In this document: piece by piece, positions 1-64,000 of the stretch
How the letters are laid out: every line of letters begins with the position of its first letter
How positions within the stretch are numbered: position 1 is the first letter of the stretch
NCBI GenBank assembly: GCA_045612385.1
Contig: JAZKYZ010000064.1
Span: 196-64,195, forward strand
Direction: 5' to 3'
Source of the DNA: Eubacteriales bacterium
GTDB lineage: Bacteria; Bacillota; Clostridia; Oscillospirales; CAG-272
Length of the DNA: 64,000 nt
Translations under genes and position numbers: made by a program
The notes under the pieces: model-generated
What the model was told of the DNA's origin: nothing
Database searches by the model: none
The model's input: only the letters and a program-made list of their open reading frames with translations

Positions 1-561
1 CCACTTGATAGCGTAGGCTGCTTTGATGAGGAATCTCCCCTCTCTCCAAACTCACCATATAGCGCAAGCAAAGCTTCGGCAGACCTGCTCGCGCTCTCCT
101 ATTTTAAGACTTACGGACTTCCTGTTACCGTCAGCCGTTCTTCCAATAACTACGGTAGCCATCAGCACCGAGAAAAACTTATTCCGGCGACCATCTCTCG
201 TGCGCTTTTAGGGGAGAATATCTCCGTTTATGGTGATGGCAAAAATCGTCGCAACTGGATTTTTGTTCTTGACCATTGTCGCGCTTTGGATCTCATTTTA
301 GAGAAGGGAAGCGTTGGCTCCATTTACAATGTTGCCTCGCCGACCGACATAGCGAACATTGATCTCGTTTGTCGCATTCTCGCTATGCTGGATTGCTCAA
401 TATCCCGTATTTCCTTCGTTCCAGACCGTAAAGGGCACGATCGAAAATACGCCCTGAACACCTTGAAAATCGAGCGTGAACTTGGATTTTTCTGTGAAAT
501 TTCCTTTGATGAGGGATTAGAACAAACGGTTGCCTATTACAAAAATAAATACAAAAGATAA
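1..561 (+). CDS. rfbB: dTDP-glucose 4,6-dehydratase, C-terminal part (5' end outside window)
   Basis: Frame 1 is open from base 1. It translates ...NSPYSASKASADLL..., containing the SDR YxxxK catalytic motif, then ...GDGKNRRNWIFVLDHC...HDRKYALN..., typical of RmlB/RfbB. Confidence 0.85.
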   Translation, partial: PLDSVGCFDEESPLSPNSPYSASKASADLLALSYFKTYGLPVTVSRSSNNYGSHQHREKLIPATISRALLGENISVYGDGKNRRNWIFVLDHCRALDLILEKGSVGSIYNVASPTDIANIDLVCRILAMLDCSISRISFVPDRKGHDRKYALNTLKIERELGFFCEISFDEGLEQTVAYYKNKYKR

Positions 562-606
562 GCACTTGCAAGCCGTGTGGCAAAGCAAGTGCTTTCACTT
601 TATTTT
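561..606. terminator. Hairpin between convergent rfbB and the ABC ATPase gene
   Basis: AGCACTTGC (561-569) pairs with GCAAGTGCT (585-593) and is followed by a T-rich run. Confidence 0.5.
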
Positions 607-1379
607 TAAAACTCTCGATCGCGCAAGAACAATTTAAGTTTTTCACTCCTTGCACTGCCGAATACCTCTTCAGGACTTCCTTCCTCTTCAACAAGTCCAT
701 TCGCTATAAAGATAATTTTATCAGCGACCTGTCGCGCAAACTCTACTTCGTGAGTTACAATAATCATTGTACGATCTCTGTCTTTCAGGGAACGGATAAC
801 ACGTAAGACCTCTCCGGTCAGTTCTGGGTCCAGCGCTGATGTCGGCTCGTCAAAGCAAAGAATGTCAGGCGAAAGCATCAAGGCTCTCGCAATCGCAACA
901 CGTTGTTGCTGACCACCGGAAAGCTGGCAGGGATATGCATTTGCTTTTTCAGACAGACCAACTGTTTCAAGCAAATCAAACGCTTTCTCTTCGATTTCTT
1001 TGAGTATTTGCGCAAGTCCTTCGCCACCGTCACGTTTGGCTTTTAGCTTTGGCGCAAGCGTTAGGTTTTTCAGCACGCTATACTGCGGGAAAAGATTGAA
1101 CTGTTGAAAAACCAAACCGAAGGACAACTGTCCACTGGGCGAAATATATGCCTTTTCGTTACTTTCTTTTGAAAAAACTACTTTGCCACCAACAATAATT
1201 TCTCCTGAGTCTGGCATCTCTAAAAAGTTCAGAGAACGGAGCAGGGTGGTCTTTCCACCACCGGAAGAGCCTAAAATGGCAACCACTTCGCCTTTATTTA
1301 CCGTCATATTGATACCACGCAAGACATCAACATCACCAAAGCGCTTGCAAAGATTTTTTACTTCAAGCATAACCTCCAT
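606..1379 (-). CDS. Polar amino-acid ABC transporter ATP-binding protein
   Basis: Walker A GSSGGGKTT, signature LSGGQQQRVAIARAL and Walker B ILCFDEPTSALD. GlnQ/ArtP-like size. Confidence 0.9.
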   Translation of the reverse strand: MEVMLEVKNLCKRFGDVDVLRGINMTVNKGEVVAILGSSGGGKTTLLRSLNFLEMPDSGEIIVGGKVVFSKESNEKAYISPSGQLSFGLVFQQFNLFPQYSVLKNLTLAPKLKAKRDGGEGLAQILKEIEEKAFDLLETVGLSEKANAYPCQLSGGQQQRVAIARALMLSPDILCFDEPTSALDPELTGEVLRVIRSLKDRDRTMIIVTHEVEFARQVADKIIFIANGLVEEEGSPEEVFGSARSEKLKLFLRDREF

Positions 1380-1387
1380 ATCATCAC

Positions 1388-2080
1388 CTATGCCTTAAAA
1401 TAGTCCAATCGTTTTTCCACCTTGCCGAGCAGGAGAGTGAGAACACCGACAAATAGAAGATAAAAACCACCAGCAAGGAAGAGGGGCCAAATGAGTTCGT
1501 CCACCGTTAAAAACTCTTTTGCTTCAAAGATAAGTTCATAAACGGCAATGGTGTTTGCGAGCGCAGTATCCTTGATTAAGGTAATTACCTCATTTGACAT
1601 TGGTGGTATAATTCGCTTAATTACTTGCAGAAGAACGATCTTGAAAAAGATTTCTTTTTTACTAAGCCCAAGCACCTGTCCTGCTTCATATTGTCCTTTT
1701 GGGATAGATTCAATTCCTCCACGGAAAATCTCGGAAAAGTATGCCGCATAGTTGATGCTAAAGGCAACAAGTGCAGCAATAAACCTCGTGGAAAAGGTGG
1801 TATCAAACCACTCCCAACCCGTATTCATCTGTGGCCAAACGAACAAACGGAGCAATCCAGGTAAATAAAAGATAGCAAAAATTTGTAACATTAAGGGTGT
1901 ACCACGTAAAATCCAGACAAGAACTTTCATTGGAATGCGCACTACCCCTTGCTTTGACATTGTGCAAAAGGACATTAAAAGACCGAGTGGCAATGCGAAT
2001 ATAAGCGTTAGGGCGAAAAGGATAAACGAAGTAAAAAAACCATTGCTAAGCCTTAATAAAACGTCAAAAAATACATCCAT
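1388..2080 (-). CDS. Amino-acid ABC transporter permease (His/Glu/Gln/Arg/opine family)
   Basis: Multi-TM protein with an EAGQVLGLS...IP EAA-like loop. Operon with the ATPase and the binding protein. Confidence 0.85.
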   Translation of the reverse strand: MDVFFDVLLRLSNGFFTSFILFALTLIFALPLGLLMSFCTMSKQGVVRIPMKVLVWILRGTPLMLQIFAIFYLPGLLRLFVWPQMNTGWEWFDTTFSTRFIAALVAFSINYAAYFSEIFRGGIESIPKGQYEAGQVLGLSKKEIFFKIVLLQVIKRIIPPMSNEVITLIKDTALANTIAVYELIFEAKEFLTVDELIWPLFLAGGFYLLFVGVLTLLLGKVEKRLDYFKA

Positions 2081-2086
2081 AATATA

Positions 2087-2869
2087 TTATTTCAGAGCAT
2101 CAATATTCAAACCAACATTGTATTTTTCAGCAAGCGCAGTGAGCGTGCCATCGGCATATTTATCTTTCAAAAACTTGTCAAGAAGAGGCTTGATGTCGCT
2201 ATTTTGACGAAGTCCAACAGCAAAGATTTCATCCCCATAACTTGCACCTTCCAAAATCTCAAGGTCTTGATATATCCCTTTGCCGACAGAGTTTTGCGCC
2301 AAAGTAATATCAACAATTGCTACGTCACTTGTACCCGCAGATACTTCAGTCAGGGCATCAATCATTGTACCCACTTTGGCAATGTTTTTGGCTCCAATGG
2401 TCTCTTCGGCAACCGTTGCGCCAGCAGAACCACCTTCGACAGCAATTTTCGCATTCTTCACGTCATTTGCAGTAAGGGTAGATGCTTTATTTACAACAGC
2501 CACCTGAGCATTCTTCGCATAGGACACAGAGAAATCTATACTCTGAGCGAGTTTCTCCGTCGCAGTCATACCATTCCAAATGAGGTCGATTTGATTTGTT
2601 TTAAGCTCGGCCGTCTTGTTATCCCAATCAATGATGACCAACTGACAGTTTACACCAAGAGATTCAGCAAACATCATAGCCAGTTCTGCATCAAAACCGG
2701 TCCACTGATCATTTTCATCAAGATAATCCATAGGGGGATAAACTGTAATGCCGACTACAAGTTTGTTTGCGTTTTGTATCGCAGTAACATCACTGCTTTG
2801 TGGCATACAGGATACCATAAAGGAAAGTACGGTGATTACGATAAGAAGAAGGGTAAGAAGTTTTTTCAT
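2087..2869 (-). CDS. Amino-acid ABC substrate-binding lipoprotein (SBP family 3)
   Basis: Signal peptide with lipobox-like ...FMVSC, and a family-3 SBP-like body (DLIWNGMT..., VDITLAQ). Confidence 0.85.
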   Translation of the reverse strand: MKKLLTLLLIVITVLSFMVSCMPQSSDVTAIQNANKLVVGITVYPPMDYLDENDQWTGFDAELAMMFAESLGVNCQLVIIDWDNKTAELKTNQIDLIWNGMTATEKLAQSIDFSVSYAKNAQVAVVNKASTLTANDVKNAKIAVEGGSAGATVAEETIGAKNIAKVGTMIDALTEVSAGTSDVAIVDITLAQNSVGKGIYQDLEILEGASYGDEIFAVGLRQNSDIKPLLDKFLKDKYADGTLTALAEKYNVGLNIDALK

Positions 2870-2930
2870 TTTTGTTTCTCGCTTTCTGTTACTTCACTGA
2901 TTTAGCACTTTATCATACTAAAGTGTTACT

Positions 2931-2959
2931 ATTATACTCCATACAAATTTAAATGTCAA
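2931..2959 (-). promoter_or_regulatory. Sigma-A-type promoter for the amino-acid ABC operon
   Basis: Minus strand reads TTGACA, 17 nt, TATAAT (tgtcaa at 2954-2959, attata at 2931-2936). Confidence 0.6.
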
Positions 2960-3202
2960 GAGGTTTTTTGAATTTTTTGATTTTTTTCATAAGACACCTT
3001 GCATAGACGAGGATTTAGGCTAAAATGCTCAAAAAAGTGATAATCATACGAGTGTAAACTGCGATATGTAAAAATAGGAAGAAATGGATGATCTTCCATC
3101 TGTAGTCGCAGAGAATGATAAAATTAAAAGGGTACTGTGAAAACACAATACCCTTCGGTTTTATTTGGTTATGTTTATATGGAAGGCTACTTGTCATTCT
3201 AA

Positions 3203-5135
3203 CTAAAGAATGAGAGGTTCATATGGGTTGACAGTGAGGGCGAACTCGACACGTTCACCGTTTTGTATAAAGGAAACGTATTCGTATGTACCGTCTGCAC
3301 AGAGCATGCGAATACTGTTTACCTTCTCCTCGCATACGAGTGCGAAATCATCTGAGATGTCCAGTCCCAAATTGAGAACGGCGCAGAAGAGCTTGCCATC
3401 TGCGTTTCTCGCAGCGCTCAGATAAACTTCTGCATCATCAGGAAGTAGACGGGAAGCGCACCAAGCTCGCGAAGAATGCCTGCAAACTGCGCTTTTCTTG
3501 TTTCGTTCAAAAACGCGAATGCACTAAAGTTGTATGGCACATCACTGTTGCCTGAGCATACGACGACCGTACCACCAAGTTCATTTTGATACGAAGAGAT
3601 ACCGGGGAAGAGGATTTCCTCTTTCTCCTCGTCGACAAGATGATATACGTCAGAGCAATGCTTCACTTTGTCGGTGAGTGGATGATTTCGTGTATATCAA
3701 AGAGTGGTTTTGTTCTGTCGGACGGATAGATAATTTCACCACTCGCAATTTTAGAGCCAGGCTCTCTCTTTTTGACATCCACACCAAGATATTTGCCAAA
3801 TCCTCTTTCGATAAGACGCATTGCTGCTGGTGCATCCAAGAATACCTTTCCCGACAGGAATTGGAGGATTTTTTCGTCAGAGTACCAAGCGTCATTTTTT
3901 CCACTGAAGAAACAAACCCCACTTGCTTCTGGCGAGAAAAACAACGGGAAGCCAAAACGACCGAAAATCAAGGAATACCAAGAATTGTTTTTTGCAATTT
4001 CTACGTCGTTTTCCGTGATTTCGTAGATGGGATTGTCGGGGACGATAGCATTACATCCAAGAGGGGTAAGGGTTGGTGCAATTTCAGACAACTCTTCGTA
4101 ATAGCGCGCATATGTCTCCAATGTTTTACGGTATGCAAGACCACTTTTTGGCTCATACGAGGGAAGTCTTGTAATCCAATGCTTAGCGCCACACATTCCT
4201 TGTAAAATAGAAAAAGTGAATAAAGAGTGCATCTTCGCTGCTGAGGTCGAGTAACGGTTGTGCGGACAGGTGTCAGTTTCTGCAAGAAGGAAATCGGGTT
4301 TTCCGGTAAGAGTCGCGTTCTCTACTGCTGCTTTATAAAAGCTGGTGAGGATGCTACGGGGATCGGGGGCGCAGTAGTTTGCGTTATTTAGTCGAAGAAC
4401 CACAGGGTTTCCTTCGCCTGCCATAACCGAAGCAATTTCACAGGCAGCTTCGGAGCTCTTGCCACAAAGGCAATAAGAGCCGGGGATGGAAGGATCTACC
4501 GAATCAATGCCACGACGCAATTCTTTCACACATTCGATCAATGAATCCAAATGTGTCTTTATGAACCATTCGCGATATTGTCTGCCTTCGTCAGTATTCT
4601 GATTCATTATTTCGTTCAGTTCTTCACGAGTAACTACTTTTCCTGAAAGCTCGGCAAATTTCGCCAAATGTAATGGGCACGTACAGCCACGATGTTCGCC
4701 ACGATGCGCGATCATACGGAAATCGTCGTCGCGCATAATATGGTCGGGGTGTTCTGATGCGATTTTAAAACCAGCGTCGCAAATGTAAGCTTGAAATCCT
4801 TTGTCGAGTGGACAACATACCTGAAGAACTTTTCCGTCAGCAAGTCCTACATATTTTTGAAAAGGAGAGGGATAATTTAGTTTTCCACCGTGCCCAATAG
4901 ACGCTTGGATAAGAACTCCGGAAGGAATTTTCATCTCGTCCAGGCGTTATTTGTATTTTCTATATTTTGAGCAACACATACCAGGCTTATCAATAGTAGG
5001 CGTTCCTTCCGGAACAAGTGTTGCGCAAAAAAGTGGCATTGTAGCAATACCGTTTTTTACTTGAGTAGCTATATCGTTACAACATTCTTCAAAGCATTCT
5101 TCGAAACTTAAACTCACGATAGAAAAAAATAACAT
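3203..5135 (-). pseudogene. Disrupted conserved hypothetical gene (about 640 codons) split by one in-frame TAA and at least two frameshifts
   Basis: ORFs 4947-5135 and 3663-4934 are in the same frame, separated only by TAA (4947-4949) plus 4 codons. ORF 3418-3666 continues in another frame (GTGA overlap). A third frame continues from about 3430 to a TAG at 3203, reading DDAEVYLSAARNADGKLFCAVLNLGLD...TVNPYEPLIL. Confidence 0.6.
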
Positions 5136-5168
5136 AGGATACCTCGTGTAATTTAAGATACAATAAAA

Positions 5169-5936
5169 TTATTCCGTTACGATACTAATATTCAATGTGA
5201 GATTGCGAGAATAAAAAACGGGGTAAGCCAAAGAACCATTTTGGGCTTCAGTATTCCATACGACGAGATATATGTTTCCGTCAACAAAATCAGTGGCATC
5301 AATCTCAACACTTCCTGTAAACGTCGTAAAGTCGCCGACAGTGGGTGTGTGAGTAAAGACTTCGTGATGTTCTGCTCCGGAATTGTCGTAGCCCTTAAAA
5401 TACATACCGATTGGAGAAGCTGTCCATCCATTGCCTGTTTTTAAGTCAATGGTGTATTCTATTTTCATCTTACCGTCGAAGTTAGATTTGAGGGCTAATT
5501 TGAGTTCGTCGTTCAATTTGACAGTGGCAGTTCTTTGCCCACTGCTTCCTCCGTTTTCTGGCTCGTTACCAAAAACAGAAATTTCCTGCTTTAAGGTAGA
5601 TACATCGCTCCAACGAGCATATAATGTGGTGGGGAATGATTTTTCCCAATTCAGAAGAGATACTCCTTCTCCGTTAATATATTTTGTTCCACCTTCCTGT
5701 GCGTCGAAATATCCTTCAAGATAGTATCCTTTTTTTGGCGAAACGGTGATTGTTGCTTTCTTGCCATACTGCGCTACATATTGTGTAGAGGTTTCTCCGT
5801 CATAAAGTGTGAGTGTGGATTGCGTAAAACCTTCACCTACTTCGTTGTCATTTTCAAACAATCCACATCCTGTCATAAACGAGAATAAAAGACAAAGAGT
5901 GAAAGTTAAAATGATAGCTTTGATTCGTTTGTTCAT
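5169..5936 (-). CDS. Lipoprotein with one Listeria-Bacteroides (InlB B-type) repeat-like module
   Basis: Signal peptide plus lipobox FMTGC. GYYLEGYFDAQEGGTKY...LYARW resembles the repeat also seen in the giant protein at 20706-26201. Confidence 0.7.
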   Translation of the reverse strand: MNKRIKAIILTFTLCLLFSFMTGCGLFENDNEVGEGFTQSTLTLYDGETSTQYVAQYGKKATITVSPKKGYYLEGYFDAQEGGTKYINGEGVSLLNWEKSFPTTLYARWSDVSTLKQEISVFGNEPENGGSSGQRTATVKLNDELKLALKSNFDGKMKIEYTIDLKTGNGWTASPIGMYFKGYDNSGAEHHEVFTHTPTVGDFTTFTGSVEIDATDFVDGNIYLVVWNTEAQNGSLAYPVFYSRNLTLNISIVTE

Positions 5937-6034
5937 AGTACAATCTCCTTTTTTTGTTTTATAGTTGTTATATTTTGAATTTTATCACATTTACAGGGAT
6001 ATGTCAATACTTTAGGAAGTATATTCCAAAGTAA

Positions 6035-6346
6035 GGCGAATATACCTACACCCTGCGTCTAACAAGCAAGCTTGTCGAACTTCGGGTGGGGTATGCGAAC
6101 CTTCGCATACGTAAAACGTATGCAAGGTCGAATCTGGAGGGTAGACAAAAAAAGAGAAGCACCGTTTTGGTGCTTGACCGAAAGGGTTTTCGCCTGAGGC
6201 GAATATACCCACACCCTGCGTCTGACAAGCGAGCTTGTCGAACTTCGGGTGGGGTATGCGAACCTTCGCATACGTAAAACGTATGCAAGGTCGAATCTGG
6301 AGGGTAGACCAAAAAAGAGAGGCACCTATTTGGTGCCTCTCTTTTT
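6035..6346. repeat. Two tandem ~163-bp units immediately 3' of tRNA-Arg
   Basis: GGCGAATATACC...GGTATGCGAACCTTCGCATACGTAAAACGTATGCAAGGTCGAATCTGGAGGGTAGAC starts at 6035 and again at 6198. Each copy ends in an A-run plus a GCACC/GGTGC hairpin. Confidence 0.9.
6311..6346 (-). terminator. Intrinsic (bidirectional) terminator after tRNA-Arg
   Basis: AAAAAAGAGAGGCACC-TATTT-GGTGCCTCTCTTTTTT lies directly adjacent to the tRNA CCA end. Confidence 0.8.
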
Positions 6347-6423
6347 TGGCCTACCCGAAAGGATTCGAACCTTCGGCCTTCAGAGTCGGAGTCTGACGCG
6401 CTATCCAGCTGTGCCACGGGTAG
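6347..6423 (-). tRNA. tRNA-Arg (anticodon CCG)
   Basis: Hand-folded cloverleaf. Acceptor CTACCCG/CGGGTAG, anticodon stem TCAGA/TCTGA with loop CTCCGAC, T-arm GAAGG-TTCGAAT-CCTTT, encoded CCA. Confidence 0.85.
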
Positions 6424-6438
6424 ATGGAATGCTATAAT

Positions 6439-6467
6439 ATTCTAACATTATTTTCCTTGTTTGTCAA
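6439..6467 (-). promoter_or_regulatory. Sigma-A-type promoter of tRNA-Arg
   Basis: Minus strand reads TTGACA, 17 nt, TAGAAT, about 15 nt upstream of the tRNA 5' end. Confidence 0.6.
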
Positions 6468-6532
6468 GGTGAAAGAGATAAGGAATTTTGACTTTTTTTG
6501 TATATGTGGATATAATAAAGGTAGAAACCATT

Positions 6533-7195
6533 ATGAAAAAGGAAGGGCATTCGTTGAAAAAGACAAGGCTTTGGTTAAAAAATATTCTACTCACAATTTT
6601 CGGCACGCTTGTATTGTCTCTTGGAACGGCGCTATTCTTGTTGCCAAACCATCTGATTGCTGGTGGAATTTCAGGTTTGGCTATTCTCCTTGAGCATATT
6701 TTCAAATCCATTTCCGTAGAACGCTGGATTTCAATGTTGACCGTTGGGCTGTTTCTTCTTGGTCTGTTTTTACTAAAAAGTGATTTTGCTGTCAAAACAC
6801 TTCTTTCTACTATTATTTATCCTGTGGGTATTGCGCTATTTTCTCCGTTAAAAGAATGGGACGCGCTTGCTTCTTTTTTTGTTATCAGAGAGGAAAAGGA
6901 TATGATCTTGACGCTTTTGATTGCCTCCATATTGGGTGGTGTGTTCATTGGTGTCGGATGCGCAATCACCTTTCTTGGAGGGGGATCTACCGGAGGGGTA
7001 GATGTCATTGCTTTTCTTATCTGTAAACTTTTTCCAAGCCTGCGCGCGTCAAAGGTCATCTTCTTTGTCGATGCTACTATCATTCTCTTGGGAATCTTCA
7101 TCACATCCGATATAGTGAAATCTGTTTTTGGAATTCTATCTGCATTTGTTGGCGCAATTATGATTGAAAAAATATTTCTTTCTGCTAAAAAATGA
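6533..7195 (+). CDS. YitT-family membrane protein
   Basis: Multi-TM protein with GGISGLAILL and GGGSTGGVD motifs typical of YitT/DUF161. ATG at 6533 is preceded by TTGACT, 17 nt, TATAAT (6487-6515). Confidence 0.7.
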   Translation: MKKEGHSLKKTRLWLKNILLTIFGTLVLSLGTALFLLPNHLIAGGISGLAILLEHIFKSISVERWISMLTVGLFLLGLFLLKSDFAVKTLLSTIIYPVGIALFSPLKEWDALASFFVIREEKDMILTLLIASILGGVFIGVGCAITFLGGGSTGGVDVIAFLICKLFPSLRASKVIFFVDATIILLGIFITSDIVKSVFGILSAFVGAIMIEKIFLSAKK

Positions 7196-7237
7196 GATAT
7201 AAAGAGAAATATGTAAATAATTATTTGCAAACTATCG

Positions 7238-8035
7238 TTATTTTAATATTTCAAGGTTTCGTTCAAGTACTTTTCTGCCTCGCCAGGAGAACGCTCTTTT
7301 TTGGAAATCTTCCTTGCTCATAGAGTCAATAAGTTCTTGCGTTAATTCCTCGATAACACTCTCATAAAACATAGGGATGGGTGTTTTTTTGGGCTCCTTA
7401 TTATAGGGACAAGCACTTTGACAGAGGTCACAACCCCACGCTGTATGGTGAGCGCGCATATACGCCTTTTCCCACTCTTCAAGCTCGCCTTTTCTTTGGG
7501 TGATGGCAGATAGACAAGCCTCCCCCTCGCCACGTAAAATGCCCGTCGGACACGCCCTCTTGCAAGCGCCACAATGTGTGCAAAAGTGGATATCGGTCGG
7601 TTCTTTTGCCCCGAGCAATTCTGGTGGAATATCACAGATGAGGTCCCCAATGAAAATATAGGAACCGTATGCTTTGTTAATCAAAAGTCCGTTATCTCCG
7701 AGAATGCCAAGACCGTGAGTCAGGGCAGCGTGTCTTTCGTCGATTGGCGAATGGTCGCCATAGATTTTCATTTTTGCCTGTGGAAAGTTTTTTTTCAGCG
7801 CTTCTTCAAGTCCTTCACCGATTTTACGTATAATCAAGTGATAATCATATGATGCAGCATAACGTGAAATATTTTTTGGTGTGAGGGTGTAGTATGGCAC
7901 GAGAAATAAAATGACGCTTCTTGGCACAAAGTCCTCTCGTGAGAGAAGTTCTCCTTTGGTCACCTTGACATTTTGAAAGTCAGCCACAGCAAAGTATTCA
8001 ATTCCCAAAGACGAAAAAAATGTATTCAAATTCAT
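7238..8035 (-). CDS. queG: Epoxyqueuosine reductase-like (QueG family, short form)
   Basis: YAASYDYH, HAALTHGLGILGDNGLLI and two Cys clusters, CTHCGACKRACPTG and CDLCQSACPYN. Confidence 0.65.
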   Translation of the reverse strand: MNLNTFFSSLGIEYFAVADFQNVKVTKGELLSREDFVPRSVILFLVPYYTLTPKNISRYAASYDYHLIIRKIGEGLEEALKKNFPQAKMKIYGDHSPIDERHAALTHGLGILGDNGLLINKAYGSYIFIGDLICDIPPELLGAKEPTDIHFCTHCGACKRACPTGILRGEGEACLSAITQRKGELEEWEKAYMRAHHTAWGCDLCQSACPYNKEPKKTPIPMFYESVIEELTQELIDSMSKEDFQKRAFSWRGRKVLERNLEILK

Positions 8036-8185
8036 ATGGCGCCTCCTTTTTTACTCATTTTACCACAGAAGCAATAAAAAATCAAGCACCGACAGGGAGA
8101 AAAACGCCTGAAAATATTGACAAGTCTTTGAATTTGGTGTATAATTATAAAATCTATAACTATGTGCATTTTGGAGGGACAAGGA

Positions 8186-9007
8186 ATGCAGGATAAAATT
8201 TCTCTTGCTGGTGATCTCGGAAGTGGCAAAAGTACCGTGAGTAAAATCCTGATCGAGGAGTTGTCAGCGACGTACTATTCGACAGGAGCCATTGTACGTG
8301 AAATTGCCGAAAAACGAGGGATGACCGTTGTGGAGCTTAACACCTATATGGAAACGCATCCCGAGATTGACTACGAAATTGACGATGGTATCATACGCCT
8401 GTCCGACGATGAACGTCTTTTGATTATCGACTCACGTATGGCGTGGCATTTCACGAAGGGTACCTTTAAGGTTTATCTTTCGACCGATATTGAAACGGCT
8501 GCCACACGCATTATGCTGAACAATCGAAAGGGAGAGCATTGCTCTACTTTGGAGGAAACCATTGCTGATACCAGAGCAAGACGCGCGAGCGAGAAAAAGC
8601 GTTATCTTGAACAGTATGGCGTAGACATCAAAAACCTTTTTAACTACGATTTTATCTTGGATACCACCTTTGCGACCCCAGAAGAGGTTGCCGAGCAAAT
8701 AGTTCTTGCCTTTCGCCGTTGGCAGGAGGACAAGTCCTATCGTTTAGTACTCCTTTGTCCCGATCGTCTTTATTTTCCGGATGATGCCGAAGATGAAATG
8801 CTGATTTCTACATACGCCACAGCACTTGAGCGTGGAGAGGAAATTCCTCCGGTACAGGTTGTCGAGGAGGACGGCAATTTTTATGTTATTTCTGGCGCTG
8901 CAAGCGCCCTTGCTTATGCCTTCTCCTTTGCTACATTTGTTCCCTGCATGCTGGTCGATGCTCCTAAGCCGCAGCAGAAATATATAAAAATTTCAAACTC
9001 ACTATAA
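8186..9007 (+). CDS. Fusion protein: cytidylate-kinase-like P-loop domain plus C-terminal ParB/Srx-like domain
   Basis: N-terminus has GDLGSGKST (Walker A) and a cytidylate-kinase-2-like body. C-terminus has ...EEIPPVQVVEEDGNFYVISGAASALAYA..., resembling the ParB N-terminal fold but without the conserved Arg. GGAGGG RBS precedes ATG 8186. Confidence 0.6.
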   Translation: MQDKISLAGDLGSGKSTVSKILIEELSATYYSTGAIVREIAEKRGMTVVELNTYMETHPEIDYEIDDGIIRLSDDERLLIIDSRMAWHFTKGTFKVYLSTDIETAATRIMLNNRKGEHCSTLEETIADTRARRASEKKRYLEQYGVDIKNLFNYDFILDTTFATPEEVAEQIVLAFRRWQEDKSYRLVLLCPDRLYFPDDAEDEMLISTYATALERGEEIPPVQVVEEDGNFYVISGAASALAYAFSFATFVPCMLVDAPKPQQKYIKISNSL

Positions 9008-9019
9008 GAAAGGTCAAAT

Positions 9020-10789
9020 ATGCTTACTCTGAAACAAAAAACAGCAAAGCTTATCAGTGACGCTATCGTCGAAAATTATCCCGATGCCACACTGACTTGT
9101 GATGATATATGCGCCCTTCTTGCCTATCCCCCAGACGAAAATATGGGCGATCTCGCCCTTCCTTGCTTCGCTCTTGCGAAATCCTTGCGTCGTTCGCCTA
9201 TTGAGATTGCGACAAAGCTTGCAGCAGCGATTGCCAGTGAAGAATTTTCGTCCGTAGAAGCAGAGAAGGGATACCTCAATTTTCGTATTGCCCCTACAGC
9301 CTTTGCACGTCGTGTCCTTGCAGACGCGCAAAAGGAAGGCGAACTTTATGGCTCTCCCCGTATTGGTGAAGGAAAAACTGTTGTTCTCGACTATTCCTCT
9401 CCCAACGTTGCAAAACCCTTCCATATCGGACATCTTGGCACGACCGTCATTGGTCACTCGCTTAAACTGATGCATGAATTTGCAGGATACAAGTGCGTTG
9501 GTATCAACTATCTTGGCGACTGGGGTACCCAGTTTGGTAAGCTCATTGTCGCATACAAACTCTGGGGAAATCAGCAAAAGGTCGAAGAGGGTGGCGTGGA
9601 CGAGCTCGTTGCGCTCTATGTTCGCATCAATAACGAAATCAAGCGCGAAGAGGATGAATCTGTTGCGCATCTTCCTGAAGAAGAACGCACCAAAGCGAAG
9701 AAAAATAGCCCTCTTGGTGACGCTTCTCGCGCAGAATTTACGAAGCTTGAGCAGGGAGATAAAGAAAACCTTGACCTCTGGAAGTGGTTTGTCAGCGTTT
9801 CTCTCGCCGAATATGAAAAAACCTACAAACTTCTTGGTATCACCTTTGATAGCTACAAGGGTGAATCCTTCTACACCGATAAAATGCCCGCGCAGGTGCA
9901 GAAACTTCGTGATATGGGACTTTTGGAAATCGACGATGGCGCCTCGATTGTCAATCTGGAGCAATGGAATATGCCTGTCTGCCTGATTCTCAAGCGTGAT
10001 GGTTCGACTCTGTATCCCACCCGTGATATCGCCGCTGCCGTCTATCGTCAGCAGAGCTATCATTTTGATAAAGCCATCTACGTCACTGCTGCACAGCAGT
10101 CCCTTCACTTTGCACAGTGGTTTAAGGTAGTGGAATTGATGGGATATGATTGGTACGATAAGCTTGTTCACGTTCCTTATGGTATGGTATCCATCAATGG
10201 CGCAAAACTTGCGACCAGAACAGGTAATGTCATTCTCTTGAAGGATCTCTTTGCAGAAGCGATTGCGCGCGTATATGAAATTGCGAGCGAGAAGAATCCC
10301 GATCCCGACTCCTGCCAGAGAATTGCAGAGCAGGTTGGCGTTGGCGCGATTGTATTTTACTACCTCTCTGGTAACCGTAGAAATGACATCAACTTTAATA
10401 TGGAGGATGCGCTTTCCTTTGATGGAAACACAGGTCCTTACGTACAGTACACCTATGCGAGAACTTGCTCTGTCCTTGCCAAAGCCGACGAGGTCGGAGA
10501 AATCGCAGAGGATTATGAGATGCTTCCTTGCGAAACAAAACTGGCGAAGGTTATCTCCCTTTTCCCCGAGCGTGTGCGTGAGGCTCTCAATGCCTATGAG
10601 CCTTCCATTATCACAAGATACATTCTTGAACTCTGCAAGGCATACAATGTACTTTATCACGATTGCAAAATCATCACCTGTGATGATGAAAAGGCAAAGC
10701 GTGCGCGCCTCGCTCTGACAAAAACGGCAAGCGCCGTATTGAAAAAGGCTATGCAGCTCATCTGCCTTTCCACCCCTGAAAAAATTTAA
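9020..10789 (+). CDS. argS: Arginine--tRNA ligase
   Basis: 589 aa with a class I HIGH motif (PFHIGHLGTTVIG) and ArgRS-like N- and C-terminal domains. Confidence 0.95.
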   Translation: MLTLKQKTAKLISDAIVENYPDATLTCDDICALLAYPPDENMGDLALPCFALAKSLRRSPIEIATKLAAAIASEEFSSVEAEKGYLNFRIAPTAFARRVLADAQKEGELYGSPRIGEGKTVVLDYSSPNVAKPFHIGHLGTTVIGHSLKLMHEFAGYKCVGINYLGDWGTQFGKLIVAYKLWGNQQKVEEGGVDELVALYVRINNEIKREEDESVAHLPEEERTKAKKNSPLGDASRAEFTKLEQGDKENLDLWKWFVSVSLAEYEKTYKLLGITFDSYKGESFYTDKMPAQVQKLRDMGLLEIDDGASIVNLEQWNMPVCLILKRDGSTLYPTRDIAAAVYRQQSYHFDKAIYVTAAQQSLHFAQWFKVVELMGYDWYDKLVHVPYGMVSINGAKLATRTGNVILLKDLFAEAIARVYEIASEKNPDPDSCQRIAEQVGVGAIVFYYLSGNRRNDINFNMEDALSFDGNTGPYVQYTYARTCSVLAKADEVGEIAEDYEMLPCETKLAKVISLFPERVREALNAYEPSIITRYILELCKAYNVLYHDCKIITCDDEKAKRARLALTKTASAVLKKAMQLICLSTPEKI

Positions 10790-10810
10790 GTTTATATAAA
10801 GGAGCAATTT

Positions 10811-11539
10811 ATGTCTGGACATTCCAAGTGGAACAACATCAAACATAAGAAAGAAAAATCCGACGCGGCAAAAGCAAAGATTTTTACCAAAATCGGTAAG
10901 GAAATGGCAGTTGCCATTAAGGCAGGAGGTCCCGACCCTTCCACCAATGCGCGCCTTCGTGATTTGATTGCGAAAGCAAGAGCAAATAACGTACCTAACG
11001 AAAACATCCAGCGTACCATCAAGAAATTCTCTGAAGAAAGCACAGCAGACTTCATTGAAATTGTATATGAAGGTTACGGCCCCTCCGGTGTCGCAATCAT
11101 TGTGGAAACCTCGACCGACAATCGTAATCGTACAGCAGGTAATGTTCGCGCAGCATTTAACAAGTATGGTGGCAATATGGGCCAGACGGGCTGTGTGTCC
11201 TTCCTCTTTGAGGAAAAAGGTGTGATTCGCATTCTTGACGAGGATGAGGAAATTGATGAAGATAAGATGATGGAGGATGCGCTGGAGTGTGGCGCAGAGG
11301 ACATCAAACTTGATGAAGGCGAATACACCATTTATACCACTCCCGAAGAACTCGACAGCGTTCGTGATGCGATTTTGGCTCTCGGCTACAAAATCGACTT
11401 CTGCGACACGGCAAAAATTCCTTCCACCTATGTTACTCTTGAAAATCAAGAGGACATTGACAATCTTCGTAGAATGCTTGAAAAACTCGAAGAGGACGAC
11501 GATGTTAACGCTGTTTATACCAACTGGGACGAGCAATAA
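10811..11539 (+). CDS. yebC: YebC/PmpR-family transcriptional regulator
   Basis: MSGHSKWNNIKHKK... N-terminus and 242 aa length are diagnostic of the family. Confidence 0.95.
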   Translation: MSGHSKWNNIKHKKEKSDAAKAKIFTKIGKEMAVAIKAGGPDPSTNARLRDLIAKARANNVPNENIQRTIKKFSEESTADFIEIVYEGYGPSGVAIIVETSTDNRNRTAGNVRAAFNKYGGNMGQTGCVSFLFEEKGVIRILDEDEEIDEDKMMEDALECGAEDIKLDEGEYTIYTTPEELDSVRDAILALGYKIDFCDTAKIPSTYVTLENQEDIDNLRRMLEKLEEDDDVNAVYTNWDEQ

Positions 11540-11549
11540 TATAACATTT

Positions 11550-11810
11550 AAAAAGGCAGATGCGTGGTTGAACTGAACCCATAAAAACGGACATTGAATA
11601 AAAAGCCTCTTGTAGTAGAATAGAAATATCTACTGCAGGAGGTTTTTTGTATGGGAACTACAATTACGAACGTATCCAACTAAAAACAAAACTGACACCG
11701 TATGAAAAACGATGTCAGTTTCAAGAAATTAAGAACTTTTAAGAGCAAATCAAAGCTATTCTACGAAATGTCTTTTTATTTCGTGTCCATTGCCTTGGGT
11801 TCACTCCATT
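11550..11810 (+). repeat. Dispersed ~260-bp intergenic repeat, copy 1
   Basis: Near-identical to 31595-31857 in the same orientation. Starts right after a stop codon and contains two hairpins. Confidence 0.85.
11606..11649 (+). terminator. Intrinsic terminator inside repeat copy 1 (after yebC)
   Basis: CCTCTTGTAGTAG...CTACTGCAGGAGG followed by TTTTTTG. Confidence 0.75.
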
Positions 11811-11848
11811 CCTTAGATTCTTGCCTTTTTGATATGTCGCTATCAGGT

Positions 11849-12739
11849 TTATTTTTTTCTGGGTTGTTTTGTCTTGATATCTGCAAGAAACGAAGCGCCT
11901 AAAATAAGAACGGCGCCCACGATAGTCAAGGGGGTCATTGGCTCCTTTAAGAGCAACGCAGAGAGTACAATCGCGAGTATGGGATCGACATAACCGAGTA
12001 TGGCAACGGTGGTGGCAGAAAGAGAGGGGAGCGAGCCAAAATAAAGGGCGTAGGCAATGCCTGTATGCACAATACCCATCGTCAAAAGAAGAAGAAGCGC
12101 GAGAGGGGTAAAATCCGAGAGGGTGAAGGTTTCTGCAAAAATGGCATACGGCAGGACCACAATACCTGCGCTGGCAAGTTCGACAATGGTAAGGGTATTT
12201 CTATCTGTCCCATTGATTTTTTTATTACAAAGAATGACGGTGGCGTAAAAGAGGGCGGCGCCTGTCGCAAGGAGAACGCCGATAATGTTTTTTCCCGAAA
12301 AGGAAAAACTACTTTCAAGCACGCCACTGACAAAGACCATACCAACAAGAGAAAGGACGAGAGAAACAATTTTGGGGCCGTTCAATCTTTCCCGAAGCGC
12401 GATAGGAGAGGCAAGGATCACAAAGCTCGGAGCAAGGTAATAGCATAAGGTTGCTACGGCAACACTGGTGTAGTGATAACTTTCAAATAACAAAATCCAG
12501 TTGATGCCGATAAAGGCGCCTGTCACAATCAGAAAAGCAAGGTTCTTTTTCAGATTTTCCGTAGCAATTTTCTTTTTCCAGATGAGTACGATCAGCGCAA
12601 GGGTAAGGGCGCCCAAAATGCCACGTATTGATGCAATCAATCCAGAGGGCAAAAGCACATAGTGACGCAAAATGCCGACGGTCGAAAAAATCAGCATTGA
12701 AAAAATATATAAAAGACGACTTGTGTTTTCCTGTTTCAT
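11849..12739 (-). CDS. EamA/DMT-family transporter
   Basis: 10-TM-like hydrophobic profile with two EamA-like halves. GGAGGAAATCCA-ATG RBS favours the internal start at 12739. Confidence 0.8.
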   Translation of the reverse strand: MKQENTSRLLYIFSMLIFSTVGILRHYVLLPSGLIASIRGILGALTLALIVLIWKKKIATENLKKNLAFLIVTGAFIGINWILLFESYHYTSVAVATLCYYLAPSFVILASPIALRERLNGPKIVSLVLSLVGMVFVSGVLESSFSFSGKNIIGVLLATGAALFYATVILCNKKINGTDRNTLTIVELASAGIVVLPYAIFAETFTLSDFTPLALLLLLTMGIVHTGIAYALYFGSLPSLSATTVAILGYVDPILAIVLSALLLKEPMTPLTIVGAVLILGASFLADIKTKQPRKK

Positions 12740-12891
12740 TGGATTTCCTCCAAAAAAAGATGCTCCTATTGTAGCATATCGGGTGATGTTTTGCAAGGTT
12801 TTTTAAAAATCTTTTTTATTTTTTCCAAAGGGGTTGACTTTTCTTTGATTTGTGCTAAAATGAAAGCAATCCTACCCCTCAGGAGGTTTTT

Positions 12892-14274
12892 ATGCATAGA
12901 TTAAAAACAAACACTACCTTTACCGAAGGTGGATTGTTCTTCAAAATATTACTCTACACCCTTCCCATTATTGCGACAAACCTTCTCACACTCTTATATA
13001 ACACTGCCGACCAGATCGTCGTAGGGCAATTTTCTTCCGACCCCAATGCCCTCGCCGCCGTCGGTAGCACCGGCACACTCACCAACCTGATTGTCAATCT
13101 GCTGTTTGGTATGACGGCAGGCACCGGCGTTATCGTCGCCAGAAGTTATGGAGCGAAGGACAAGGAAGCCCTCTCGCGCGCCGTACATACCTCAATGCTT
13201 TTCTCTGTAATTGGTGGTGTCGTGGTAATGACGCTTGGCCTTTTGGTCTGTCGCTTCGGACTTACCCTGATGGGAACCAAGCCGGACGTCTTTGAGTCCG
13301 CCGTGCTTTATATGAGCATTGTTCTCTGTGGTGTTCCGGCATCAAGCGTATTTAACTTTGCTGCCGCGATCATTCGCTCAACAGGGGATTCTAAAACGCC
13401 CTTTGTCATACTCGCTTCCACAGGTATTGTCAACATTATATTCAACCTGATTTTTGTTATTCTCTTCCATATGGGCGTTGCTGGCGTTGCGCTCGCAACC
13501 ATTATCGCGCAGTATCTTTCTGCTGTATGGGCTGTGATGCTTCTTATTCGCACGAAGGAGGACTTCCGTATGTCGCCTCGCAAGTTGCGAATTGATAAGC
13601 AAATGTTCCGTCAGGTGCTTTTGATTGGCATACCTTCTGGCATTCAAAGTTCTCTTTTCTCCATTTCCAACATCTTAATTCAAAGTTCCATCAATACCTT
13701 TACCACTCCTGAGGTCTCCGGTAGCACCATTGCCAGCACCTTAGAGGGCTACGCTTATATGTCGGGCAACTGCTTCTACCAATCGGTACTGACCTTTGTC
13801 GGACAGAACTATGGCGCAGGCAAATTTGACCGTGTGAAAAAGACACTTTTGTACTGTATGCTACAATCTGCACTGACGATTGCGATTGTTTCAGGGGTAG
13901 AACTGCTTTTCGCAGAGCAGATTGTTCGCGCCTTTGTAGATACGTCCAGTCCTGTGGCAAATGAAATCATAAAGGCAGCGATTGTCCGAATGGAAATTCT
14001 CTTGGTATGTTATTTCTTAACAGGACCAATGGACGTTTTGACGGGCTATTTGCGTGCGCTCGGTATGTCGATTTTGCCAATGCTTACCTCGTTTATTTTC
14101 GCCTGTGGTCTGCGCGTGCTTTGGTGTATTTTTGTGTTTCCAATGTATGGTACGCCACAAGGCCTATTGATTATCTTCCCGATCTCTTGGGGCGCAACGG
14201 TGCTTTGCAACGGTATCATCTCCCTCATCGTTACACGCAAAACCGTACATCACCAGAACACGGTGACGGCGTAA
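12892..14274 (+). CDS. MATE-family efflux transporter
   Basis: 460 aa, 12-TM-like, with a typical MATE N-terminus (...PIIATNLLTLLYNTADQIVVGQF...). Confidence 0.85.
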   Translation: MHRLKTNTTFTEGGLFFKILLYTLPIIATNLLTLLYNTADQIVVGQFSSDPNALAAVGSTGTLTNLIVNLLFGMTAGTGVIVARSYGAKDKEALSRAVHTSMLFSVIGGVVVMTLGLLVCRFGLTLMGTKPDVFESAVLYMSIVLCGVPASSVFNFAAAIIRSTGDSKTPFVILASTGIVNIIFNLIFVILFHMGVAGVALATIIAQYLSAVWAVMLLIRTKEDFRMSPRKLRIDKQMFRQVLLIGIPSGIQSSLFSISNILIQSSINTFTTPEVSGSTIASTLEGYAYMSGNCFYQSVLTFVGQNYGAGKFDRVKKTLLYCMLQSALTIAIVSGVELLFAEQIVRAFVDTSSPVANEIIKAAIVRMEILLVCYFLTGPMDVLTGYLRALGMSILPMLTSFIFACGLRVLWCIFVFPMYGTPQGLLIIFPISWGATVLCNGIISLIVTRKTVHHQNTVTA

Positions 14275-14519
14275 TTTTTATTCTGATGAAAAACTTTGAT
14301 ACGAAGCGAAGGTGGGATACGGTGTATCCTATGACGGACTTGTGGTAGAATTTTAATTCGTTTAGAAAAGAAAAGAGAACATCTCGGTCTTTACCGATTT
14401 GTTCTCTTTTTTTGCTTTCGTAAGGTTCTTTGAATGATTTGATAGAAGGTTCCGTCAGGGGGTATGCCAGACGACAAAAAACAGATACCCTCTCCAAAGG
14501 CAAGAAAAGACAAAGGGGC

Positions 14520-14807
14520 TTATTGATTCAAGGGTTTGTTCAAAAATCCATTGAGAGCACGAGTGCCACACTTGGTGTTGCGCCACGTCATCTCGCCTGT
14601 GATTTCACAGACAAAGCATCTTGCGCTGCTTGAAATATTCGAGCGAAAATGCTGGGTCAACTCGTCTGGGTCAAGATAGGAGTCAATCATAAAAGCAGTG
14701 CCGTCAATCATACAGAAATTGACTTGATATTGCAGGTAATCATAAAATCTCTCCATCACGGAGCCACTTGCTTCGACAAGAACAAGATATCTTTTTCTAA
14801 AACGCAT
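14520..14807 (-). CDS. Small hypothetical protein, paralog of 14826-15086
   Basis: AGGAGGG RBS. Alignable to the upstream 86-aa protein (Y-hydrophobic strand, W...N near the C-terminus). Confidence 0.6.
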   Translation of the reverse strand: MRFRKRYLVLVEASGSVMERFYDYLQYQVNFCMIDGTAFMIDSYLDPDELTQHFRSNISSSARCFVCEITGEMTWRNTKCGTRALNGFLNKPLNQ

Positions 14808-14825
14808 TGCTCTTCCCTCCTAAAA

Positions 14826-15086
14826 TCAAAGATTGTTAAAGAGATAATCGCTGTGGTTTAAGTTGTTCCACGCAGCGTTTCTGCGAAGAGCCACAACGAT
14901 TACTCTGCCATTGAGCCCAACAAGAGGATTGATTTTGTCATAAATCTGGTTGGCGCTAAGGTCGGTTTTGATAAACCATTGTTCATCAAGGATGTGCGCC
15001 CAGCAAGGGAAAGACTTGATTACTTTTTCTACAAGCACACGTTGAAGCGCATTGCCGGCGCGATAAATGATAGCGTAGGACTGCAT
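14826..15086 (-). CDS. Small hypothetical protein, paralog of 14520-14807
   Basis: AAGGAG RBS 8 nt upstream of the ATG. 86 aa. Confidence 0.6.
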   Translation of the reverse strand: MQSYAIIYRAGNALQRVLVEKVIKSFPCWAHILDEQWFIKTDLSANQIYDKINPLVGLNGRVIVVALRRNAAWNNLNHSDYLFNNL

Positions 15087-15330
15087 ATTTTTTCTCCTTT
15101 TAAAAAACTCAAAATTCTAACGGATGACAAACGAAATATCTTTCGCAAGAGCGAAACCAATCGTTTTTCGCCCTTTGTAACATTATAACACCTCTCTTAT
15201 GAAAAATCAAGAGTTATCTTTCTTTATGAGGGGGAGAGGGGGCAAATCTTCTGAAAAATACAGAAAAAAGCAGAAAATATCCTTCCTGAGCGCTATATTT
15301 ATCAATAAAGTAATTTGAAGGAGAAAAACC

Positions 15331-15567
15331 ATGATTTACAAAGCAATACCTGGTCCTAAGAAAATCCAAATCGAAAACGACAACCTTAGTATGGCAACCG
15401 ATGCCTTTGCTAACCTCGTCAACACAAATGCTGTGGATGGCTGGAAATTCTATTCTCTGGAAACGATTACCACTACCGAAACCATCAAAACCGGTTGCGC
15501 ATTCAACCAGCAGGTTAGTGTAGTTGAACACAACATTTATATGCTTATTTTCTGCAAGGAAGAGTAA
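15331..15567 (+). CDS. Small DUF4177-like protein
   Basis: AAGGAG RBS. MIYKAIPGPKK...AVDGWKFYSLE...YMLIFCKEE matches the DUF4177 pattern as I recall it. Confidence 0.5.
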   Translation: MIYKAIPGPKKIQIENDNLSMATDAFANLVNTNAVDGWKFYSLETITTTETIKTGCAFNQQVSVVEHNIYMLIFCKEE

Positions 15568-15569
15568 TT

Positions 15570-16055
15570 TTGAAGGAAGAATCTACAACGGAATCCAGTT
15601 TTGATCACCTTCCTACACAGGAAGAATTGCTCGCATCTTACACACGAACCAAAAAAGCAGACCCGACCTCGACGGAATATGAACGAATCCTCGTTCGTCC
15701 CTCGTTACATATCATAAGGACGTGTCTTTTCGTTTTGGCAAGCGTCGCTGTCGCAGTCTTGCTTGCAACGCTCACTTATCTGCTATGGGAAAGTGCGCTT
15801 AATGCAATTTTGGTCGGTGTCGCTGTTCTCATCCTTTTGTTGCTTGTATTTTTAAAGCGCATCCTGATATGGCTGATTTTGGCATATCAGCGATTTGCTC
15901 CCGATAAGGTACGGAATCGTTGCCGATATGAGCCCTCCTGCTCACAATACACGATTCTGTCGATCAAAAAATACGGAGTCATCAAAGGATTTACAAAAGG
16001 TCTGAAACGCTGGCACAGTTGTAAGCCACCGAACGGTGGATTCGACCTGCCTTAA
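15570..16055 (+). CDS. yidD: YidD-family membrane protein insertion efficiency factor with a long N-terminal TM extension
   Basis: C-terminal RCRYEPSCSQYTILSIKKYGVIKG...RWHSCKP is the YidD signature. TTG start 3 nt after the upstream stop, with an AAGGAAGAG RBS. Confidence 0.7.
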   Translation: MKEESTTESSFDHLPTQEELLASYTRTKKADPTSTEYERILVRPSLHIIRTCLFVLASVAVAVLLATLTYLLWESALNAILVGVAVLILLLLVFLKRILIWLILAYQRFAPDKVRNRCRYEPSCSQYTILSIKKYGVIKGFTKGLKRWHSCKPPNGGFDLP

Positions 16056-16059
16056 TTAA

Positions 16060-16103
16060 GAAACAAGAAAACCAAGTCTCTCGGCTTGGTTTTCTTGTTT
16101 TTC
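16060..16103 (+). terminator. Intrinsic terminator after yidD-like gene
   Basis: AACAAGAAAACCAAG...CTTGGTTTTCTTGTT followed by TTTTC. Confidence 0.75.
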
Positions 16104-16376
16104 AGGTTTTCAAACATAAGAAACTGGTAAGTCATTATGTTAACAAAACGAACCCTTTACTTATCAATGTGCTCCATAGTGCATTTTACACAGTCGAAAT
16201 TTTCTAGTGCGTCCACACCGAAAGGGCTGATGATATACCAGTAAAAAAGTGCAACTTGTAAAAGGGTACTTCGGTCAGGCGATGATTAACAAGGCGCACG
16301 CCAACGGCAGCATTTGTAACGATTAGATTTTAAAACTGTCCTTTAGAGTATCTCCCTATAGGATACGACTTTTTTC

Positions 16377-16653
16377 GTGCGGACCATGTCGCTCGTTAAG
16401 AAAACAGTTGATAACTGTTTTTAGAGCGAAGACCGAGAACTATGTTCGAGGTCTGTCCCGTCGGAGCCCAAGCAAAAAGAGCACCACAAGGGTGTTTTTT
16501 AGTGCGGACGATGTCGCTCGTTAAGAAAACAGTTGATAACTGTTTTTAGTGCGAAGACCGAAGACTATGTATGAGGTCTGTCCCGTCGGAGCCCAAGCAA
16601 AAAGAGCACCACAAGGGTGCTCTTTAGTGCTTGGTGCGGACGACGGGACTTGA
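16377..16653. repeat. Two tandem 125-bp units plus a terminal 22-nt tRNA-Leu 3' fragment
   Basis: Units start at 16377 and 16502 with GTGCGGAC(C/G)ATG (tRNA-Leu 3'-end-like). Each ends with the AAAAAGAGCACC-ACAA-GGGTG hairpin. A third start at 16632 is the perfect tRNA 3' end copy. Confidence 0.9.
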
Positions 16654-16752
16654 TTCTCCTCGCGAACTGCGCTCGTCGGTCAGTCGCGGCTCTGACAGTC
16701 CACCGGACTGTCATTCACTACCGCTCCCCTTCAAGTCCCCTCATCCAAACCA

Positions 16753-16785
16753 CACAAAAACACCCTCCGAAAATCGGAGGGTGTT
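16753..16785 (-). terminator. Intrinsic terminator downstream of the recombinase gene
   Basis: Minus strand reads ACACCCTCCG-ATTTT-CGGAGGGTGT followed by TTTTTGTG. Confidence 0.7.
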
Positions 16786-17059
16786 TCGCGTGGTGCACCA
16801 CTTTAAGCCTAAATTGAACCAAGTGTTCAGTTTGGGCTTTTTGCTTTTCTTATGGCTTTTTCGACGTCGGTGCTGACGGCGGTTTATGCCGCGAAAGACT
16901 CTTGACACGAGTAAGGGGGTGTGGTAGGCTTCATGCCATAGGCAAACAAACAGCCCCTCGGGGCTGGGTGGTTGGCTTCTTTGCCTTGCACCCACACTCC
17001 CGAGAGGCTCGTGTCAAGAGTACCGTGGAATAAATAGCCGTTAGCTTAATGTATGTGAG

Positions 17060-18538
17060 TTACCCCACATACATTTCAAGCTCCATTGTTTGTGCGGTGT
17101 ATATGCTAATAAAGCCTTTATAAAAAGAAAAGCCCTGACTTTCGTCAGAGCCGTTCTTAATGGGGCTATTGATGTAAATTTCAATTCTGTCATTATAAAG
17201 CACTAATTCTTTGATGAAAAGACTAACTATCATAGTAGCTTCAAGCATTAATGCTTCTTCGTAGTATTCACGGATAATGCTTTCGGGTACTTTTACAGCT
17301 GTTTTACTCTTTTCTATAAGCAATTCACGCTCTAACGCCTCTTGCTGTTCTTCAAGCTCGTGTAAGCGTTTTTTAGTGGTCTTTGAAACTATGCCTTGTT
17401 CAATAGCAGCCATAAGGTTATCTAAAGCAGTATCTATCTTGGATTTTTCTCTTGCAATTGTTTTCACTTTGGGATTATCGGTACAGTATTTATCTTGCAA
17501 TTTGAGCAGATTTTTCACGATTCCATTAAGCGTTTGCGGTTTAGAAAATTCTCGTGTAATAGCCGTTACGATTGCTTCTTCCAAGGCTTCTTTTGAGTGA
17601 ATTGCTTGCTCACAGCCGTTGTGATATACCTTTCTTCCGAGGCATTTATAATAACGCTTTATCTCTCCGTTTCTTGCCGTTCCCGTGTCGGAGCTGATAG
17701 GATGTCCGCAATATCCGCATCTCATTTTATGGCGAAATAGATATACAGTCTTTATGCTACGTTTACCGCCCTCGTTTTCTTTAGACTTTGCTCGTACAGC
17801 TTCAAATGTATGTGTAGGCACGATTTGAGGATACATATTATCTACTCTCTCGTCACCGTGGTAGTAAACACCGGAGTATTTCTTGTTTTTAAGTATGCTG
17901 TATATGGTATTTTTAGCGAATGGCTTTCCCTTGTAAAGTACGCCCTTTGCCGTTAATGCCTTTATAATATCCTTTACAAATACGCCGATAGAGTATTGTT
18001 CAAATATGAACCTTACTGTTTCGGCTTTTTCTTCGTCTATAAGTATTTTCTTATCGACAACCTTATATCCGTATGGCAATCCACCGCCTTGGTAATGTCC
18101 TTTAGCTCTATTCTCTCGCATACCTCTTTTTACTTTTTGAGATAAGTCGGCGGAGTAATATTGATTCATACCTTCAAGTAAACTTTCAAGTATAATTCCT
18201 TCGGGCGTATCGGGGATATTTTCCATAGCGGACAATACCTTTACGCCATTTTTCTTTAGCGTATTCTTATGTATGGTAGCTTCGTATTTGTTTCTTGAAA
18301 ATCTGTCGAGCTTATACACAAGAACGTATGTCCATTCTTTTCTTGCGCTATCTCTTATCATACGCTGAAAATCTGGGCGCATATCATTCGTTCCCGTCAT
18401 AGCTCTGTCGATGTACTTTGCAAGAATAAGAATATCTTTAGCTCTTGCAAATTCCTCGCATACTCGAAGCTGACCTTCGATAGATTGTTCAGTTTGGCTG
18501 TCACTTGAATAACGTGCATAGATTACTGCTGTTTTCAT
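17060..18538 (-). CDS. Large serine recombinase
   Basis: MKTAVIYARYSSDSQ... (resolvase catalytic Ser region), recombinase domain, zinc-ribbon CGYCGHPISS...YYKC and a coiled-coil C-terminus. AAAGGAG RBS precedes ATG 18538. Confidence 0.9.
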   Translation of the reverse strand: MKTAVIYARYSSDSQTEQSIEGQLRVCEEFARAKDILILAKYIDRAMTGTNDMRPDFQRMIRDSARKEWTYVLVYKLDRFSRNKYEATIHKNTLKKNGVKVLSAMENIPDTPEGIILESLLEGMNQYYSADLSQKVKRGMRENRAKGHYQGGGLPYGYKVVDKKILIDEEKAETVRFIFEQYSIGVFVKDIIKALTAKGVLYKGKPFAKNTIYSILKNKKYSGVYYHGDERVDNMYPQIVPTHTFEAVRAKSKENEGGKRSIKTVYLFRHKMRCGYCGHPISSDTGTARNGEIKRYYKCLGRKVYHNGCEQAIHSKEALEEAIVTAITREFSKPQTLNGIVKNLLKLQDKYCTDNPKVKTIAREKSKIDTALDNLMAAIEQGIVSKTTKKRLHELEEQQEALERELLIEKSKTAVKVPESIIREYYEEALMLEATMIVSLFIKELVLYNDRIEIYINSPIKNGSDESQGFSFYKGFISIYTAQTMELEMYVG

Positions 18539-18749
18539 TTTGGAATCTCCTTTTTTCTTTAGAAATTTGTCTTTCGGCAGGAGCGACCAAAACGGAAATG
18601 AAGGCGAGGTCAAGGAAATAGGCGAAAATATTGTATTTTAGGCGGCTATATAAAAATCATCAGCAATATTTTCACCCCTTTACCTCGGCGGCGTTTTCGT
18701 TTAAGCTCCACAACCGGCGAAAGATAAATTGTTTTTATGTCTACAGTTA

Positions 18750-18896
18750 TTACGGCGTATCTTCTTTGTTATCATCGTGAAAGAGATCTATAATGCGAGT
18801 AAGTAATGCGTTATAAAAAGCGTTCTGCTCGGCTTCGCTAAACTGCTTAATATCCATCTCATCGCATATAGTAATTTCGGGCGTTTCGTTTCTCAC
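18750..18896 (-). CDS. Possible 48-aa acidic protein upstream of the recombinase
   Basis: GGAGG, 7 nt, GTG. Translates VRNETPEITICDEMDIKQFSEAEQNAFYNALLTRIIDLFHDDNKEDTP. Not in the ORF track (under 60 aa). Confidence 0.35.
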   Translation of the reverse strand: MRNETPEITICDEMDIKQFSEAEQNAFYNALLTRIIDLFHDDNKEDTP

Positions 18897-19490
18897 TCGC
18901 TAACCTCCTTTTTGCTTGGTATAAAGAGGTTAACATATAAATCCCATCAAATCCACCTCTCAAGCTTTCTGCTTTTGCGATGCTACGGCACAGTTTTTAT
19001 TCGTCATTTTACGAGGGTGATTATTGAACTTACAGCGGTGGACAGTTTTAACCATTAGAGCCAAAACCATTGAAAATTATACTGAATTTTTATATACTGA
19101 TTATGACGTTTCGGATAACAACAACTTATTTGACAAGCAAATAAAAAAGCCCCTCTTTCGAGGAGCAAAAAACATAAAACCGTGACGGAGCAAACGCAAA
19201 AAGTTTAATCCACCAATTTAGCCGCCGACGGATAAAGCGGAGGTCTGTGCAAGCGGCTTAGCGCACAGCTCCGCTTCCGTTCGGCTTTGGTGGATTTCTT
19301 TTCTTGTCCGTTTGTTTTGCGCGAGGGCGTGTGCTTGTCTGGCGGCGCGAAGCGACGCCACTTGTATCAAGACAAGCACACGCCCTGCGCTCACGCTTAA
19401 ATCGTAGACTTATTTTTGTGGACGGATTTGATTCATATCATACCGATGAATTAGAGCATAAAAGCAATAGCGACGAGCCTAAGCTCGCCG

Positions 19491-19772
19491 CTAAAAACAG
19501 ATGTTTGCCGAATTTACGGAGTTGTTTTCTGTACATTGCTGCACAGGGAGGCAAAAGTTCACCTCCTGGGCATAATCACCATTCTGTGAATATTCGACAG
19601 TTGCAGGTGTGTGGCTGTCGACTTGGGGTGTATAGGCAATTATAGCAAGAGCCCATATTGTTATAAATGCGCTGAGGAAAATGGCCACAATTTTTAATAC
19701 TCGTCTTGTGGTTGATTTTTTTGAACGATCAATTTTTCTTTTTTTCGCCTTGTTAGGTTTGAAACTAAACAA
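19491..19772 (-). CDS. Doubtful small membrane-anchored protein
   Basis: Basic N-terminus plus one TM, but a TTG start without a clear RBS, embedded in structured non-coding sequence. Confidence 0.25.
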   Translation of the reverse strand: MFSFKPNKAKKRKIDRSKKSTTRRVLKIVAIFLSAFITIWALAIIAYTPQVDSHTPATVEYSQNGDYAQEVNFCLPVQQCTENNSVNSANICF

Positions 19773-20016
19773 TGCACCAACTAACTGTTTTATTAGCTCG
19801 CCGTATAACTAGGTCGCCGCAGCCTATAAGGACCGAGGGAGGATTGTATTATTCATACCTTCTCAACTTTGTTACACCGCTTGCGCGGAGGCTACGTCAT
19901 TTCTGCGTAGCTCTTGCGGTCACCCGCAAGTTCAGACTGTGCCTTCATCCGCATGGGATGCTCCGTGTCCAGTCGTTACACCTTCCCTAAAAGGGCTTGG
20001 CTCGGCATTTTCTGCT

Positions 20017-20655
20017 TTATATTATATATATATCTTCTTGCTGATATTCGATGTTTTTATTATACCCATATCTATTATAGTCGATAGACCAAATACATCC
20101 ATCTTCATCAGTACATTGTATAGAAAGATGCCTTGGGGAAGTTCCCTTATCTCCGCTCATATAAAAACATTGCAGTTCATTTTCAAAGTTATAGTAATTA
20201 TCGCTATATTTGCAATCCAAATTAATTTTGACCTGTTGTTTCGAAGTCAACAGTGCACATACGGCATCACCGCAAAAATGAATATCTGTTAAATCTCGAT
20301 TTCCAACATTAGTTATCTTGATTATATAGGCTTGTTCCTCATAATCCAAAACTTCTATACTCAAAACAACTTTAGGTCTTATTTCATACTTTCTACGCTC
20401 TTCTTCATTTTTTTGTTGCCAGAAATACAATAAGAAAGATGAAAATATTCCTAACGCAACTCCATAGTATGAAAGAGTGTCGATTTCAAGCGTTTTTTGA
20501 AACAATTCGGATTTTTCAGCCAAAAGACAAAATATGAAAGGCATTGATAAAATTACAACCACACAAAAAATTGTGAATAATGTTCTATAATTTCCAATAA
20601 TCCATTTTTTAATTTTCGGTACGATGCTAAACTTGTTTTTCGTTTCTTTTTTCAT
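20017..20655 (-). CDS. Hypothetical 2-TM protein with a soluble C-terminal domain
   Basis: 212 aa with two hydrophobic helices followed by a beta-rich Cys-containing domain. No family recognised. Confidence 0.55.
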   Translation of the reverse strand: MKKETKNKFSIVPKIKKWIIGNYRTLFTIFCVVVILSMPFIFCLLAEKSELFQKTLEIDTLSYYGVALGIFSSFLLYFWQQKNEEERRKYEIRPKVVLSIEVLDYEEQAYIIKITNVGNRDLTDIHFCGDAVCALLTSKQQVKINLDCKYSDNYYNFENELQCFYMSGDKGTSPRHLSIQCTDEDGCIWSIDYNRYGYNKNIEYQQEDIYII

Positions 20656-20705
20656 AATTAATATACCATGATGGAGCCGCCACGAGGGCGGCTCTGTTTT
20701 GTTGT

Positions 20706-23700
20706 TTAAAGTTTAATCCACATAGCTGGAACAACACCCTCGCCATCACTTATGGACGAATATCCATTATCATCAACAGTACCTGTGTTATAAACTACCA
20801 TTACAGAGTTTATATAATTTTTATCAGGTGAGCGAAGCCACCAATCTCCGTATCCATAACTTGATTCAGCCGTAGAAATCCAAGTACCAATTGCACGAGC
20901 GTAATCGGTAGTCTGCATTTTTCGGTTTGTATTACTTGCTAAGTCGTAATCGCTCTTTATTGCTTCTCGATAAGATAGTAGAAATACCTTGTCCTCGGTA
21001 TTTTCACAAGCATATGAATTATTGGAACTTTCTGTACTAGCGGCACTATTGTCGACAGTGGTGACTTGTATCAATTCTTTTTGAATTTCTCCAAAAGCTT
21101 TGTTATAAAATTCGTTATTAAGCCACTGCCTAACATCACTATCTTTATAATTGTTGTTTTTATCTTCATCGTAAGAATGGTCGTCTATAATACTGTCGCA
21201 AAGTATAAATGCTGATTCTCCATTTTCCGATAGAACTCTCCAACGAATTGGCTCTACCTTGAAATAATACGTTTCGCCTGCTGTTACCGCTTCATCATTA
21301 GAGAATTTATAGCCCAAGTTATACTGAGTAGAAACTATTTTAGCATAGTAAAAACCATCACTTCCCATATAATATCCTCGTTCATCTTTGGTGTTTGTTA
21401 TTTGAACACCGTCGGATTTAATGGTTTGAGGATATTCCCCGAAATATATGTATTCTCCAACTCTATAATAGCCACGCCAATAATACACCTCTAAAACCAA
21501 ACTTCCGTCACCGCTGATTTTACCGCTTAATTTACTAATGCCATTGTTAACATTTAATCCGTCAAATGTTTTTGATATTACTTGTGCCGTTGCGTCAGTT
21601 GCTCCAAAAAGATACTGCGTATCTACAAGCTCATATCCTGTTCTATCATTGGTTTGCTTGTAGTGCTTAACAATATAAGGAGTATCTTCATCTGCACTCC
21701 ACTTAGCAGTGTAAGTGACATTCTTTTCTGCATTGAAAGTGAAGGTCAGCGTATCGCAAACTTTAGTATCGCCTTCATACCAACCAATGAAGGTATATCC
21801 GGGATTTGAAGAAGCAACAAGTTTTACTTCACTTCCGATTTCATAATTGCCCCCATCGCTAACAAATCCTGCTTTGGGATTTTCCGTGGCGGTTGATATC
21901 GAGCAAGTATTAACAGCTATCCACATAGAAGGAATGACACCTATACACTCGGTGGTTGGTTTGCCCGATCCATCATAAATGTTTCCATTGCTGTATAGCA
22001 TTAGGACAAGTTCGCAGCTTGCGCCCGATGCTCCGGGAGAACTAGTCCATGATGCGTAGGCATAGTTGGTTCCCGACGAAAGTTCAAGTCCAATAGCTTT
22101 CGAAAAATCAGTAGCCATCCAATTATCTCTATCGGAATTATTTGGGAAATATTTGCGCAGATCCGAAGCTGAAATCAAAGACACTTTATTCTGATTTACA
22201 ATTTGAACGATCTGTTGTTGTAAAGATGTAAATGTCGTATTGAAAAATTCTTGTGTTAACCAACTGCGTATCTCGCTTGTTTCGTAGTTGTTATTATACT
22301 TACTATCATCGAATCTTCGACTATCTATTACACTATCGCACAGAATAAAGGCATTGCCATCTTTTTCGGAAAGAATTCTCCATCTAATCGGTTCGGCCTT
22401 GAAATAGTAGATATTGCCTTCTACAATATATTCCCCGGAAGAAAATTGATAATATTTGTCATAGCGAGGACCTGCCACAATTTTCGCATAATAATATCCG
22501 TCCGACCCAAGATAATATCCACGATTATCTACAGTTGTCGTTATTGTGACATAATCCGCCTTTAATGACTGAGGATATTCTCCGAAGTATATATATTGTC
22601 CTTCGCGATAGTATAGATCCAAGGTATAATAAACGTTGAGTACCAAAGTGCCATCACCATTAATATTGCCGGTCAATACACTCTTTTCAGCGTTGAAGAG
22701 ATATCCGTCTAATTCATCAGCAACAAATGTAGCTAAAGTATCGGTTGTTCCAAGTAAAGTTATTGAGTTAAACAATACCGAATTATATCCCGCCTTAGTC
22801 ATATTATCTTTATAGAAATTGACAGTATACGGAGTATCTTCATCCGCGCTCCACTTAGCAGTATAAGTAACGTTTTTTTCTGCATTGAAAGTGAAGGTCA
22901 GCGTGTCACATACTTTAGTATCACCCTCATACCAACCAATGAAGGTGTAACCGGGATTTGAAGAAGCAACAAGGCTTACAGAATTTTCGTAAGCATATTT
23001 GCCGCCCGAGGTTACAGTACCAGCCTTTTTGTTTTCTACGGAAGAGTTAATTGTATAAACGTCTCTCGTGTAGTAGACTTTGAGAACAAGTTTGCCATTA
23101 CCTACTATATTGCCACTAATTACGCTATTTGTATTTGTGAATGTAAAGTGTGCATACTCAGAGATAACAGCATTTGCGGTGGTATCAGTTATTCCTTCGA
23201 GAACGACAGTATCCACCTTGTCATATCCTGTTTTATTCTTATTTTCAAGATAATACTCAACAGTGAACTTCGTGTCATCGTTGGCAGACCATTTTGCCGT
23301 AAGAGTAACCGCATTTTCAACGGTAAACTTGTAGCTTTCAGTTTCGCAAACAAGAGAGTTTCCTGCATACCAACCGAGGAAGGTGTAGCCGGGGTTTGTG
23401 GTAGCAGTTACGGTGATTGTTTTGCCGTAACGATAAGCGCTTCCGCTTGTTACACTACCAGCCTTTGCATTCATCGCACGAGTGGTAACGGTATAACTAC
23501 TTCTCGTATAGTAAATTTTAAGGACTGCATCGCCTTCACCGTCGATATTTCCGCTTGCATTACTGATTGCGGCATAATAGGTGAAATGGGGATAGCTGTT
23601 TATCGTTGCGGTTGCGAGAGCATCTGTTGTTCCCATAAGAATATCGCTGTGGATAAGGTAGTAATCGTTGTTATCGATATTCTGATGATAGTACTCTACG

Positions 23701-26201
23701 GTATAGAAGGTATCCTCGTTTGCCGACCACTTTGCAACAAGAGAAATGTTTCTCGTAGGCATAAACGTATATGCAAGGTCTCCGCTGACGAGAGCGTTTC
23801 CTTCATACCATCCGAGCCAAGTATATCCGGCTTTAACGGTTGCGGTTACAGTGATTTCGTTACCATAAACTTTGGTAGCTCCCGACGTAACAGAACCGCC
23901 CTTTGTGTTTTCCGCAGAGGTTGTTACGGTGTAGCTGTTTCTGTCATAGTAAACCTTGAGAACGAGAGTTCCTTCGCCATCAATATTTCCGCTTGTAGTA
24001 CTCTTTGACGAATTGAACTTAAAGTGTTCAAAGGTCTTGGGACTTACCGATGCGGTTGTATCGGTTGTGCCTGCAAGATTTTCGGTTTCCAAGTTAAGTA
24101 TATCATAGCCGTTTTTGTTGGAATTTTCGAAGTAATATTCTACCTTGTAGGGAGTATTTGTGTTTGCCTTGAAGTTAGCAACGAAGCTAAGGTTCTCGGT
24201 TCTACCCAAAATCTTTACGTTAAGGGTAGGCTCTGTAACTCCCTCGTAAGTCCAACCAAGGAAGGTGTATCCTATCTTTGTAGGATTGATAAGCGTAAAT
24301 TCGCTTTCGATGGTATAGGTTGTGGGGTTCTTACCGTCAACTGTACCGCCGTTAAGATTATACTCGATATCGTAAAGAACGAGATCCCAAACGGCAACTA
24401 AGTTCATATCGGTGGTAAGATTATATTTACCGCCTGTTACAAAGTTTGTTCCGTCAGACCAGCCCGTAAAGGCGTGTCCTGCGTATTCGGGCGTGGGAAG
24501 AATTATTTCTGCATCATAATCAATCGGGATTTCGGTTTTGTCCACAGTTCCGCCAATAGCATCAAGATAAATCTTGAAGGAATCAGCTTTCCAATTTGCG
24601 GTAAAGGAAAGCGCACCTATAGAGTCGTTAATGCTGACGTTAAGAGTGGGCTCGGTAACTCCATCATAAGTCCAGCCGAGGAAGGTATAACCCGTTCTTG
24701 TAGGATTGATAAGCATAAATTCACTCTCGATGGTGTAAGTCGTTGGATTTGTTCCATCTACAATACCACCGTTAAGCGTATAGCCGATATCATAGCTTAC
24801 AGCATCCCATTTTGCAACAAGATTTACGTTCTTGCTTGTTTTCCAAGCACCGCTTACGTAAGGAGTTGTATCCTCATACCAACCTGCAAAGCTATATCCC
24901 GTCTTTGTGGGGGTAGGGAGCGTAATATTTGCATCATAGGTAGCAGTTTCATTTTCATAGCTTTCGTTGCCACCGTTGGTGTTAAAGGTTACGGTATAGG
25001 TGTTAGCCACCCAATTTGCAACGTAGCTTCTGTTGCCAATGCTTCCACTTGCGATCTCAAGAGCAAGCGTAGGTTTGTTAACGTATGTTCCCGTCCAACC
25101 GAGGAAGGTGTAACCGGTCTTTTCGGGAGTTGAAAGCGTAATGTTTTCGCTTACAAAATTGTATGTTGTGGGATTGGCGGTAGAGAGTGTGCCACCGTCA
25201 AGGTCGTATTCGATTTCATAGTTAATAAGCGACCATTTTGCTACAAGGGTAACGTCGGAATCGCCCTTCCAGATACCGTTTCCAAAAAGGTCGTTGCCAA
25301 GGTACCAGCCGTCAAAACTATATCCCGTGCGAGTAGGTATTTCAAGCGTATAGTTAATATCATAGACAACGCCTGTTTCCTCGTGTGCAACAGTACCGCC
25401 GTTTACATCGTAGGTAATTACGTACTCGTTTGCGAGCCAAATGGCAGAAATTGTTTCGTTTTTAGTGATAGGCGCAGTAAAATCATAACTCCAGCCCGAA
25501 AGAGTATATCCCTTTTTATAGGTATCTGGAGCTGACACAAGAGAGCCTTCTTCAATAATCACGGCTTCTGCAGTAGTGCCACCGTCTGTGTCAAACATTA
25601 CAGTGTACATAGGTCTACGACGGATATTCAACTTATACATCTCGGATTGACCGTTCTCAGCCGTAACGAGAGCGTAGTAAACGTTGTCACCGATTTCCAA
25701 AGGAGCAACCTTGCTGGAAATAGTAGTGTTTCCGTAAATATCGCTCGTTAAAGTCCAAGAGCTTTTAGAGTTTATAGTTACCTTTGTACCGAGCGAAAAT
25801 GCCTCGGTTGAGTTAGAAACCGTTATGGAATACTCGGTGTCGGATATCTTAGTAAATCCATCAAACTCAGCCTCAACGCCTTGAACCGATTCCGAACTCG
25901 TCCATTTAGCATAAACGGACATATTTTCGGAGAGCGGAGCATCAAGGAGAGAATTGGCGGTGAAGGGCTTGTTCCAAACGTCCTTATCCCAATACCAACC
26001 GTCGAAGACGTGCCCTTCTTTAATAGGATCATTCGGTATCTTGATGGTTTCCTTTCCGCTTGTGTTAACGGTTGCGTAAATTTCACCGTCAACAACAAAG
26101 TCAACCTTGAATTCGACTTTTCCGCAAGATGCAAGTCCGAGCGTTATGCCAAGGACGAGTGTCAAGCAAAAAAGAGCAGACAGTAGCTTTTTCATAAGCA
26201 A
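20706..26201 (-). CDS. Giant surface lipoprotein (1831 aa) with many Listeria-Bacteroides repeats and two GEYPQ...EPIRWR (DUF6273-like) domains
   Basis: Signal peptide plus lipobox LASCGK. More than 15 copies of the GY(T/S)FxGWY...W repeat. Two YIYFGEYPQ...EPIRWR(I/V)LS modules. Confidence 0.9.
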   Translation of the reverse strand: MLMKKLLSALFCLTLVLGITLGLASCGKVEFKVDFVVDGEIYATVNTSGKETIKIPNDPIKEGHVFDGWYWDKDVWNKPFTANSLLDAPLSENMSVYAKWTSSESVQGVEAEFDGFTKISDTEYSITVSNSTEAFSLGTKVTINSKSSWTLTSDIYGNTTISSKVAPLEIGDNVYYALVTAENGQSEMYKLNIRRRPMYTVMFDTDGGTTAEAVIIEEGSLVSAPDTYKKGYTLSGWSYDFTAPITKNETISAIWLANEYVITYDVNGGTVAHEETGVVYDINYTLEIPTRTGYSFDGWYLGNDLFGNGIWKGDSDVTLVAKWSLINYEIEYDLDGGTLSTANPTTYNFVSENITLSTPEKTGYTFLGWTGTYVNKPTLALEIASGSIGNRSYVANWVANTYTVTFNTNGGNESYENETATYDANITLPTPTKTGYSFAGWYEDTTPYVSGAWKTSKNVNLVAKWDAVSYDIGYTLNGGIVDGTNPTTYTIESEFMLINPTRTGYTFLGWTYDGVTEPTLNVSINDSIGALSFTANWKADSFKIYLDAIGGTVDKTEIPIDYDAEIILPTPEYAGHAFTGWSDGTNFVTGGKYNLTTDMNLVAVWDLVLYDIEYNLNGGTVDGKNPTTYTIESEFTLINPTKIGYTFLGWTYEGVTEPTLNVKILGRTENLSFVANFKANTNTPYKVEYYFENSNKNGYDILNLETENLAGTTDTTASVSPKTFEHFKFNSSKSTTSGNIDGEGTLVLKVYYDRNSYTVTTSAENTKGGSVTSGATKVYGNEITVTATVKAGYTWLGWYEGNALVSGDLAYTFMPTRNISLVAKWSANEDTFYTVEYYHQNIDNNDYYLIHSDILMGTTDALATATINSYPHFTYYAAISNASGNIDGEGDAVLKIYYTRSSYTVTTRAMNAKAGSVTSGSAYRYGKTITVTATTNPGYTFLGWYAGNSLVCETESYKFTVENAVTLTAKWSANDDTKFTVEYYLENKNKTGYDKVDTVVLEGITDTTANAVISEYAHFTFTNTNSVISGNIVGNGKLVLKVYYTRDVYTINSSVENKKAGTVTSGGKYAYENSVSLVASSNPGYTFIGWYEGDTKVCDTLTFTFNAEKNVTYTAKWSADEDTPYTVNFYKDNMTKAGYNSVLFNSITLLGTTDTLATFVADELDGYLFNAEKSVLTGNINGDGTLVLNVYYTLDLYYREGQYIYFGEYPQSLKADYVTITTTVDNRGYYLGSDGYYYAKIVAGPRYDKYYQFSSGEYIVEGNIYYFKAEPIRWRILSEKDGNAFILCDSVIDSRRFDDSKYNNNYETSEIRSWLTQEFFNTTFTSLQQQIVQIVNQNKVSLISASDLRKYFPNNSDRDNWMATDFSKAIGLELSSGTNYAYASWTSSPGASGASCELVLMLYSNGNIYDGSGKPTTECIGVIPSMWIAVNTCSISTATENPKAGFVSDGGNYEIGSEVKLVASSNPGYTFIGWYEGDTKVCDTLTFTFNAEKNVTYTAKWSADEDTPYIVKHYKQTNDRTGYELVDTQYLFGATDATAQVISKTFDGLNVNNGISKLSGKISGDGSLVLEVYYWRGYYRVGEYIYFGEYPQTIKSDGVQITNTKDERGYYMGSDGFYYAKIVSTQYNLGYKFSNDEAVTAGETYYFKVEPIRWRVLSENGESAFILCDSIIDDHSYDEDKNNNYKDSDVRQWLNNEFYNKAFGEIQKELIQVTTVDNSAASTESSNNSYACENTEDKVFLLSYREAIKSDYDLASNTNRKMQTTDYARAIGTWISTAESSYGYGDWWLRSPDKNYINSVMVVYNTGTVDDNGYSSISDGEGVVPAMWIKL

Positions 26202-26210
26202 TACCTCCTA

Positions 26211-26246
26211 AAAATACAAAAAGTGCGCCCGCAAAGCGAGCGCACC
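26211..26246 (-). terminator. Leader terminator (possible attenuator) just upstream of the giant gene RBS
   Basis: Minus strand reads GTGCGC-TCGCTTTGCGG-GCGCAC followed by TTTTTGTATTTTT, then AGGAGG and the ATG. Confidence 0.6.
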
Positions 26247-26375
26247 CCATTATGTACCTCACCTTGCCGCGACGCAATTTTCATAATATCTTAACTCAAG
26301 TATATGAAAAGGTGGGAGTACTAAAATGGCATAGTACACCCTTGAGTTAAGAATATTAAATTACGTCGCACTCTA

Positions 26376-26404
26376 ATTATAGCACACTTTTACAAAAAAG
26401 TAAA
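26376..26404 (-). promoter_or_regulatory. Sigma-A-type promoter for the giant surface protein gene
   Basis: Minus strand reads TTTACT, 17 nt, TATAAT. Confidence 0.55.
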
Positions 26405-26475
26405 TATTTTCAGGCGATTTATTACGCGCAAAAAAAGCGCAAGTCAAAACCTTTCGGTTCAACTTACGCTCATAG

Positions 26476-26560
26476 TGGTGCGGACGACGGGACTTGAACC
26501 CACATGAATTGCTTCACTGGAACCTGAAACCAGCGCGTCTGCCAATTCCGCCACGTCCGC
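26476..26560 (-). tRNA. tRNA-Leu (anticodon CAG)
   Basis: Acceptor GCGGACG/CGTCCGC, anticodon loop TTCAGGT, long variable arm TGAA-GCAA-TTCA, T-loop TTCAAGT, encoded CCA. Confidence 0.85.
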
Positions 26561-26770
26561 ATATTAAATTATGTCTTGTTTAATTTTGATTCGTCAAGAC
26601 CCTCGAATTGGAAGCCACGCTTCCAGCGCTGTCTGCAGTACGTACTCGCGAGCGAGTAGTACACAAGAATGCTTCTCATTCTTGCTTCGCCTACGGCTCG
26701 TCCGCCACGTCCGCATATTAAATTTTGTCTTGCTTCGCCTACGGCTCATTTGCCACGTCCACATTGACCT
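26561..26770. repeat. Partial duplications of the tRNA-Leu 5' end plus its upstream leader
   Basis: CCACGTCCGCATATTAAATT(A/T)TGTCTTG at 26551-26578 and 26705-26732. A degenerate third copy CCACGTCCAC at 26753-26762. GCTTCGCCTACGGCTC occurs twice. Confidence 0.85.
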
Positions 26771-26774
26771 ATAT

Positions 26775-26803
26775 ATTTTAGCATAACAAAATTGGTTTGT
26801 CAA
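26775..26803 (-). promoter_or_regulatory. Consensus sigma-A promoter upstream of the tRNA-Leu leader repeats
   Basis: Minus strand reads TTGACA, 17 nt, TAAAAT. Confidence 0.65.
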
Positions 26804-26888
26804 GTCTTTTTTCTGGGTTTTTAAAAATTTAGGGAATTGGGGCCATTTTTAACAAAAGAGGCTGCCAAGACAGGGTAGTCTTTTTTAA

Positions 26889-27086
26889 GAAAGGAAACAG
26901 AAGATTTCACAAGAGGTCTTGAGTGGGCTTGCCGATATTGGTCGCATGCATCTGAGTGCGATTGAGCGAGGAGAGAGAAAACCGACACTGGAAACGCTCT
27001 ATCGCATTAGTTGCGCGCTGGAAATACGGATGAGCGATATTATGTTGGAAATAGAAAGACGGCTGGGAGAGCTGGAAAAAACATAA
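26889..27086 (+). pseudogene. 5'-truncated XRE-family HTH regulator remnant
   Basis: ERKQKISQEVLSGLADIGRMHLSAIERGERKPTLETLYRISCALEI... is an HTH_3-like core. A TAA lies immediately upstream, with no start codon or first helix. Confidence 0.6.
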
Positions 27087-27182
27087 AATAGCCCTTGCTT
27101 TTTTCTTCGTAGTATGTTAAAATGAAGGCATCCGGTATGTCAGAACCAAGTCAAGTGATATCGACAAAAACAGGGGGCTTTT

Positions 27183-27689
27183 ATGGAAATTTTCGATTTG
27201 TATAATGAAAAACGAGAGCTTGCAGGGAAAACACACATACGAGGAGAGATCATTCCTGCGGGATATTATCACCTTGTGGTACACGTGTGGCTCAGGTGTC
27301 CCGACGGTCGCTATCTCTTGTCTAAGAGGGCTGCTTCACGCCCGACCTATCCCTTGATGTGGGAGTGTGTCGGTGGCTCGGTTGTGGCAGGAGAAAACTC
27401 CTATGAAGGAGCCGTGCGCGAAGTGCTTGAGGAGGTCGGAATTGACCTTTGTGGCAGAAAAGGCGAAGTTTTGTTTACGAAAACGCGTGATATCATTAAC
27501 GGAGTTCCCTTTCGTGACATTATGGATGTCTGGCGCTTCGACCTAATGGAAGGCGAAGAATTTGACCTTCAAAGGGCAAGCACCGACGAGGTCGCAGAGT
27601 GCCGATATATGACGAAGGAAGAAATCCAAGCCTTATATGACAGTGGCGACCTTGTACCAACGCTTGAATATATTTTTGATTATATTTGA
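27183..27689 (+). CDS. NUDIX hydrolase
   Basis: Nudix box GGSVVAGENSYEGAVREVLEEVGI. Confidence 0.85.
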   Translation: MEIFDLYNEKRELAGKTHIRGEIIPAGYYHLVVHVWLRCPDGRYLLSKRAASRPTYPLMWECVGGSVVAGENSYEGAVREVLEEVGIDLCGRKGEVLFTKTRDIINGVPFRDIMDVWRFDLMEGEEFDLQRASTDEVAECRYMTKEEIQALYDSGDLVPTLEYIFDYI

Positions 27690-27796
27690 GTTTTATAATG
27701 CAAAAACAGACCATCATACCCGAGAGGGGAGATGGTCTGTTTTCTTATTGCTTCGCCAATATCAAGTCGAAACGGAACTCGTATAGAGAGTGAAGT

Positions 27797-29701
27797 TCAT
27801 ATTGCATCAGGCAATGTCACTTCAATGTGATAGGAGGAAGTGCGAACAACAATGTGATACTCTCTGCCTTCATAGGTAGCCCTTGCGATGATGTATTGAA
27901 GGACGTACGTGCCGTTTGTGGTGCGAGAGAGATGGATGTCATAGGAGATATCGCCATCAAATTCGTCGTGTGGTCTTGTGAGGTGGACAACAATCCAAGA
28001 ACGGTAGATATCCTCTTCCACATCGATATCCCCCACGAAGTGGCTATCGAAAATGTAATGCAAAAAGTGTGTCGCTTCGCTGTTATCGAAGGTCCACCAT
28101 TTAAACGAACGATCCCCCTCGTCAATGAGGTTCAGGTCCTTATCGTAGAGGTTTTTCGTCGTATTTGAAACGTAGAAATCGGGTTTGTAGGTTTCAAAAT
28201 CATCATTTTCTGTGGCTTTTAAGCCATTGTCATAATTTTCATTATAGACGGCGACAATGTTCTCCGAACTGTCATAGACATACAAGGAGGATGTTCCATT
28301 GAAGGTTTCCGTCATCTTGAAATCGTGGTCGTGAAGGGATTGATTCACTCCGTTATAGTTGTTCATCAACTGATCGAAGTCAATACCGTATAGGACATTT
28401 TCACTGTGGGTGTAGCCCTTCAGCATATCGTTATTATCGAAAAGCGCTTCGATACCTGTGCCCTCATAACAGGGAGTATAAATCAAGGTATGCTGGTTCT
28501 TCTCATCAACAAAGAGGTCACACCTGACGCTCGCAAGGGAAACGAGGTTCATATCCTTATCGGTATTGTAGGTATAACTCAAACGATAATGTGGCGCATT
28601 TTTATCGTAGGAACTATCGTAATCGCTGTCATACTGAATGACGTATGTACGCTCGCTCTTGTTTTTCTGGAACTTATGCGCCTCTTTTACCTTGTCTTTG
28701 CTCCACGTGTAATAGGACGAAAACTCAGGAAGCTCAATGGACGAATAGTGGAAGGGGCCACTCTCTCTTGTGGCAGGATGAAGATACATCCACTCATAGT
28801 CGAAGCCACCGATATTGTTGAGTTTACTTACCGTGTCGCTTCCCTTCAAGGTGGTGTAAAGGATATCAAACACTCTACCCGCTGACAGATTACGAAATTC
28901 TGCTCCGGTATCGTAATCTGCGTCATAGATGTAGGCGTAATCCTCTTGGATATGACTATCATATCCCGTGTGATACACCCATTCATAATAGGCGATATAA
29001 GAGGTGTTCTCAAAGTCTATGTCCGAGATATCCTTACCCTGCTGATACAGACGTTCGGCGTTGGCTGTTGCGCCCTTTCCTCCACTTCCACCGAAGGAAC
29101 CAAAGGAGCCGAAGGGACCGAGAAAGCCGACAGCGATCGAAACAATAATAATAAAGATACGTAACAAACCATAGAAAATCGCAGAGATACGAAGAATGCC
29201 AATCGACATAAGAAGGTCGACAACGGACATCAGCAGGAAATAAATCGGGAGGATGAGAACCACCCAACTCTCCATATTGGAGAAGGTGAGGGCATTAAAG
29301 TAAAGTCCGAAGATGATGCCGAAAATCAAGGTATTTTCGATAAAGCCACCCGTTTCCAAAGGGGTGAAGTGCAATTCGTAATCATCAAAATCTTCAAAAA
29401 GCGAATTCCACTTACGTTCTGCAGTGACGAAGGTATAGACATTCTCGTGGATTTTCGGGTTCATATATTCCGGTCCACGATAGAAAAGTTGCGTTAAGAG
29501 CGAGAGGGCAATGGGGAGCCAAAGCAGAGTTTGCCCATTTTCAACACCTCGAATATAGAAAACGGAAAAGATCGTTCCCACAGAAGAAAGAATAGCAAAA
29601 ATGGGCAACAGACGTGTGAGAGATACCAAAAATCCTGCAATGATATAAATAGCAACGGCGCATCCAAGCACCTTCAAGGCAAGAGGTAAGAGCATTTCCA
29701 T
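27797..29701 (-). CDS. Large hypothetical membrane protein (N-terminal multi-TM, Gly-rich linker, about 430-aa extracytoplasmic domain)
   Basis: 634 aa with about 7 hydrophobic helices, then GPFGSFGSFGGSGGKG, then a Tyr/Asp-rich soluble region. No family recognised. Confidence 0.6.
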   Translation of the reverse strand: MEMLLPLALKVLGCAVAIYIIAGFLVSLTRLLPIFAILSSVGTIFSVFYIRGVENGQTLLWLPIALSLLTQLFYRGPEYMNPKIHENVYTFVTAERKWNSLFEDFDDYELHFTPLETGGFIENTLIFGIIFGLYFNALTFSNMESWVVLILPIYFLLMSVVDLLMSIGILRISAIFYGLLRIFIIIVSIAVGFLGPFGSFGSFGGSGGKGATANAERLYQQGKDISDIDFENTSYIAYYEWVYHTGYDSHIQEDYAYIYDADYDTGAEFRNLSAGRVFDILYTTLKGSDTVSKLNNIGGFDYEWMYLHPATRESGPFHYSSIELPEFSSYYTWSKDKVKEAHKFQKNKSERTYVIQYDSDYDSSYDKNAPHYRLSYTYNTDKDMNLVSLASVRCDLFVDEKNQHTLIYTPCYEGTGIEALFDNNDMLKGYTHSENVLYGIDFDQLMNNYNGVNQSLHDHDFKMTETFNGTSSLYVYDSSENIVAVYNENYDNGLKATENDDFETYKPDFYVSNTTKNLYDKDLNLIDEGDRSFKWWTFDNSEATHFLHYIFDSHFVGDIDVEEDIYRSWIVVHLTRPHDEFDGDISYDIHLSRTTNGTYVLQYIIARATYEGREYHIVVRTSSYHIEVTLPDAI

Positions 29702-29875
29702 AAAGCGTTCTCCTTAAAATATTCTTCTTAAAAATTATAGCATATCACCCCCGTTTTGTCAACCAAAGGAAAGTGGCGTGTGGTGAAAAAGTTTTTCTTG
29801 CAATTTATAATAGGATATGCTATACTTGAGGTGATAACGTGCCCGACGTGCGCAAGGGCAGAAGAGAGGTAATCT

Positions 29876-30208
29876 ATGGCAAACTGGAAACTGCTGATGC
29901 ATTGGCTCTATTCGTATGACAAGGAAGGCGTTTGGGATGACGACGAGGAAGGCAAGAGCGAATTTGCTCTTGAAGAAGGCGCCACCTATGATGTTCCTAA
30001 TCTTGAGAGGAGAAAGCAAATTGAGATTCTCTCCCTCAAGGAAGAGAACGGGATCGCCGTAGCACAGGTGAAGATAGACTACCACGTCTATACTCTTACG
30101 AGTGGCGAGGAGGCAGCGAAAGGCTCTTGTAGTTACTCCTATTCGGTGTGCGGTGACAGCGTGCATATTTCCGTATCTTTTTCCCTCGAACTTGCGAGGA
30201 CAGATTGA
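29876..30208 (+). CDS. Hypothetical small acidic protein
   Basis: 110-aa ORF with an AGAGG RBS. No recognisable family. Confidence 0.35.
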   Translation: MANWKLLMHWLYSYDKEGVWDDDEEGKSEFALEEGATYDVPNLERRKQIEILSLKEENGIAVAQVKIDYHVYTLTSGEEAAKGSCSYSYSVCGDSVHISVSFSLELARTD

Positions 30209-30263
30209 CTCCCTATTCATCCCCCGATGAACAATGTAAACCTACCTATAAAGGAGAAAAAAT

Positions 30264-31589
30264 ATGAAAAAATGGATAGCGCTCTTATTGCTTGTTGCGA
30301 TGCTCTTACCCAGCATTTCGCTCGTAGCGTGTAACACCCCTGCCCCTGATACGGAAAACAACGGTAGTCAGGGAAACGAAGATGATAACAACGAAAACAA
30401 TAATGGAAACGGCGAAACCATCCAGAATCCCGATAAGTACGCCCCGTTTGATTTACCTCGTGAGAAAATTCAGGGCGCGCTTGACGAAGCGCTGGATCGA
30501 ATTAACAAAAAGATGATTCCCTCCTTCACCACGACATTTCCCGCGCACAACAGCACAAACAATGTTTATGCGCCGACGGAAAACACCAGTGGATGGAATC
30601 AGGGCTTTTGGACAGGAATCCTGTGGCACGCTTATGAGTTGACGGGAACGGCAGGTTATCGTGATATTGCGATGGGACAAATTCCCTCCTACACCAAGCG
30701 TATCGACGAAAAACTCGGCACCAGCACACACGATATGGGCTTCCTGTATTCCCTCTCCTGTGTCGCAGCATTCAAGCTGACCGGCGATTTTGAGAGCCGA
30801 ACAACAGCGCTGAAAGCGGCAGACAATCTCCTCTCACGTTTTCACGAAAAGGGCGAATTTATCCAGGCGTGGGGCAATATTGGATCCACGAGCAACTATC
30901 GCTTGATTGTTGACTGCTTGATGAACATTCCTCTGCTCTACTGGGCAAGCAATACGACAAAGGATGAGAAATATGCTGATGTGGCAAAGCGCCATTTTGA
31001 AACCACAATTACGAACTGCTTACGCGAGGACGGTGGCACATATCATACCTATTTCTTTGATCCTGTGACAGGCGCGCCTGTGCGTGGCGCAACGCATCAG
31101 GGCGTCAATGACGAGTCCACTTGGGCGCGTGGTCAGGCTTGGGCAATTTACGGCACAATGCTAACCTATTCCTATCTAAAGAATGATATGGCGTATGATG
31201 CCTTCCGAGCTGCGACAAATTATTTTCTCGATCACCTTCCCTCCGACTATGTTCCCTATTGGGATTTCACGTATGGTGACGGCGCCTATCAGCCCAGAGA
31301 TTCTTCTGCGGCAGCAATCGCTATCTGTGGCATTTTAGAGGGATTGAAGCACTTGGATGAGGACGATCCTCTGCGCGAGAAATTTATGAGTGGCGCAAAG
31401 AGAATGTTAAATTCCTTGATTGACAACTATACAACAAAGGACCTCCCCGACGCAAACGGCCTTCTGATCCACGCTACCTACAATCGCAACAGCAATACTG
31501 GTGTGGACGAGATGAACATCTGGGGCGACTACTTCTATATGGAGGCGCTTCACAGAATGCTGGATGCCGATTGGGTAATGTATTGGTAA
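30264..31589 (+). CDS. Glycoside hydrolase family 88 (unsaturated glucuronyl hydrolase-like) lipoprotein
   Basis: Lipobox LVAC. GFWTGILWHAYELTG, HDMGFLY, QAWAIYG and WGDYFYMEAL motifs typical of GH88. Confidence 0.8.
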   Translation: MKKWIALLLLVAMLLPSISLVACNTPAPDTENNGSQGNEDDNNENNNGNGETIQNPDKYAPFDLPREKIQGALDEALDRINKKMIPSFTTTFPAHNSTNNVYAPTENTSGWNQGFWTGILWHAYELTGTAGYRDIAMGQIPSYTKRIDEKLGTSTHDMGFLYSLSCVAAFKLTGDFESRTTALKAADNLLSRFHEKGEFIQAWGNIGSTSNYRLIVDCLMNIPLLYWASNTTKDEKYADVAKRHFETTITNCLREDGGTYHTYFFDPVTGAPVRGATHQGVNDESTWARGQAWAIYGTMLTYSYLKNDMAYDAFRAATNYFLDHLPSDYVPYWDFTYGDGAYQPRDSSAAAIAICGILEGLKHLDEDDPLREKFMSGAKRMLNSLIDNYTTKDLPDANGLLIHATYNRNSNTGVDEMNIWGDYFYMEALHRMLDADWVMYW

Positions 31590-31594
31590 TAGAA

Positions 31595-31857
31595 AAAAAG
31601 GCAGGAAATGCATTGAACTGAACCCATAAAAATGGACATTGAAATAAAAAGCCTCTTGTAGTAGAATAGAAACATCTACTACAGGAGGTTTTTTGTATGG
31701 GAACTACAATTACGAACGTATCCAACTAAAAACAAAACTGACACCGTATGAAAAACGATGTCAGTTTCAAGAAATAACGAGCTTTTAAGAGCAAATCAAA
31801 GATATTCTACGAAATGCTTTTTTGTTTCGTGTCTATTGCCTTGGGTTTAATCCATGG
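31595..31857 (+). repeat. Dispersed ~260-bp intergenic repeat, copy 2
   Basis: Aligns along its length with 11550-11810 with scattered substitutions. Again starts just after a stop codon. Confidence 0.85.
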
Positions 31858-32059
31858 TTGCAACTGCTTTTTTGACAAAACACAAGTTTTATCAATATTT
31901 TGTACTATTATGGGGCAAAATATTTGATTTCTACCGAAAATGTTAGGAAATGTAAAAAAGTGACATTTAAAAAACTTGCTTTTTGTCTGATGAAAAATTA
32001 TTGACAATAACATTTAAAATATGTTAAAATAAAGAAAACCCCAAAGGAGGATATATATT

Positions 32060-33343
32060 ATGGGAATTATTAAGGCTACATTTGATGCTCTCGGTGGTTC
32101 GCTTGCCGATCAGTGGGCAGAAGTGATTGAGGCAGACAATATGTCTGACAATACTGTTTTTTGCAGTGGTGTAAAGGTTAGACCTAACGATAGACGTAAC
32201 TCCAATAAGAAGGGAACAGAGGATACCATATCCAATGGCTCTGTCATTCACGTATATCCCGGTCAGTTTATGATGCTTGTGGATGGTGGTAAAATTGTGG
32301 ACTTTACTGCGGAGCCTGGTTATTATAAAGTGGACGATAGTTCTGCGCCCTCGCTTTTTGCCGGCGAGTTTGGCAAGGCGTTTGTTGATGCGTTCCGTAG
32401 AGTAAAATACGGTGGCGTTCCTTCGTATAAGCAGAAAGCCTATTTCATCAATCTCCAGGAGATTAAAGGCATTAAGTTCGGTACGAGAACTCCTGTAAGT
32501 TATTTTGACTGCTTCTATAACGCAGAACTTTTCCTTCGCGCGCACGGCACATACTCTATTCGCATTACAGATCCTGTAAAATTCTACACGGAGGTTGTTC
32601 CAAAGAATTCGGATCGAGTAGAGATTGATACTATCAATGCGCAGTATCTTTCAGAATTTATGGAGGGCCTTCAGGCGTCTATGAACCAAATGAGCGCTGA
32701 CGGCATTCGTATCTCCTATGTCGCGTCCAAGTCCCCTGAACTTTCTCGTTATATGGCAAATGCTCTTGACGAGGCTTGGAAAGAAACACGTGGTTTTGAA
32801 ATTCAGTCTGTTGGCATTGCTTCGATTTCTTATGATGAGGAATCGAAAGAGCTTATCAATATGCGTAACAAGGGCGCAATGCTTTCCGATCCTTCCATTC
32901 GTGAAGGATATGTGCAAGGCTCGATTGCGCGTGGTATGGAAGCTGCCGGCTCCAACCCACAGGGCGCTGCTGGCGCTTTTGTAGGAATGGGCGTAGGAAT
33001 GGGCGCTGGTGGAGGATTTATGGCGAGCGCCTCCCAGACCAATCGTGAGCAGATGGCTCGTGAGGCAGAGCTTCGCGCACAGCAGGCGCAAGAGCAGCCA
33101 ATGGGTTGGACGTGTGCGTGTGGCGCAAAGAACACAGGTAAATTCTGCTCGGAATGTGGCAAGAAAAAGCCAGAAGAGCAGGGTGGTTGGACTTGCTCCT
33201 GTGGTACAGTATGCACAGGAAAGTTCTGTCCGGAATGTGGCTCTCCTCGTCCGGCTACCTCTTGGTTCTGCACCGAATGTGGTCGCGAAAATGGCGCAAA
33301 TTCAAAATTCTGCTCGGAGTGTGGAACACCGAAAAACGCATAA
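32060..33343 (+). CDS. SPFH/band-7-like protein with C-terminal tandem zinc ribbons (COG4260, YdjI-like)
   Basis: MGIIKATFDALGGSLADQW... N-terminus typical of the virion-core/SPFH family. The C-terminus has four CxxC...CxxC ribbons. Confidence 0.75.
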   Translation: MGIIKATFDALGGSLADQWAEVIEADNMSDNTVFCSGVKVRPNDRRNSNKKGTEDTISNGSVIHVYPGQFMMLVDGGKIVDFTAEPGYYKVDDSSAPSLFAGEFGKAFVDAFRRVKYGGVPSYKQKAYFINLQEIKGIKFGTRTPVSYFDCFYNAELFLRAHGTYSIRITDPVKFYTEVVPKNSDRVEIDTINAQYLSEFMEGLQASMNQMSADGIRISYVASKSPELSRYMANALDEAWKETRGFEIQSVGIASISYDEESKELINMRNKGAMLSDPSIREGYVQGSIARGMEAAGSNPQGAAGAFVGMGVGMGAGGGFMASASQTNREQMAREAELRAQQAQEQPMGWTCACGAKNTGKFCSECGKKKPEEQGGWTCSCGTVCTGKFCPECGSPRPATSWFCTECGRENGANSKFCSECGTPKNA

Positions 33344-33386
33344 TTTTTCTTGATGACTCAAATATTCTAACGAAAGAGGTTCGCCT

Positions 33387-34442
33387 ATGTCAGGTACAGT
33401 AACCTTTCATTGCCCTAACTGTGATGCTGGTCTGCTCTTTAATGCCGAAAAAGGTAACTTTGGCTGTGAATTCTGCCTTAGCGAATTCACCAAAGAAGAA
33501 CTGGACGAAACTTCCTCTGCAAAAAAAGCAGAGGAAGAAGGGCAAAAAAATGACGAATATTCCTCGCATCTTCACGGCTATCATTGCCAGAACTGTGGCG
33601 CTGAGGTTATATGCGAGGAGCATACCTCTGCTACCTTCTGCTACTATTGCCACAATCCTGTGGTTTTGGTAGGTGAGGTGAGTGGAGAACTTCTCCCTAA
33701 AAAGATCATTCCTTTTAAATTCGATCGAAATGGTGCAATAGAGCGTTTTTTTGCGTTTGCGAAAAAGCACAAATTCGTTCCCGACGATTATCGTGACGAA
33801 AAACAACTGGAGAAAATTACGGGTGTTTATTTCCCCTTTTGGGTAACGGATGCAGATGTAAGCGCCAACTATCGGACGACAGCGAAGCGTTCACGCTCTT
33901 GGCGACAGGGAGATTACATATACACCGAAGTTTCGCACTTTGATATTTCTCGCGCAGGAAACATCCACTTTGAGGATGTCGTATCCTCTGCTCTTACCAC
34001 AGAGGATAGCGCAATGCTTGAGGGTATTATGCCGTATCCTCAGGGAGCGCATATTGACTTTGATATGGCATATCTTCTTGGCTACTTTGCAAAACGCCGT
34101 AATGCAGAAAAGGAAGCATTCTTTTCAAGCGTCCGTGAAAAAATGACAGACGGATCGACTACCCTGTTTCGCTCCACAATATCTGGGTATAGCAGTGTTT
34201 CGTTGGGCGATTGCGACCTTGTGATACAGAAAAGCGATTGGTCGTACACCCTGATGCCTGTATGGACCTTGACGTATAAGGATAAAAAAGGGAAAACCTA
34301 CCTGTACGCAATGAATGGTTACACAGGAAAAATCTATGGCGAACTTCCTATTTCTTGGCCGAAACTTCTTCTGCTTTGTGGTGGTGTATTTATTGGAATT
34401 TTCCTCGTTATATTCTTGTTAATGTTAGGAGGAATTCTATAA
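33387..34442 (+). CDS. Zinc-ribbon membrane protein (YdjG-like)
   Basis: Two N-terminal zinc ribbons (CPNCDA...CEFC and CQNCGA...CYYC) and a C-terminal TM helix. Confidence 0.65.
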   Translation: MSGTVTFHCPNCDAGLLFNAEKGNFGCEFCLSEFTKEELDETSSAKKAEEEGQKNDEYSSHLHGYHCQNCGAEVICEEHTSATFCYYCHNPVVLVGEVSGELLPKKIIPFKFDRNGAIERFFAFAKKHKFVPDDYRDEKQLEKITGVYFPFWVTDADVSANYRTTAKRSRSWRQGDYIYTEVSHFDISRAGNIHFEDVVSSALTTEDSAMLEGIMPYPQGAHIDFDMAYLLGYFAKRRNAEKEAFFSSVREKMTDGSTTLFRSTISGYSSVSLGDCDLVIQKSDWSYTLMPVWTLTYKDKKGKTYLYAMNGYTGKIYGELPISWPKLLLLCGGVFIGIFLVIFLLMLGGIL

Positions 34443-34443
34443 A

Positions 34444-35184
34444 ATGAAAACTAAAGTTTGCATTTTGATGGTTTTTTGCCTATTTATCTCGCTTATATTC
34501 TCATTTTCCTCCTTTGCTGTGGATGAATATTTCATTGATGAAACCTATGAATTGACGGGAGAAAATAGTTTTGAGAGCACCCTTCAGAGCATCTCTGAAA
34601 AGCACAATGTTCACGTTCTGATTTATGCCTACACATATACGGGTTCATACGTGTCGGACGCGGAAATTCTAAGGAAATTTGGACTTTCTACCTATGATGA
34701 TGTGGTTGTCCTTGTCTTGGAAAAATATGCATATTCGGAGGAATGGCATTGCTTTCTTACCACGTATGGCACAGGCTTTGATAAGATTTCCGACAGTGAG
34801 GTTGAGTATTTGATGAAAGACGGTGGCATTATGGATGATGCGCTTTCAGATAATATGGAGGAGGGGCTCATACGCTACCTTGATTTTATCGACCGTTCAT
34901 TAGAGGGAAATGGTATTCCTATCATTACTCGTATTTGGATCCCTATTCTTCTTGCATTGCTCGGAGGCTTGATTGCCTTTCTTTGCGTATTTATACCATA
35001 TAAGCGTAAGGTGCGCTCCGAATGCTACCCCTTAAAGGAATTTACGAATATGGATCTTACCTATTCCGATGATCATTTTACAGGTAGTACTGTAACACGT
35101 CGTCACGTTCCTCGTTCTTCCGGTAGTTCTTCACGCTCCGGTGGTGGTGGAGGCAGTCGCGGTGGTCGACGTGGAGGAAGATAA
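34444..35184 (+). CDS. TPM-domain membrane protein with Gly/Arg-rich tail (YdjH/YgcG-like)
   Basis: Signal/TM, TPM-like domain, TM, and a C-terminal SSGSSSRSGGGGGSRGGRRGGR tail. Start is 2 nt after the upstream stop. Confidence 0.65.
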   Translation: MKTKVCILMVFCLFISLIFSFSSFAVDEYFIDETYELTGENSFESTLQSISEKHNVHVLIYAYTYTGSYVSDAEILRKFGLSTYDDVVVLVLEKYAYSEEWHCFLTTYGTGFDKISDSEVEYLMKDGGIMDDALSDNMEEGLIRYLDFIDRSLEGNGIPIITRIWIPILLALLGGLIAFLCVFIPYKRKVRSECYPLKEFTNMDLTYSDDHFTGSTVTRRHVPRSSGSSSRSGGGGGSRGGRRGGR

Positions 35185-35314
35185 TCTTTATAGGACAGTA
35201 GTCTGACAAGGCTTCTGTCCTATTTCTTTTTAATTTTACAAAAACTCTTTACTTTTAAAATTTATTATTGTATAATAAAGGGGTATACTATCGACAGAAA
35301 GGGAGGTGACCTTC

Positions 35315-37285
35315 GTGGAACGTAAAGGCACATTTAAACTTCATAGTGAATTTGAACCTATGGGCGATCAGCCGGCTGCGATTGACGGACTTGTGCGAGG
35401 GCTGGAAGCAGGCGAGCGAGCGCAAACGCTTCTTGGCGTGACGGGCTCTGGTAAAACCTTTACAATGGCGAATGTCATTGCGAGAATGAATCGACCTACA
35501 TTGGTGCTTGCGCATAACAAAACCCTTGCTGCCCAGCTTTGTACGGAATTTCGTTCTTTTTTTCCTGAAAATGCGGTAGAATACTTTGTTTCCTATTATG
35601 ACTATTACCAACCGGAAGCCTATATTCCCGGCAAGGATATGTATATTGAAAAGGATGCAATGGTCAATGATGAGATTGATATGCTTCGCCACAGTGCGAC
35701 GTCGGCGCTTTTTGAACGTCGGGATGTCATTATTGTTGCTTCCGTTTCCTGTATTTATTCGCTCGGTGACCCCAGCGAATACGAATCGCTCCTCATCTCC
35801 CTACGTCCAGGGATGGAAATGTCGCGTGAGGAGTTGATTCGTCGACTGGTCAGCATCAGTTACGAAAGAAATGATATGAATTTTGTTCGCGACAAGTTTC
35901 GTGTACGTGGAGATGTTGTCGAGATTTACCCTGCCTCCTCTACGGCAGAGCGTGCGATTCGTGTTGAGTTTTTCGGAGATGAAATTGACAGGTTATCTCG
36001 CATCAATACCGTGACTGGAGAAATTGTCGAACGTCTTTCCTACGTTGCGATTTTCCCTGCGACTCACTATGCCGTATCGGATGAGAAACGTGAGGCAGCG
36101 CTCTCGGAAATCGAGGAAGAAATGCTGGAGCGTGTCGAGTTTTTCAAGAGTCAGAATAAACTGATCGAAGCGCAACGTATTGAGGAACGCACCCGTTACG
36201 ATATTGAAATGTTGCGTGAGGTCGGTTTTTGCTCAGGTGTCGAAAATTACTCCCGTGTGCTTGCGAGAAGGGAGCCTGGCTCCACCCCCTTTACCCTTCT
36301 TGACTATATGCCGAAGGATTTTATTTTGTTTATTGATGAATCCCACGTTACGCTTCCACAGGTACGTGGTATGAGTGGAGGAGATTTTGCACGCAAGAAA
36401 AATCTTGTAGAATATGGTTTTCGCCTCCCCTCTGCTTTTGATAATCGTCCCCTCTTTTTTGAGGAATTTGAAGAAAAAATCGGACAGATGATTTTTGTGA
36501 GCGCCACACCTGCCGAATATGAAAAACAACAAAGCTCCTCCTATGTGGAGCAGCTCATTCGTCCCACAGGACTTGTCGACCCACGTATTGATGTGCGCCC
36601 CGTAGAGGGGCAGGTGGATGACCTGATTTCCGAAATCCGTGAGACGACGGCTCGTGGAGAAAAGGTTCTCGTTACCACTCTGACTAAAAAAATGGCAGAG
36701 GATCTTACAGAATACCTGAAAACACACGAAATTAAAGTCAAATACATTCACCATCAGGTGGAAACGATTGAGAGAATGCAAATTATCCGAGATATGCGAC
36801 TCGGTGAATTTGATGTCCTTGTTGGTATCAACCTGCTTCGTGAGGGTCTTGACATTCCCGAAGTTTCCCTTGTCGCCATCTTGGATGCAGATAAGGAAGG
36901 CTTCCTTCGTAGCGAAACCTCACTCATTCAGACCGTCGGCAGATGCGCCCGTAACGTGAACGGCCACGTCATTATGTATGCCGACACGATCACACGCTCT
37001 ATGCGTGGCGCAATCAATGAAACCAATCGTCGTCGCGCCATTCAAATGGCTTTCAACGAGGAACACGGTATCATCCCTCGCTCTGTTGAAAAGAAGGTAG
37101 CCGATATCATTGAAATCGGCAAAAAGACGAAGGGAGAGGGCAAGCGTGAAAAACTTTCTCCTGTCGAGCGTGCGAAGCTTATCGAGCGCCTGACCGAAGA
37201 GATGAAGGAAGCCTCCCGTATGCTTGAATTTGAGAAAGCGGCATATCTTCGTGATCGCATCCGTGACTTACGCACTACAAAATAA
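35315..37285 (+). CDS. uvrB: Excinuclease ABC subunit B
   Basis: ...PMGDQPAAI..., GVTGSGKT and the C-terminal UVR motif. GTG at 35315 sits 8 nt after GGGAGG (alternative GTG at 35306). Confidence 0.95.
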
Positions 37286-37300
37286 GAAAAAAGGACGCTT

Positions 37301-40132
37301 ATGGCTAAATATATTACAATCAAGGGAGCGAGAGTCAACAACCTGAAAAATATTGATCTCGTCATCCCACGTGATAAACTTGTTGTACTCACCGGTCTTT
37401 CCGGTAGTGGAAAATCCTCTTTGGCATTCGATACCCTCTATGCAGAAGGGCATCGTCGTTTTGTTGAGTCCCTCTCCTCCTATGCGAGAATGTTTCTCGG
37501 TCAGATGGACAAGCCAGACGTCGAATCTATTGAGGGGCTTTCTCCGGCTATTTCGATTGACCAGAAAACCACATCCAAAAACCCACGCTCTACCGTAGGC
37601 ACCGTAACGGAAATTTATGACTATCTCCGTCTGCTGTATGCGCGTGTGGGTATTCCCCATTGTCCCATTTGTGGCAAGGAAATCAAGCAGCAAACCCTCG
37701 ATCAGATCGTTGATAAAATCTTAACGCTGGAAGAGGGAACTCGCTTCCTCATCCTCGCACCTGTTGTATATGCCCAAAAGGGTATGCACGAAAAGGTGTT
37801 TGAAGCAGCGCGTAAGAGTGGTTATGCCAGAGTACGTGTGGATGGCAATATGTATGATCTCTCCGAAAAAATCCAACTGGATAAAAATATCAAGCACACC
37901 ATAGATATCGTGCTTGACCGTTTGGTGATGCGTGGGGATATCCGTTCCCGTCTTTCCGATTCTGTGGAGAGCGCGCTTCGCGAGGCAGATGGAAAGGTGC
38001 TGATCGTCACCGTTCCTCGTGATGGAGAAGAGGAACAGGAATTTGTTTTCTCTCAAAAATACGCCTGTGAAGAACACGGAGTTGGTTTTCCTGAACTTGA
38101 GCCGAGAATGTTTTCTTTCAATAACCCCATTGGCGCGTGTCCGGCGTGTTCGGGTATCGGAAACTCGCAAGAGGTTTCCATAGAGAAACTTCTTCCTCAT
38201 AAAGAGTTATCCCTTCGCACTGGCGCGATTGCTGTCAACGGCTTTAAAACAATGACAGAGGATTCGTGGACAGGTCCCCTGCTTGCTCGAGTGGGCGAGG
38301 ACTATGGCTTTACTCTGGATACCCCCATTCGTGATTTTACCCCTGAAGCGCTGGATGCCGTGATGTACGGCACAGGCACAAAAAAATATAGTGTTGTACG
38401 CTATTTTGGTGGCACCGGAAAAGAACAGACGACAACCTTTGACGGCATTGTGCATATTATAGAAAAGCGTATGAAAATGCAGGGAGGGGACTATTACCAG
38501 GAATTTATTGATGAAATTCCTTGTAAGGCTTGTCGTGGCAGGAGGCTTTCTGACCTCGTTCTCTCCGTCACTGTCGGAGGGCTGAACATTGATGAAATCT
38601 GTCGCCTGTCGATTGATAAAATGCTTAACTTTATCGACGGTCTCACCTTCTCGGAGGCGCAGTTCAAAATTGCAAAGGACGTCTTGAAGGAAATTCGGGA
38701 AAGATTGAATTTCCTTGTCAGCGTCGGTCTTGATTACCTCAATCTTGCTCGTACGGCAGGCACACTCTCTGGTGGCGAAGCGCAGAGAATTCGGCTGGCA
38801 ACACAGATAGGCTCTGCCTTAACAGGCGTGCTTTATATACTCGACGAGCCGAGCATAGGACTTCACCAAAGGGACAATGGAAAATTGATACGCACCCTTC
38901 TTCGCTTGCGTGATCTTGGCAATAGCGTTATTGTTGTAGAGCACGACGAAGAAACAATGCAGGAGGCCGATTTCATTGTCGATATCGGTCCCGGCGCAGG
39001 AATTCACGGTGGCGAGGTGGTTGCTGTTGGCACTCCCGCAGAGGTCGCAAAATGTAAAACCTCTATCACAGGTGATTATTTGTCAGGCAGAAGATGTATC
39101 CCTGTTCCCAAAACAAGACGTGAGGGCAATGGTCATTTTCTTTCCATTCGTGGCGCACAGGAAAATAACCTGAAAAACATTGATGTCGATATCCCACTTG
39201 GAAAGTTTGTTTGCGTCACTGGCGTTTCCGGCAGTGGAAAATCCTCGCTGATCAACTCCATTCTCTATAATCGTTTGGCACGCGACCTTAATCGCGCTAT
39301 CACCTATCCTGGACGTGTTCGTGAGGTGTTTGGTCTGGAACATCTGGATAAGGTTATCGCTATCGACCAAAGTCCTATCGGGCGCACGCCTCGCTCCAAT
39401 CCTGCGACCTATACAGGTCTGTTTACCGATATCCGTACGCTTTATGCTCAGACTCCGGATGCCAAAGCGCGTGGTTATGATGCGGGACGCTTCTCCTTCA
39501 ATGTTCGTGGTGGACGTTGTGAAGCTTGTCAGGGAGATGGCGTAATGTGCATTGAGATGAACTTCCTTCCTGACGTTTATGTCAAGTGTGAGGTCTGTCG
39601 AGGTATGAGATATAATCGTGATACCTTAGAGGTCAAATATAAGGGAAAGAACATCTATGATGTTCTTGAAATGTCAGTGGAAGAAGGACTTGCGCATTTT
39701 CAAGGACTTCCACAAATCACTAAAAAACTTCAAACTCTCTATGACGTTGGTCTGGGTTATATTAAAATCGGTCAATCTTCGACCACACTTTCGGGTGGTG
39801 AGGCGCAACGTGTGAAACTGGCAACCGAACTTTCCAAGCGTTCGACAGGTCGCACCGTGTATATTTTGGATGAGCCGACAACGGGTCTACACACAGAGGA
39901 CGTTTCTAAACTGATTTTGATTTTGCAACGCCTTGCCGATCAGGGAAATACCGTGATCGTCATTGAGCATAACCTTGACTTCATCAAGACGGCAGACCAT
40001 ATCATTGATCTCGGCCCCGAAGGTGGAGACGGTGGTGGACTTGTCATTGCACAGGGAACCCCTGAAGAAGTCGCTGAAGTTGAAGGATCCTACACAGGTC
40101 AATATCTTCGTAAGAAACTGAAAGGAGAGTAG
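37301..40132 (+). CDS. uvrA: Excinuclease ABC subunit A
   Basis: 943 aa with two ABC ATPase modules ([12 protein letters not shown] and [10 protein letters not shown]) and zinc-finger Cys clusters. Confidence 0.95.
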
Positions 40133-40133
40133 T

Positions 40134-40697
40134 ATGTATTACGGCAATATCAAACGTAGTGATATCGCCAATGGCGAGGGCATTCGCACCACCCTCTTTG
40201 TCAGTGGTTGTCGGAATTATTGCAAGAATTGCTTTAACCCCGAAACCTGGAACTTTAATTACGGTGAGCCCTTTACGGAGGAGGTGGAGGAATATATTTT
40301 CTCCACGTTCAAAAATCCGGTAGTCGCAGGACTAACGATACTCGGTGGCGAGCCAATGGAGCCCGAAAATCAAGAAGCGCTTTTGCCATTTCTTCGGCGC
40401 TTTAAAGAGCGTTTTCCTGAGAAAACCATATGGCTTTTTACAGGAAATCTTTACGAAGAGTTAACGGGCGAGATGGGAGAGCATCCAAAATGCCTCCCCA
40501 TCACCAAAGAGATTCTCAGCCTTGTGGATATCCTTGTGGACGGAAGATTCGAGGAGGAGAAGAAGAGCATAGGTATCCGTTTTCGTGGCTCAACCAATCA
40601 ACGCATCATAGATATGAACAAAACCAGAAGTAACGGACAAATTGTTATTTGGGATGGATGCAAAGAAGATCGCATCTATTCCCGTCCGGAGGAGTAA
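40134..40697 (+). CDS. nrdG: Anaerobic ribonucleoside-triphosphate reductase activating protein (radical SAM)
   Basis: GIRTTLFVSGCRNYCKNCFNPETW is the NrdG-type CxxxCxxC signature. Confidence 0.8.
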   Translation: MYYGNIKRSDIANGEGIRTTLFVSGCRNYCKNCFNPETWNFNYGEPFTEEVEEYIFSTFKNPVVAGLTILGGEPMEPENQEALLPFLRRFKERFPEKTIWLFTGNLYEELTGEMGEHPKCLPITKEILSLVDILVDGRFEEEKKSIGIRFRGSTNQRIIDMNKTRSNGQIVIWDGCKEDRIYSRPEE

Positions 40698-40699
40698 AA

Positions 40700-41137
40700 A
40701 TGAATATCAATATCAAAAAACTGAACGAAAACGCCATTCTTCCTAAATACGGTACACCTTATTCTGCTGGCGCCGACCTCTCTTTATTGCCTGGTGAGAG
40801 TGTGACGATTCCCCCTCATCAAACCGTTCTTTGTCATACAGGTCTTGCAATGGAAATTCCTGAGGGGTATATGGGATTGATTTTTGCGCGCAGTGGACTT
40901 GCATCAAAGCGTGGGCTTGCTCCAGCGAATAAGGTCGGAGTCATCGACAGTGACTATCGTGGAGAATGTATGGTTGCTCTACATAACCATACCGACGAGG
41001 AACGCACCGTCGAGGGTGGCGAGAGAATTGCACAACTGGTCGTTGTTCCGTACCTCGCCTGTGATTTTATTGTTGTAGATGAACTTGAGCAAACTGTTCG
41101 TGGCGAAGGTGGATTTGGCTCCACTGGTAAAAAATAA
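40700..41137 (+). CDS. dut: dUTP diphosphatase
   Basis: SAGADL, GVIDSDYRGE and RGEGGFGSTG motifs. ATG 40700 follows GGAG. Confidence 0.9.
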   Translation: MNINIKKLNENAILPKYGTPYSAGADLSLLPGESVTIPPHQTVLCHTGLAMEIPEGYMGLIFARSGLASKRGLAPANKVGVIDSDYRGECMVALHNHTDEERTVEGGERIAQLVVVPYLACDFIVVDELEQTVRGEGGFGSTGKK

Positions 41138-41174
41138 ATAATTTGTAAACTATTATTAACAAAAAGGTGATATT

Positions 41175-42200
41175 ATGTTGAATTTTGCGAGTGATTATCT
41201 TGAAGGCGCGCACCCAGAAATACTGAACGCCTTGATAAAAAGCAATTTTGTGAGTTGCCCTGGATATGGGGATGATGTCTTTTGCCAAAGCGCAAAGGAA
41301 AAAATAAAAAGGGCGATCGGTCGGCAGGATGTGGATGTCTGGTTTTTGGTTGGTGGCACACAGACCAATCGTATTGTTATCAATTCTGCTCTTGCAATTT
41401 ATGAAGGCGTTGTCGCTCCCGATACTGGTCATATCAATACCCACGAATGTGGCGCGATTGAGCACTCAGGACATAAAGTAATTACCCTCCCTCAGCAGGA
41501 TGGAAAACTTTATGCAGACACCTTGAGGGATTATCTCGAAACCTTCTATCAGGATCAAAACCACGAAGCCTCTGTTTTTCCTGGAATGGTGTACATCTCT
41601 CATCCGACAGAACTTGGCACTCTCTATACCAAAGCAGAGCTCAAGGCGCTCTCCGAAGTGTGTAAGTCCTACGACCTCCCTCTATTTTTAGATGGCGCGC
41701 GACTTGGTTATGGTCTTGTCAGCCCTGCGAGCGATCTTTCCCTTCGTGAAATTTCCGAGCTTGTAGACGTTTTCTATATCGGAGGAACGAAGGTTGGCGC
41801 CCTTTGTGGAGAAGCTGTTGTCTTTACGAAAGGGAATACCCCGAAGCATTTTTATTCGACCATCAAGCAAAACGGCGCCCTTCTTGCTAAGGGTAGACTT
41901 CTTGGAGTGCAGTTTGATACTCTCTTTACGGACAATCTCTATTTTGAAATTTCTAAAAATGCCATTCGTCAAGCGCACAGACTTGTTTCGATTTTTGAGA
42001 AGAAGGGTTATCCCTTTTTCCTGAAAACGGACACCAACCAGCAGTTTGTTATTCTGGAAAATGCGACGATGGAGCGACTTTCAAAAGAAGTGATTTTTTC
42101 TTATTGGGAAAAGTATGACGATACACATACTGTTGTTCGTTTTTGCACAAGCTGGGCAACAACGGATGAGCAAATGGATGCTCTTGAGCGCATTCTATAA
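41175..42200 (+). CDS. Threonine aldolase-family PLP-dependent enzyme
   Basis: MLNFASDYLEGAHPEIL..., GGTQTN and GGTKVGA (PLP Lys region). Confidence 0.75.
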   Translation: MLNFASDYLEGAHPEILNALIKSNFVSCPGYGDDVFCQSAKEKIKRAIGRQDVDVWFLVGGTQTNRIVINSALAIYEGVVAPDTGHINTHECGAIEHSGHKVITLPQQDGKLYADTLRDYLETFYQDQNHEASVFPGMVYISHPTELGTLYTKAELKALSEVCKSYDLPLFLDGARLGYGLVSPASDLSLREISELVDVFYIGGTKVGALCGEAVVFTKGNTPKHFYSTIKQNGALLAKGRLLGVQFDTLFTDNLYFEISKNAIRQAHRLVSIFEKKGYPFFLKTDTNQQFVILENATMERLSKEVIFSYWEKYDDTHTVVRFCTSWATTDEQMDALERIL

Positions 42201-42206
42201 AGAAAA

Positions 42207-42237
42207 AAGGCTTTCCACTCAGGGGAAAGCCTTTTTT
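42207..42237 (+). terminator. Intrinsic terminator after the uvrB-to-aldolase gene string
   Basis: AAGGCTTTCC-ACTCAGG-GGAAAGCCTT followed by TTTTT. Confidence 0.75.
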
Positions 42238-42347
42238 ACAATTTGCCGAAATTTGTTGTGCAAGTCTACAAAAGCATTATATTTTTGTTGTATTTTTCAA
42301 TCATTTGTGTTAAAATGGAAAAAAAGAAAGCTATAGGAGTATATGCT

Positions 42348-43151
42348 ATGCCAATTCAATCCCTTTCGACCCTGATTCAGTCGAATATCGACCTTCGTCA
42401 CATTTCTGCTTTTTGTTTAAAATCGGAAAAAGGCTCGCTTGGCTCTGCTACGATAGACAAGCCTCGCCAGCGCTCGGCGCTTGTTTATGTAGACGGTGTC
42501 TTAACTGTGCAGTTTGCTAACAAAAAAGTCACCTATTCTACGGGCGATCTTCTCTTTTTCCCACACGGGGCAAGTTATTCGCTTTATTATAACGAAACCA
42601 CCACGCAATATGGTGTGAACTTTATTCTTTTGGATGAAAACGGCGAGGAAATTATCCCCTTTGATGTTCCTACGCTTCTTGCCGACAATACGCAGGATAG
42701 TCTGATTGTGGAGCAATTTGTCCGTTGCGTCAATATGTATCGGACGTCCACCAACCGTATTGCCCTCAAAGGTGAGGTGTTCTCGCTTTTTTCCACTGCG
42801 ATTGTTACATACACAACCAAAAAAGCTCCCGCAGGAATTCAACCTGCGATTGATATTATACGCAATAGTATTCACGACGAACTTCGCATTGCCGATCTTG
42901 CGCTTACTTGTGGTATGAGCGAAAGCACCTTCCGTCGGGAATTCCATCGTTATGCAGGTGTTAGCCCGAAACAGTACATTCTGGATCGTAAACTCAATAA
43001 AGCAAAGCAAATGCTTCGCTCTGGTTATTATCCAATCAAGGAAATATGTATGATACTCGGCTTTTTTGATGATGCTTATTTTTCCAAAATCTTCAAAAAG
43101 AGTACGGGAATGACACCAATGCAGTATGCCGAGAAGGCAGGAAAAAAATGA
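42348..43151 (+). CDS. AraC-family transcriptional regulator
   Basis: Cupin-like N-terminus and a C-terminal AraC HTH (LTCGMSESTFRREFHRYAGVSPKQY...GFFDDAYFSKIFKK). AGGAG RBS precedes ATG 42348. Confidence 0.85.
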   Translation: MPIQSLSTLIQSNIDLRHISAFCLKSEKGSLGSATIDKPRQRSALVYVDGVLTVQFANKKVTYSTGDLLFFPHGASYSLYYNETTTQYGVNFILLDENGEEIIPFDVPTLLADNTQDSLIVEQFVRCVNMYRTSTNRIALKGEVFSLFSTAIVTYTTKKAPAGIQPAIDIIRNSIHDELRIADLALTCGMSESTFRREFHRYAGVSPKQYILDRKLNKAKQMLRSGYYPIKEICMILGFFDDAYFSKIFKKSTGMTPMQYAEKAGKK

Positions 43152-43152
43152 T

Positions 43153-44118
43153 ATGGCTACGCTTATCCCCTCGTTTTATCCGGCATTTCGTTGCGACCCC
43201 TCTGCGTGTCATCATTCCTGTTGTATCGAATGGGAAATTGACATTGACGAGGAGAGCCTTGTTCGCTATCACGCGCGAACAGATGACTTGGCGAAGCATA
43301 TCTTGGCGCATATCGTAAATACGCCAACGCCTCATTTTTCCTTGTGCGAAGGAGAGAGATGTCCTTTCTTACAAGGAGATGGTCTTTGTTCCATTATTTT
43401 GGCAGAAGGGCAGGGAACACTTCCTGAAATTTGTCGGGAGCATCCTCGCTTTCGCAACTTCTACGGAGGAAACCTTGTTGAGTTATCTGTGGGACTTTCC
43501 TGTGAAATCGCAGTCACCCTTCTTCTAAAAGAAGAAAATCTTGATTTTCTTATGTCGGCAAACGATATGGATGCGCTCACTGACCTCGACAGTTTGTCTT
43601 TTGTTGAATTTGATGAAAAATTTGATACGCCAAACGAATACGATATCCTTTTTCTTCAAAAGAAATATCAGATTATTCGTTCCTTTTTGCGCTCCAACCT
43701 CTCGTTTGATGAACTGGCAAAAAACGCTCTTGACACGCTCGCTATCCATAATTACTGCGAGAATAGTTATCGTGCGCAACTGGCTCTCTCCACCCTTGAA
43801 ACCTTGAACACTGATTTTTCTACCCTTTTTCAGCGAGCATCAAACACAGAGGAATTAAAAAAGCAAGGAGAAAAATTGCTTTTAGCCGATAGCGAAAAGA
43901 AAAGGCTGTTGGTTATGACTTTTTTCCGTCACGCAAATACTGAGAGCTTTTATTCTATGGAAAGCGCTTTTGCTTTTTCCTTGTTCTTTGTCTCTCTTGT
44001 TGACGTTCTCATCTTGGAAATGAATATAGATAAGGTAGAAGCCATCCGTATTCTATCATCCGAAATCGAATACAGCCAAGAAAATACCGATATCCTGCTC
44101 GATATTTTTGATGTTTGA
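43153..44118 (+). CDS. FliB-family (flagellin lysine-N-methylase-like) Cys-rich protein
   Basis: FRCDPSACHHSCCIEWEIDID...CPFLQGDGLCSI resembles the FliB/YkgJ CxxCxxCC family. Confidence 0.55.
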   Translation: MATLIPSFYPAFRCDPSACHHSCCIEWEIDIDEESLVRYHARTDDLAKHILAHIVNTPTPHFSLCEGERCPFLQGDGLCSIILAEGQGTLPEICREHPRFRNFYGGNLVELSVGLSCEIAVTLLLKEENLDFLMSANDMDALTDLDSLSFVEFDEKFDTPNEYDILFLQKKYQIIRSFLRSNLSFDELAKNALDTLAIHNYCENSYRAQLALSTLETLNTDFSTLFQRASNTEELKKQGEKLLLADSEKKRLLVMTFFRHANTESFYSMESAFAFSLFFVSLVDVLILEMNIDKVEAIRILSSEIEYSQENTDILLDIFDV

Positions 44119-44519
44119 GGTATGCGAACTCCTCGCCTACGGCGACGAAGTTCGTTCGATACAGGAGCACAAAAAAAAGAAGGACAACCACGAGGGTTGT
44201 CCGCTCCTGCGGAGTAGACGCTTCGCCTACGGCTACGCTATATACCTCGCTATGCGAGGTATGCGAACTCCTCGCCTACGGCGACGAAGTTCGTTCGATA
44301 CAGGAGCACAAAAAAAAGAAGGATGACCGTTCGGTCATCCTGCGAAACAAATGTTTCGCATATAACGGTACGTATTTTTTGGAGAAGACGCTTCGCCTAC
44401 GGCTACGCTATATACCTCGCTATGCGAGGTATGCGAACTCCTCGCCTACGGCGACGAAGTTCGTTCGATACAGGAGCACAAAAAAAGAAGGACAACCACG
44501 AGGGTTGTCCTTCTTTTTT
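44119..44519. repeat. Three tandem units (139- and 170-bp spacing) immediately 3' of tRNA-Lys
   Basis: GGTATGCGAACTCCTCGCCTACGGCGACGAAGTTCGTTCGATACAGGAGCAC plus an A-run plus a hairpin starts at 44119, 44258 and 44428. The first copy begins 1 nt after the fliB-like stop codon. Confidence 0.9.
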
Positions 44520-44595
44520 TGGTGCTCCTGCGGAGAATCGAACTCCGGACACCTTGATTAAAAGTCAAGTGCTCTACCAGCTGAGCTACAGGGGC
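44520..44595 (-). tRNA. tRNA-Lys (anticodon UUU)
   Basis: GCCCCTGTAGCTCAGCTGGTAGAGCACTTGACTTTTAATCAAGG...GGAGTTCGATTCTCCGCAGGAGCACCA. Canonical D and T arms. Confidence 0.9.
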
Positions 44596-44614
44596 AAATC
44601 AATCACGCTTAAAT

Positions 44615-44643
44615 ATAATAACATAAAAGTTTTGCTTTGTCAA
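44615..44643 (-). promoter_or_regulatory. Sigma-A-type promoter of tRNA-Lys
   Basis: Minus strand reads TTGACA, 17 nt, TATTAT, about 19 nt upstream of the tRNA. Confidence 0.55.
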
Positions 44644-44784
44644 GGCTTTTTTTGCAAAAAAGGGAAAGTTTTTTTAAAAAATAGCTTTCGTGAAAAAGGG
44701 AATAAAAATGGATTAAAAAGTTTCTCCTCGCTAAAGTAGAAAAGAGAGCTTGCGCTAAATGGCAAACTCTCTTTTGCATTTATA

Positions 44785-46005
44785 TTATTCGAGTATAAAT
44801 TTTGCGAAGCTCTTTTTGCCTCTCTTGACAAGAACACCACCCTGAAGCGCATCCTCCGTAACGCAAGCGTAAACGTCGGAAATCTTTTCGCCATCTACGC
44901 TGACAGCCCCCTGCTGAATGGCTCTTCTGCCTTCCGATTTGGAGGGAACCATCTTGGCAAGAACGAGCAGGGAATTGATATCGACTTTACCATCGACAAG
45001 CATTTCCTTCGGTACTTCAACGGCAGGAGTAAGCTCGCTTGATCCTTGTGCAAAGAGCGCGCGAGAAGCGTCACGTGCTTTTGTTGCTTCCTCTTCGCCG
45101 TGAACAAGTTTAGTAAGCTCATAAGCGAGAATTTCCTTCGCCTCGTTGAGTTTCGCTCCTTCCCAAGAATCCATTGCATTGATTTCTTCAATCGGCAGGA
45201 AGGTAAGCATACGAATACACTTGAGAACATCTGCATCTGCAACATTTCTCCAGTACTGGTAGAACTCATAGGGAGAGGTCTTGTTCGGGTCAAGCCATAC
45301 AGCATTTCCAGCAGTTTTGCCCATCTTCTTGCCCTGCGAGTCGGTCAGCAGAGTAATCGTCATAGCGTGCGCATCCTTGCCGAGTTTACGACGGATCAGT
45401 TCAGTACCACCGAGCATATTCGACCACTGGTCGTCACCACCAAATTGCATATTGCATCCGTATTCACGGAACAGATGATAGAAGTCGTAGGACTGCATAA
45501 TCATATAGTTGAACTCTAAGAAGGAAAGTCCCTTTTCCATTCTTTGCTTATAGCACTCTGCTGTAAGCATTCTGTTAACGGAGAAGCAAGCGCCAACCTC
45601 ACGGAGAAGGTCGACATAGTTGAGCGAAAGAAGCCAGTCGGCGTTGTTTAACATCATAGCCTTGCCTTCGCCAAATTCAATAAATTTCTCCATCTGCTTT
45701 TTGAAGCAAAGCGCGTTATGCTCAATGTCCTCTTTGGTGAGCATCTTTCTCATATCGCTTCTGCCAGAGGGGTCACCAATCATTGTCGTACCACCACCAA
45801 TGAGCGCAATGGGCTTGTTGCCTGCCATTTGCAATCTCTTCATCAGGGTCAATGCCATAAAGTGACCTGCCGTAAGGCTATCTGCCGTACAGTCAAAACC
45901 AATGTAGAAGGTAGCCTTGCCTTCGTTAATCATTGTTCTGATTTCTTCTTCGTTCGTAACCTGCGCAATCAAGCCACGAGCGACGAGTTCCTCATAAATT
46001 TTCAT
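44785..46005 (-). CDS. tyrS: Tyrosine--tRNA ligase
   Basis: 406 aa with a KMGKT (KMSKS-type) motif and a C-terminal S4-like domain. Confidence 0.95.
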
Positions 46006-46036
46006 AGAATTACTCCTTTATGTAAATAATTATTAG

Positions 46037-46298
46037 CAAAAACAAAAAGTCCTTGAGCATTACGCTCAAGGACGAATAATCGTGTTACCACCTTGATTCA
46101 CCTTTTTTTTACAAAAAAGGCCTCATTGACTACCAACATAGTCGTCTCCTGTAACGGGAAGCTCCCGTCGTAGCCTACACACCAAAATCGGCTTCGGTAC
46201 GCACTCAAAGAGGTATTCGCAAGAGATCCTTTGCGCCTCTCATCACCCGGCAACTTTCTGTGAAAGAACTCATCTTGTTACTATTTCTTATCTTCGCT
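46037..46298 (-). promoter_or_regulatory. T-box leader (tyrosine) regulating tyrS
   Basis: Minus strand carries the T-box sequence AATCAAGGTGGTAACACG, then terminator GTCCTTGAGC-GTAAT-GCTCAAGGAC-TTTTTG. UAC triplets are present in stem I candidates. Confidence 0.8.
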
Positions 46299-46305
46299 TT
46301 TCTCT

Positions 46306-46334
46306 ATTATAACAAATAGATACGTTTTTGTCAA
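46306..46334 (-). promoter_or_regulatory. Sigma-A promoter of the tyrS T-box leader
   Basis: Minus strand reads TTGACA, 17 nt, TATAAT. Confidence 0.65.
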
Positions 46335-46350
46335 GTGGCTTTTTTCTTTT

Positions 46351-47127
46351 TTATAAACTCTTTTCTATGTCCTCAATAATAGCGCGAATTGCTCCGTGAG
46401 AGGAGGGAACAGTGATACGGTCTGCTACTGCCTTGAGAGCTTCACAAGCATTGCCGACGGCGTAACCAATGTCTGCTCCTTCTACCATAGAAATATCATT
46501 CTCAAAATCACCGACACAAATCAGTGTATGCGCCCCGAGCGCCTTTTTGAGCTGATGAGAGGCTGAACGTTTGGAGCCGTATTTTGGTATCACTTCAAGA
46601 CAGGAAACATAGCTTCTCACAATCTCGACGGGCTCATCTCTGTATTTTTCTCTCAGCATTCGAGTGAATTCTTCCTCATCAATGCTTGGAATAAGGTGAA
46701 GGCCAGCTTTAGAAATGGAGCGCCCCATTATTTGTGCTCTTTGCTCTCTGTATTCTTCTATGGAGAAGGTCATAAAGGACTTTTCATTGGCAAAGTGAAA
46801 AAACACATCGCGCGCATTTTCACACAAATCTACAATCTCTTGGTAGAGTTTCTTTAGTTTTTCTGTGTATTCGGTATAGAATAGCACATCCCCTGTACGA
46901 AGGTCGACAGCCTTTGCTCCACCAAGGCCGACTACATATGTGTTCGGCTCAATTTGTTCTTGAAATTGACGGAGATATTCGGGGTTTCTTCCTGAGCAAA
47001 TGGTGAAATATCCACCATTACTTTGAAAATATCGTATTGCCTCTAAGTTTGCTTGTACCAAATGTCCTTCGCTTGTTAATGTGTTATCCAGATCCGAACA
47101 AATCAGATAACCATCAAATTTTCCCAT
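46351..47127 (-). CDS. Cof-type HAD-IIB phosphatase
   Basis: LICSDLDNTL (DxD motif) and the GDFENDISM motif IV. Confidence 0.8.
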   Translation of the reverse strand: MGKFDGYLICSDLDNTLTSEGHLVQANLEAIRYFQSNGGYFTICSGRNPEYLRQFQEQIEPNTYVVGLGGAKAVDLRTGDVLFYTEYTEKLKKLYQEIVDLCENARDVFFHFANEKSFMTFSIEEYREQRAQIMGRSISKAGLHLIPSIDEEEFTRMLREKYRDEPVEIVRSYVSCLEVIPKYGSKRSASHQLKKALGAHTLICVGDFENDISMVEGADIGYAVGNACEALKAVADRITVPSSHGAIRAIIEDIEKSL

Positions 47128-47133
47128 ATATCC

Positions 47134-47910
47134 TCACAATCCCACGAAATAACCGTCATAGCAAAGGGTAAGAGCATTCTCCTCCGCATATGGAAGCCAA
47201 TCTTCGTGATTTTTTTTCTTTTTATCCGTCGGCAGATTGGCAACAATAAATCGACAGTGTTCTGACGTTACCCCTCCACTTTGGAGAATTCTTTTGGTTA
47301 GTGTTGCGCCCTCAAGAGAGAGCGCCTCAAAATCATCTGCTCCAAAAGGTAAATCTCCACGACTGCCATCAAGGACCACGACATCAAGCTTCATACTCTC
47401 GTCTGAACTTAATTTTCCAAGCAACTGCCACGTATCGTAGCGAATCATTCCACCGGGCGTCGCATAAAACATATTTTTATCTCGGTTGATATAAAAACCG
47501 ATAGGACATTCTCTTGTATTTTTTGTTTTGTGACCAAGTGGGAGTGGCAATATTTTGTATTCCCCAATCTGCGTGAGATTGAAGGGTGTGAGATAAGCTG
47601 CGCGTACGCCCGAACATTCCGAAAGTTGATTTAAAACAAAAGCGCTTGCTAACACGGGAATGGCGTTGCGTTCTGTCAGCTTCGCAATCGCTTCTATGTC
47701 AAGAGAGAGCGTGTCCGTCACTAAAATAGCCGTAATGCGACGGAACATTCCCGTAAGATTGAAGGTTGCCTCAAAATCGAAAATATCCATTGTCGGATTG
47801 ATAAGAATTTTCTCGTCCACAAAAAGCGTGGTGCGACGGCGATATTCCTTCGTGTTTTTCTTTTTAATTCTGCATCCTTCAGTGCCTGAACCAAGAAATC
47901 GTAAAATCAT
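47134..47910 (-). CDS. Metallo-beta-lactamase-fold-like protein with a degenerate metal motif
   Basis: MILRFLGSGTEG... N-terminus is MBL/PhnP-like, but TDTLSLD replaces the expected HxHxDH. Confidence 0.45.
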   Translation of the reverse strand: MILRFLGSGTEGCRIKKKNTKEYRRRTTLFVDEKILINPTMDIFDFEATFNLTGMFRRITAILVTDTLSLDIEAIAKLTERNAIPVLASAFVLNQLSECSGVRAAYLTPFNLTQIGEYKILPLPLGHKTKNTRECPIGFYINRDKNMFYATPGGMIRYDTWQLLGKLSSDESMKLDVVVLDGSRGDLPFGADDFEALSLEGATLTKRILQSGGVTSEHCRFIVANLPTDKKKKNHEDWLPYAEENALTLCYDGYFVGL

Positions 47911-48908
47911 TTTTGACTTACCCGATATGCCGTAACCTGACGATAAACTTCACCTGCCTGATAGAAGCCTTGACCGTGATTGATGATGTTTGGTTCCGTT
48001 TGCGCTTCCAGACAGAAAGCGCCGTGCTGTACGGGAGGGATGTTTCCCGAAAAGGCTTCGCCATTTCCAAGGAAGTTGCCGATATAGAACTGAATGCCGG
48101 GTGTATCCGTATATACACGCATTTTGAGCGTTTTACCCGTAACCTCTGCGACAAGAGGAAGGATTGTTCCCATCACATCCTCCGAGACGGTAGGAGAAAG
48201 CACATAGTTGTGGTCATAACCGATAAAATCTCCACCAATTCTTTCGCCAATCGTGTGAGGCTCGGTAAAATCAAACACCGTACCCTTGACGGGCAGATTG
48301 GCATAAGGTATCATATTCTCGTTGATTTCGGAATATTTGTCAGCATAAATGAGTGCGATATGCTCTTTGATGGTGCCACCAAAGCCATCCAGATTGAAGT
48401 AGGAGTGGTTTGTCAGCGCAATCGGTGTTTTTCCTTCAGGCACTGCTTCATATTCGAGTTTTAAGGTGGCTTCCTCTAACGTATATCGTACCTTCACCGT
48501 CAGCGCATTCGGAAAGCCCTCCTCGCCGTCTTTGGAGTGATAGGAGAGCAAAATTGAGTTCTCCGAGTATTCCTCAACGGTCCATATACGTCTGTCAAAG
48601 CCACAGGAGCCACCGTGCAGACAGTTCGTATCGGAATTCTGCTCCAGCGTGTATTTTACGCCATCCATTGTAAAAGTGCCATCGGCAATGCGATTGGCAA
48701 CACGGCCAATCAGTGCGCCTTGGTGAGAATCGTCCTTCAAATATGCATCCAGTGTGTCAAACCCTCCCACGATAGAAATACCGTAGGCGACAAAAGAACG
48801 TATCGCGCCACCAAAGGTTATGATTTCCACACTTGCCACATCTGTTTTCAGATGATATAATTCCACTGCTTCTCCAGAAGGAAGATAGCCAAAAATATCT
48901 TTTTTCAT
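47907..48908 (-). CDS. galM: Aldose 1-epimerase (galactose mutarotase)
   Basis: GRVANRI, LHGG, TNHSYFNL and EPQ-like (CLEAQ) motifs. Confidence 0.85.
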   Translation of the reverse strand: MKKDIFGYLPSGEAVELYHLKTDVASVEIITFGGAIRSFVAYGISIVGGFDTLDAYLKDDSHQGALIGRVANRIADGTFTMDGVKYTLEQNSDTNCLHGGSCGFDRRIWTVEEYSENSILLSYHSKDGEEGFPNALTVKVRYTLEEATLKLEYEAVPEGKTPIALTNHSYFNLDGFGGTIKEHIALIYADKYSEINENMIPYANLPVKGTVFDFTEPHTIGERIGGDFIGYDHNYVLSPTVSEDVMGTILPLVAEVTGKTLKMRVYTDTPGIQFYIGNFLGNGEAFSGNIPPVQHGAFCLEAQTEPNIINHGQGFYQAGEVYRQVTAYRVSQK

Positions 48909-49058
48909 CAGAGTTACCTCGCAAATTTTATCAACTCAATTATACACGTCAAAACCAAAAAAGTCAATATAAATAAGAGAAAACTCAAGACAAAAAACTT
49001 GACAAACTACACCTGTTGTGCTACAATGAAACCAATAAGACGAAAGGCAGTCTATCCT

Positions 49059-49574
49059 ATGAAAAAAATAGCCATCGTAATCAATGGTCGTGGTGGCGTC
49101 GGTAAAGACACCCTCTGTGACCTTGCTGCGCGACATTTTCGTGTAAAAAATATCTCCTCCGTTACTCCCATCAAAGAAATTGCCACTATGTGTGGCTGGG
49201 ATGGACGAAAGGATCCGAAGAGCCGTAAATTCCTCTCCGATTTGAAGAAACTCACGATTGAATTTAACGATTTTCCCACCGATTGGGCATATCGTGAATA
49301 TCTTGAATTTCTTGAGAGCGACAAGGAAGTATTCTTTGTCCATATCCGAGAGGGTGTCGAAATTCAGAAATTCATCGATCGCACGGGAGGAAGAGCCGTT
49401 GCTCTTTTAATTCGTGGTGGCGAGAGAATGCGTGGTGGCGCTCTCGGAAACGCCTCGGATGACGAGGTCGAAAACTTTACCTATGATTACTATTACATAA
49501 ATGAAAAAACACTGGAAGAGGCAGAAATTGAATTTGTCGCTTTGCTTCACAAGATGATGGAGGAAGTACAATGA
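49059..49574 (+). CDS. P-loop NTPase resembling deoxynucleoside-monophosphate kinases
   Basis: MKKIAIVINGRGGVGKDT (Walker A). 171 aa. TTGACA, 17 nt, TACAAT lies upstream. Confidence 0.55.
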   Translation: MKKIAIVINGRGGVGKDTLCDLAARHFRVKNISSVTPIKEIATMCGWDGRKDPKSRKFLSDLKKLTIEFNDFPTDWAYREYLEFLESDKEVFFVHIREGVEIQKFIDRTGGRAVALLIRGGERMRGGALGNASDDEVENFTYDYYYINEKTLEEAEIEFVALLHKMMEEVQ

Positions 49575-51256
49575 TTCGCGAGAATAAGTATTTGCCTTCA
49601 ATGACAGAAGAACGCTTTGAACGTTTTAAAACGGACCCTTATTTCAAATCCTTCCGTGAAAATCTTTTGAAGGAAGCAAGAGAAAAGGTGGCCACCCCTC
49701 CCCCTTATGTTCGCTTTTCAGAACTCGACCTTTTTCGCGTAAATGGTGACAGAAAGACCTTCGAGAATGTATTTGCTGAATACCAGCATCGCATCGGACT
49801 GTACGCGATGGCATATCTTCTCACTGAGGACCAAGTATTTCTCCCTCACCTTGCCGATATTCTATGGAGTTTTTGTGACTTTGAAACGTGGTCTCTTCAG
49901 GCGCATTGTAATTTCGAAGATACCGTAGCTCGCCGTGAGCATATTGATCTCGGCGCCGCGATGCAAGGATTGATTATCGCAGAGATTCTTTATCTTCTTG
50001 AAGATAAACTTCCTGAGCGCTTGACGAAGAGAGTTCATCACGAGTTGCGCGCCCGTATCGTTGAGGCGTTCAAAAAACGCCAGTACCATTGGTATTTCAA
50101 TACGCAGAATAACTGGGCAGCCGTGATTGCATCGGGTGTATTTGGCGTTTATCTTTATGAAGCGACCGAAGAAGAAATCGAAGAGCAACTTCCTGTAATG
50201 CGCCGTTTGATTGACAATTACCTGCTTGGATTTGATGATGAGGGTTGTTGCAAGGAAGGCTTTGCCTATTGGGTATATGGCTTTGAACACTTTTGCATAT
50301 TTGTGGAGCTTCTTCGTGCCTATACCGATGGAAAAGAAGACCTCTTCCGACTGCCGAAGGTCCGTGCCATTGCCCACTTCCAGGACAACGCTACTCTGGA
50401 TGAAAAGCACGTCATTCCATTCTCCGATTGTGGTAGCAAATTCTCTCCTGCGATCTATCTTTCTCATTTTCTCAAAAAAGAATTCCCTGATTGTATCGTT
50501 CCCGAAGCGCCTCTTCATTGCTCTTATTACAATCCTCGTTTTATTATGTGGATGGACGCAGATATCGAGGGTGAAAAACTTGTGCAGAAGAGTCATATCT
50601 TCCACGAAAACCAATGGTTTATTTTCAAAAGCCCGAAGTATAATATGGCATGCAAGGCGGGAAACAATGGTGAATTCCATAACCACAACGATGTTGGGAC
50701 CTTCGTCATCTCCAAAAATGGTGAGATTACCCTGACCGACCTTGGAGGAGCAAAGTATTGTAAACAGTATTTCTCTGACGAGAGATATACCTTCCTTGAG
50801 GCCTCTTCGCGTGGTCACTCCGTCCCCATTGTCAATGGTATTCTACAAAACGCAGACAACCATCCCGAACTTCGGACAGCCAATGTCTATGTGGAGCGTG
50901 AAAACGAGTATGCTTTTTCGATGGAGCAGAACTATGAAGACGAGACCCTTCGCACACTCACCCGACATTTCCTCTGCGAGAGGGATGCACTTGTTCTTAC
51001 GGATACCTATGAATTCAGTGAAGCACCAAAGTCCATAACAGAGCGTTTTGTGTCTACCACACCTCCTTCTCTGATTGAAGAGGGCAGGGTGCAGATTGGT
51101 GAAACCATCCTTCTTTACGACAAGGATGCCCTTACATTGACCTTTGGTGGAGAGTCAAGTTCCTATTGTACGGATGGCTCTATTAACGTCTTTTTCACAG
51201 ACTTTTGCCCAAAACAATGTAGCGAAAGAATGACTTTCACATTTCGCTTTGTTTAA
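49571..51256 (+). CDS. Heparinase II/III-like family protein
   Basis: HNHNDVGTFVISKNGE...SSRGHSVPIVNG resembles the heparinase II/III C-terminal signature. ATGA overlap with the upstream gene. Confidence 0.65.
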   Translation: MIRENKYLPSMTEERFERFKTDPYFKSFRENLLKEAREKVATPPPYVRFSELDLFRVNGDRKTFENVFAEYQHRIGLYAMAYLLTEDQVFLPHLADILWSFCDFETWSLQAHCNFEDTVARREHIDLGAAMQGLIIAEILYLLEDKLPERLTKRVHHELRARIVEAFKKRQYHWYFNTQNNWAAVIASGVFGVYLYEATEEEIEEQLPVMRRLIDNYLLGFDDEGCCKEGFAYWVYGFEHFCIFVELLRAYTDGKEDLFRLPKVRAIAHFQDNATLDEKHVIPFSDCGSKFSPAIYLSHFLKKEFPDCIVPEAPLHCSYYNPRFIMWMDADIEGEKLVQKSHIFHENQWFIFKSPKYNMACKAGNNGEFHNHNDVGTFVISKNGEITLTDLGGAKYCKQYFSDERYTFLEASSRGHSVPIVNGILQNADNHPELRTANVYVERENEYAFSMEQNYEDETLRTLTRHFLCERDALVLTDTYEFSEAPKSITERFVSTTPPSLIEEGRVQIGETILLYDKDALTLTFGGESSSYCTDGSINVFFTDFCPKQCSERMTFTFRFV

Positions 51257-51383
51257 TTTTCTAAAAAACGGCGATTTTTTCGCCGTTTTTTTGTTTTAGA
51301 TTGAACGAGAAAATTTGTCGAAACCTGTTGACTTTGATGTCTGAGTATGATATAATCAAAAATGTTAAGAATAACTCTATCTA

Positions 51384-51500
51384 CCAATATAAATTCATGA
51401 TTATGGTTTGAATGTTTCTACCGCACACCAAGATGCGACTATTGGGAATCACGGGGAAACTATTTTTATTCGCAGACCATAGGTCTGCTTTTTGCTTTTT
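51384..51500 (+). promoter_or_regulatory. Purine (guanine-class) riboswitch with terminator
   Basis: CCAATATAAATTCATGATTATGGTTTGAATGTTTCTACCGCACACCAAGATGCGACTATTGG matches the purine aptamer core, with C at the specificity position (GAC-UAU). Followed by GCAGACC-ATA-GGTCTGC-TTTTT. Confidence 0.8.
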
Positions 51501-51511
51501 TGGAGGTTTTT

Positions 51512-52087
51512 ATGAAACTGATGGAAGAAAAAATCCTTCGGGAAGGTACCGTCCTTCCTGGGAACATTCTGAAGGTCGGTTCTTTTTTGAATCAACAGCT
51601 TGATACTGCCTTTCTTGCCGAGGCGACGCGTGAGTTCGCTCGTCTTTTTAAGGATGCTGGTGTGACTAAGGTTATGACGATTGAAGCGTCTGGTATCGCT
51701 TTGGCAACGCTGACGGCATTTTGGCTCGGCGTCCCTTGCGTGATTGTGAAAAAACACGCATCAGCAAACTTGTCGAAGGCGCTCTACACGACAGAAATCA
51801 CTTCCTTTACTCATAATAATACATATACGGCAGTTGTTGCAAAAGAGTATATCCACGCTGACGATCACATTTTGATTGTGGATGATTTCCTTGCTGTCGG
51901 AAATGCGATTATCGGTTTGCGCGATATCATTGCGCAGGCTGGAGCGACCCTTGCTGGTTGCGCTATCGCTATCGAAAAGGCCTTTCAAGGTGGAGGAGAT
52001 GCCCTTCGTGCCGAAGGTGTGCGCGTGGAATCTCTCGCTATTGTGGAGTCAATGTCGGATGACTCTCTCACCTTTCGCCATTCCTAA
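51512..52087 (+). CDS. xpt: Xanthine phosphoribosyltransferase
   Basis: MKLMEEKILREGTVLPGNILKVGSFLNQQLD... and the PRPP motif ILIVDDFLAVGNA. Confidence 0.9.
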   Translation: MKLMEEKILREGTVLPGNILKVGSFLNQQLDTAFLAEATREFARLFKDAGVTKVMTIEASGIALATLTAFWLGVPCVIVKKHASANLSKALYTTEITSFTHNNTYTAVVAKEYIHADDHILIVDDFLAVGNAIIGLRDIIAQAGATLAGCAIAIEKAFQGGGDALRAEGVRVESLAIVESMSDDSLTFRHS

Positions 52088-52140
52088 GTTTACTTCGAGC
52101 AGCGTCTCGTGTAAAAAATATTTTTTTAGGAGGAACATCT

Positions 52141-53352
52141 ATGTTCAAGAAAATCCTTTCCCTTGTGCTTGTAATGGCACTCGCTCTTGCAGTATGTCTT
52201 TCCCTCGCATCTTGTAACAAGGAAGATGAATTCAAACTTGGCGTTATTCTTCTTCACGACGAAGCTTCCACTTACGACAAGAATTTCCTTGAGGCAGTGG
52301 AAAGAGCAAAGGTGCAACTCGGTCTTACCGATAGCCAGGTTCTTTATAAGAAGAACATCCCCGAAGGCAATGAGTGCTACGAGGCTGCTGCAGACCTTGT
52401 TGACCAGGGCTGTGACATCATCTTTGCAGACTCCTTTGGTCATGAGGACTATATGATCAAGGCTGCAAAAGAATTCCCCGAAGTAGAATTCTGCCACGCA
52501 ACTGGTACGAAGGCTCACACCGAAAACCTTCCTAACTTCCACAATGCATTTGCATCTATCTATGAAGGTAGATTCCTTGCAGGTGTTGCTGCAGGTCTTA
52601 AACTCAATGAGATGATCGAAGATGGCACCATCACAGCTGATGAGGCTAAGATGGGTTATGTTGGCGCATTCACCTATGCAGAGGTTATTTCTGGTTACAC
52701 CTCCTTCTATCTTGGTGCAAAATCCGTTTGCCCCTCTGTAACGATGGCAGTTCAGTTTACTGGTTCTTGGTATGATGAAAACCTTGAAAGAGATGCTGCT
52801 ACCGCTTTGATCGAAAACGAGAACTGTGTATTGATTTCTCAGCACGCTGACTCTATGGGCGCTCCTTCCGTTTGTGAAGATAAGGGTGTTCCTAATGTTT
52901 CCTACAATGGTTCCACCATCACCTCTTGCCCAGAAACGTTTATCGTATCTTCCAAAATCGACTGGACTCCTTACTTCGTATATATTTGCGAGCAGGTTCA
53001 GGCTGGTGAGGAAATCGCTGTTGACTGGACTGGTACTCTTTCCACCGGTTCCGTTGCTCTTTCTGATGTAAACACCGCTGCTGCAGCTGAAGGCACTGCT
53101 GCTTACCTTGAAACTGTAAAGGCAAAGCTCATCTCCGGCGAAATTAAAGTATTCGACGTGGATACCTTCACTGTTGCTGGAAACAAAATTGCTGATGATC
53201 ACAAAGCAGACGTAGATACCGACGCTGCCTTCACTGCCGATACTGAAGTTGTTGAAAATGGCGTATTTGAAGAATCCAAGTATCGTAGCGCTCCCTACTT
53301 CGATCTTTGGATTGATGGCATTGAACTTGTTAACACAAACTTCGGTGAGTAA
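52141..53352 (+). CDS. BMP-family (nucleoside-binding) ABC substrate-binding lipoprotein
   Basis: Lipobox LASC, with a Med/PnrA-like body (GVILLHDE..., GYVGAFTYAEV). Confidence 0.8.
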   Translation: MFKKILSLVLVMALALAVCLSLASCNKEDEFKLGVILLHDEASTYDKNFLEAVERAKVQLGLTDSQVLYKKNIPEGNECYEAAADLVDQGCDIIFADSFGHEDYMIKAAKEFPEVEFCHATGTKAHTENLPNFHNAFASIYEGRFLAGVAAGLKLNEMIEDGTITADEAKMGYVGAFTYAEVISGYTSFYLGAKSVCPSVTMAVQFTGSWYDENLERDAATALIENENCVLISQHADSMGAPSVCEDKGVPNVSYNGSTITSCPETFIVSSKIDWTPYFVYICEQVQAGEEIAVDWTGTLSTGSVALSDVNTAAAAEGTAAYLETVKAKLISGEIKVFDVDTFTVAGNKIADDHKADVDTDAAFTADTEVVENGVFEESKYRSAPYFDLWIDGIELVNTNFGE

Positions 53353-53495
53353 TTTTTTTAAAAATTAGTCTAAATGAGGGTGCCACGCCTGATATGTGGC
53401 ACCCTTATATTCAATTTTCAGCACCCCATTACCTATCCCCGTTTTATATAGGAAAATTTGGGATGCATATCTATTTCGCCACAAAAGGAGAAAAT

Positions 53496-55205
53496 ATGGA
53501 AAAACCGATCGCATTCGAAATGAAGGGCATAACGAAAACCTTCGGCAGTGTTGTTGCAAACAACAATGTAGATCTTACCGTTTATCGTGGAGAAATTCTT
53601 GCCATTCTTGGAGAGAATGGCTGTGGAAAAACTACCCTTATGAATATGATTGCGGGTATATATTGTCCGGATGCCGGTACCATCCGTATTGGTGGCGAGA
53701 CAGTGGATATCCGTTCGCCTAAGGATGCGTTTGCTCACGGTATCGGTATGATTCACCAGCATTTCAAACTCGTGGATCTGTTCAGCGCCGCAGAGAACAT
53801 TACGCTTGGAATTGACGAGAAAGAGCGTTACGATATTAAAAAGGTCTCGACACAAGTGCAGGAAATTGCTGACAAATATGGCTTTGTTGTCGACCCGTCA
53901 AAAAAGATTTACGATATGTCCGTTTCGGAAAAGCAGACGGTAGAAATTTTGAAGGTTCTGTATCGTGGCGCAGATATCTTGATTTTAGATGAACCGACTG
54001 CCGTTCTCACACCTCAGGAAACGCAAAAGCTTTTTGATGTATTGCGTCGTATGAGGGAGGATGGAAAATCCATTTTGATTATCACTCACAAGCTTCACGA
54101 GGTAATGGCAATCTCTGATAGAGTCGCCGTTCTTCGTCGTGGCGAGCATATCGCAACTGTAGAAACCCAAAAAACCACGCCTGAAGAGCTTACCGAAATG
54201 ATGGTAGGCAAAAAGGTTGCCCTGAATATTGATCGTCCTGATCCCGAAAATATCTCGGAAAGACTAATCGTAAGATCTTTGAATCTGACAAGCCCGGATG
54301 GTATCAAAATTCTGGAGAATATATCCTTCGTAGCGAATGGTGGAGAGATTCTTGGTATCGCTGGCATTGCAGGATCAGGTCAGCGTGAACTTCTCGAAGC
54401 CATTGCAGGATTAAAACATCTCGACTCGGGTGAAATTATTTTTAATCGCCCAAAGAAAAACCTTCCGGTTTCCTTCTATCATAAGACATTCGCACAGGTG
54501 GTAGAACTTGCGGCAGAAGGGAAGTTCCATTACGAAGATGGAACACCCGTTGACTTTACGGGAATGCGTTCCTCGCAAATTCGCGCGCTGGTAAACGCAG
54601 AAAAAGTATTGTTTAATGAAGACGAGGTGATGAACCTCTGTGACAAAACACCTCTTCAGATACGCGAACTTGGTGTACGACTTTCCTTTGTTCCTGAGGA
54701 CCGTCTTGGTATGGGACTTGTAGGAAATATGGACATCATTGATAATATGATGTTAAGAAGCTATCGACGTGGCCACTCTATGTTTGTAGACAGAAAAGCA
54801 CCGTCAGTTCTTGCAGATCGAATTGTATCTGACCTTGAGGTTATGACGCCGAGCACACATACCCCCGTTCGTCGTCTTTCTGGTGGTAATGTACAGAAAG
54901 TACTTGTCGGCCGTGAAATCGCAGCGGCACCCACCGTTCTTATGGCTGCTTATCCCGTACGAGGTTTGGATATCAATTCCTCGTATACGATATATAGATT
55001 GCTCACCGAACAGAAAAAACGTGGTGTTGCAGTCATTTTTGTCGGTGAAGACCTTGACGTATTGCTTGAACTTTGCGACAGAATTCTTGTCATTTGCGCT
55101 GGTCGTGTTTCTGGTATTTTGGATGGCAGAACAGCGACAAAAGAAGAAGTCGGTCTTCTTATGACGAAAACCGATATAGAGGAAGAAAAAGGAGGGGAGT
55201 GCTGA
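53496..55205 (+). CDS. Two-domain ABC ATPase of the BMP/nucleoside uptake system
   Basis: GENGCGKTT and GIAGSGQRE Walker A motifs and two signature/Walker B sets. GGAG RBS precedes ATG 53496. Confidence 0.9.
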   Translation: MEKPIAFEMKGITKTFGSVVANNNVDLTVYRGEILAILGENGCGKTTLMNMIAGIYCPDAGTIRIGGETVDIRSPKDAFAHGIGMIHQHFKLVDLFSAAENITLGIDEKERYDIKKVSTQVQEIADKYGFVVDPSKKIYDMSVSEKQTVEILKVLYRGADILILDEPTAVLTPQETQKLFDVLRRMREDGKSILIITHKLHEVMAISDRVAVLRRGEHIATVETQKTTPEELTEMMVGKKVALNIDRPDPENISERLIVRSLNLTSPDGIKILENISFVANGGEILGIAGIAGSGQRELLEAIAGLKHLDSGEIIFNRPKKNLPVSFYHKTFAQVVELAAEGKFHYEDGTPVDFTGMRSSQIRALVNAEKVLFNEDEVMNLCDKTPLQIRELGVRLSFVPEDRLGMGLVGNMDIIDNMMLRSYRRGHSMFVDRKAPSVLADRIVSDLEVMTPSTHTPVRRLSGGNVQKVLVGREIAAAPTVLMAAYPVRGLDINSSYTIYRLLTEQKKRGVAVIFVGEDLDVLLELCDRILVICAGRVSGILDGRTATKEEVGLLMTKTDIEEEKGGEC

Positions 55206-56365
55206 TGGAAAAAATCAAAACGTTTTTCAAAAAGGCTTGGTCGTTTGTAAAAAACGGCGCTATCAAAGCCGCCAGAGCGACAAAATCCTTCCTTAAGGAA
55301 CCACCCTTTCACGTGGTAAAACGCGCTCAGATATCTATGAAAAAGGCAATGCTGATTCGTGTTATCGCTATCGTTTCGGCTCTTCTTCTTTGTTCCATTC
55401 TTTCTACCGTGTTGATTGGTGCAAATCCAATTAAATTTTTAACTACTCTCTTTGATGGTGCTTTTGGCTCCAAGAGAAGAATATGGAAACTTGCAAAGGA
55501 CACCGCAGTGCTTCTTTGTATCTCAATCGCCGTCACACCTGCTTTCCGTATGCGCTTTTGGAACATTGGCGCAGAAGGACAGACACTTGTGGGCGCACTT
55601 GCTTCGGCAGCCGTTGCGCATTATCTTGGTGGAAAAATGCCGAATGGCGTGCTTCTGCTTCTGATGTTTGTTGCCGCTGTTGTTGTCGGGGCAGTTTGGG
55701 GTGGCATTCCCGCCATCTTTAAGGCAAAATGGAACACCAATGAAACACTCTTTACCTTGATGATGAATTACATTGCGTCGGGAATCGTTGCCTATTTTCT
55801 CCTGCTTTGGACGCCAAGTGGTTCGAGCGTTCTTGGTGAACTCCCTCACGGTCATATGCCCTCTATCATCAATGATTATTTCCCATTGATTGTGGCTGTA
55901 TTGATTTTGACCGTTCTTCTTTTCGTCTATTTGCGTTATGCAAAACACGGATATGAAATCTCCGTTGTGGGCGAAAGTGAAAATACGGCAAAATATGTTG
56001 GTATCAATGTCGGAAAAGTTATCGTACGTACTATGCTGATTTCTGGCGCCATCTGTGGAATTGCTGGTTTCCTTATCGTCAGCGCCCTCGACCACTCGGT
56101 TTCAGAAACGACGGTAGGTGGTCTTGGATTTACGGCGATTATGGCATCCTGGCTTGCGAAATTTAATCCTCTTGTTATGATCGGCTCCTCGCTGTTTATC
56201 GTGTTCCTCAATCAGGGCGCACAGCAAATTACCACCACCTTCAATATCGCCTCTGCTTTCCCCGATATGGTGGTCGGTATCGTACTTTTCTTTATTATCG
56301 GATGTGAATTTTTCATCAATTACGCATTAAAGCGTAAGGAAAAAACAAACAAGGAGGGCGCTTAA
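55205..56365 (+). CDS. ABC permease (nucleoside/simple-sugar type)
   Basis: ATG overlaps the upstream TGA. Multi-TM protein with NIGAEGQ, typical of the family. Confidence 0.85.
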   Translation: MEKIKTFFKKAWSFVKNGAIKAARATKSFLKEPPFHVVKRAQISMKKAMLIRVIAIVSALLLCSILSTVLIGANPIKFLTTLFDGAFGSKRRIWKLAKDTAVLLCISIAVTPAFRMRFWNIGAEGQTLVGALASAAVAHYLGGKMPNGVLLLLMFVAAVVVGAVWGGIPAIFKAKWNTNETLFTLMMNYIASGIVAYFLLLWTPSGSSVLGELPHGHMPSIINDYFPLIVAVLILTVLLFVYLRYAKHGYEISVVGESENTAKYVGINVGKVIVRTMLISGAICGIAGFLIVSALDHSVSETTVGGLGFTAIMASWLAKFNPLVMIGSSLFIVFLNQGAQQITTTFNIASAFPDMVVGIVLFFIIGCEFFINYALKRKEKTNKEGA

Positions 56366-57316
56366 ATGTTTTTGGACTATATTGTAACAGCCATCGCTCT
56401 CGGTATGACCTTCCTGTTTGGCTGTACCGGTGAGATTCTCACGGAAAAAGCAGGCCACTTGAATCTTGGTATTCCTGGAATTATGTGCATTGGTGGCGCT
56501 GCTGGTTGCTCAATGATAAAACTGATGTATAACACCTCAATGCCAGGTTTCTTTGTTGTTGTATTTGCGACGATTGCTGCCTTTGTGGGTGGCGCATTGA
56601 TGGGCGTTTTGTATTGCTTCCTCACCGTTACACTCAAAGCAAATCAGAATGTAACGGGTCTTGCCATGACAATATTCGGCGTAGGTCTTACGAAATATGT
56701 TATGGCGAATATGGCAGACGTTGCATATGAATATCTTTACGCACTTGACTATTTTCGTTTCCCCTTTGCAGAAAGCACGACAGCTTTTAAATATTGTGGT
56801 GTGCTTTTGTATGTGGGCATCATCATTGCGCTTCTTTCGGCGTTCGTTCTTTCTCGCACGAAGGTTGGATTGCACTTGCGTGCTGTTGGCGAAAACCCTG
56901 CAACGGCAGATGCCGTCGGTATCAATGTCACAAAATACAAGTATTTTGCCACAATGATAGGCAGTGGAATTGCAGCGCTTGGTGGAATCTATTACATTAT
57001 GGATTATGCTGGCTCCTTTGAGGCATATAAAACCATTGAAGCACTCGGCTGGCTCGCTGTTGCACTTGTTATTTTCACTCTTTGGAAGCCCCATATTTCG
57101 ATTGTTGGTTCCATTCTTTTTGGATTCCTCTACCTTGCAGGAACGAGAATTCCAACACTTCTCGGTATCAAACTTCCTATGAGCGCTACCCCACTTCTGA
57201 AAATGCTTCCTTACGTGGTTACGGTGATCGTTCTTGTCATTACCAGTGTTCAGAAAAAACGTGAAAATCAGCCTCCAGCAGCGCTCGGCTTACCTTATTT
57301 TCGCGAGGAAAGATAA
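56366..57316 (+). CDS. ABC permease (second subunit)
   Basis: Start abuts the upstream stop. Multi-TM protein with GHLNLGIPG. Confidence 0.85.
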   Translation: MFLDYIVTAIALGMTFLFGCTGEILTEKAGHLNLGIPGIMCIGGAAGCSMIKLMYNTSMPGFFVVVFATIAAFVGGALMGVLYCFLTVTLKANQNVTGLAMTIFGVGLTKYVMANMADVAYEYLYALDYFRFPFAESTTAFKYCGVLLYVGIIIALLSAFVLSRTKVGLHLRAVGENPATADAVGINVTKYKYFATMIGSGIAALGGIYYIMDYAGSFEAYKTIEALGWLAVALVIFTLWKPHISIVGSILFGFLYLAGTRIPTLLGIKLPMSATPLLKMLPYVVTVIVLVITSVQKKRENQPPAALGLPYFREER

Positions 57317-57337
57317 TTATTCATCCAAAACTATATA

Positions 57338-57384
57338 AAGCAAAAAAGCGTGTTTCCGTATGAGAAACACGCTTTTTTGCTTTT
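57338..57384. terminator. Bidirectional terminator between the permease and the Na/Pi symporter
   Basis: AAAGCAAAAAAGCGTGTTTC-CGTATGA-GAAACACGCTTTTTTGCTTT. Confidence 0.8.
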
Positions 57385-57409
57385 TTACAAACTATTGTTT
57401 ACGAAAAGA

Positions 57410-59092
57410 TTAAACTTTCAATTCTCTAATGGTCTTTGCCATATTGATAAAGTGGTCAGCAACACGTTCGGAGTTCGCGCAAAGAGAAAGATATTGCGCG
57501 CCGACGTCCGCCGTACATACGCCACGTCCCAGACGTTCGATATGGTTGTCTGCCATCTCGTTTGTCATATCGTCAATGCTTTCTTCGATTTCATCAGCTT
57601 CCGCCAAAATCTCAAGAGATTCCTCGATATATGCGCGAATGACCTTGTCATAAAGTTCGTCAATGCGTGCGCGCAAGGCGTTGATTTCTTCAATCGCCTC
57701 CTGAGAAAAGCCTTCTCCGTGCTCCATCATACGGTTGGCATATTCGATAATATTCTCAGCATAGTCACCGACACGCTCAAGGTCTGTTATTGTATGGAAT
57801 GCCGTAGAGAGGTAGGTATGGTCTTTATCTGCCATCGGTTCCTTGGAAAGCTTTACAATAAAGCGTACGAGTTCGCAGTTTAAGTAGTTTAAGAGTTTTT
57901 CATTTCTACGGAAAACTTCAATTTCATCATAGTTCATTGTGCATACGATATCGAATGCGCGATGGAGGTTTTCTAAAGCGACCTCAGCCATATTGATAAT
58001 TTCATTTTTCGTTTGAAGAACAGCAATCGGAGGGGTCTTGAGCATATGCTCGTCAATGAAGAAGAGATGAGGCGTATCCTCGTCTTGGTTATCGCCTTCT
58101 TTGGTGGGAATGATTTTGCAAACCAACTTTAAGAGCAGGTTGGTTAAGGGAAGCATAAGGATAACTGTTATACAGTTAAATACGGTGTGGAACATTGCGA
58201 GTTGCGTTTGAGGCGCATTGGGGAAGAGGTTGTTGAAAATCGTTCCATAGGTAATGTTTCCTCTTGTTGCAAGAGAAAGAATGCCACCAGCGCACATAAA
58301 CAAAACTACACCGGAAATGTTGAAAATCAAGTGGATAAGGGCCGTACGCTTTGCGTTTTTACCACTGGTAAGACCTGCGATAACGGCAACAACACACGAA
58401 CCGATATTGGAGCCCATTGTAAGGAAAATGCCTTGATCGAGGGAGATCAGTCCGGAAACAACCATTGCAATGGCAACTGAGGTCATAACGGACGAGGATT
58501 GAATGATGGCTGTAATGACAGCGCCCAGGATAACAAGAAGAATGGGATTGGAAATCATTGCGAGGAATTGACGAATCGACTCTACCTCTGCAAAACTTTC
58601 CATCGAGGAACTCATCAGCTCCAGACCGACAAACAACATACCAAAGCCGGTGAGAATACCACCGATTACCTTGACTTTGTCCTTCTTCACCATCATCATA
58701 AAGGCGCCAAGGCCAGCCATAGCAGAGAAGATGACTGTCGAACTAACGCTGTTTCCACCAGCAAAACCAAGCGCTACAATCTGACCCGTAATGGTGGTAC
58801 CAATATTTGCGCCATAGATGATTGTCGCAGCTTGTCCGAGCGTCATAATGCCCGCGTTTACAAAACCGATAACCATAACGGATGTTGCGCCCGAACTTTG
58901 AATGGCAGCCGTTGCTACCGTACCGATACCGACGCCGAGTAGTTTCGACTTCGAGGTTTTTGCGAACAGGGCTTTTAAACTTCCGGAACTGATGGATTCA
59001 AGGTTTGTGCTCATCATAGTGCACGCCACGAGGAAAATACCGATACCGGCAACGAGCGTGAGCAGAGCCTCAACAATTTGAATTGGTGTCAT
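57410..59092 (-). CDS. Na/Pi cotransporter family protein with C-terminal PhoU-like domains
   Basis: Duplicated QSSSAT/QSSSVMTS motifs and PhoU-like helical repeats at the C-terminus. Confidence 0.85.
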   Translation of the reverse strand: MTPIQIVEALLTLVAGIGIFLVACTMMSTNLESISSGSLKALFAKTSKSKLLGVGIGTVATAAIQSSGATSVMVIGFVNAGIMTLGQAATIIYGANIGTTITGQIVALGFAGGNSVSSTVIFSAMAGLGAFMMMVKKDKVKVIGGILTGFGMLFVGLELMSSSMESFAEVESIRQFLAMISNPILLVILGAVITAIIQSSSVMTSVAIAMVVSGLISLDQGIFLTMGSNIGSCVVAVIAGLTSGKNAKRTALIHLIFNISGVVLFMCAGGILSLATRGNITYGTIFNNLFPNAPQTQLAMFHTVFNCITVILMLPLTNLLLKLVCKIIPTKEGDNQDEDTPHLFFIDEHMLKTPPIAVLQTKNEIINMAEVALENLHRAFDIVCTMNYDEIEVFRRNEKLLNYLNCELVRFIVKLSKEPMADKDHTYLSTAFHTITDLERVGDYAENIIEYANRMMEHGEGFSQEAIEEINALRARIDELYDKVIRAYIEESLEILAEADEIEESIDDMTNEMADNHIERLGRGVCTADVGAQYLSLCANSERVADHFINMAKTIRELKV

Positions 59093-59321
59093 ATTTGAAC
59101 TCCTTTTGTTGTTTGCTAGATGTCATAGGATAAGAAAATACTCCTACCCCACCTATTTTATCTTATCACAAAATCCTCGTAAGGTCAAGAAAAAAATCCA
59201 ATCTTTTCTGTTTCTTTTCTAACTTCTAACTTTTTGCCCAAAACAATAGGAAAATTCATACAATTTATTATTTAAAAATGCATAAAAAAACGCTCCGAAA
59301 ATTTTTCGGAGCGCCCCTTGC

Positions 59322-60896
59322 TTATAGTAAAATGCAAATGAGACCGTTTGCACCCTCGTTGATAATCTTTCCAAGCGTTTCAGCAATTCTTTCCCTTGCA
59401 TCATCTGGCAAATGCTCAAGTTTTCCGGACAGAGCGTCCTTGCACAAATCATAAAGAGATTTGCCAAACATATTGCACTGGAATACTCGGCCATCGCCTT
59501 CCATATATTCTCCCTCTAAGTAACGAATCACCTCTTCTGCTTGCTCCTTCGTTCCGACTACGGGGGCAAACTCCGTAGCGATTGAGGTTCGAATCATATG
59601 AATGCAATCTGCTTTTGCGCCGATACGAACGCCATAACCACTTGCTGTTTTAGCAAGAGTAGGTTCCTCCAGCTCCATTGCCTGTGGCGAGGGCATTACA
59701 ATGCCATAGCCCGTGTCGTTGACACGTCCCCAAGCGAATTCCAGCCGATCGAATTGTGTTTTGATTCGCGCGTAATCACTCATTGCCCGAACCACATCTT
59801 CCTCGCTCTGAATCGACATTCCCGATAATTCGCTTAAGCATTCATAGTAGGTTTGCTTTGGAAGCGTTAAAGAAAATCTTGCTTCACCTGTGGTGGGACT
59901 GGAGGAAATGTGAGAAATATTCTCACTTGTCACGCTTGAAATATCCGAGAATTTTGACAAAGACTCTGCCACAGAGAAAATTTTTTCCATCACTCGTTTT
60001 GCAATATGGTGTGTGGTAGGCAGAAGTTTTAAGAAGGGTGGGACTTGGATGGCGATTTTCTTCAAAGGAAATTCACGCAAAATCAAATCCAAAATGGCTT
60101 CAATATCCTCGTTTTCCAGCATCATACAGCTTACCAGCGCGACGCTCACCCCGTAATCCTTTTCCATTTTGTATGCAAGCGTTCTCGCTTCTTCCTTTTC
60201 GGGCTCCTTAACATTAAGCACAATGGCAAAGGGGAGCTTGGCTTCCTTGAGCTTTGCTATCGCCTCACGCTCGCCCTTTTCATAGCTTTCACGAGGAATG
60301 CCTGTAAATGAGCCGTCGCTCGTCATTAAAATGCCGACCGTTGCGTGTTCACGAATCACCTTTTCCGTACCAATTCTCGCAGCCTGCGAAAAAGGGATTT
60401 CTTCTTCAAACCAGGGGGTTTTCACCAGACGGTCCTCTCCGTCCTCCTCCGTTCCAAGCGCTCCTTCTACCGGGAAACCAACGCAGTCAATCAGGCGCAT
60501 CGCAAGCGTTGTATTCTCGCCCACGCTCACCATTGCCGCCTCTTCAGGAACGAATTTAGGTTCCGTTGTCATAATCGTTCTGCCGGAGGAACTCTGTGGA
60601 ATCTGATCAATCACCCTTGCTCTTTCGTTTTCGTCTTCAAGTACAGGCACGACGGCCTTTTGCATAAATTGACGGATAAAGGTCGATTTTCCACTGCGAA
60701 CAGGACCGACCACGCCAATATACAGGTTGCCTCCGCTTCTTTTGGCAATTTGCGAATAAATTGAGTTTTCCCACTGTGCTCCAATGACCACTTGTTCGTC
60801 ACATTCTTCCATTTCGCTCTCGTTCCCGAGAACGTCCTCTTGCACCATAGGCGCAAGCACATCTTCCGTTTGTTCTGTTAAAATGTCGCTTGTCAT
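59322..60896 (-). CDS. spoIVA: Stage IV sporulation protein A
   Basis: NLYIGVVGPVRSGKSTFIRQFM (SpoIVA Walker A region). AAGGAAGGGG RBS precedes ATG 60896. Acidic ~50-aa N-terminal extension. Confidence 0.85.
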   Translation of the reverse strand: MTSDILTEQTEDVLAPMVQEDVLGNESEMEECDEQVVIGAQWENSIYSQIAKRSGGNLYIGVVGPVRSGKSTFIRQFMQKAVVPVLEDENERARVIDQIPQSSSGRTIMTTEPKFVPEEAAMVSVGENTTLAMRLIDCVGFPVEGALGTEEDGEDRLVKTPWFEEEIPFSQAARIGTEKVIREHATVGILMTSDGSFTGIPRESYEKGEREAIAKLKEAKLPFAIVLNVKEPEKEEARTLAYKMEKDYGVSVALVSCMMLENEDIEAILDLILREFPLKKIAIQVPPFLKLLPTTHHIAKRVMEKIFSVAESLSKFSDISSVTSENISHISSSPTTGEARFSLTLPKQTYYECLSELSGMSIQSEEDVVRAMSDYARIKTQFDRLEFAWGRVNDTGYGIVMPSPQAMELEEPTLAKTASGYGVRIGAKADCIHMIRTSIATEFAPVVGTKEQAEEVIRYLEGEYMEGDGRVFQCNMFGKSLYDLCKDALSGKLEHLPDDARERIAETLGKIINEGANGLICILL

Positions 60897-61030
60897 ACCG
60901 TTCCCCTTCCTTTGTGTTGGCAAGAGCGAAATCAACCCTCGCCCTTTCATTTGATGGTATGCAGGCTGATTGAAAATTATGACAAAGAAAAAAGTGGTAT
61001 CGACAAAAAAGTCAAAACCACTTTCCTTTT

Positions 61031-62701
61031 CTATGATTTTATTTTAGAGTAGAGAAGTGTTGCGATCTCACGCATCACATCCACATCTACCTTGATAAGC
61101 TCGCGATCGTAGGTTACCATACCGTTGGTTTCGTCCTCTACGTCAGAAAACTGCGTGAGTACTGTGGCGCAAAGGCCATCTTCAATGAGGGGGACTACCT
61201 CGTCCCGATAAAGTGCAAGAAGCGCATTTGTCAACGCTTTGACATCCGAGAAAATCTTGTATCCATAGTTGTCTTTGCCAAAGGTATGACCATCCATACG
61301 GAGCGAATAGCCACCGAATTCACTTATGACAAAGGGGAGGGGCTCTTTGTATCCCTTGTATGGCTTGTGCGAGAGTTTCTTGAAGTAGATGTGTCTGGAA
61401 TCCACATCACTTTCGTGGCGCAAAAACCATCCGGAGGTCGCATCATAAATTCGCGTGCCATCTGCCTCCTTGCAGATACGGTACATCTTGTCGGCGCAGA
61501 ATTGTCCCCAACCTTCGTTGAAAATCGTGTAATAAAGAAGGGACGGTACATTATAGAGATGTTCAATCATTCCAAGCGTGTGCGCACGGAACACCTCGCG
61601 CGATTTTTCATTTTTATGAAGCCTTGTGTCATTTTTGGATAGCTGTCCAATCGTGGGAAGTGCCGTATCAAAGAAAAATGAATAGTCAGAATTGTTCACA
61701 GCATCCTGAAATACCACAATGCCGTATTTGTCGCACAAATGATAGAAATTCAAGGGCTCAATTTTGATATGCTTGCGCAGGGTATTGAAGCCGAGCGACT
61801 TGACGAGGCGAATATCCTCTTCCATTCTCTCATAATTTTCAGGGAGGAAAATGCCGTCGTCAAAATACCCTTGATCGAGAAGCGCGTGGAAGAAATATGG
61901 CTCGCCGTTTAAGGTCAAACGTGGCATTCCACCGACGTTTTCGCTTTTGATTTCTCTGAGCGCAAAATAACTTTTTATCTCGTCCTCGCCCATTTTTGCC
62001 ACAAATTCATACAAATAGGGATTTTCAGGTGACCATAGGTGAATCTCCTTTGGCGAAATAAACACCCGACCCTCTACGGTGGTGTAAACCTCGCCACTAT
62101 CTAAGAGAACTTCTACCTCATTTGGAGCGTCAAATATAAGTTCAACCCCAGTCAAAGAAGGGGTCATTTTTACAGAACGAATATAGGAGGATGGCATAGC
62201 CTCAATCCACACCGTCTGCCAGATACCACTGACAGGCGTGTACCACATACCCCCGCGCTCACGTTTTTGCTTTCCCCAAGGATAGGTGTGGTCGAGATCG
62301 TCCCGTACCACGAGAGAAAGCGTGTTTTCCTCCTTGAGATAAGGAGCAATGTTAAAGGAGAAGGGAAGATATCCCCCTTCGTGCTTGCCAAGTTCCACGC
62401 CGTTCAGCGTGACATTCGCAATCTGGTCGACAGCTCCAAAATGCAAGAGAATCTCCCCACCACGTGAAAAATTTTCAGGAAGCGAAAATGTGGTTCGATA
62501 AAAGAGGATATCTCCAACGTCGACCGATATTTCAAGACCGCTTGCTCGGCTTTGTGGAGCGAAGGGAACAAGTATTTTTTTGTCATAAATAGGTGCTTTT
62601 ACATTTTTTCCAATGCCGAATTCCCATTCGCCATTAAGACAGAAAAAGGAGCTTCGACAAAATTGAGGACGTGGATAAATGTTCCAAGGAGTATGATTCA
62701 T
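61031..62701 (-). CDS. Glycoside hydrolase family 2 protein
   Basis: Sugar-binding, Ig-like and TIM-barrel order, with NTLRKH and FNEGWGQ motifs. Confidence 0.75.
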   Translation of the reverse strand: MNHTPWNIYPRPQFCRSSFFCLNGEWEFGIGKNVKAPIYDKKILVPFAPQSRASGLEISVDVGDILFYRTTFSLPENFSRGGEILLHFGAVDQIANVTLNGVELGKHEGGYLPFSFNIAPYLKEENTLSLVVRDDLDHTYPWGKQKRERGGMWYTPVSGIWQTVWIEAMPSSYIRSVKMTPSLTGVELIFDAPNEVEVLLDSGEVYTTVEGRVFISPKEIHLWSPENPYLYEFVAKMGEDEIKSYFALREIKSENVGGMPRLTLNGEPYFFHALLDQGYFDDGIFLPENYERMEEDIRLVKSLGFNTLRKHIKIEPLNFYHLCDKYGIVVFQDAVNNSDYSFFFDTALPTIGQLSKNDTRLHKNEKSREVFRAHTLGMIEHLYNVPSLLYYTIFNEGWGQFCADKMYRICKEADGTRIYDATSGWFLRHESDVDSRHIYFKKLSHKPYKGYKEPLPFVISEFGGYSLRMDGHTFGKDNYGYKIFSDVKALTNALLALYRDEVVPLIEDGLCATVLTQFSDVEDETNGMVTYDRELIKVDVDVMREIATLLYSKIKS

Positions 62702-62917
62702 TGGTTGCCTCCGATAAGCGTTGTCTAATTATTTTATCATATTATAAAGGAAAATACAAGTCTTTTTTCGATTGGGTGTCCATTTTTGTGAAATAGCACA
62801 AAAAACGAAGGGCCTTTTTGTGAAATATATTCTTTTAAAAAATAATAAAAGACCTTGAAAAAAAACTTCCTGTATGGTAAAATATATATATTATTTTTAA
62901 ATGGGAGTTTGGACGCT

Positions 62918-64000
62918 ATGATTCCACTTGGCTTTGATAACGAAAAATATCGCCGTTTGCAATCTGAGAAAATCAAAGAGAGAATTGCCAGCTTTGGAGG
63001 AAAACTTTACCTTGAACTTGGAGGAAAACTTTTTGATGATTTTCACGCCTCGCGTGTTCTGCCGGGTTTTGCTCCCGATAGTAAAATACGTATGCTCACC
63101 GAGCTGAAGGATGATGCAGAAATCATTATTTCTATCAATACGGGTGACATTGAAAAGAACAAGGTTCGAGGAGATCTTGGTATCACATATGACCTGGATG
63201 TCTTGCGCTTGATTGACGCCTTCCGTTCCGTCGGACTCTATGTCGGCTCTGTCGTTATGACACAGTATAAGGAGAGTTCGCAAGCGAACGCCTTTAAGGC
63301 GAAGTTGGAAGGACTGGGCATTCGTGTATATAAGCACTACGCAATCTCTGGTTATCCGTATAATGTTCCCTTGATTCTTTCGGAAGAAGGATTTGGCAAA
63401 AATGAATTTGCTGAAACCTCACGTTCTCTTATTATCGTTACTGCTCCTGGACCAGGCTCTGGTAAGATGGCGACCTGCCTTTCCCAGATTTATCACGAAA
63501 ATCGTCACGGTGTCAAAGCAGGGTATGCGAAGTTTGAAACCTTCCCTGTATGGAACCTCCCCCTCTCCCACCCGGTCAATCTCGCTTACGAGGCAGCCAC
63601 AGCCGATCTTGCTGACGTCAATATGATTGACCCCTTCCATCTGGAGGCATACGGTGTCCCCTCTGTTAACTATAATCGTGATGTAGAAGTTTTCCCCGTT
63701 CTTTCTACCATTTTGAAAAATATTCTTGGCGAAAGCCCCTATAAATCGCCTACCGATATGGGCGTCAATATGGTTGGGTATTGTATCACGGATGATGAGG
63801 TTGTTTCTGTTGCCTCTAAAAAGGAGATTATTCGCCGTTATTTCCATTCGCTCGTTGAGCGTAGAAAGGGAAATGCCTGTGACAATGCCATTCATAAGAT
63901 TGAACTTTTGATGCGTCAGCTTTCTATTACGGTGGATGACCTTCGCCCCTGCGTCCTCGCCTCGCTGGAAAGATCGGAGGAGACAGGCGCTCCTGCTGTT
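62918..64000 (+). CDS. DUF1846 (UPF0371) family protein, 3' end outside window
   Basis: Frame is open to the window end. [23 protein letters not shown]...[20 protein letters not shown]...[16 protein letters not shown] is the DUF1846 signature. Confidence 0.8.

Follow-up and report, generated by a model that had tools for sequence, protein, structure and literature searches.

Tandem 163-bp units behind a Clostridial tRNA-Arg gene share the layout of E. coli RtT and may belong to a genus-wide family of tRNA-trailing repeats

Within the window, the 64,000-nt stretch of DNA analysed here, a tRNA-Arg(CCG) gene with its own promoter is encoded on the minus strand and is followed, directly behind its CCA end, by an array of non-coding repeats (Table 1). 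The sequence-only reading had described two 163-bp units in tandem, the second of which adjoins the tRNA, and both points were borne out: TRF returned a period of 163 with 1.9 copies and 95% matches (6034–6336), and a repeat search aligned 140-nt copies at 6034–6173 and 6197–6336 with 95% identity. Read on the tRNA strand, a unit runs from a terminator through an inverted tRNA 3′ end (S_rc), a hairpin (X), the 5′ strand of the T-stem with GGTTCG, and a module (M), to the rest of the T-loop with the 3′ strand of the T-stem and the acceptor, after which the next terminator begins. Besides M, a unit thus contains inverted and direct pseudo-copies of the last ~25–30 nt of the neighbouring tRNA, with X between them and a terminator after.

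Table 1. Features of the tRNA-Arg(CCG) array and of two further arrays in the window (an empty cell means that no entry is given).
Feature	Position	Strand	Basis
tRNA-Arg(CCG) gene	6347..6423	(-)	ARAGORN; Rfam tRNA 58 bits
tRNA-Arg(CCG) promoter, TTGACA-17-TAGAAT	6467-6439	(-)	promoter scan
Terminator hairpin 1: A-run, GAGAGGCACC stem, 5-nt loop (6327-6331), T-run	6311..6346	(-)	
Unit 2 S_rc, degenerate inverted tRNA-Arg 3′ end; tRNA strand: TGGTCTACCCTCCAGATTCGACCTT	6287..6310	(-)	alignment to reverse-complemented tail
Unit 2 hairpin X, GCATACG-TAAAA-CGTATGC	6268..6286	(-)	inverted-repeat search
Unit 2 T-stem-5′ and 5′ half of T-loop, direct copy; tRNA strand: CGAAGGTTCG	6259..6268	(-)	
Unit 2 module M, 68 nt, at TTCG^AA of pseudo T-loop	6191..6258	(-)	CM, covariation, identity boundaries
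Unit 2 pseudo T-loop 3′ half and T-stem-3′; tRNA strand: AAAACCCTTTCGG	6178..6190	(-)	
Degenerate terminator copy between units 2 and 1, AGCACC-AAAAC-GGTGCT and T-run	6147..6177	(-)	terminator scan
Unit 1: S_rc (6124-6146), hairpin X (6105-6123), T-stem-5′ and GGTTCG (6096-6105)	6096..6146	(-)	
Unit 1 module M, incomplete, ends past P0 5′ strand (..TATTCGCC|TTACTTTGG)	6035..6095	(-)	
Promoter of next gene, beyond distal end of array	6007-5979		promoter scan
Third array: displaced tRNA-Leu(CAG) 3′ end (16632-16653), its terminator, 2 x 125-bp units	16370..16653	(-)	
Second array, behind tRNA-Lys(UUU); short module CATACCTCGC-ATA-GCGAGGTAT..GCC-GTA-GGCGAAGCG	44119..44519	(-)	

The terminator hairpin next to the tRNA gene forms the centre of a longer palindrome (6302–6326 / 6332–6356), whose 25-nt arms are 96% complementary around a 5-nt loop and take in the last 10 nt of tRNA-Arg; in other words, the hairpin does reach into the acceptor strand as a palindrome of ~25 bp, as had been proposed. 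Alignment to the reverse-complemented tRNA tail likewise recovered one inverted copy of the tRNA-Arg 3′ end per unit. The sequence AAGGTCGAATCTGGAGGGTAGAC stands at 6124–6146 and 6287–6309, continues with ..CCA in unit 2 only and with ..ACAA in unit 1, and aligns to the reverse-complemented tail as TGGTCTACCCTCCA-GATTCG-ACCTT against TGGCCTACCCGAAAGGATTCGAACCTT, S_rc being an imperfect reverse complement of the last 27 nt of tRNA-Arg. When other tRNA tails served as controls, the tRNA-likeness of this copy held at a modest level (score 13 vs. 12 for the best of the others; rank 1 of 40, z = 3.1).

The degenerate copy of the tRNA-Arg 3′ region that had been noted in the same orientation at the unit 1/2 junction corresponds to a 24-nt direct repeat with 71% identity, which includes CCGAAAGGGTT at the junction and CCGAAAGGATT in tRNA-Arg. 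The 5′ portion of the direct T-arm copy in unit 2 shows no difference from tRNA-Arg 6366–6375, while its 3′ portion stands against AATCCTTTCGGG in the tRNA and has the acceptor part deleted. The 3′ flank of M in unit 2 scores 9 against its own tRNA and at most 6 against others (rank 1). The terminator copy between the two units is 80% complementary to terminator 1.

Genome-wide, 17 of the 40 tRNA genes have, within 120 nt downstream, an inverted tail copy for which their own tail ranks first. Upon comparison of M copies from >20 genomes with all tRNA tails, the 3′ flank of M was best matched by the T-stem-3′/acceptor of the neighbouring tRNA in 31 of 36 copies. Two units on a metagenome contig whose tRNA-Arg has an identical 3′ half carry both pieces in perfect form (TGGCCTACCCG and CCTTTCGGGTAG). 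In relatives, the unit appears as an insert of about 170–190 bp between direct repeats of the tRNA 3′ end; such repeats flank the insert at six loci, and are present only in degenerate form in the window. At eight loci, including these six, the distal tRNA 3′ end is complete through CCA and then followed by a different terminator. Judged from this arrangement of the copies, it looks like the original gene end was displaced by an insert that brought along a replacement end.

With one genome taken per species, the tRNA-Arg(CCG) gene was found in three states across the genus, namely with no array, with units bearing a short two-hairpin module, or with long M units, the latter in the present genome and on the metagenome contig. 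At tRNA-Gln, two genomes have the inverted-copy deviation CTGCA(G/A)AAC(T/C)GCGGCTTCGA in common, and as deviations of the inverted copy are shared between species, some arrays predate the species. The window harbors two additional arrays. That behind tRNA-Lys yielded weak matches (44217–44269 and 44387–44439) to R1, the covariance model of M that we used for genome searches. That at tRNA-Leu is an older array of the same style, whose units have another hairpin module (AAAACAGTTATCAACTGTTTT); it lies beyond the displaced tRNA end, a classical case within the window. With regard to the gene neighborhood of the tRNA-Arg array, no exact matches to the proteins of the four flanking genes were on record, and orthologues of the neighbouring lipoprotein (76–83% identity) reside on contigs without tRNA-Arg.

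The sequence-only reading had overlooked a dispersed, genus-wide module, M, to which the initial 67 nt of either unit (plus strand) correspond. When the unit was searched against its own genome and those of relatives, as that reading had proposed, these 67 nt turned up at some 17 sites of its own genome. About 20 M copies are present in this genome (>20 by the R1 count). Within the genus, R1 detected M in 31 of the 37 genomes (0–20 copies each). Of the 24 other families sampled from the order, one had M, and the 299 additional genomes from the class had none. No true M copy was found in viral contigs scanned with the conserved M core. A pattern search over genome contigs (TTCGCC-N2-4-GGCGAAAACCC) was rejected as too loose, giving chance matches in GC-rich genomes, and its few Clostridial matches were not confirmed by the M covariance model.

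M is composed of a helix P1, conserved internal loops, a P2 apex (GACAAGC-GA-GCTTGTC in unit 2) and a P0 hairpin (TTCGCC-TCA-GGCG(AA) in unit 2). Its length is fixed at 68 nt, or 74–76 nt together with the T-loop halves, and there are several subfamilies whose stem sequences differ with pairing kept. Indeed, the search for covariation among the copies revealed double changes in 15 of the 19 predicted M pairs. The asymmetric internal loops and the apex are conserved across species. In the tRNA-Arg array, R1 matched the M of unit 2 at 6184–6264 with 102 bits and that of unit 1, which forms the distal array end, at 6019–6101 with 69.5 bits. Three arrays each combine two M subtypes within nearly identical flanks. 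A hairpin at the X position is found in every unit, its sequence being unrelated at each locus.

In the 40 loci fetched, almost all M copies lay downstream of a tRNA gene and in its orientation, the first unit being ~80–100 nt away from the CCA. The tRNAs concerned include Gln, Glu, Ser, Cys, Tyr, Pro, Met, Thr, Val, Leu and Arg, among others, and the same M cassette occurs at >12 different tRNA species. There is also a mirror-image version at the 5′ end of tRNA-Ser, in which M sits in a reverse-complemented D-arm copy (CCACTTCG^ATACC). The insertion point of M was TTCG^A in every case. In a restriction-avoidance test, TTCGAA had an observed-to-expected ratio of 0.31, and several other palindromic hexamers were equally low.

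The M copies at five tRNA loci (Arg, Leu, Tyr, Gln and Ser) of the present genome are 90–96% identical and their flanks unrelated, the identity between loci starting at GGTTCG|CAT and ending at GGCG|AAAACC. As the module is nearly the same at these five loci and its surroundings are locus-specific, M is a discrete cassette, moved or copied between T-loop-like sites. This burst of 90–96% identity is found only in the present genome, with ~72% overall identity across species; among relatives, M identity amounts to 0.71–0.77 in all classes, whether grouped by genome or by tRNA, and so gives no clear clustering signal. A possible short duplication flanking M (CG-N-ATACC) is indistinguishable from the T-loop halves. 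With regard to a MITE, the M stems covary instead of being conserved, and no parent IS was found.

It had further been stated that no known element type explains the units. This was not borne out, as they have the layout of the E. coli RtT element, even though the corresponding Rfam model does not match them. Repeats of 178 bp behind E. coli tyrT were reportedly described by Egan and Landy in 1978 and by Rossi et al. in 1981. Known since the late 1970s, they are included in Rfam as RtT, and we know of no established origin or function for them. In K-12, RF00391 gave 16 matches at six tRNA loci; at tyrT, a search with it returned four matches of 133–138 bits. RtT copies occur in the tyrT-tyrV operon (rttR) as well as at proK, at serX, and in the lys/val and arg/ser clusters of tRNA genes. 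The same model gave no match in the window at 5800–6700 (E ≤ 10), nor in eight related loci and the tRNA-Lys array (E ≤ 5), and the Clostridial units therefore fall outside that Rfam family by its model.

The two kinds of unit nevertheless resemble each other in position and build. Both follow tRNA genes of various specificities immediately and on the same strand, measure about 130–180 bp, often occur in tandem, and form arrays that end in a truncated unit. In an RtT unit (tyrT/tyrV, proK, serX), an inverted T-arm copy and a loop precede the T-stem-5′ with GGTTCGA and a hairpin module of ~65 nt, after which come ATCC and, from the neighbouring tRNA, the T-stem-3′, acceptor and CCA; this is the build encountered here. 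As in the Clostridial units, a copy of the tRNA's terminator is included at proK and serX, the inverted T-arm precedes the interrupted one (in E. coli, GAGGATGAGAACCTCC at proK and GGGGGGATGAGAAGCCCC at serX), and the hairpins are Watson-Crick-paired with 3-nt loops. The module sequence of RtT, in contrast, is unrelated to the Clostridial M, and the insertion point is TTCGA^C... in RtT vs. TTCG^C... in the Clostridial units. Moreover, the Clostridial inverted copy spans acceptor and CCA, abuts the terminator and forms the palindrome of 25-nt arms with the real tRNA end; the mirror version at the tRNA-Ser 5′ end and the host, an uncultured Clostridia genus, are further points of difference.

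Since unrelated sequences have the same layout, it is the layout and not the sequence that defines the RtT kind. The Clostridial family is a new, sequence-unrelated variant of this layout, and the feature in the window is real, if mis-read as a switch. In E. coli, array size varies: across 5426 complete genomes, proK is followed by 0, 1 or 2 whole units, and its 'empty' allele keeps a truncated unit, just like the distal array end in the window. A search of the literature for tRNA-trailing repeats yielded nothing specific.

A unit of the same layout, that of E. coli tyrT, reportedly gives rise to a stable processed RNA, the 171-nt rtT RNA (Bosl and Kersten 1991, cited in PMC3318445 and bioRxiv 10.1101/2024.07.17.603846). 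By this token, the Clostridial units could encode an RtT-like RNA, that is, a structured RNA of ~160 nt that is cut from a terminator read-through precursor, comprises the anti-tRNA arm, X, the interrupted T-arm and M, and would either act on tRNA metabolism or the stringent response, or capture the tRNA 3′ end in the manner of a decoy or sponge. The covarying M stems with their conserved internal loops are in line with such an RNA, as is the minus-strand fold of the unit, which is far more stable than that of shuffled sequences (z = −9.75), and the sole non-Watson-Crick position of the 25-nt palindrome is G-U on the tRNA strand and A-C on the other. Yet, folding of the plus strand gave much the same value (z = −9.66), a strong intrinsic terminator stands in front of every unit, and in our scans sigma-70-type promoters were not in excess ahead of M copies on either strand, with none before M in the window.

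The pairs themselves also speak against an RNA. The M helices contain 1133 Watson-Crick, 16 G-T and 10 A-C pairs, as compared with 403, 30 and 8, respectively, for the tRNAs of the same genome (acceptor and T stems); this amounts to a G-U share of 1.3% in M helices vs. 6.8% in tRNA stems, five times rarer in M, and the asymmetry of G-T vs. A-C (16 vs. 10), a test of strand, is not significant. The loops are mostly of 3 nt (49 of 59 P0 hairpins, 29 of 50 X hairpins), often C-GAA-G, C-AAA-G or C-ATA-G, and such 3-nt loops are typical of stable DNA mini-hairpins rather than RNA tetraloops. No Rfam family matched the units: a permissive search with the units, related loci and the tRNA-Lys array returned tRNA only, besides long-hairpin artefacts (microRNA families) and weak matches to MicX and ncS011. 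A copy number of 0–20 within the genus is likewise unlike that of a housekeeping RNA. An RNA encoded by the units hence seems rather unlikely to us, although it is the main rival of the reading that we favor. Given the near-pure Watson-Crick helices, the 3-nt loops, the lack of promoters and the terminator before every unit, we think that M and the units probably act as DNA and not as regulatory RNA, a view drawn from sequence features. Conservation of the M loops and apex across species would be compatible with an RNA, or with some host function, as well.

Alternatively, the units could be functionless, passive scars of fold-back or template-switch errors and break repair at the hairpins of tRNA terminators and T-arms. 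Such scars would accumulate at highly transcribed tRNA genes, quasi-palindrome correction would keep the palindromes perfect, and gene conversion would homogenise the copies. Direct, inverted and again direct copies of one segment do alternate around hairpins, templated palindrome correction yields Watson-Crick-only 'covariation', candidate enzymes were not found, and the E. coli copy number shifts in whole units, all of which speaks for scars. What makes this scenario improbable in our eyes is the conservation of M: palindrome correction should erase the fixed length, asymmetric loops and apex that M retains across species at ~72% overall identity. Nor does it sit well with M copies of 90–96% identity at five unrelated tRNA loci in a constant T-loop position, or with a restriction to one genus when terminators and T-arms are universal.

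A switch similar to an attenuator or riboswitch, in which mutually exclusive hairpins control read-through past the tRNA, is the reading that had been put forward for the window, and we deem it highly improbable. The hairpins on which it was based (GTATGCGAA-CC-TTCGCATAC and GCATACG-TAAAA-CGTATGC) indeed overlap in both units; however, this overlap is seen in two of 55 family members, both within the window, and arises from local palindromy around the T-arm copy. In addition, there is no downstream gene in phase, the next gene has its own promoter, Rfam gave no match, and the promoter search upstream found none.

We favor, with about even confidence, an account in which the units constitute a genus-wide, non-coding family of tRNA-trailing repeats of RtT-like build that operates at the DNA level, inserts at TTCG^A and changes its arrays by whole units. 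M or an entire unit would insert at the TTCG^A of tRNA-end copies, as suggested by the sharp identity boundaries and by inserts bounded by direct repeats. The resulting arrays would gain or lose whole units via recombination between the repeated tRNA-end/terminator segments, a step to which the 95% identical pair points here and which is shown for the E. coli analogue; the pair in the window would represent one such duplication, and any RNA from the units would be read-through from the tRNA gene. Insertion would have to be catalysed by a host function that almost every member of the genus possesses, or else proceed by template-switching of replication at hairpins. As an insert must carry the correct tRNA-specific end, simple hopping between different tRNAs is not possible and would not account for the locus-specific copies. 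M identity between copies could stem from gene conversion instead of transposition.

Genes for candidate insertion enzymes did not follow the distribution of M. The Y1 (HUH) transposase PF01797 was present in 11 of 41 genomes without correlation with M; it was absent from the present genome and from most high-copy genomes, five carriers of 14–20 copies being devoid of it. With no Y1 transposase co-occurring with M, an IS200/IS605-derived or REP/RAYT element was rejected. The same applies to a tRNA-primed retroelement, as the reverse transcriptase PF00078 (8 of 41 genomes, no correlation, absent from most high-copy genomes) does not track M, and to an IS110-type mini-element with bridge RNA, as the DEDD recombinase PF01548 exceeded the cut-off in one of 41 genomes. 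An island of a tyrosine or serine recombinase, or a CIME, would account for the direct repeats of the tRNA end but lacks a recombinase: the genome has six PF00589 genes, all located away from the units and two of them adjoining tRNAs without an array, the C11/C49 integrase was found in this genome only, and the units are non-coding with no linked recombinase.

Displaced tRNA or tmRNA 3′ ends (attL/attR) and tandem accretion have been described for the ssrA islands of Dehalococcoides (PMC3146451) and for IMEs and CIMEs (PMC5704250). With such integrase islands, the Clostridial units share an insert between direct repeats that extend from the T-loop to the tRNA 3′ end, an older terminator after the distal repeat, and the stacking of several inserts at one tRNA. 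They differ in that their insert comprises 125–190 bp, is non-coding and has no linked integrase, in the occurrence of one cassette at >12 tRNA species, and in the extra inverted copy of the tRNA end. REP/BIME, the palindromes of IS200/IS605, attC and CTX-phage attP, in turn, are small non-coding hairpins as well, with structure conserved beyond sequence. They also resemble the units in their Watson-Crick-only covariation and conserved unpaired bases, and in that an inverted plus a direct copy could restore a duplex target site from a single-stranded unit. In contrast to these, the Clostridial units have no RAYT or Y1 transposase and no recognised integron or dif-like motifs, and are strictly associated with tRNA ends.

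A bolder extension of the DNA-level account, which we hold to be unlikely, is that RtT-type units of E. coli and of these Clostridia represent a class of mobile DNA that is widespread but unrecognised, encodes no protein and has the T-loop of tRNA genes as its homing site. M and the inverted and direct target copies would then fold into a single-stranded DNA rod that rebuilds a duplex tRNA gene end, and a universal host function (recombinase or replication machinery) would insert this rod, by which the tRNA gene would receive a substitute end and terminator. In that case, the class would have been encountered first in the 45-year-old tyrT repeats.

The RtT layout emerges as general; throughout one genus of gut Clostridia, it occupies the ends of tRNA genes. 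For the long-unexplained E. coli element, the Clostridial family offers a rule, insertion at TTCG^A and copy-number steps of whole units, that can be tested by ordinary genetics. On the practical side, units of this kind cause assembly breaks at tRNA genes, and spurious microRNA-like Rfam matches arise from their long hairpins.

Three units trail tRNA-Lys(UUU) in the window, their short module running in the order ACCTCGC-ATA-GCGAGGT, GCC-GTA-GGC and GAAGCG. The motif GGCGAAGCG is common to this module and to that of RtT, the tRNA-trailing repeats of E. coli (Rfam RF00391). Behind proK, complete E. coli genomes carry zero, one or two RtT units; the zero-unit allele still holds a truncated unit, adjoining a REP element.

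Coordinates of tRNA-trailing arrays and related loci
Feature	Sequence	Positions	Remark
proK RtT loci, E. coli	NC_000913	3708448-3708581
proK RtT loci, E. coli	NZ_CP049353.1	177686-178018
tRNA-Leu(CAG) locus, displaced 3′ end with array, and intact tRNA	window	16370-16653 and 26476-26560
Three-unit array behind tRNA-Lys(UUU)	window	44119-44519	built as the tRNA-Arg units, module short

At tRNA-Leu(CAG), a 22-nt copy of the tRNA 3′ end lies at 16632-16653. After it come the old terminator and two 125-bp units bearing the AAAACAGTTATCAACTGTTTT hairpin, a motif that elsewhere in the genome lies behind tRNA-Pro(UGG), tRNA-Lys(CUU) and tRNA-Cys. As the intact tRNA is situated ~9.8 kb from this displaced end, it seems that the array came first and that the tRNA end was later invaded by an island.

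Further hairpin repeat families are stacked behind tRNA and tmRNA genes, both in the window's own genome, G000 (contigs C2:~100-338 and C54:26121-26400), and in loci from relatives (L205, L212, L220). One consists of short hairpins in series with a terminal GATGAAATC or GATTTCATC; another is built with GATGATATAC. The motif ACTTTTTCACT(A/C)TTCACTCTTCACT, which together with its inverse AGTGAATAGTGAA sits beside terminator copies behind tRNA-Arg and tRNA-Gln (L206, L209, L210, L217, L222, L142, L159), is an additional repeat type occupying the same tRNA-end sites in several relatives.

The 68-nt hairpin module of the main array, M, can itself be host to a nested insert, ~75 nt long and conserved at its ends (GTAGCGAAGCGGYGCGAG ... 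CGAGCGTGACCGARCCGCAGYGAGAC; G000 C39:46704-46824; L164:1250-1400), that is, a second small hairpin cassette within the first. On the same contig (C39:46480-46560), an M unit also follows an RNA that has a promoter and whose 3′ end is tRNA-like (..GGGTTCGATTCCCGTTGCGGGTGCCA). ARAGORN called no tRNA for this RNA, which may represent a Y-RNA-like tRNA mimic.

Rfam searches returned weak matches of the arrays (window 44313-44523; L211 613-782) to MicX (RF01808, E = 0.009) and Burkholderia ncS011 (RF02867, E = 0.034), two families that may themselves consist of repeats trailing tRNA genes and filed as sRNAs. Sub-threshold matches to several microRNA precursor families at window 6301-6357 (E down to 5.5e-06, all below gathering scores) are spurious and stem from the long palindrome that takes in the 3′ end of the tRNA.

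TTCGAA, the palindrome of T-loop DNA at which M resides, is under-represented in the whole genome G000 (136 observed vs. 435 expected occurrences, ratio 0.31), ranking sixth lowest among the 64 palindromic hexamers; CTCGAG, ATCGAT and CAATTG are about as low.

Follow-up and report, generated by a model that had tools for sequence, protein, structure and literature searches.

Islands that integrate into tDNA, such as the Dehalococcoides elements at ssrA with their CcrB-like serine recombinase, cis-mobilizable elements and tycheposons, are among the closest described systems to the repeats analyzed here, which lie in a 64,000-nt stretch of DNA (the window) from an uncultured gut-type Clostridia genome. 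[quoted passage not shown] The window resembles these systems in having intact tRNA genes followed by direct copies of their 3' part, with a repeat that starts in the T loop and builds up in tandem, and in having a large serine recombinase gene between exact copies of the tRNA-Leu 3' end. Unlike the islands, however, the units in the window are tiny (about 100-170 bp) and gene-free, each has an additional inverted tRNA end and a terminator, and their bodies are common to different tRNAs and conserved instead of decaying.

With MITEs and REPIN-type elements the units share small size, a non-coding and structured sequence, intergenic position, variability between strains and terminal inverted repeats of 22-28 nt. 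Their inverted ends, though, copy the adjacent tRNA and are not family-wide, they have no transposase-type target-site duplication, no parent transposase or RAYT was identified, and in the available data they are found at tRNA termini only rather than dispersed. The BIMEs of enterobacteria are built from palindromic units that alternate in orientation with fixed motifs between them, a single genome-wide REP sequence being used in hundreds of copies. The arrays in the window likewise repeat one short sequence in alternating orientation, with intervening motifs of two kinds, close to terminators at the ends of genes, but what alternates here is a particular tRNA's tail, and each locus has its own. 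Similarities to integron attC sites and the folded single-strand site of CTX phage include two inverted target-like sequences 60-110 nt apart and the possibility of folding into a stem that imitates the double-stranded target (PMC5027507, PMC4792948). Unit lengths (about 95-135 nt) are within or near the attC range and small cassettes are arrayed at one anchor site, but the stem derives from a tRNA, the window lacks IntI, attI and GTTRRRY boxes, and single-strand recombination is unsupported. Alternating orientation, junctions at short hairpins and later asymmetric deletions are also typical of tandem inversion duplications and ODIRA (PMC4689423), yet such amplifications are large and transient, affect unique sequence and do not yield conserved bodies common to loci. 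Our searches agree with the initial annotation that this is not a described repeat class, although partial-tRNA arrays at integration hot spots are known more broadly.

Every tRNA gene in the window (n=3), namely tRNA-Arg(ccg) at 6347-6423, tRNA-Leu(cag) at 26476-26560 and tRNA-Lys(ttt) at 44520-44595, has repeats that copy its own ends, just as had been claimed from the sequence at the outset. All three genes are on the minus strand, as are the units, terminators and spacers described below. The accompanying claim that each has its own sigma-A promoter is also borne out: near-consensus sigma-70-type promoters with an extended -10 were located for 3/3 genes, at 6467-6439 for Arg, at 44643-44615 for Lys, and for Leu at both a proximal (26597-26568) and a distal position (P1, 26803-26775). 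The order at a locus is tRNA, bidirectional terminator, a unit made of antisense tRNA tail, hairpin body and sense tail, then another terminator, and so on. Each 3' cassette is a non-coding, hairpin-rich segment of about 95-135 bp, set apart by bidirectional terminators, in which a body lies between two imperfect, mutually inverted copies of the final 22-28 nt of the neighboring tRNA (T loop to CCA). The tandem units that had been described as mimics of tRNA ends do exist (two at Arg, two plus one truncated at Lys, and the copies 5' of Leu), but they are not loose mimics; they are in fact bodies bounded by inverted tRNA copies, antisense on the left and sense on the right, that run from T loop to CCA. 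Each unit fits the tail of its own tRNA better than that of any other tRNA, matching the antisense strand best at its left end and the sense strand best at its right, with antisense scores of 11-18 for tRNAs with units versus 6-10 for nine other tRNAs.

At least four sequence families share this single architecture. Five exact occurrences of GGTATGCGAAC are confined to the Arg and Lys arrays, and allowing one mismatch gives 6 matches versus 0.66 expected, the sixth (63522-63532) being outside the arrays; GCTTCGCCTACGGCT occurs four times versus 0.04 expected, confined to the Lys and Leu-5' arrays. The motifs reported earlier as common to loci are therefore shared far above chance, except that the Leu 3' units have neither. 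The family-1 core GTTCGCATAC does not vary among the Arg units, the Lys units and a Eubacteriales metagenome-assembled genome (L027), whereas the hairpin sequences differ. Where different tRNAs have a body in common (Arg/Lys, and Leu/Trp in the relative L149), the ends always fit the local tRNA. Across the window and 24 related loci (~190 kb), copies occur at tRNA termini only. The wider survey of genome and metagenomes that had been proposed at the outset yielded almost only chance matches from pattern scans.

At tRNA-Arg, the bidirectional terminator T1 (6311-6346) is the center of a palindrome with 25-nt arms (6302-6326 / 6332-6356, 96% complementary) that extends into the tRNA acceptor end. 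Unit 1 (6177-6310) consists of an antisense copy of the tRNA-Arg 3' end (6289-6310), hairpin H1 (6263-6290), the core GTTCGCATACC (6253-6263), hairpins H2 (6205-6257) and H3 (6189-6203), and a sense 3' remnant, AACCCTTTCGGT (6177-6188). Terminator T2 (6147-6176) separates it from unit 2 (6034-6147), which is 95-97% identical to unit 1, is cut off after H2 and adjoins the promoter of the next gene (6007-5979). Taken as a tandem repeat, the array has two copies with 95% identity (6034-6173 / 6197-6336).

The Lys array follows the same plan. Its palindrome has overlapping arms of 16-19 nt that enter the tRNA and are centered on the loop of the bidirectional terminator T1 (44480-44519), and its tandem repeats (44072-44486) comprise two full copies and one truncated copy. 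Unit 1 (44375-44479) is made up of the antisense tRNA-Lys end (44459-44479), H1 (44435-44462), the core (44428-44438), H2 (44412-44432), H3 containing GCCGTAGGCGAAGC (44386-44409) and a sense remnant, TCTCC (44375-44385). A spacer hairpin plus terminator T2 follows (44310-44374); T2 itself (44310-44341) differs from T1 and is similar to the terminator adjoining tRNA-Lys in the relative L142. Unit 2 (44203-44309) is 99% identical to unit 1 and ends in the sense copy CTCCGCAGGAGC (44203-44214), and the segment at 44117-44202 holds a half terminator, T1' (44171-44202), and the truncated unit 3 (44117-44170), whose truncation point overlaps the stop codon of a convergent ORF (43126-44118). Length polymorphism between relatives, a check raised in the initial annotation, is evident here: unit number at tRNA-Lys ranges from 0 to 2.5, with 2.5 in the window, 1 in each of L121 and L142 and 0 in L143, while L123 has a different unit. 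In L121 and L142 the entire promoter-tRNA-unit cassette is inverted relative to the window, with breakpoints at A/T runs.

The Leu locus is more complex. The gene at its present position has an ordinary terminator and a background antisense score of 7, so that the earlier description of tRNA 3' ends embedded in palindromes with 25-30 bp arms holds for Arg, and for Lys with shorter arms, but not for the present end of Leu. The Leu palindrome and 3' array are instead found at 16370-16842, 9.8 kb from the gene, behind 22 nt that repeat the 3' end of the tRNA exactly, from mid T loop to CCA (16632-16653). On the recombinase-gene side this displaced array begins with the hairpin/terminator Ta (16805-16842), followed by terminator Tb (16756-16786), which has a perfect 13-bp stem. 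Between the two terminators, the sequence contains a perfect 12-nt palindrome, GTGGTGCACCAC (16790-16801), which reads as an "empty" unit, the antisense start (TGGTGC) of the tRNA-Leu tail joined to its sense end (GCACCA). Next comes a family-2 unit (16632-16752) with a 77-nt body between 22-nt inverted ends (antisense at 16731-16752, the sense end being the exact copy at 16632-16653); its body is homologous to that of the unit following tRNA-Trp in L149, the ends in either case being those of the local tRNA. Two family-3 units (16370-16625; 125-nt period, 93-94% identity) complete the array, each with a terminator (16599-16625, 16474-16500), an antisense tRNA-Leu end (16575-16596, 16450-16471) next to the body, and a sense remnant, CATCGTCCGCAC (16502-16513, 16377-16388). 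The ~9.8-kb segment between the two exact 22-nt copies (16654-26475, minus strand) holds the large serine recombinase gene (17060-18613) and a gene for an 1831-aa repeat surface protein (20706-26201); it is probably an integrated island, whose inner boundary could be near 16843 instead of 16654. Upstream of the gene, the first 16 nt of tRNA-Leu are copied twice (26701-26716, 26749-26764). Unit u1 (26563-26716) has the copy of nt 1-16 (26701-26716), three hairpins (26684-26699, 26664-26684, 26638-26662), a tRNA-like stretch, GCAGACAGCGCTGG (26623-26636), and a decayed remainder, and u0 (26717-26764), just downstream of P1, is a copy of u1 shortened by an internal deletion. The alternative-pairing hairpins noted earlier are real as hairpins, but a relative does not preserve the pairing of the Leu 5' copy with sequence further downstream.

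The units look like a previously undescribed variant of small mobile or recombination-made cassette, and our leading interpretation, to which we assign a probability of about 0.4, is that they are non-autonomous DNA cassettes that recombine at a T-loop hot spot of tRNA genes. Of the readings offered at the outset, a mobile or recombination-made miniature element best fits the bodies with local ends, the restriction to tRNA termini, the polymorphism and the conservation far above silent sites; the compensatory changes in the Lys stems, given below, also count in favor of such cassettes. A cassette would enter by enzyme-mediated recombination in the T loop or 3' end of a tRNA gene; an exact 22-nt tRNA-Leu copy 9.8 kb downstream, with a serine recombinase in between, is what would be expected if an island had integrated at this T-loop position. 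The incoming cassette would supply a replacement 3' end and terminator, thus keeping the tRNA intact. Copies may then multiply, shrink and occasionally invert locally when the long palindromes recombine or the template is switched between them, and bodies may pass between tRNA genes via exchange at the near-universal T-loop sequence, so that the outer, tRNA-specific part of each end would go on fitting the gene beside it. A like event in the D loop, affecting a tRNA-Leu copy that lay upstream, may have given rise to the Leu 5' unit. Several observations count against such cassettes. The Arg and Lys arrays and their relatives, together with the adjoining sequence, contain neither a recombinase nor a remnant of one, and no circular form, close-range empty site or autonomous parent element was found. 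Moreover, a double-stranded circle of 100-170 bp would be an awkward recombination substrate, and no known integrase system that targets tRNA genes has been shown to use an inverted copy of the tRNA end. The similarity of the Arg and Lys bodies amounts to ~16 nt plus the architecture and no more, and sampling is thin, with ~10 tRNA loci in a single uncultured clade and one distant MAG.

An alternative that we consider unlikely is that the units are functional cis-acting leader and trailer elements, selected as parts of tRNA transcription units. The 5' unit would then be a structured leader and the extra copies duplicates of a useful module, while the 3' antisense ends would either base-pair, in read-through transcripts, with the 3' half of the tRNA or form a very strong bidirectional terminator or insulator, affecting maturation, decay or termination. 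The Leu 5' unit alone is part of a transcription unit, lying between P1 and the tRNA, and its stems show selection: over the core (26623-26716) it shares 88% identity with L161, versus 37% for the adjacent spacer and 45% at four-fold sites; 7-8 of the differences fall in 11 loop/bulge nt and 0-1 in 44 stem nt (P=1e-5); and where the acceptor 5' strand of the tRNA has changed, the unit's copy of it has changed likewise. The Lys units add to this, with cores 89-90% identical between relatives versus 40-49% at four-fold degenerate tyrS sites, and with four compensatory pairs and zero one-sided changes in H1/H2; every first unit, furthermore, starts immediately past the terminator T-run. However, compensatory changes can arise by template switching without selection (PMC8794818). 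The 3' units lie after intrinsic terminators, no promoters were found inside the arrays, and folding energy has no strand bias (9/15 units favor sense, 6/15 antisense). Bodies from at least four unrelated families, truncated copies that adjoin stop codons, and orthologous tRNAs without units in L143 and L150 also speak against a selected role, and no Rfam, phage or plasmid match to the units was found. Expressed tRNA-like RNAs, as entertained in the initial annotation, are likewise unsupported for the 3' units given the promoterless arrays, the unbiased folding and the lack of tRNA-like features by ARAGORN and Rfam.

It is improbable that the arrays are by-products of replication, representing neither an element nor a function, in which forks switched strands at the terminator hairpin and a second hairpin to copy the tRNA tail in alternating orientation, as in tandem inversion duplication or ODIRA, with later slippage and asymmetric deletions. 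Such a mechanism is documented (PMC4689423, PMC8794818) and would account for the alternating tails, the junctions centered on hairpins, the one-arm deletions in distal palindromes that are expected of unstable palindromes, the 12-nt "empty" palindrome and the A/T-run breakpoints of the Lys inversion. It leaves unexplained, however, why bodies at different tRNA genes are homologous although their ends differ, why conservation is far above that of silent sites across lineages, and why one design turns up repeatedly, at the Arg, Lys, Leu and Trp genes as well as in a distant MAG. At least as improbable is the idea that attachment-site arms and a displaced tRNA 3' end were left as passive scars after larger tRNA-integrating islands were mostly deleted, serial events accumulating beside the tRNA. 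What survives of the serial-scar reading put forward earlier is that direct tRNA 3'-end copies begin in the T loop, that a recombinase-bearing segment lies between the exact Leu copies with the family-2 unit adjoining the distal one, and that serial integration is documented to produce partial-tRNA arrays (bioRxiv 10.1101/2020.12.28.424599; PMC3146451). What it fails to explain is the inverted copy, which is not a known scar feature, the missing integrase fragments, and conservation far better than that of neutral DNA with stems kept; deletions would also have to stop at identical points each time. Mis-joining of palindromes and tandem repeats in a metagenome-assembled genome is scarcely credible as the source of the arrays. 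The related contigs L027, L142 and L123 do end in or beside arrays, indicating that the repeats disturb assembly, and copy numbers from short reads are uncertain, but the architecture recurs in mutually diverged assemblies that were made independently, from separate samples and with different assemblers (SPAdes NODE, MEGAHIT k141, scaffolds and an NCBI MAG).

The window has a G+C content of ~44%, and close relatives of its proteins are confined to uncultured Clostridia from metagenome assemblies; an exact search for its TyrRS gave no recorded entry. ARAGORN finds three tRNA genes in it and no others, all on the minus strand: tRNA-Arg(ccg) at 6347-6423, tRNA-Leu(cag) at 26476-26560 and tRNA-Lys(ttt) at 44520-44595, each with a predicted near-consensus promoter bearing an extended -10 element. 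The tandem repeats that the initial annotation associated with these genes were recovered as two units at tRNA-Arg (6034-6173 and 6197-6336, 95% identical), two full units and a truncated one at tRNA-Lys (44072-44486), and, 5' of tRNA-Leu, two copies of the first 16 nt of that tRNA plus leader. The motifs said to link the loci also held up. All five exact occurrences of GGTATGCGAAC in the window belong to the Arg and Lys arrays (tolerating one mismatch raises the count to 6, against 0.66 expected, and the sixth match lies outside the arrays), and the four occurrences of GCTTCGCCTACGGCT, against 0.04 expected, are confined to the Lys and Leu 5' arrays.

All of the 3' arrays follow a common plan. 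Read in the direction of the tRNA, the gene is followed by a bidirectional terminator, an antisense tail, a hairpin body, a sense tail and the next terminator, the antisense segment (22-28 nt) reproducing, imperfectly, the stretch of the tRNA between CCA and the T loop. Each unit thus has its body in the middle and an inverted pair of tRNA-tail copies at its flanks. In the unit at 16632-16752, for example, the arms (16632-16653 and 16731-16752) are 22 nt each, 82% complementary and separated by 77 nt, and folding predicts a closing stem between both ends of complete units. When all ends were compared with all tRNAs, the best match of the left end was the antisense strand of its own tRNA, and that of the right end the sense strand, in every unit. 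Direct repeats of the tRNA 3' segment are found at Lys (CTCCGCAGGAGC, 44203-44214), Arg (AACCCTTTCGGT, 6177-6188) and Leu (an exact 22 nt, 16632-16653), as well as at Trp and Lys loci of relatives, and by inspection of the sequence both sense and antisense copies stop in or beside the T loop (TCAAGT..., CGATCC..., TTCG...). At the tRNA-Lys loci, distal terminators have lost one arm, and the last units are truncated exactly at the stop codons of convergent genes. Spurious ORFs of 74-148 aa are called across arrays, both in the window (6046-6417 and 44115-44561) and at 4697-4921 of L149, a contig from a related assembly, and hypothetical proteins are likely to be annotated in error at such loci.

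Terminator-centred palindromes reaching into the tRNA acceptor end had been described for all three genes. They are present at tRNA-Arg (25-nt arms, 96%) and tRNA-Lys, but not at the tRNA-Leu gene in its present place, where the antisense-tail score downstream is 7, a background value, compared with 11-18 at unit-bearing loci and 6-10 at other controls. An array built on the tRNA-Leu tail instead lies at 16370-16842, 9.8 kb away from any tRNA gene. It contains two 125-nt units and one unit of another family, together with a 12-nt palindrome (GTGGTGCACCAC) that stands alone with a terminator on each side. Between its exact 22-nt copy of the tRNA-Leu 3' end and the gene is a probable island segment (16654-26475, with an inner boundary possibly near 16843) that encodes a 517-aa large serine recombinase (17060-18613, minus strand; Pfam Resolvase, Recombinase and Zn ribbon domains; PHROG 95 integrase, E=1e-103) and an 1831-aa surface protein with Listeria-Bacteroides repeats (20706-26201, minus strand), and its G+C dips to 36% at 20-22 kb. 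The simplest reading is that an island integrated into the T loop of tRNA-Leu and displaced the original 3' array, in which case all three tRNAs have 3' arrays. The unit of the other family may be part of either the island end or the older array; relatives of the serine recombinase, sought in viral contigs as a test of whether this body is the island's attachment region, were not found there. Two other structured regions were seen in the segment. A perfect 14-nt inverted repeat, ACTCTTGACACGAG, directly 3' of the recombinase gene (16898-16911 and 17008-17021) encloses 96 nt with a further inner hairpin and is possibly a recombination site or small RNA. In addition, a promoter at 26404-26376 is separated from the 1831-aa gene by a long structured leader (26210-26400, minus strand) in which long-range pairings are nested (GCGACG...CGTCGC and CTTAACTCAAG...CTTGAGTTAAG). 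This leader also has a 13-bp terminator at 26220-26248 and no Rfam match, and may be an attenuator or an unknown riboswitch.

The bodies fall into families, some of which are shared between different tRNAs. Family 1, at Arg and Lys, has an invariant GTTCGCATAC between two hairpins whose stem sequences vary while pairing is always kept, and its core and layout recur in L027 (Eubacteriales MAG SGB_7537), where three 207-nt units occupy positions 1-560 at the edge of a contig that does not include their tRNA; the antisense ends of adjacent units there are unlike one another. RNAalifold on five family-1 cores gave 15 pairs, of which 4 had changed on both sides, none on one side, and 1 was broken. 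Family 2, at the Leu tail, is ~88% identical over its central 50 nt to a lone unit after tRNA-Trp in L149, a comparison that includes a compensatory A-T/T-A swap, and both ends of the Trp unit copy the tRNA-Trp tail. Such paired changes can also arise by template switching within quasi-palindromes (PMC8794818). Family 3, the two Leu units within 16370-16625, and a unit at tRNA-Lys of the relative L123 share the plan with unrelated bodies. When all unit types were searched against the window and 24 related loci (~190 kb), copies were found at tRNA termini only; the relatives sampled represent one uncultured clade plus one distant MAG. The pattern GGTATGCGAAC...TCGC proved too loose for the genome collection (120 rows), and L027 was the only true relative among the listed matches with G+C below 52% that were read. 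In metagenome and viral collections (JGI, IMG/VR), from which the lineage is apparently absent, tighter family-1 and family-2 patterns gave only chance matches. An orthologous Arg locus was sought in relatives through the neighbouring lipoprotein; synteny had been lost, and the same search led to the tRNA-Trp unit. Clusters of short hairpins, with an octamer or heptamer recurring between them (GATTTCAT/ATGAAATC; ATGAAGC), were also noticed downstream of tRNA-Leu in the relative L161 (2690-2880, minus strand) and beyond the tRNA-Trp unit in L149 (4700-4815, minus strand), and tRNA 3' flanks of this clade seem generally rich in such structures. An unrelated metagenome contig of 73% G+C (L131) has three copies of GAGTTCGCATACC in a small repetitive region near 2690-2790 (pattern match 2753-2782), ~0.8 kb from a tRNA-Cys, which could be chance or a distant analogue.

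Unit content differs between relatives. At tRNA-Lys the window has 2.5 units, while L121 and L142, whose TyrRS proteins are 95-96% identical to that of the window, have one each, L123 has a different unit, and in L143 the tRNA has none and runs directly into another tRNA; tRNA-Leu of L150 is likewise without units. Copy numbers taken from short-read assemblies are uncertain. In L121 and L142 the whole promoter-tRNA-Lys-terminator-unit block is inverted relative to the flanking tyrS and 330-aa genes (window 44381-44675 against L121 11264-11556 and L142 5330-5534), with breakpoints at A/T runs, and both terminator types of the window's Lys array recur beside the tRNA, each in a different relative.

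The units are far better conserved than silent positions nearby. Four-fold degenerate sites of tyrS are 49% (L121) and 40% (L142) identical to the window, compared with 89-90% for the core of the Lys unit (77-80% if aligned globally, ragged ends included). The Leu 5' unit (26563-26716, minus strand) consists of tRNA-Leu nt 1-16, a 78-nt insert with three hairpins, a tRNA-like GCAGAC.GCGCTGG and a decayed remainder. Its core is identical to L161 at 84 of 95 positions, against 26/71 for the pre-tRNA spacer, 73/85 for the tRNA and 45% for four-fold sites of the neighbouring NUDIX gene, and the differences fall at 7-8 of 11 loop or bulge positions compared with 0-1 of 44 stem positions (P=1e-5). 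A C to T change in its acceptor-strand copy parallels one in the tRNA. By these comparisons the units are either selected or recently spread, rather than debris decaying neutrally. The 5' unit also lies inside the transcript of a predicted distal promoter (26803-26775), which together with the stem-specific constraint makes an RNA role as leader a serious possibility. An alternative pairing of the 5' copy with downstream sequence, predicted in the window, is not conserved in L161. A small ORF in this unit was rejected because it lacks a ribosome-binding site and is frameshifted relative to L161.

For the 3' units we favour a phenomenon at the level of DNA. A permissive Rfam scan of all four regions (E<=10) gave the units only weak matches far below family thresholds, mostly to long-hairpin miRNA families and assorted small RNAs; no promoter-like sites were predicted inside the 3' arrays; and among 15 units there was neither a strand bias in folding energy (sense better in 9, antisense in 6) nor the G-U signature of a one-strand RNA. 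The absence of Rfam matches, internal promoters and folding-strand bias is why the DNA-level reading is preferred. Group II intron domains, tmRNA and tRNA-like families were rejected by the same scan. Decayed inverted or tandem tRNA pseudogenes were also rejected, as local alignment with the entire tRNA reaches significance at the ends alone and bodies are common to different tRNAs. Arrays gave nothing by blastn against phage and plasmid collections, and no autonomous element with the same ends was found in the window or in phage, plasmid or viral collections.

Known classes of element resemble the units in part. As in arrays of tDNA island remnants, an intact tRNA is followed by direct repeats of its 3' segment whose boundary, here in or beside the T loop, falls at one of the canonical positions, the others being the anticodon loop and the 3' end. 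Such islands, however, carry an integrase between the repeats, which here only the ~9.8-kb tRNA-Leu segment does; the units are 100-170 bp without an ORF, and the Arg and Lys arrays have housekeeping genes as neighbours. Remnants are also expected to be non-functional and to diverge neutrally, whereas the cores are 88-90% identical against 40-49% at four-fold sites, with stems kept. MITEs share terminal inverted repeats with the units (22-nt arms, 82% complementary, 77 nt apart) but have the same ends in all copies and are dispersed, whereas here the ends vary by tRNA and copies are confined to tRNA termini in ~190 kb; unlike MITEs, the units are not flanked by short target-site-type duplications. 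An integron array would have IntI, attI and attC boxes (RYYYAAC/GTTRRRY), and the T-loop GTTCGAA and GTTCAAG of the units do not fit GTTRRRY; no tyrosine recombinase was found among the ORFs scanned, which were part of those in the window. REP/BIME sequences are one genome-wide palindromic unit repeated many times outside genes, whereas the unit here is locus-specific and its motifs do not recur elsewhere in the 64 kb of the window. Finally, an inverton is a promoter switch flanked by inverted repeats, with both orientations present in a population; inverted repeats are present here, and no promoter is predicted inside the units.

We tentatively prefer, at a probability of roughly 0.4, a reading in which small non-autonomous cassettes recombine at a hot spot in the T loop and 3' end of tRNA genes, after which they are amplified and rearranged in place. 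It best accommodates the cognate inverted ends that reach the T loop, the shared bodies, the restriction to tRNA termini, the gain, loss and inversion among relatives, and the above-neutral conservation. The local amplification and rearrangement would proceed through their long palindromes. Bodies would pass from one tRNA gene to another by exchange on either flank, at the nearly universal sequence of the T loop, and the outer ends would stay local. There are partial precedents. Dehalococcoides islands, which use a CcrB-like serine recombinase, enter the tmRNA gene in mid T loop, leave 20-bp repeats and accumulate in tandem, and some of them have been proposed to be cis-mobilizable (PMC3146451); tycheposons integrate serially and leave partial tRNAs (bioRxiv 10.1101/2020.12.28.424599). 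Both lack what is seen here: an inverted copy, a terminator carried by the unit itself, so small a size, and the use of one body at several tRNAs.

A less probable but credible alternative is that the units are selected leader, trailer or terminator modules, the case being strongest for the Leu 5' unit with its stem constraint; an intrinsic terminator precedes each 3' unit, and the 3' arrays have no predicted promoters of their own. We consider it unlikely that the units are by-products of template switching or tandem inversion (PMC4689423), a process that can produce paired changes but does not account for the re-use of bodies at different tRNAs. That they are passive scars is no likelier: the direct repeats resemble those left by islands, and the conservation of the cores is not that of remnants. 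An assembly artefact is highly improbable given that independent assemblies agree. More speculatively, and as something of a long shot, the tRNA genes of this clade might anchor a cassette system of the integron or CTX type. Integron attC sites and the attachment site of CTX have inverted ends whose folding, in single-stranded DNA, yields a mimic of the target (PMC5027507, PMC4792948). By analogy, the inverted tail copies could fold in single-stranded DNA and mimic the T-arm/acceptor end of the target tRNA gene in its double-stranded form, whereupon a recombinase, possibly of the serine type seen in the window or a host enzyme, would insert the cassette in the T loop, and a new terminator and 3' end would come with it. 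The nucleic-acid ends of the cassette, rather than the protein, would then determine the target, so that one body could serve several tRNAs.

tRNA genes are classic landing sites of islands and prophages, and the material that accumulates beside them is usually treated as debris. Four features are unusual for debris: the fixed two-orientation tail design around a structured body, punctuated by terminators; conservation far above neutral; one body re-used at different tRNAs; and the association with copy-number change and the flip of a whole tRNA cassette. If mobile, the units would be a new type of tRNA-specific miniature element with ends dictated by the target, bearing on the evolution of integration specificity and, in principle, on programmable insertion; if functional, they would add to the tRNA gene architecture of gut Clostridia a layer that has gone unrecognised. 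In either case the arrays disrupt short-read assembly around tRNA genes and can be misread as pseudo-tRNAs or spurious ORFs.

Among other elements of the window, a T-box leader upstream of tyrS (46065-46303, minus strand, 101 bits) and a purine riboswitch (51365-51461, plus strand, 48.5 bits) exceed their Rfam gathering scores and look ordinary. An intergenic element of ~245 nt is present in two ~94% identical copies (11565-11810 and 31610-31860), with 19-nt inverted repeats at its ends (GAACCCA...GGACA), a terminator-like hairpin inside and a 10-codon ORF preceded by a good ribosome-binding site; it has the look of an ordinary MITE with no relation to the tRNA units.

Follow-up and report, generated by a model that had tools for sequence, protein, structure and literature searches.

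Two 125-bp tandem units in the window (the whole 64,000-nucleotide stretch of DNA that was analysed) carry fragments of the 3' end of tRNA-Leu and lie roughly 10 kb from the tRNA-Leu gene, in a genus of uncultured gut and rumen Clostridia. tRNA gene ends are classic landing sites of islands and prophages, and what follows them tends to be written off as trailer or scar. We asked what these units are and how they came to lie where they do.

The array and the tRNA-Leu(CAG) locus

The window holds three tRNA genes, all on the minus strand: tRNA-Arg(CCG) at 6347-6423, tRNA-Leu(CAG) at 26476-26560 and tRNA-Lys(UUU) at 44520-44595. The features from the array to the tRNA-Leu gene are as follows.

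16375-16470, minus strand: B-type cassette, distal copy (unit 1, B1), covariance-model score 102.9 bits
16471-16499, minus strand: terminator-like hairpin between the units, a 5'-truncated copy, read directly within the 125-bp period
16500-16595, minus strand: B-type cassette, proximal copy (unit 2, B2), with direct arm CGTCCGCAC, covariance-model score 103.6 bits
16596-16631, minus strand: terminator-like hairpin AAAGAGCACC/GGTGCTCTTT, the centre of a long palindrome
16632-16746, minus strand: unit X, a cassette distinct from the B type, identified by sequence and by homologues directly behind tRNA-Leu in G025, G010 and metagenome contigs
16757-16790, minus strand: CGCG and an intrinsic terminator, from a terminator scan (14-pair stem and T run, 16787-16757)
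16791-16800, unstranded: island/chromosome junction, the perfect palindrome TGGTGCACCA, from sequence and the break in a DNA contig
16801-26475, minus strand: island of about 9.7 kb, where similarity to relatives breaks off exactly at the tRNA CCA and is found again from about 16760
17060-18613, minus strand: large serine recombinase gene (Pfam Resolvase, Recombinase and Zn_ribbon_recom)
20706-26201: gene for an 1831-aa Listeria-Bacteroides-repeat surface protein (Flg_new repeats)
26476-26560, minus strand: tRNA-Leu(CAG), the owner of the array (ARAGORN and Rfam RF00005)

Using Tandem Repeats Finder, we found a period of 125 with 2.1 copies and 93% matches at 16370-16630. On the plus strand, unit 1 starts with GTGCGGACCA (16377) and unit 2 with GTGCGGACGA (16502). 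Both starts were originally predicted to be tRNA-Leu 3'-terminal sequence in tRNA orientation, and they agree with the plus-strand reading of the tRNA-Leu 3' end at 9 of 10 and 10 of 10 positions, respectively, in the orientation of the tRNA-Leu gene. The nested hairpin described at the same time, CGCTC..AAAACAGTT-GAT-AACTGTTTT..GAGCG, was found in both units, with one mismatch in unit 2. The inverted, degenerate copy of the tRNA-Leu end said to close each unit (GTCCCGTCG plus GAGCCCA) has 9 exact bases and diverges after them, and the AAAGAGCACC..GGTGCTCTTT hairpin does follow this inverted piece, the distal copy being 5'-truncated. The exact 22-nt copy of the tRNA-Leu end occupies 16632-16653, a correction of its coordinates.

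Read in tRNA direction from 16800 to 16375, the locus runs palindrome, CGCG and terminator, unit X, hairpin, B2, truncated hairpin, B1. Unit 1 consists of an inverted arm TGGGCTCCGACGGGAC, a hairpin P1, the nested hairpin P2/P3, GACAT and a direct arm GGTCCGCAC, and its core is 93% identical to that of unit 2. Unit X has an inverted arm (16731-16746), a strongly conserved core formed by GAAGGGGAGCGGTAGTGAAT, a hairpin and AGAGCCGCG.., and a direct arm that is the exact 22-nt tRNA-Leu 3' end. The long palindrome around the hairpin at 16596-16631 is made of the unit X direct arm and the unit 2 inverted arm. Both this hairpin and the one at 16471-16499 are terminator-like by eye, and the consensus terminator scan called neither. 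Since the inverted arms of the two B copies in the window are partly degenerate (TGG-GCTC-CGACGGGAC against an ideal TGG-TGCGGA-CGACGGGAC), these copies may have lost their activity. We rejected the possibility that a unit is a tRNA gene or pseudogene, because ARAGORN and RF00005 find no cloverleaf in 16370-16800.

Was this array once the downstream flank of tRNA-Leu, displaced by the island, as the original prediction held? Two island-free relatives, both other species of the same genus, have a terminator directly behind tRNA-Leu(CAG). After it comes, in G025, a unit X about 85-90% like that of the window (by eye) and, in G010, an X-like unit, a second unit and, in third place, a unit homologous to the 125-bp one (87% across 87 nt). 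A further genome, G153, has unit X, terminator and B unit in the order of the window. Together with the junction at 16791-16800, these relatives support the view that the array is the native downstream flank of tRNA-Leu(CAG), apparently shifted about 9.7 kb by the island, and the CGCG and terminator next to the junction would be the original trailer of the gene. The predicted empty island site would read tRNA-Leu ..CCGCACCA-CGCG-terminator-unit X.

The support for a native flank is cross-species and junction evidence, because no island-free genome or contig of the same species was found among the genomes, metagenome contigs and sequencing runs searched, and because the relatives fetched share no conserved gene order around tRNA-Leu(CAG) and have flanks that cannot be aligned at the DNA level. 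The flanking proteins of the window have no match beside the tRNA-Leu(CAG) loci of these relatives. A metagenome contig scan with the unit X core returned 5 contigs, none of the window's species, and four sequencing runs (each with at most 9% of the sampled words) yielded no assembled contig that skips the island. Contigs from these runs cover only conserved tRNA and unit X parts, plus the break at 16791, and their missing B-unit cover counts as no evidence. In metagenome contigs L013 and L015, unit X copies are broken at the same point, right after GGTAGTGAAT, and continue into unrelated DNA.

The island carries its own terminator adjoining tRNA-Leu. At its other end, a gut metagenome DNA contig (run X3, record 25) is identical to the window over 16791-16907 and divergent beyond 16791, which places the breakpoint exactly at 16791. 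Homologues of the island recombinase are present in 46 of the 151 genomes of the genus that we searched, and at several of the 20 loci read the 3' flank of the recombinase is a hairpin, about five bases and TGGT.. (the complement of tRNA ..ACCA), at junctions with tRNA-Met, Glu and Ser. The window island has the same hairpin, followed by AAAG-TGGTGCACCA, so that its junction falls on the perfect palindrome, which shares GCACCA with the tRNA-Leu 3' end. These comparisons place the recombinase-side end of the island at the palindrome, and not at the 22-bp repeat, with a presumed crossover at the central GC of TGGTGCACCA. The 22-bp repeat is not the island's duplication, since it is the direct arm of unit X and unit X also lies behind island-free tRNA-Leu genes. 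We therefore rejected the 22-nt copy as an att repeat made by the resident recombinase, whose junction lies elsewhere.

Several observations concern the islands of this genus in their own right. Its large-serine-recombinase islands integrate at the CCA end of tRNA genes (Met, Glu, Ser and Leu; loci L063-L075), in either orientation; serine recombinases that target tRNA ends are unusual. Right after the recombinase stop lies a long-hairpin element of about 140 nt (about 16888-17024 of the window, minus strand, arms ACTCTTGACACGAG../..CTCGTGTCAAGAGT), which has no Rfam match and is kept behind recombinase homologues of 50-60% identity in L063, L065 and L067-L069. The string predicted for the excised-island junction, TGGTGCACCACTATGAG, matched five genomes; we took these matches as chance, since the exact one (G315) lies within coding sequence and none of the five loci has a tRNA, one locus having been read. 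A second island behind the B unit of G124, suggested by a similar terminator, was rejected, with no recombinase within 15 kb. In G074, two 3' halves of tRNA-Leu(CAG) starting from the anticodon loop (L042, 61-148 and 1370-1443) flank an ORF of about 290 residues. This pair looks like a classical anticodon-loop att duplication, at a tRNA that also bears B and X cassettes.

A cassette family behind tRNA genes

We ran a covariance model of the B unit over 151 genus genomes and over a sample of 150 further genomes from across the order. Full-length B units are present in 40 of the 151 genus genomes, at 1-6 copies each and often in tandem. Outside the genus, the model gave weak partial matches only, in 6 of the 150 genomes, and three of the five fetched adjoin Leu, Thr or Tyr tRNA genes. 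A scan of genome contigs with the hairpin P1 pattern returned 5 MAGs, all of the genus. We aligned 38 distinct B copies and limited statements on context to those with readable upstream sequence, all of which lie downstream of a tRNA gene and in its orientation. The host tRNAs are Leu(GAG), Leu(CAG), Gly(GCC) and one called Pro(GGG) with a Leu-type 3' end. Against Rfam at the gathering score, the whole window matches tRNAs only and the units have no match, and at E-value thresholds 16300-16700, 5980-6430, L016 and L017 show only tRNAs and chance hairpin look-alikes. Neither the array nor the unit X core has a match in phage and virus collections, and a full-text literature search found no description of the cassette family.

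The cassettes have a common layout. In tRNA direction, a terminator hairpin (T) is followed by an inverted copy (A'), a core and a direct copy (A), where A' is the inverted T-stem/acceptor 3' strand of the neighbouring tRNA and A is the acceptor 3' strand, usually with ACCA. The core is composed of two hairpins and the conserved single-stranded motifs ..CTAAAAAC.., ..TTTTCTTAACG.. and GACAT. Arrays with this layout read tRNA(A)-T-A'-core-A-T-A'-core-A. In B units, the direct arm comes after the invariant GACAT and usually equals the last 11 nt of the local tRNA, and the inverted arm, which is followed by an invariant AG, is complementary to the 3' strand of the T-stem and to part of the acceptor strand. 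When 16578-16657 is folded as DNA, this A-T-A' palindrome reaches -30 kcal/mol (z = -9.65).

This architecture recurs well beyond tRNA-Leu. Behind about a third to a half of the 39 tRNAs of the window genome come, in this order, a terminator, the tRNA's own 3' end as an inverted copy, a hairpin core and a direct copy, with one core type at Arg, Tyr, Ser, Leu(GAG) and other arrays, and unit X and the B type as further types. The arrays of tRNA-Arg and tRNA-Lys do share the architecture of the tRNA-Leu array, as first proposed. We compared cognate and non-cognate pairings for 38 tRNAs, omitting the conserved T-loop and CCA. For seven, the 140 nt downstream contain an inverted copy of the tRNA's own T-stem/acceptor strand with a score above the 99th percentile of non-cognate pairings (about 0.4 expected), and 13 score at least 15 for a cognate inverted copy, against a non-cognate 95th percentile of 14.

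In the tRNA-Arg and tRNA-Lys arrays of the window genome, the last unit is 3'-truncated. The tRNA-Lys(UUU) gene has a C3:A70 mismatch in the acceptor stem, which could be the product of a 3' strand brought by an incoming cassette. In another family of the order, L086 (1460-1640) has the same architecture behind tRNA-Leu(CAG), and the nested hairpin of the B type (GAGCG-TTAAGAAAACAGT..ACTGTTTTTAG-CTC) is reversed there.

The three core helices of the B units covary. In an alignment that was fitted to the structure of the covariance model and thus leans towards it, 95.4% of cells are paired, with changes on both sides in 19 of 26 pairs (144 cells). None of 500 shuffles reaches the observed value, and sliding the partners by one column leaves about 49% paired. 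In the core helices, 732 of 754 pairs (97%) are Watson-Crick, with 6 G-U against 4 A-C/C-A and no strand bias. Structured RNAs usually show far more wobble pairs. The absence of strand asymmetry and the scarcity of wobble pairs favour a hairpin that is selected or corrected at the DNA level, and point to a B-unit hairpin that fits DNA better than a typical RNA. A neutral palindrome-correcting process could also be the source of the near-lack of G-U.

Comparisons between loci show that the same cassette has moved between different tRNA genes. The third cassette behind tRNA-Leu(CAG) in G010 and the first behind tRNA-Leu(GAG) in G161 have terminator and core in common, 170 nt at 82%. Their cores are 96% identical and their arms differ, each fitting its own tRNA, while the 1.4-kb flanks have no similarity and nothing else is alike in 3 kb. 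The order of two cassette subtypes in G113 is the reverse of that in G126. G000 and G010 agree at 87% in the core and at 80% in the tRNA-Leu gene, with no similarity of the flanking genes detectable at the DNA or protein level. Tandem neighbours are often mutual closest relatives (93% in the window, 100% in G162 and G127), suggesting that the two units of the window are a recent duplication.

Proposed mobile DNA cassettes and competing explanations

We favour, with a little better than even confidence, the explanation that the two units are tandem copies of the B type, one member of a family of small DNA cassettes that encode no protein, build up directly behind tRNA genes and are mobile by recombination. 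Such cassettes would be non-autonomous mobile DNA that enters and exits by recombination inside the repeated tRNA-end segment A, and each incoming cassette would supply a fresh terminator, so that the tRNA is kept intact. As single strands, A-T-A' and A'-core-A are predicted to fold to hairpins whose stems rebuild a duplex tRNA end. The order A-terminator-A'-core-A is what a circular or tandem element recombining in A would leave. Alternatively, the same order could come from integration of a folded hairpin site (A:A' around the terminator), as in CTX phage or integron cassettes. The two local copies would then derive from a recent tandem duplication between A/terminator repeats, and the tRNA-Leu(CAG) array (terminator, X, B, B) would have been split from its gene by a large-serine-recombinase island at the ..GCACCA end. 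The A-T-A'-core-A order and the stable A-T-A' DNA fold are what make us favour mobile cassettes recombining in the tRNA-end repeat.

The window genome, 97.5% complete, encodes six recombinases of the tyrosine type and two of the serine type, together with one reverse transcriptase. No recombinase could be tied to the cassettes, and none of the six tyrosine recombinases adjoins the array. The single reverse-transcriptase gene (G000:C41:10895-11389, a 341-residue frame with RVT_1) has no tRNA nearby. A link between the island-type serine recombinase and B units was rejected, as the two occur together in 15 genomes where chance would give about 12. We saw neither an excised or circular cassette nor a within-species presence/absence polymorphism.

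The fit of the inverted arm A' to each new tRNA is not accounted for by simple recombination inside A. Fold-back copying across the terminator and a guide-like role of the arm are possibilities, and we considered wrong-orientation joining by a large serine recombinase (LSR) as a source of inverted arms. A rolling-hairpin concatemer was rejected, as the core is no palindrome itself and the orientation is always the same within the genus. More speculatively, and with little confidence, one may think of the inverted arm as a built-in address, with single-stranded DNA or RNA pairing with the tRNA 3' end to direct a recombinase, and a change of arm retargeting the cassette.

Could the units instead act as RNA? 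They might be RNA genes or cis-acting RNA parts, transcribed by read-through or on their own, with an acceptor-end-mimic stem (5' A' plus 3' A, ..GCACCA), serving as decoys, as processing or stability elements or as stacked terminators that insulate a convergent gene; we consider this unlikely. The folds are well supported and have conserved unpaired motifs, and the array sits between convergent genes, tRNA-Leu and a yidD-like gene. However, the 97% Watson-Crick helices have no G-U excess on either strand, Rfam holds no match, and the P2/P3 module is reversed behind tRNA-Leu in another family. Cassette type also varies between orthologous tRNAs of related species, indicating that no tRNA needs a particular cassette. 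An RNA role concerns mainly unit X. In contig L017, unit X is enclosed by tRNA-Leu(GAG) and tRNA-Leu(CAG) and no terminator intervenes; it would be co-transcribed there, with its 3' end freed by RNase P at the next tRNA. The unit X copy of G153 is preceded by a promoter-like TTGACA..TGTGATAT, whereas no promoter-like site is present in 16000-17100 and a terminator always precedes B units. RNA-library contigs cover unit X at 16631-16724 and leave the B units uncovered, and they are possibly DNA carry-over. Unit X may be transcribed into an RNA whose 3' end resembles that of a tRNA.

We regard it as improbable that the units are dead scars, that is, attR-type copies of tRNA 3' ends with remnant DNA of islands or prophages that targeted tRNAs one after another, as in tandem island arrays, and then decayed. 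The setting suits such an origin: the tRNA genes of this genus are busy integration sites, with serine-recombinase islands abutting tRNA ends in 46 of 151 genomes, tyrosine integrases adjoining tRNA-Ser and tRNA-Arg in the window genome and half-tRNA-Leu copies around the ORF of G074, and a direct tRNA-end copy closes each unit. Scars are expected to decay, yet the hairpins are kept by compensatory changes, and cores are 96-99% identical between species with arms re-fitted to each tRNA. An inverted arm is not a feature of att scars, and the arms are copies of 11-22 nt that lie upstream of the CCA end, the crossover point of the serine recombinase. The units have nothing in common with the ends of the resident island. 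Direct repeats of the kind that bound an att scar are present, and their interior, some 80 nt of hairpins that covary, has no counterpart anywhere in that island.

Local tandem duplication of a tRNA 3' end and trailer by slippage or unequal crossing-over, with no mobility or function, is very improbable as the whole story: two adjacent units at 93% identity with A/terminator repeats at their borders, and near-identical neighbours in the arrays of G162, G127 and G141, fit it well, but it accounts for copy number and not origin, and it is contradicted as a full account by the same core and terminator behind other tRNA genes with unrelated flanks in other genomes and by other cores with the same architecture at about a third to a half of the genome's tRNAs, so that it holds only for the step from one cassette to two.

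The sequence behind a tRNA here is a hairpin cassette, conserved and covarying, which passes from one tRNA gene to another with its ends re-fitted to each. If folded-hairpin or guided recombination proves true, the cassettes would offer a new means of directing DNA to tRNA genes and would supply repeated att-like sites that influence where islands insert; if the arm is indeed an address, they would be nucleic-acid-guided, protein-less passenger elements specific for tRNA ends. In such genomes, a direct tRNA-end repeat cannot be assumed to be the att duplication of an island, and the boundary of the island in this window is corrected to the TGGTGCACCA palindrome instead of the 22-bp repeat. This analysis contributes the B-type family with its distribution, the covariation confined to Watson-Crick pairs, the transfer of one cassette between different tRNAs and the corrected boundary.

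Comparison with known systems

The 178-bp repeats of E. coli tyrT are the source of rtT RNA (Rfam RF00391), and a model of slippage or unequal crossing-over has been proposed for them. Their position downstream of tyrT was reportedly described by Egan and Landy in 1978, Rossi et al. in 1981 and Bosl and Kersten in 1991. Like the cassettes, they are non-coding, stand in tandem immediately downstream of a tRNA gene and carry in every unit a direct copy of that tRNA's 3' end. Unlike the cassettes, they belong to one locus in one lineage and have neither an inverted arm nor a core common to different tRNA genes. RF00391 has no match here at the gathering score, and none at E<=10 over 16300-16700.

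The islands of tRNA and tmRNA genes, including CIMEs and tandem island arrays, also accrete at the tRNA 3' end with repeated direct copies of it, and their incoming unit restores the gene end and supplies a terminator. The cassettes differ in being about 125 bp, gene-less and unlike the resident island, with an extra inverted arm and a covarying core.

Integron attC sites and the attP of CTX phage are imperfect palindromes in which structure is kept over sequence, and CTX attP is a folded single strand. Integron cassettes and CTX likewise form arrays at a fixed chromosomal site, and A-loop-A'-body-A is the product of folded-hairpin integration. The cassettes display the attC-type combination of palindromic sites, conserved structure, variable sequence, arrays and shuffled order. 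In contrast to integrons, they are gene-less, no integrase, attI or promoter was identified here, and the palindrome arms copy the adjacent tRNA end and change with the tRNA.

Among known short elements, an IS110-type bridge-RNA element was rejected because the window genome has no DEDD transposase (PF01548), and REP/REPIN or IS200/IS605-derived elements (PATE, TnpB guide RNA) were rejected because a cognate Y1 transposase/RAYT (PF01797) and TnpB (PF07282) are absent from it. REP/REPIN, Correia elements and MITEs are, like the cassettes, short intergenic hairpin repeats, multiple per genome and often near terminators. Whereas theirs are fixed termini at dispersed sites, which led us to reject a MITE, the arms of the cassettes vary with the tRNA, and the readable copies all lie behind tRNAs with termini templated by them.

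Follow-up and report, generated by a model that had tools for sequence, protein, structure and literature searches.

The 3' end of a tRNA-Leu(CAG) gene (26476..26560, minus strand) adjoins an island that carries a large serine recombinase (LSR), a 48-aa ORF, a two-helix membrane protein and a very long surface lipoprotein, in a metagenome-assembled genome of 72 contigs (positions are those of the window, the whole stretch of 64,000 nucleotides that was analyzed). This island is a 9,685-bp LSR element (16797-26481) lying between the tRNA gene and the terminator of a ~130-nt structured, non-coding cassette, here called cassette E (16632-16787, minus strand). Two exact copies of a 22-mer, TGGTGCGGACGACGGGACTTGA, are present in the window (16632-16653 and 26476-26497; 0 expected by chance, 100 shuffles), the right copy being the 3' end of tRNA-Leu(CAG), CCA included, on the minus strand. 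A preliminary description of this DNA had reported a perfect 22-bp direct repeat ending in the tRNA, the same gene content (serine recombinase, 48-aa ORF, 2-TM protein and 1831-aa lipoprotein) and no phage or conjugation genes; both repeat copies were located exactly, the same genes were found, and the island has no phage or conjugation genes and no Rep gene.

The recombinase ORF (17060-18613, minus strand) encodes Resolvase, Recombinase and Zn_ribbon_recom domains, and its start is more probably at M27, giving a protein of 491 aa (17060-18535) like its 492-aa homologues. The catalytic domain (PF00239, E = 2.7e-27) contains the motif YARYSSDSQ, which could be aligned with the solved catalytic domains of TP901-1 and conjugative-transposon enzymes, the C-terminal part matches PF07508 (E = 1.6e-15) and PF13408 (E = 2e-10), and the match to the A118 C-terminal domain spans residues 152-329. 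The protein also matches the phrog_95 integrase (E = 6e-102) and the solved TP901-1, A118 and phiC31 integrases, while its best NCBIfam matches, CcrA and CcrB, fall far below the cut-offs. The gene is present as a single copy in the genome, and with all three domains and the catalytic motif in place the enzyme looks intact.

Directly after the recombinase stop codon lies a conserved structured region of ~175 nt (16865..17059, minus strand), for which 40 pairs are predicted, 16 of them with compensatory double changes (12 elements). This region is missing in some relatives and may be a single-strand origin or an RNA of the 3' UTR; the idea that it is a guide or 'bridge' RNA was considered and rejected, because the region is absent beside recombinases of 50-58% identity that are also found at tRNA ends. 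The 48-aa ORF (18750..18896, minus strand; motif ITHG..LSE.EQ.FY..LL.R) is conserved ahead of the recombinase gene in all related elements (tblastn, gene calls) and is a candidate regulator or putative directionality factor. Two GC-rich hairpins (19207..19390), a candidate replication-origin relic, are part of the conserved backbone (74-95% identity to L054, L056, L058 and L062) and have multi-copy matches. A cmscan search of positions 14000-28000 (E <= 1) gave no Rfam match for cassette E, the hairpins or the post-recombinase region, its only hits being the tRNA and two chance microRNA matches. The cargo consists of the 212-aa protein (20017..20655, minus strand), with two hydrophobic/transmembrane helices and no family match, and the surface lipoprotein of ~1830 aa (20706..26195, minus strand), with a lipobox (LASC) signal peptide, DUF6273, 10+ Flg_new repeats and also List_Bact repeats, whose start is probably the ATG at 26195.

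In the closest relatives (L053-L061), a Rep gene (PF23343) sits immediately ahead of the recombinase gene. Searches of the window with tblastn gave no match to a remnant of that gene, or of the tyrosine integrase that relative L062 carries inside its element; L062 has a like layout and is also without Rep. Since the backbone is otherwise common with that of the Rep-bearing relatives, the window's element is a Rep-less derivative or variant. The earlier picture of an integrated element that brings adhesin-type cargo to tRNA-Leu, depends on a large serine recombinase for its movement and has no phage or conjugation genes holds, but the word 'minimal' does not: the element is not minimal by design, its closest relatives having a rolling-circle Rep gene that is absent here. 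The further suggestion that the island is more AT-rich than its flanks stands weakly, with a G+C content of 0.405 against 0.443 +/- 0.030, at the 15th percentile among equal-sized windows of its own genome. In the GC and k-mer check that had been proposed, the tetranucleotide distance lay in the top 10% relative to the same genome, and the composition of the element is mildly atypical overall.

The element ends at 16796/16797 and 26481/26482, and identity between its two junctions is limited to (G)TGGTGC, 6-7 bp. The recombinase-proximal junction (16791..16800) is a palindrome, TGGTGCACCA, unique in the genome, in which TGGT and GC (16795-16796, the putative crossover dinucleotide) come from the host and everything from ACCA onward belongs to the element. 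Homology at the DNA level to five related elements breaks off at 16791/16795 and resumes at 26431/26432, and joining the flanks in silico recreates the E-terminator-tRNA layout of relatives. A complete relative, L056, is without a long repeat and has no tRNA-end copy at 14 or 22 nt.

At the recombinase end, the P' arm (16797..16848, plus strand) consists of ACCA, a hairpin (AAGCCTAAATTGAAC..GTTCAGTTTGGGCTT) and a T-run; its TTGAACC word begins 18 bp out from the crossover dinucleotide, and the arm is identical, over all ~67 nt shown, to the arm adjoining tRNA-Leu(GAG) in L053 and L054, which come from other samples. At the other end, the P arm (26432..26479, minus strand; on the tRNA strand ACCA CTATGAGCGTAAGTTGAACC..GGTTTTGACTTGCGC and a T7 run) now provides the last 4 nt of the tRNA, and its hairpin and T7 run would act as the tRNA terminator. 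Its homologues lie at the tRNA-distal end in L062 and beside non-tRNA DNA in G019. When aligned in silico around the GC, the P and P' arms match at 20/24 positions, yielding a pseudo-palindromic attP with GC as its symmetry centre; on the tRNA side the corresponding GC (26480-26481) is nt 71-72.

We defined orientation A as the recombinase gene beside the tRNA and orientation B, that of the window's element, as the recombinase gene far from it. The sequence common to both junctions reads GCACCA for orientation A and TGGTGC for orientation B, and the T-loop word of P' is displaced outward, relative to that of the tRNA arm, by exactly 5 bp in 31/33 junctions. The A118 integrase follows this rule, its zinc-ribbon motif being 5 bp closer to the centre in attB than it is in attP (PMC3783163). 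From this shared 5-bp offset and the symmetry of the sequences, we infer that cleavage would occur at the self-complementary GC of tRNA nt 71-72. The exact empty-site junction (40 nt of joined flanks) had no match in JGI metagenome contigs, and no conspecific empty site was found in the JGI contig search or by exact look-up of the flanking NUDIX protein, which is not on record; a tRNA-based search did find three contigs with unoccupied sites, all from related organisms.

A convergent tRNA gene lies 45-800 nt past the recombinase stop at 39/80 named homologue loci, and at about 18 further loci among those from the genus and from metagenomes. The tRNAs targeted across the recombinase clade are Leu, Arg, Lys, Ser, Glu, Gln, Thr, Asn, Ala and Met. 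With GC cores, 17 elements are in orientation A and 14 in B, compared to 22 and 1 with non-GC cores (17/80 homologue loci were outside this classification), and relatives with TC cores occur in essentially one orientation. On the recombinase tree A and B are interleaved, and near-identical sister pairs are oppositely oriented, as for P0005 (A) and P0006 (B), whose enzymes are 97% identical. Both orientations are found in nature because the GC crossover dinucleotide, which occurs in the Leu, Arg, Lys and Ser branches, is self-complementary. The central-dinucleotide rule was established by mutagenesis for Bxb1 and phiC31, and GC cores in both orientations are a natural confirmation of it.

The anatomy, the junctions and this comparative pattern are direct observations, and from them the following course of integration can be proposed. 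The element's own recombinase would have inserted the 9,685 bp between the E terminator and the tRNA, using an attB made up of the tRNA T-arm/acceptor strand, GC, ACCA and the trailer, and a near-symmetrical attP centred on TGGTGCACCA (hairpin - CTCATAG TGGT - GC - ACCA CTTTA - hairpin). The zinc-ribbon domain would recognize TTGAACC, the T-loop word, which in the tRNA arm is 5 bp closer to the centre than in either attP arm, and strands would be exchanged at the two bases that precede the last four of the tRNA (nt 71-72). As the crossover GC is self-complementary, a product would be possible in either orientation, and the tRNA gene would be restored in each case, since ACCA, a hairpin and a T-run are present in both arms. 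The expected excised-circle junction is ...GCTCATAGTGGTGCACCACTTTAAGCC... and the expected empty-site junction is ...GGAGGGTGTTTCGCGTGGTGCGGACGACGGG....

Orientation B could instead have arisen by inversion after integration, the element always entering as A and its recombinase later inverting it between the junction sites. An antiparallel attL x attR exchange at a self-complementary core would give exactly the B junctions, and the alternation of A and B among near-identical enzymes is predicted by either route. We regard this two-step route as rather unlikely, since attL x attR recombination without a directionality factor is not normal for serine integrases (PMC3783163) and synapsis of a symmetrical attP with attB already predicts both A and B; the sequence data themselves fit both routes.

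Entry by the element's own recombinase in either orientation leaves the present state of this copy to be considered. With Rep absent and the composition mildly atypical, the copy may be old and fixed, and at the extreme it would be an immobile relic, a Rep-less domesticated adhesin island with an inactive recombinase. The lack of a Rep gene or remnant, a composition near that of the host and the single copy in the genome would suit such a relic. It nevertheless seems somewhat improbable, given that the recombinase frame and its catalytic motif are intact, as are the short ORF upstream and the two att arms, that elements from other samples have an identical P' arm over the ~67 nt shown, and that the like layout of Rep-less L062 makes the copy look like a natural variant and not a product of decay. 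To judge by these intact parts, the copy may be active at present.

The long repeat has a separate source. Its left copy (16632..16653, minus strand) is a displaced tRNA-Leu 3' end that runs from the T-loop to CCA and serves as the 3' arm of cassette E. Between it and the E terminator hairpin (16757..16787, minus strand) lies the cassette body (16654..16756, minus strand), with a conserved core at 16673-16732 (GCGGTAGTGAATGA - hairpin - TCAGAGCCGC) and an inverted tRNA-end-like arm at 16731-16753. The core was found by covariance model R1 in 114/151 genomes of the genus. In relatives the E terminator is directly 3' of the tRNA-Leu gene, with E, terminator and tRNA contiguous in L012, L014, L018 and L020; E and its terminator directly follow tRNA-Leu, with no recombinase present, in L012, L014, L016-L021 and L083, where E is flanked by the 16-22-nt end of that same tRNA. 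E cassettes are arranged in a like manner behind Trp, Glu, Thr and Ala tRNA genes, and 14/17 cassettes in relatives are bracketed by the 3' end of their own tRNA. In the window's genome, an inverted copy of its own end follows 12/38 tRNAs and a direct copy follows 6/38. Next to E are two tandem 125-nt units (16370..16619, minus strand; family D5, 94% identity), older decayed cassettes that each have a degenerate tRNA-Leu 3'-end copy (GTGCGGAC(C/G)ATG), an inverted T-arm fragment and a terminator hairpin; units like this pair also adjoin tRNA-Leu in L022, L023 and L019.

Very probably, then, two unrelated events are stacked at the tRNA-Leu(CAG) 3' end. In the older, E with its own terminator would have come to lie directly behind the tRNA, ending in a copy of its last 22 nt, and in the later the LSR element would have entered at the GC. 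The preliminary description had rightly found a long tRNA repeat atypical for a large serine recombinase, and the 22-mer is traced here to the separate cassette E; the paradox exists because two layers, cassette and island, are stacked at one tRNA. Neither explanation offered for the repeat fits, the repeat being part of an independent ~130-nt cassette.

The first of these explanations makes the whole 9.8 kb between the 22-mers one tyrosine-integrase island that has lost its integrase, with the serine recombinase as cargo or a later passenger. Tyrosine integrases classically leave a tRNA repeat that extends from the T loop to CCA (PMC5357655), and L062 does have a tyrosine integrase gene within its element. 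We consider this history very unlikely: E with like repeat geometry but no island occurs in at least 9 relatives, recombinase elements exist without E or the long repeat (L056), homology among the elements stops at the TGGTGC junctions and not at the 22-mer, and the 140 nt beside the left repeat are the independent cassette E. No tyrosine integrase (PF00589) was detected in the island by Pfam on the tested ORFs or recognized among its genes, and there is no sign that a lost one placed the 9.8 kb. The second, that the serine recombinase attP itself carries the 22-bp tRNA-Leu segment, so that the circle junction would hold TCAAGTCCCGTCGTCCGCACCA, draws on the perfect repeat enclosing the recombinase gene and can be dismissed as extremely improbable, since the reconstructed attP has 6-7 bp in common with the tRNA (only GC and ACCA are common to both), the DNA beside the left copy is a genus-wide cassette and not element, and in G023 an element remnant meets E's repeat copy through a GCACCA junction.

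As to the origin of E, no integrase could be tied to the cassette, and several candidates were rejected. A tRNA or tmRNA pseudogene is at odds with negative ARAGORN and Rfam searches and a T stem unable to form; a miniature IS200/IS605 derivative does not agree with the end hairpins of the IS200-like element next to tRNA-Leu in L053, which are unrelated; and serine recombination, by reasoning, cannot duplicate the tRNA-side arm. Tentatively, the cassettes, E included, may be structured-RNA genes and not scars, with a closing helix that copies the local acceptor/T arm and NCCA and would allow processing by the tRNA machinery (RNase P, CCA enzyme). They might spread from tRNA to tRNA by a mechanism that tailors both arms, each adding a spare attachment site for tRNA-end serine recombinases.

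In the open-access text searched, no description was found of tRNA-gene serine integrases, natural palindromic cores or tRNA-trailing cassettes. The reviews and large catalogue searched treat tRNA 3' ends as tyrosine-integrase territory and describe serine integrases as inserting within genes, their orientation being fixed by a crossover pair that is not symmetrical. In gut Clostridia, a large clade of serine recombinases targets the last bases of many tRNA genes, with the T loop apparently serving as the zinc-ribbon motif. Either arm of the mirror-symmetrical attP restores the tRNA, and the GC-core branches of the clade occur both ways round. Its enzymes are compact, and their landing sites are highly conserved and present in many copies. 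In annotation, the ends of an island cannot be assumed to coincide with a long tRNA repeat around it; in these genomes, tiny cassettes stacked behind tRNA genes create such repeats.

Among known systems, the nearest analogue for cassette E is the tyrosine-integrase islands and CIMEs at tRNA 3' ends, which yield the same geometry of a T-loop-to-CCA repeat, a rebuilt tRNA and units stacked behind one tRNA. In contrast to these systems, E is ~130 nt long and non-coding; its core is folded and conserved, and the tRNA end is present in a further, inverted copy. It is found behind many different tRNAs, with arms that always match the local tRNA. SCC and SCCmec (Ccr) resemble the window's element in carrying variable cargo and in inserting at the extreme 3' end of a conserved housekeeping gene, which stays functional, but their target is rlmH and not a tRNA, and they have one or two Ccr genes. 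To our knowledge, neither a symmetrical attP nor insertion in either orientation has been described for SCC.

The phage-type serine integrases (Listeria A118/LI, TP901-1, phiC31 and Bxb1) share with the window's recombinase the three-domain protein, and with its element the short att sites, the pseudo-palindromic attP, the 5-bp zinc-ribbon shift and a 2-bp crossover that sets orientation. Unlike them, the window's element targets tRNA 3' ends, rebuilds the tRNA and is not a phage, and its family has a natural self-complementary GC core in the Leu, Arg, Lys and Ser branches. The phage-type serine integrases reviewed insert within genes or elsewhere, and the target is often disrupted (PMC5357655, PMC5704250); the main text of Durrant et al. 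2022 does not mention tRNA (PMC10083194). Integrative mobilizable elements (IMEs) of Clostridia and other Firmicutes, of Tn4451/Tn5397 type or with rolling-circle-type Rep/relaxases, are likewise small, with one serine recombinase at one end, and have very short junction identity, as does the window element's family (PMC5704250); a further likeness is the rolling-circle Rep (PF23343) beside the recombinase in close relatives, though not in the window's copy. Tn4451-type enzymes, however, have low site specificity, for GA dinucleotides, and streptococcal serine-integrase elements disrupt their target genes, whereas the specificity of the window's element is for tRNA ends.

The 22-mer TGGTGCGGACGACGGGACTTGA has exactly two copies, at 16632-16653 and 26476-26497 (chance expectation, none), the right one being the final 22 nt, with CCA, of a minus-strand tRNA-Leu(CAG) gene (26476-26560). 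The left copy forms the outer arm of cassette E, a ~130-nt structured non-coding cassette (16632-16787). A DNA search of 40 relatives showed 16632-16739 to be a conserved multi-copy sequence, with matches often at contig ends and often adjoining a tRNA-Leu gene. In nine fetched loci, read on the tRNA strand, tRNA-Leu (CAG or TAG) is followed by a terminator hairpin and then by the tRNA end briefly repeated in inverted form. Next come a conserved core (GCGGTAGTGAATGA - hairpin - TCAGAGCCGC), a hairpin that varies, and the last 16-22 nt of the locus's own tRNA as a direct repeat; a second terminator closes the unit, and no recombinase lies nearby. The repeat matches the local tRNA every time in the fetched loci (TGGTGCAGGTGACGGGATTTG twice in L014, TGGTACGGGCAACAGGACTTG twice in L016); E is also found behind Trp, Glu, Thr and Ala tRNA genes, and 14 of 17 E units carry the direct copy. 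Because E is flanked by local tRNA-end copies in relatives, also where no recombinase is present, the 22-bp repeat is the usual bracket of E and not, as the preliminary description had it, the boundary of a 9.8-kb island.

A covariance model finds the 60-nt core of E in 114 of 151 genus genomes (1-20 copies each), and Rfam holds no family resembling it. Of the 38 tRNAs in the window's own genome, 12 have their 3' end repeated in inverted form immediately past the terminator (reaching the 99th percentile of the null), six have an additional direct copy, and tandem cassettes, nearly identical and with other cores, occur behind tRNA-Val, Thr, Glu, Ser and Tyr. These non-coding, stacked cassettes of ~110-250 nt form a genus-wide family behind tRNA genes, built of terminator, inverted copy of the local tRNA 3' end, folded core, direct copy and further terminator (examples: window 16632-16787; fetched loci L010-L021, L063-L075 and L083; own contigs C4, C6, C33, C39, C47, C52, C61 and C67). 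At 16370-16619, two 125-nt units represent older cassettes of this kind in a decayed state. The closing stem of E, on the tRNA strand, has 23 G.U vs 8 A.C non-Watson-Crick pairs, and its hairpin co-varies; this pairing bias and covariation hint at E as an RNA, a DNA-level mechanism being also possible. At the contig end of locus L069 (G022:C7, about 3280-3371) are tandem ~39-nt units in which the left half of that core hairpin, GTGAATGACAGTCCGGTG, recurs, and this points to another repeat family on this motif.

The recombinase element itself spans 9,685 bp (16797-26481). The terminator of E (16757-16787) is followed by TTTCGCG TGGTGC / ACCACTTTAAGCC, with the junction at the slash, and the opposite end reads ...CGCTCATAG TGGTGC / GGACGACGGG. 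Close recombinase homologues (77-92% identity) were located on public contigs, and DNA homology of their elements with the window is confined to 16795-18724 (some 84% for the closest elements, 75% for L058, L060 and L062), 19219-19384 (hairpins) and 26432-26481, ending exactly at 16791/16795 and 26431/26432. Joining the window flanks yields ...GGAGGGTGTTTCGCG-TGGTGCGGACGACGGG..., the E-terminator-tRNA layout of relatives, and in metagenome contig L083 homology to 16685-16796 continues straight into the next TGGTGCGGACGACGGGACTT. Metagenome contigs provided unoccupied sites in related organisms only, with none found in a conspecific. In L056, a complete relative of 6 kb, the tRNA end is not found a second time at either 14 or 22 nt.

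Gene content between the 22-mer copies is as first described: a three-domain large serine recombinase (LSR; 17060-18535/18613), a 48-aa ORF, about 1.1 kb of hairpin-rich non-coding DNA, a two-helix 212-aa membrane protein and a lipoprotein of ~1830 aa with Flg_new repeats and DUF6273. The segment had also been called AT-rich; its GC is indeed below the genome mean, but only mildly so (0.405 vs 0.443 +/- 0.030; 15th percentile of equal windows of the 1.89-Mb, 72-contig genome), and its tetranucleotide distance is in the top 10%. The backbone order of the element family is P arm, cargo, two GC-rich hairpins, 46-49-aa ORF, Rep, recombinase gene, ~175-nt structured region and P' arm, P' being the attP half on the recombinase side and P that at the opposite end. 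The rolling-circle Rep (PF23343), present in most close relatives between the small ORF and the recombinase, is absent from L062 and, with no remnant, from the window, where the recombinase is intact and single-copy in its genome. Cargo comprises the lipoprotein and 2-TM protein in the window, a 717-aa protein in L056, and in L058 (1-8000; recombinase 78% identity) a defence-type gene set of SNF2 helicase, DUF4391, N6/N4 methyltransferase and ResIII-type restriction endonuclease. The 10.5-kb relative L062 (NCBI JAZUBT010000007.1, 1283-11808), at tRNA-Leu(CAG), carries a Flg_new protein and, just inside the P arm and additional to its serine recombinase, a 310-aa tyrosine integrase; a 14-nt tRNA-end copy lies 250 nt past its far junction.

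Directly after the recombinase stop codon, the ~175-nt region (16865-17059, minus strand) is predicted to form 40 pairs, of which 16 show compensatory double changes, and contains the invariant words TATTTATTCCAC / GCGGCATAAA. It is conserved in many related elements and missing from some tRNA-targeting relatives, and may act as a single-strand replication origin or a 3'-UTR RNA. The two GC-rich hairpins (19207-19390; 74-95% conserved in related elements, multi-copy in relatives) and a 165-bp palindrome at 18566-18730, in the interval from the 48-aa ORF to the recombinase gene, together probably make up an origin or operator region. At 26211-26404 the lipoprotein gene shows a promoter-like site (TTTACT-17-TATAAT) with a long leader, which contains a 100-nt hairpin and, right ahead of the ribosome-binding site, a terminator-like stem (26248-26220); these features suggest conditional read-through. 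Upstream of the tRNA-Leu gene (26561-26803), its first 10-14 nt, together with about 20 nt of its leader, recur in two extra copies, and 5' halves of tRNA-Leu(CAG) are repeated at the same position in L053, so the 5' side of the window tRNA-Leu is also a rearrangement hot spot.

In orientation A (L053/54, L058/60, L062), the recombinase C-terminal end faces tRNA-Leu (GAG, CAA or CAG) through ...acceptor strand-GCACCA / C(T/C)...AAGCCTAAATTGAACC-hairpin-T run. In orientation B (window, L056/57), the tRNA lies at the opposite end and the recombinase-side junction is old terminator-TGGTGC / ACCA.... From these and the far junction of L062 (...CGGAATGGTGC / ACCAAAAAAAG-terminator), the reconstructed attP is hairpin-...TGGT-GC-ACCA...-hairpin, whose centre is the 10-bp palindrome TGGTGCACCA, with one occurrence in the window's genome. 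Outward from GC, the arms match at 20 of 24 positions (ACCACTTTAAGCCTAAATTGAACC vs ACCACTATGAGCGTAAGTTGAACC), each followed by a hairpin and T-run. Either arm, joined to the tRNA, would thus restore ACCA and bring in a hairpin and T-run resembling a terminator. The stretch shared with the tRNA is GCACCA for orientation A and the complementary TGGTGC for B, central GC being the only attP part common to both.

With the Listeria A118 integrase, the distance from zinc-ribbon motif to central dinucleotide is 5 bp shorter in attB than in attP, and that dinucleotide alone decides orientation (PMC3783163, its references 43-44). We set the centre at the two bases preceding NCCA and sought a word shared by tRNA arm and P' arm in 33 orientation-A junctions; were the centre one base off, the shift would come out as 3 or 7. 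A T-loop word (TTGAACC, AATCGAAC, TCGAAC...) is shared in 31 of the 33 and lies exactly 5 bp further out in P' in all 31; for the window element, TTGAACC begins at +13 on the tRNA side and at +18 in each attP arm. This constant shift places the putative crossover at tRNA nt 71-72, a pair that is GC in Leu, Arg, Lys(CTT), Ser and Thr, TC in Glu, CA in Gln and Asn, and CC in Ala. The other GCACCA-ending tRNAs of the window's genome are unoccupied by the element. In genome G023 the same GCACCA junction links an element remnant with the repeat copy carried by an E-like cassette, so cassettes are also spare attachment sites.

Among 80 homologue loci (53-92% identity) from gut Clostridia MAGs, e.g. 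Christensenellaceae, Borkfalkiaceae and Ca. Coproplasma, 39 are in orientation A, and in 15 the recombinase gene is followed by a B-type junction (12 with TGGTGCACCA, two with TGGCGCGCCA, one with TGGCTCACCA); 17 ambiguous and nine too short loci stand outside these counts. Six B loci have a tRNA upstream on the recombinase strand: tRNA-Arg(ACG) 5.4-8.9 kb away in four, and an array ending in tRNA-Lys(CTT) about 3.6 kb away in two. Self-complementary cores number 17 A vs 14 B and other cores 22 A vs 1 B (Fisher p = 0.0015, relatives not being independent), the sole exception, L091, carrying the TC core reversed in its attP. In a maximum-likelihood tree of 54 recombinases, A/B mixing within GC-core clades equals that of shuffled labels, well-supported branches force at least 9 switches, and the Glu (TC) clade is all orientation A. 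Near-identical sisters of opposite orientation are L098/L099, L131/L133, L124/L123, L140/L139, L094/L111, L101/L104 and window/L087; recombinases P0005 (A, tRNA-Leu GAG) and P0006 (B, tRNA-Leu CAG) share 97% identity. Orientation B may come from integration itself or from subsequent inversion, the sequence fitting either.

Neither a natural self-complementary core nor cassettes behind tRNA genes turned up in our search of the open-access literature, and tRNA is absent from the main text of the Durrant et al. 2022 catalogue (PMC10083194). In reviews of integrative elements of Firmicutes, tRNA 3' ends are attributed to tyrosine integrases, and serine-integrase elements are described as inserting within genes (PMC5357655, PMC5704250), whereas the window element sits at a tRNA 3' end.
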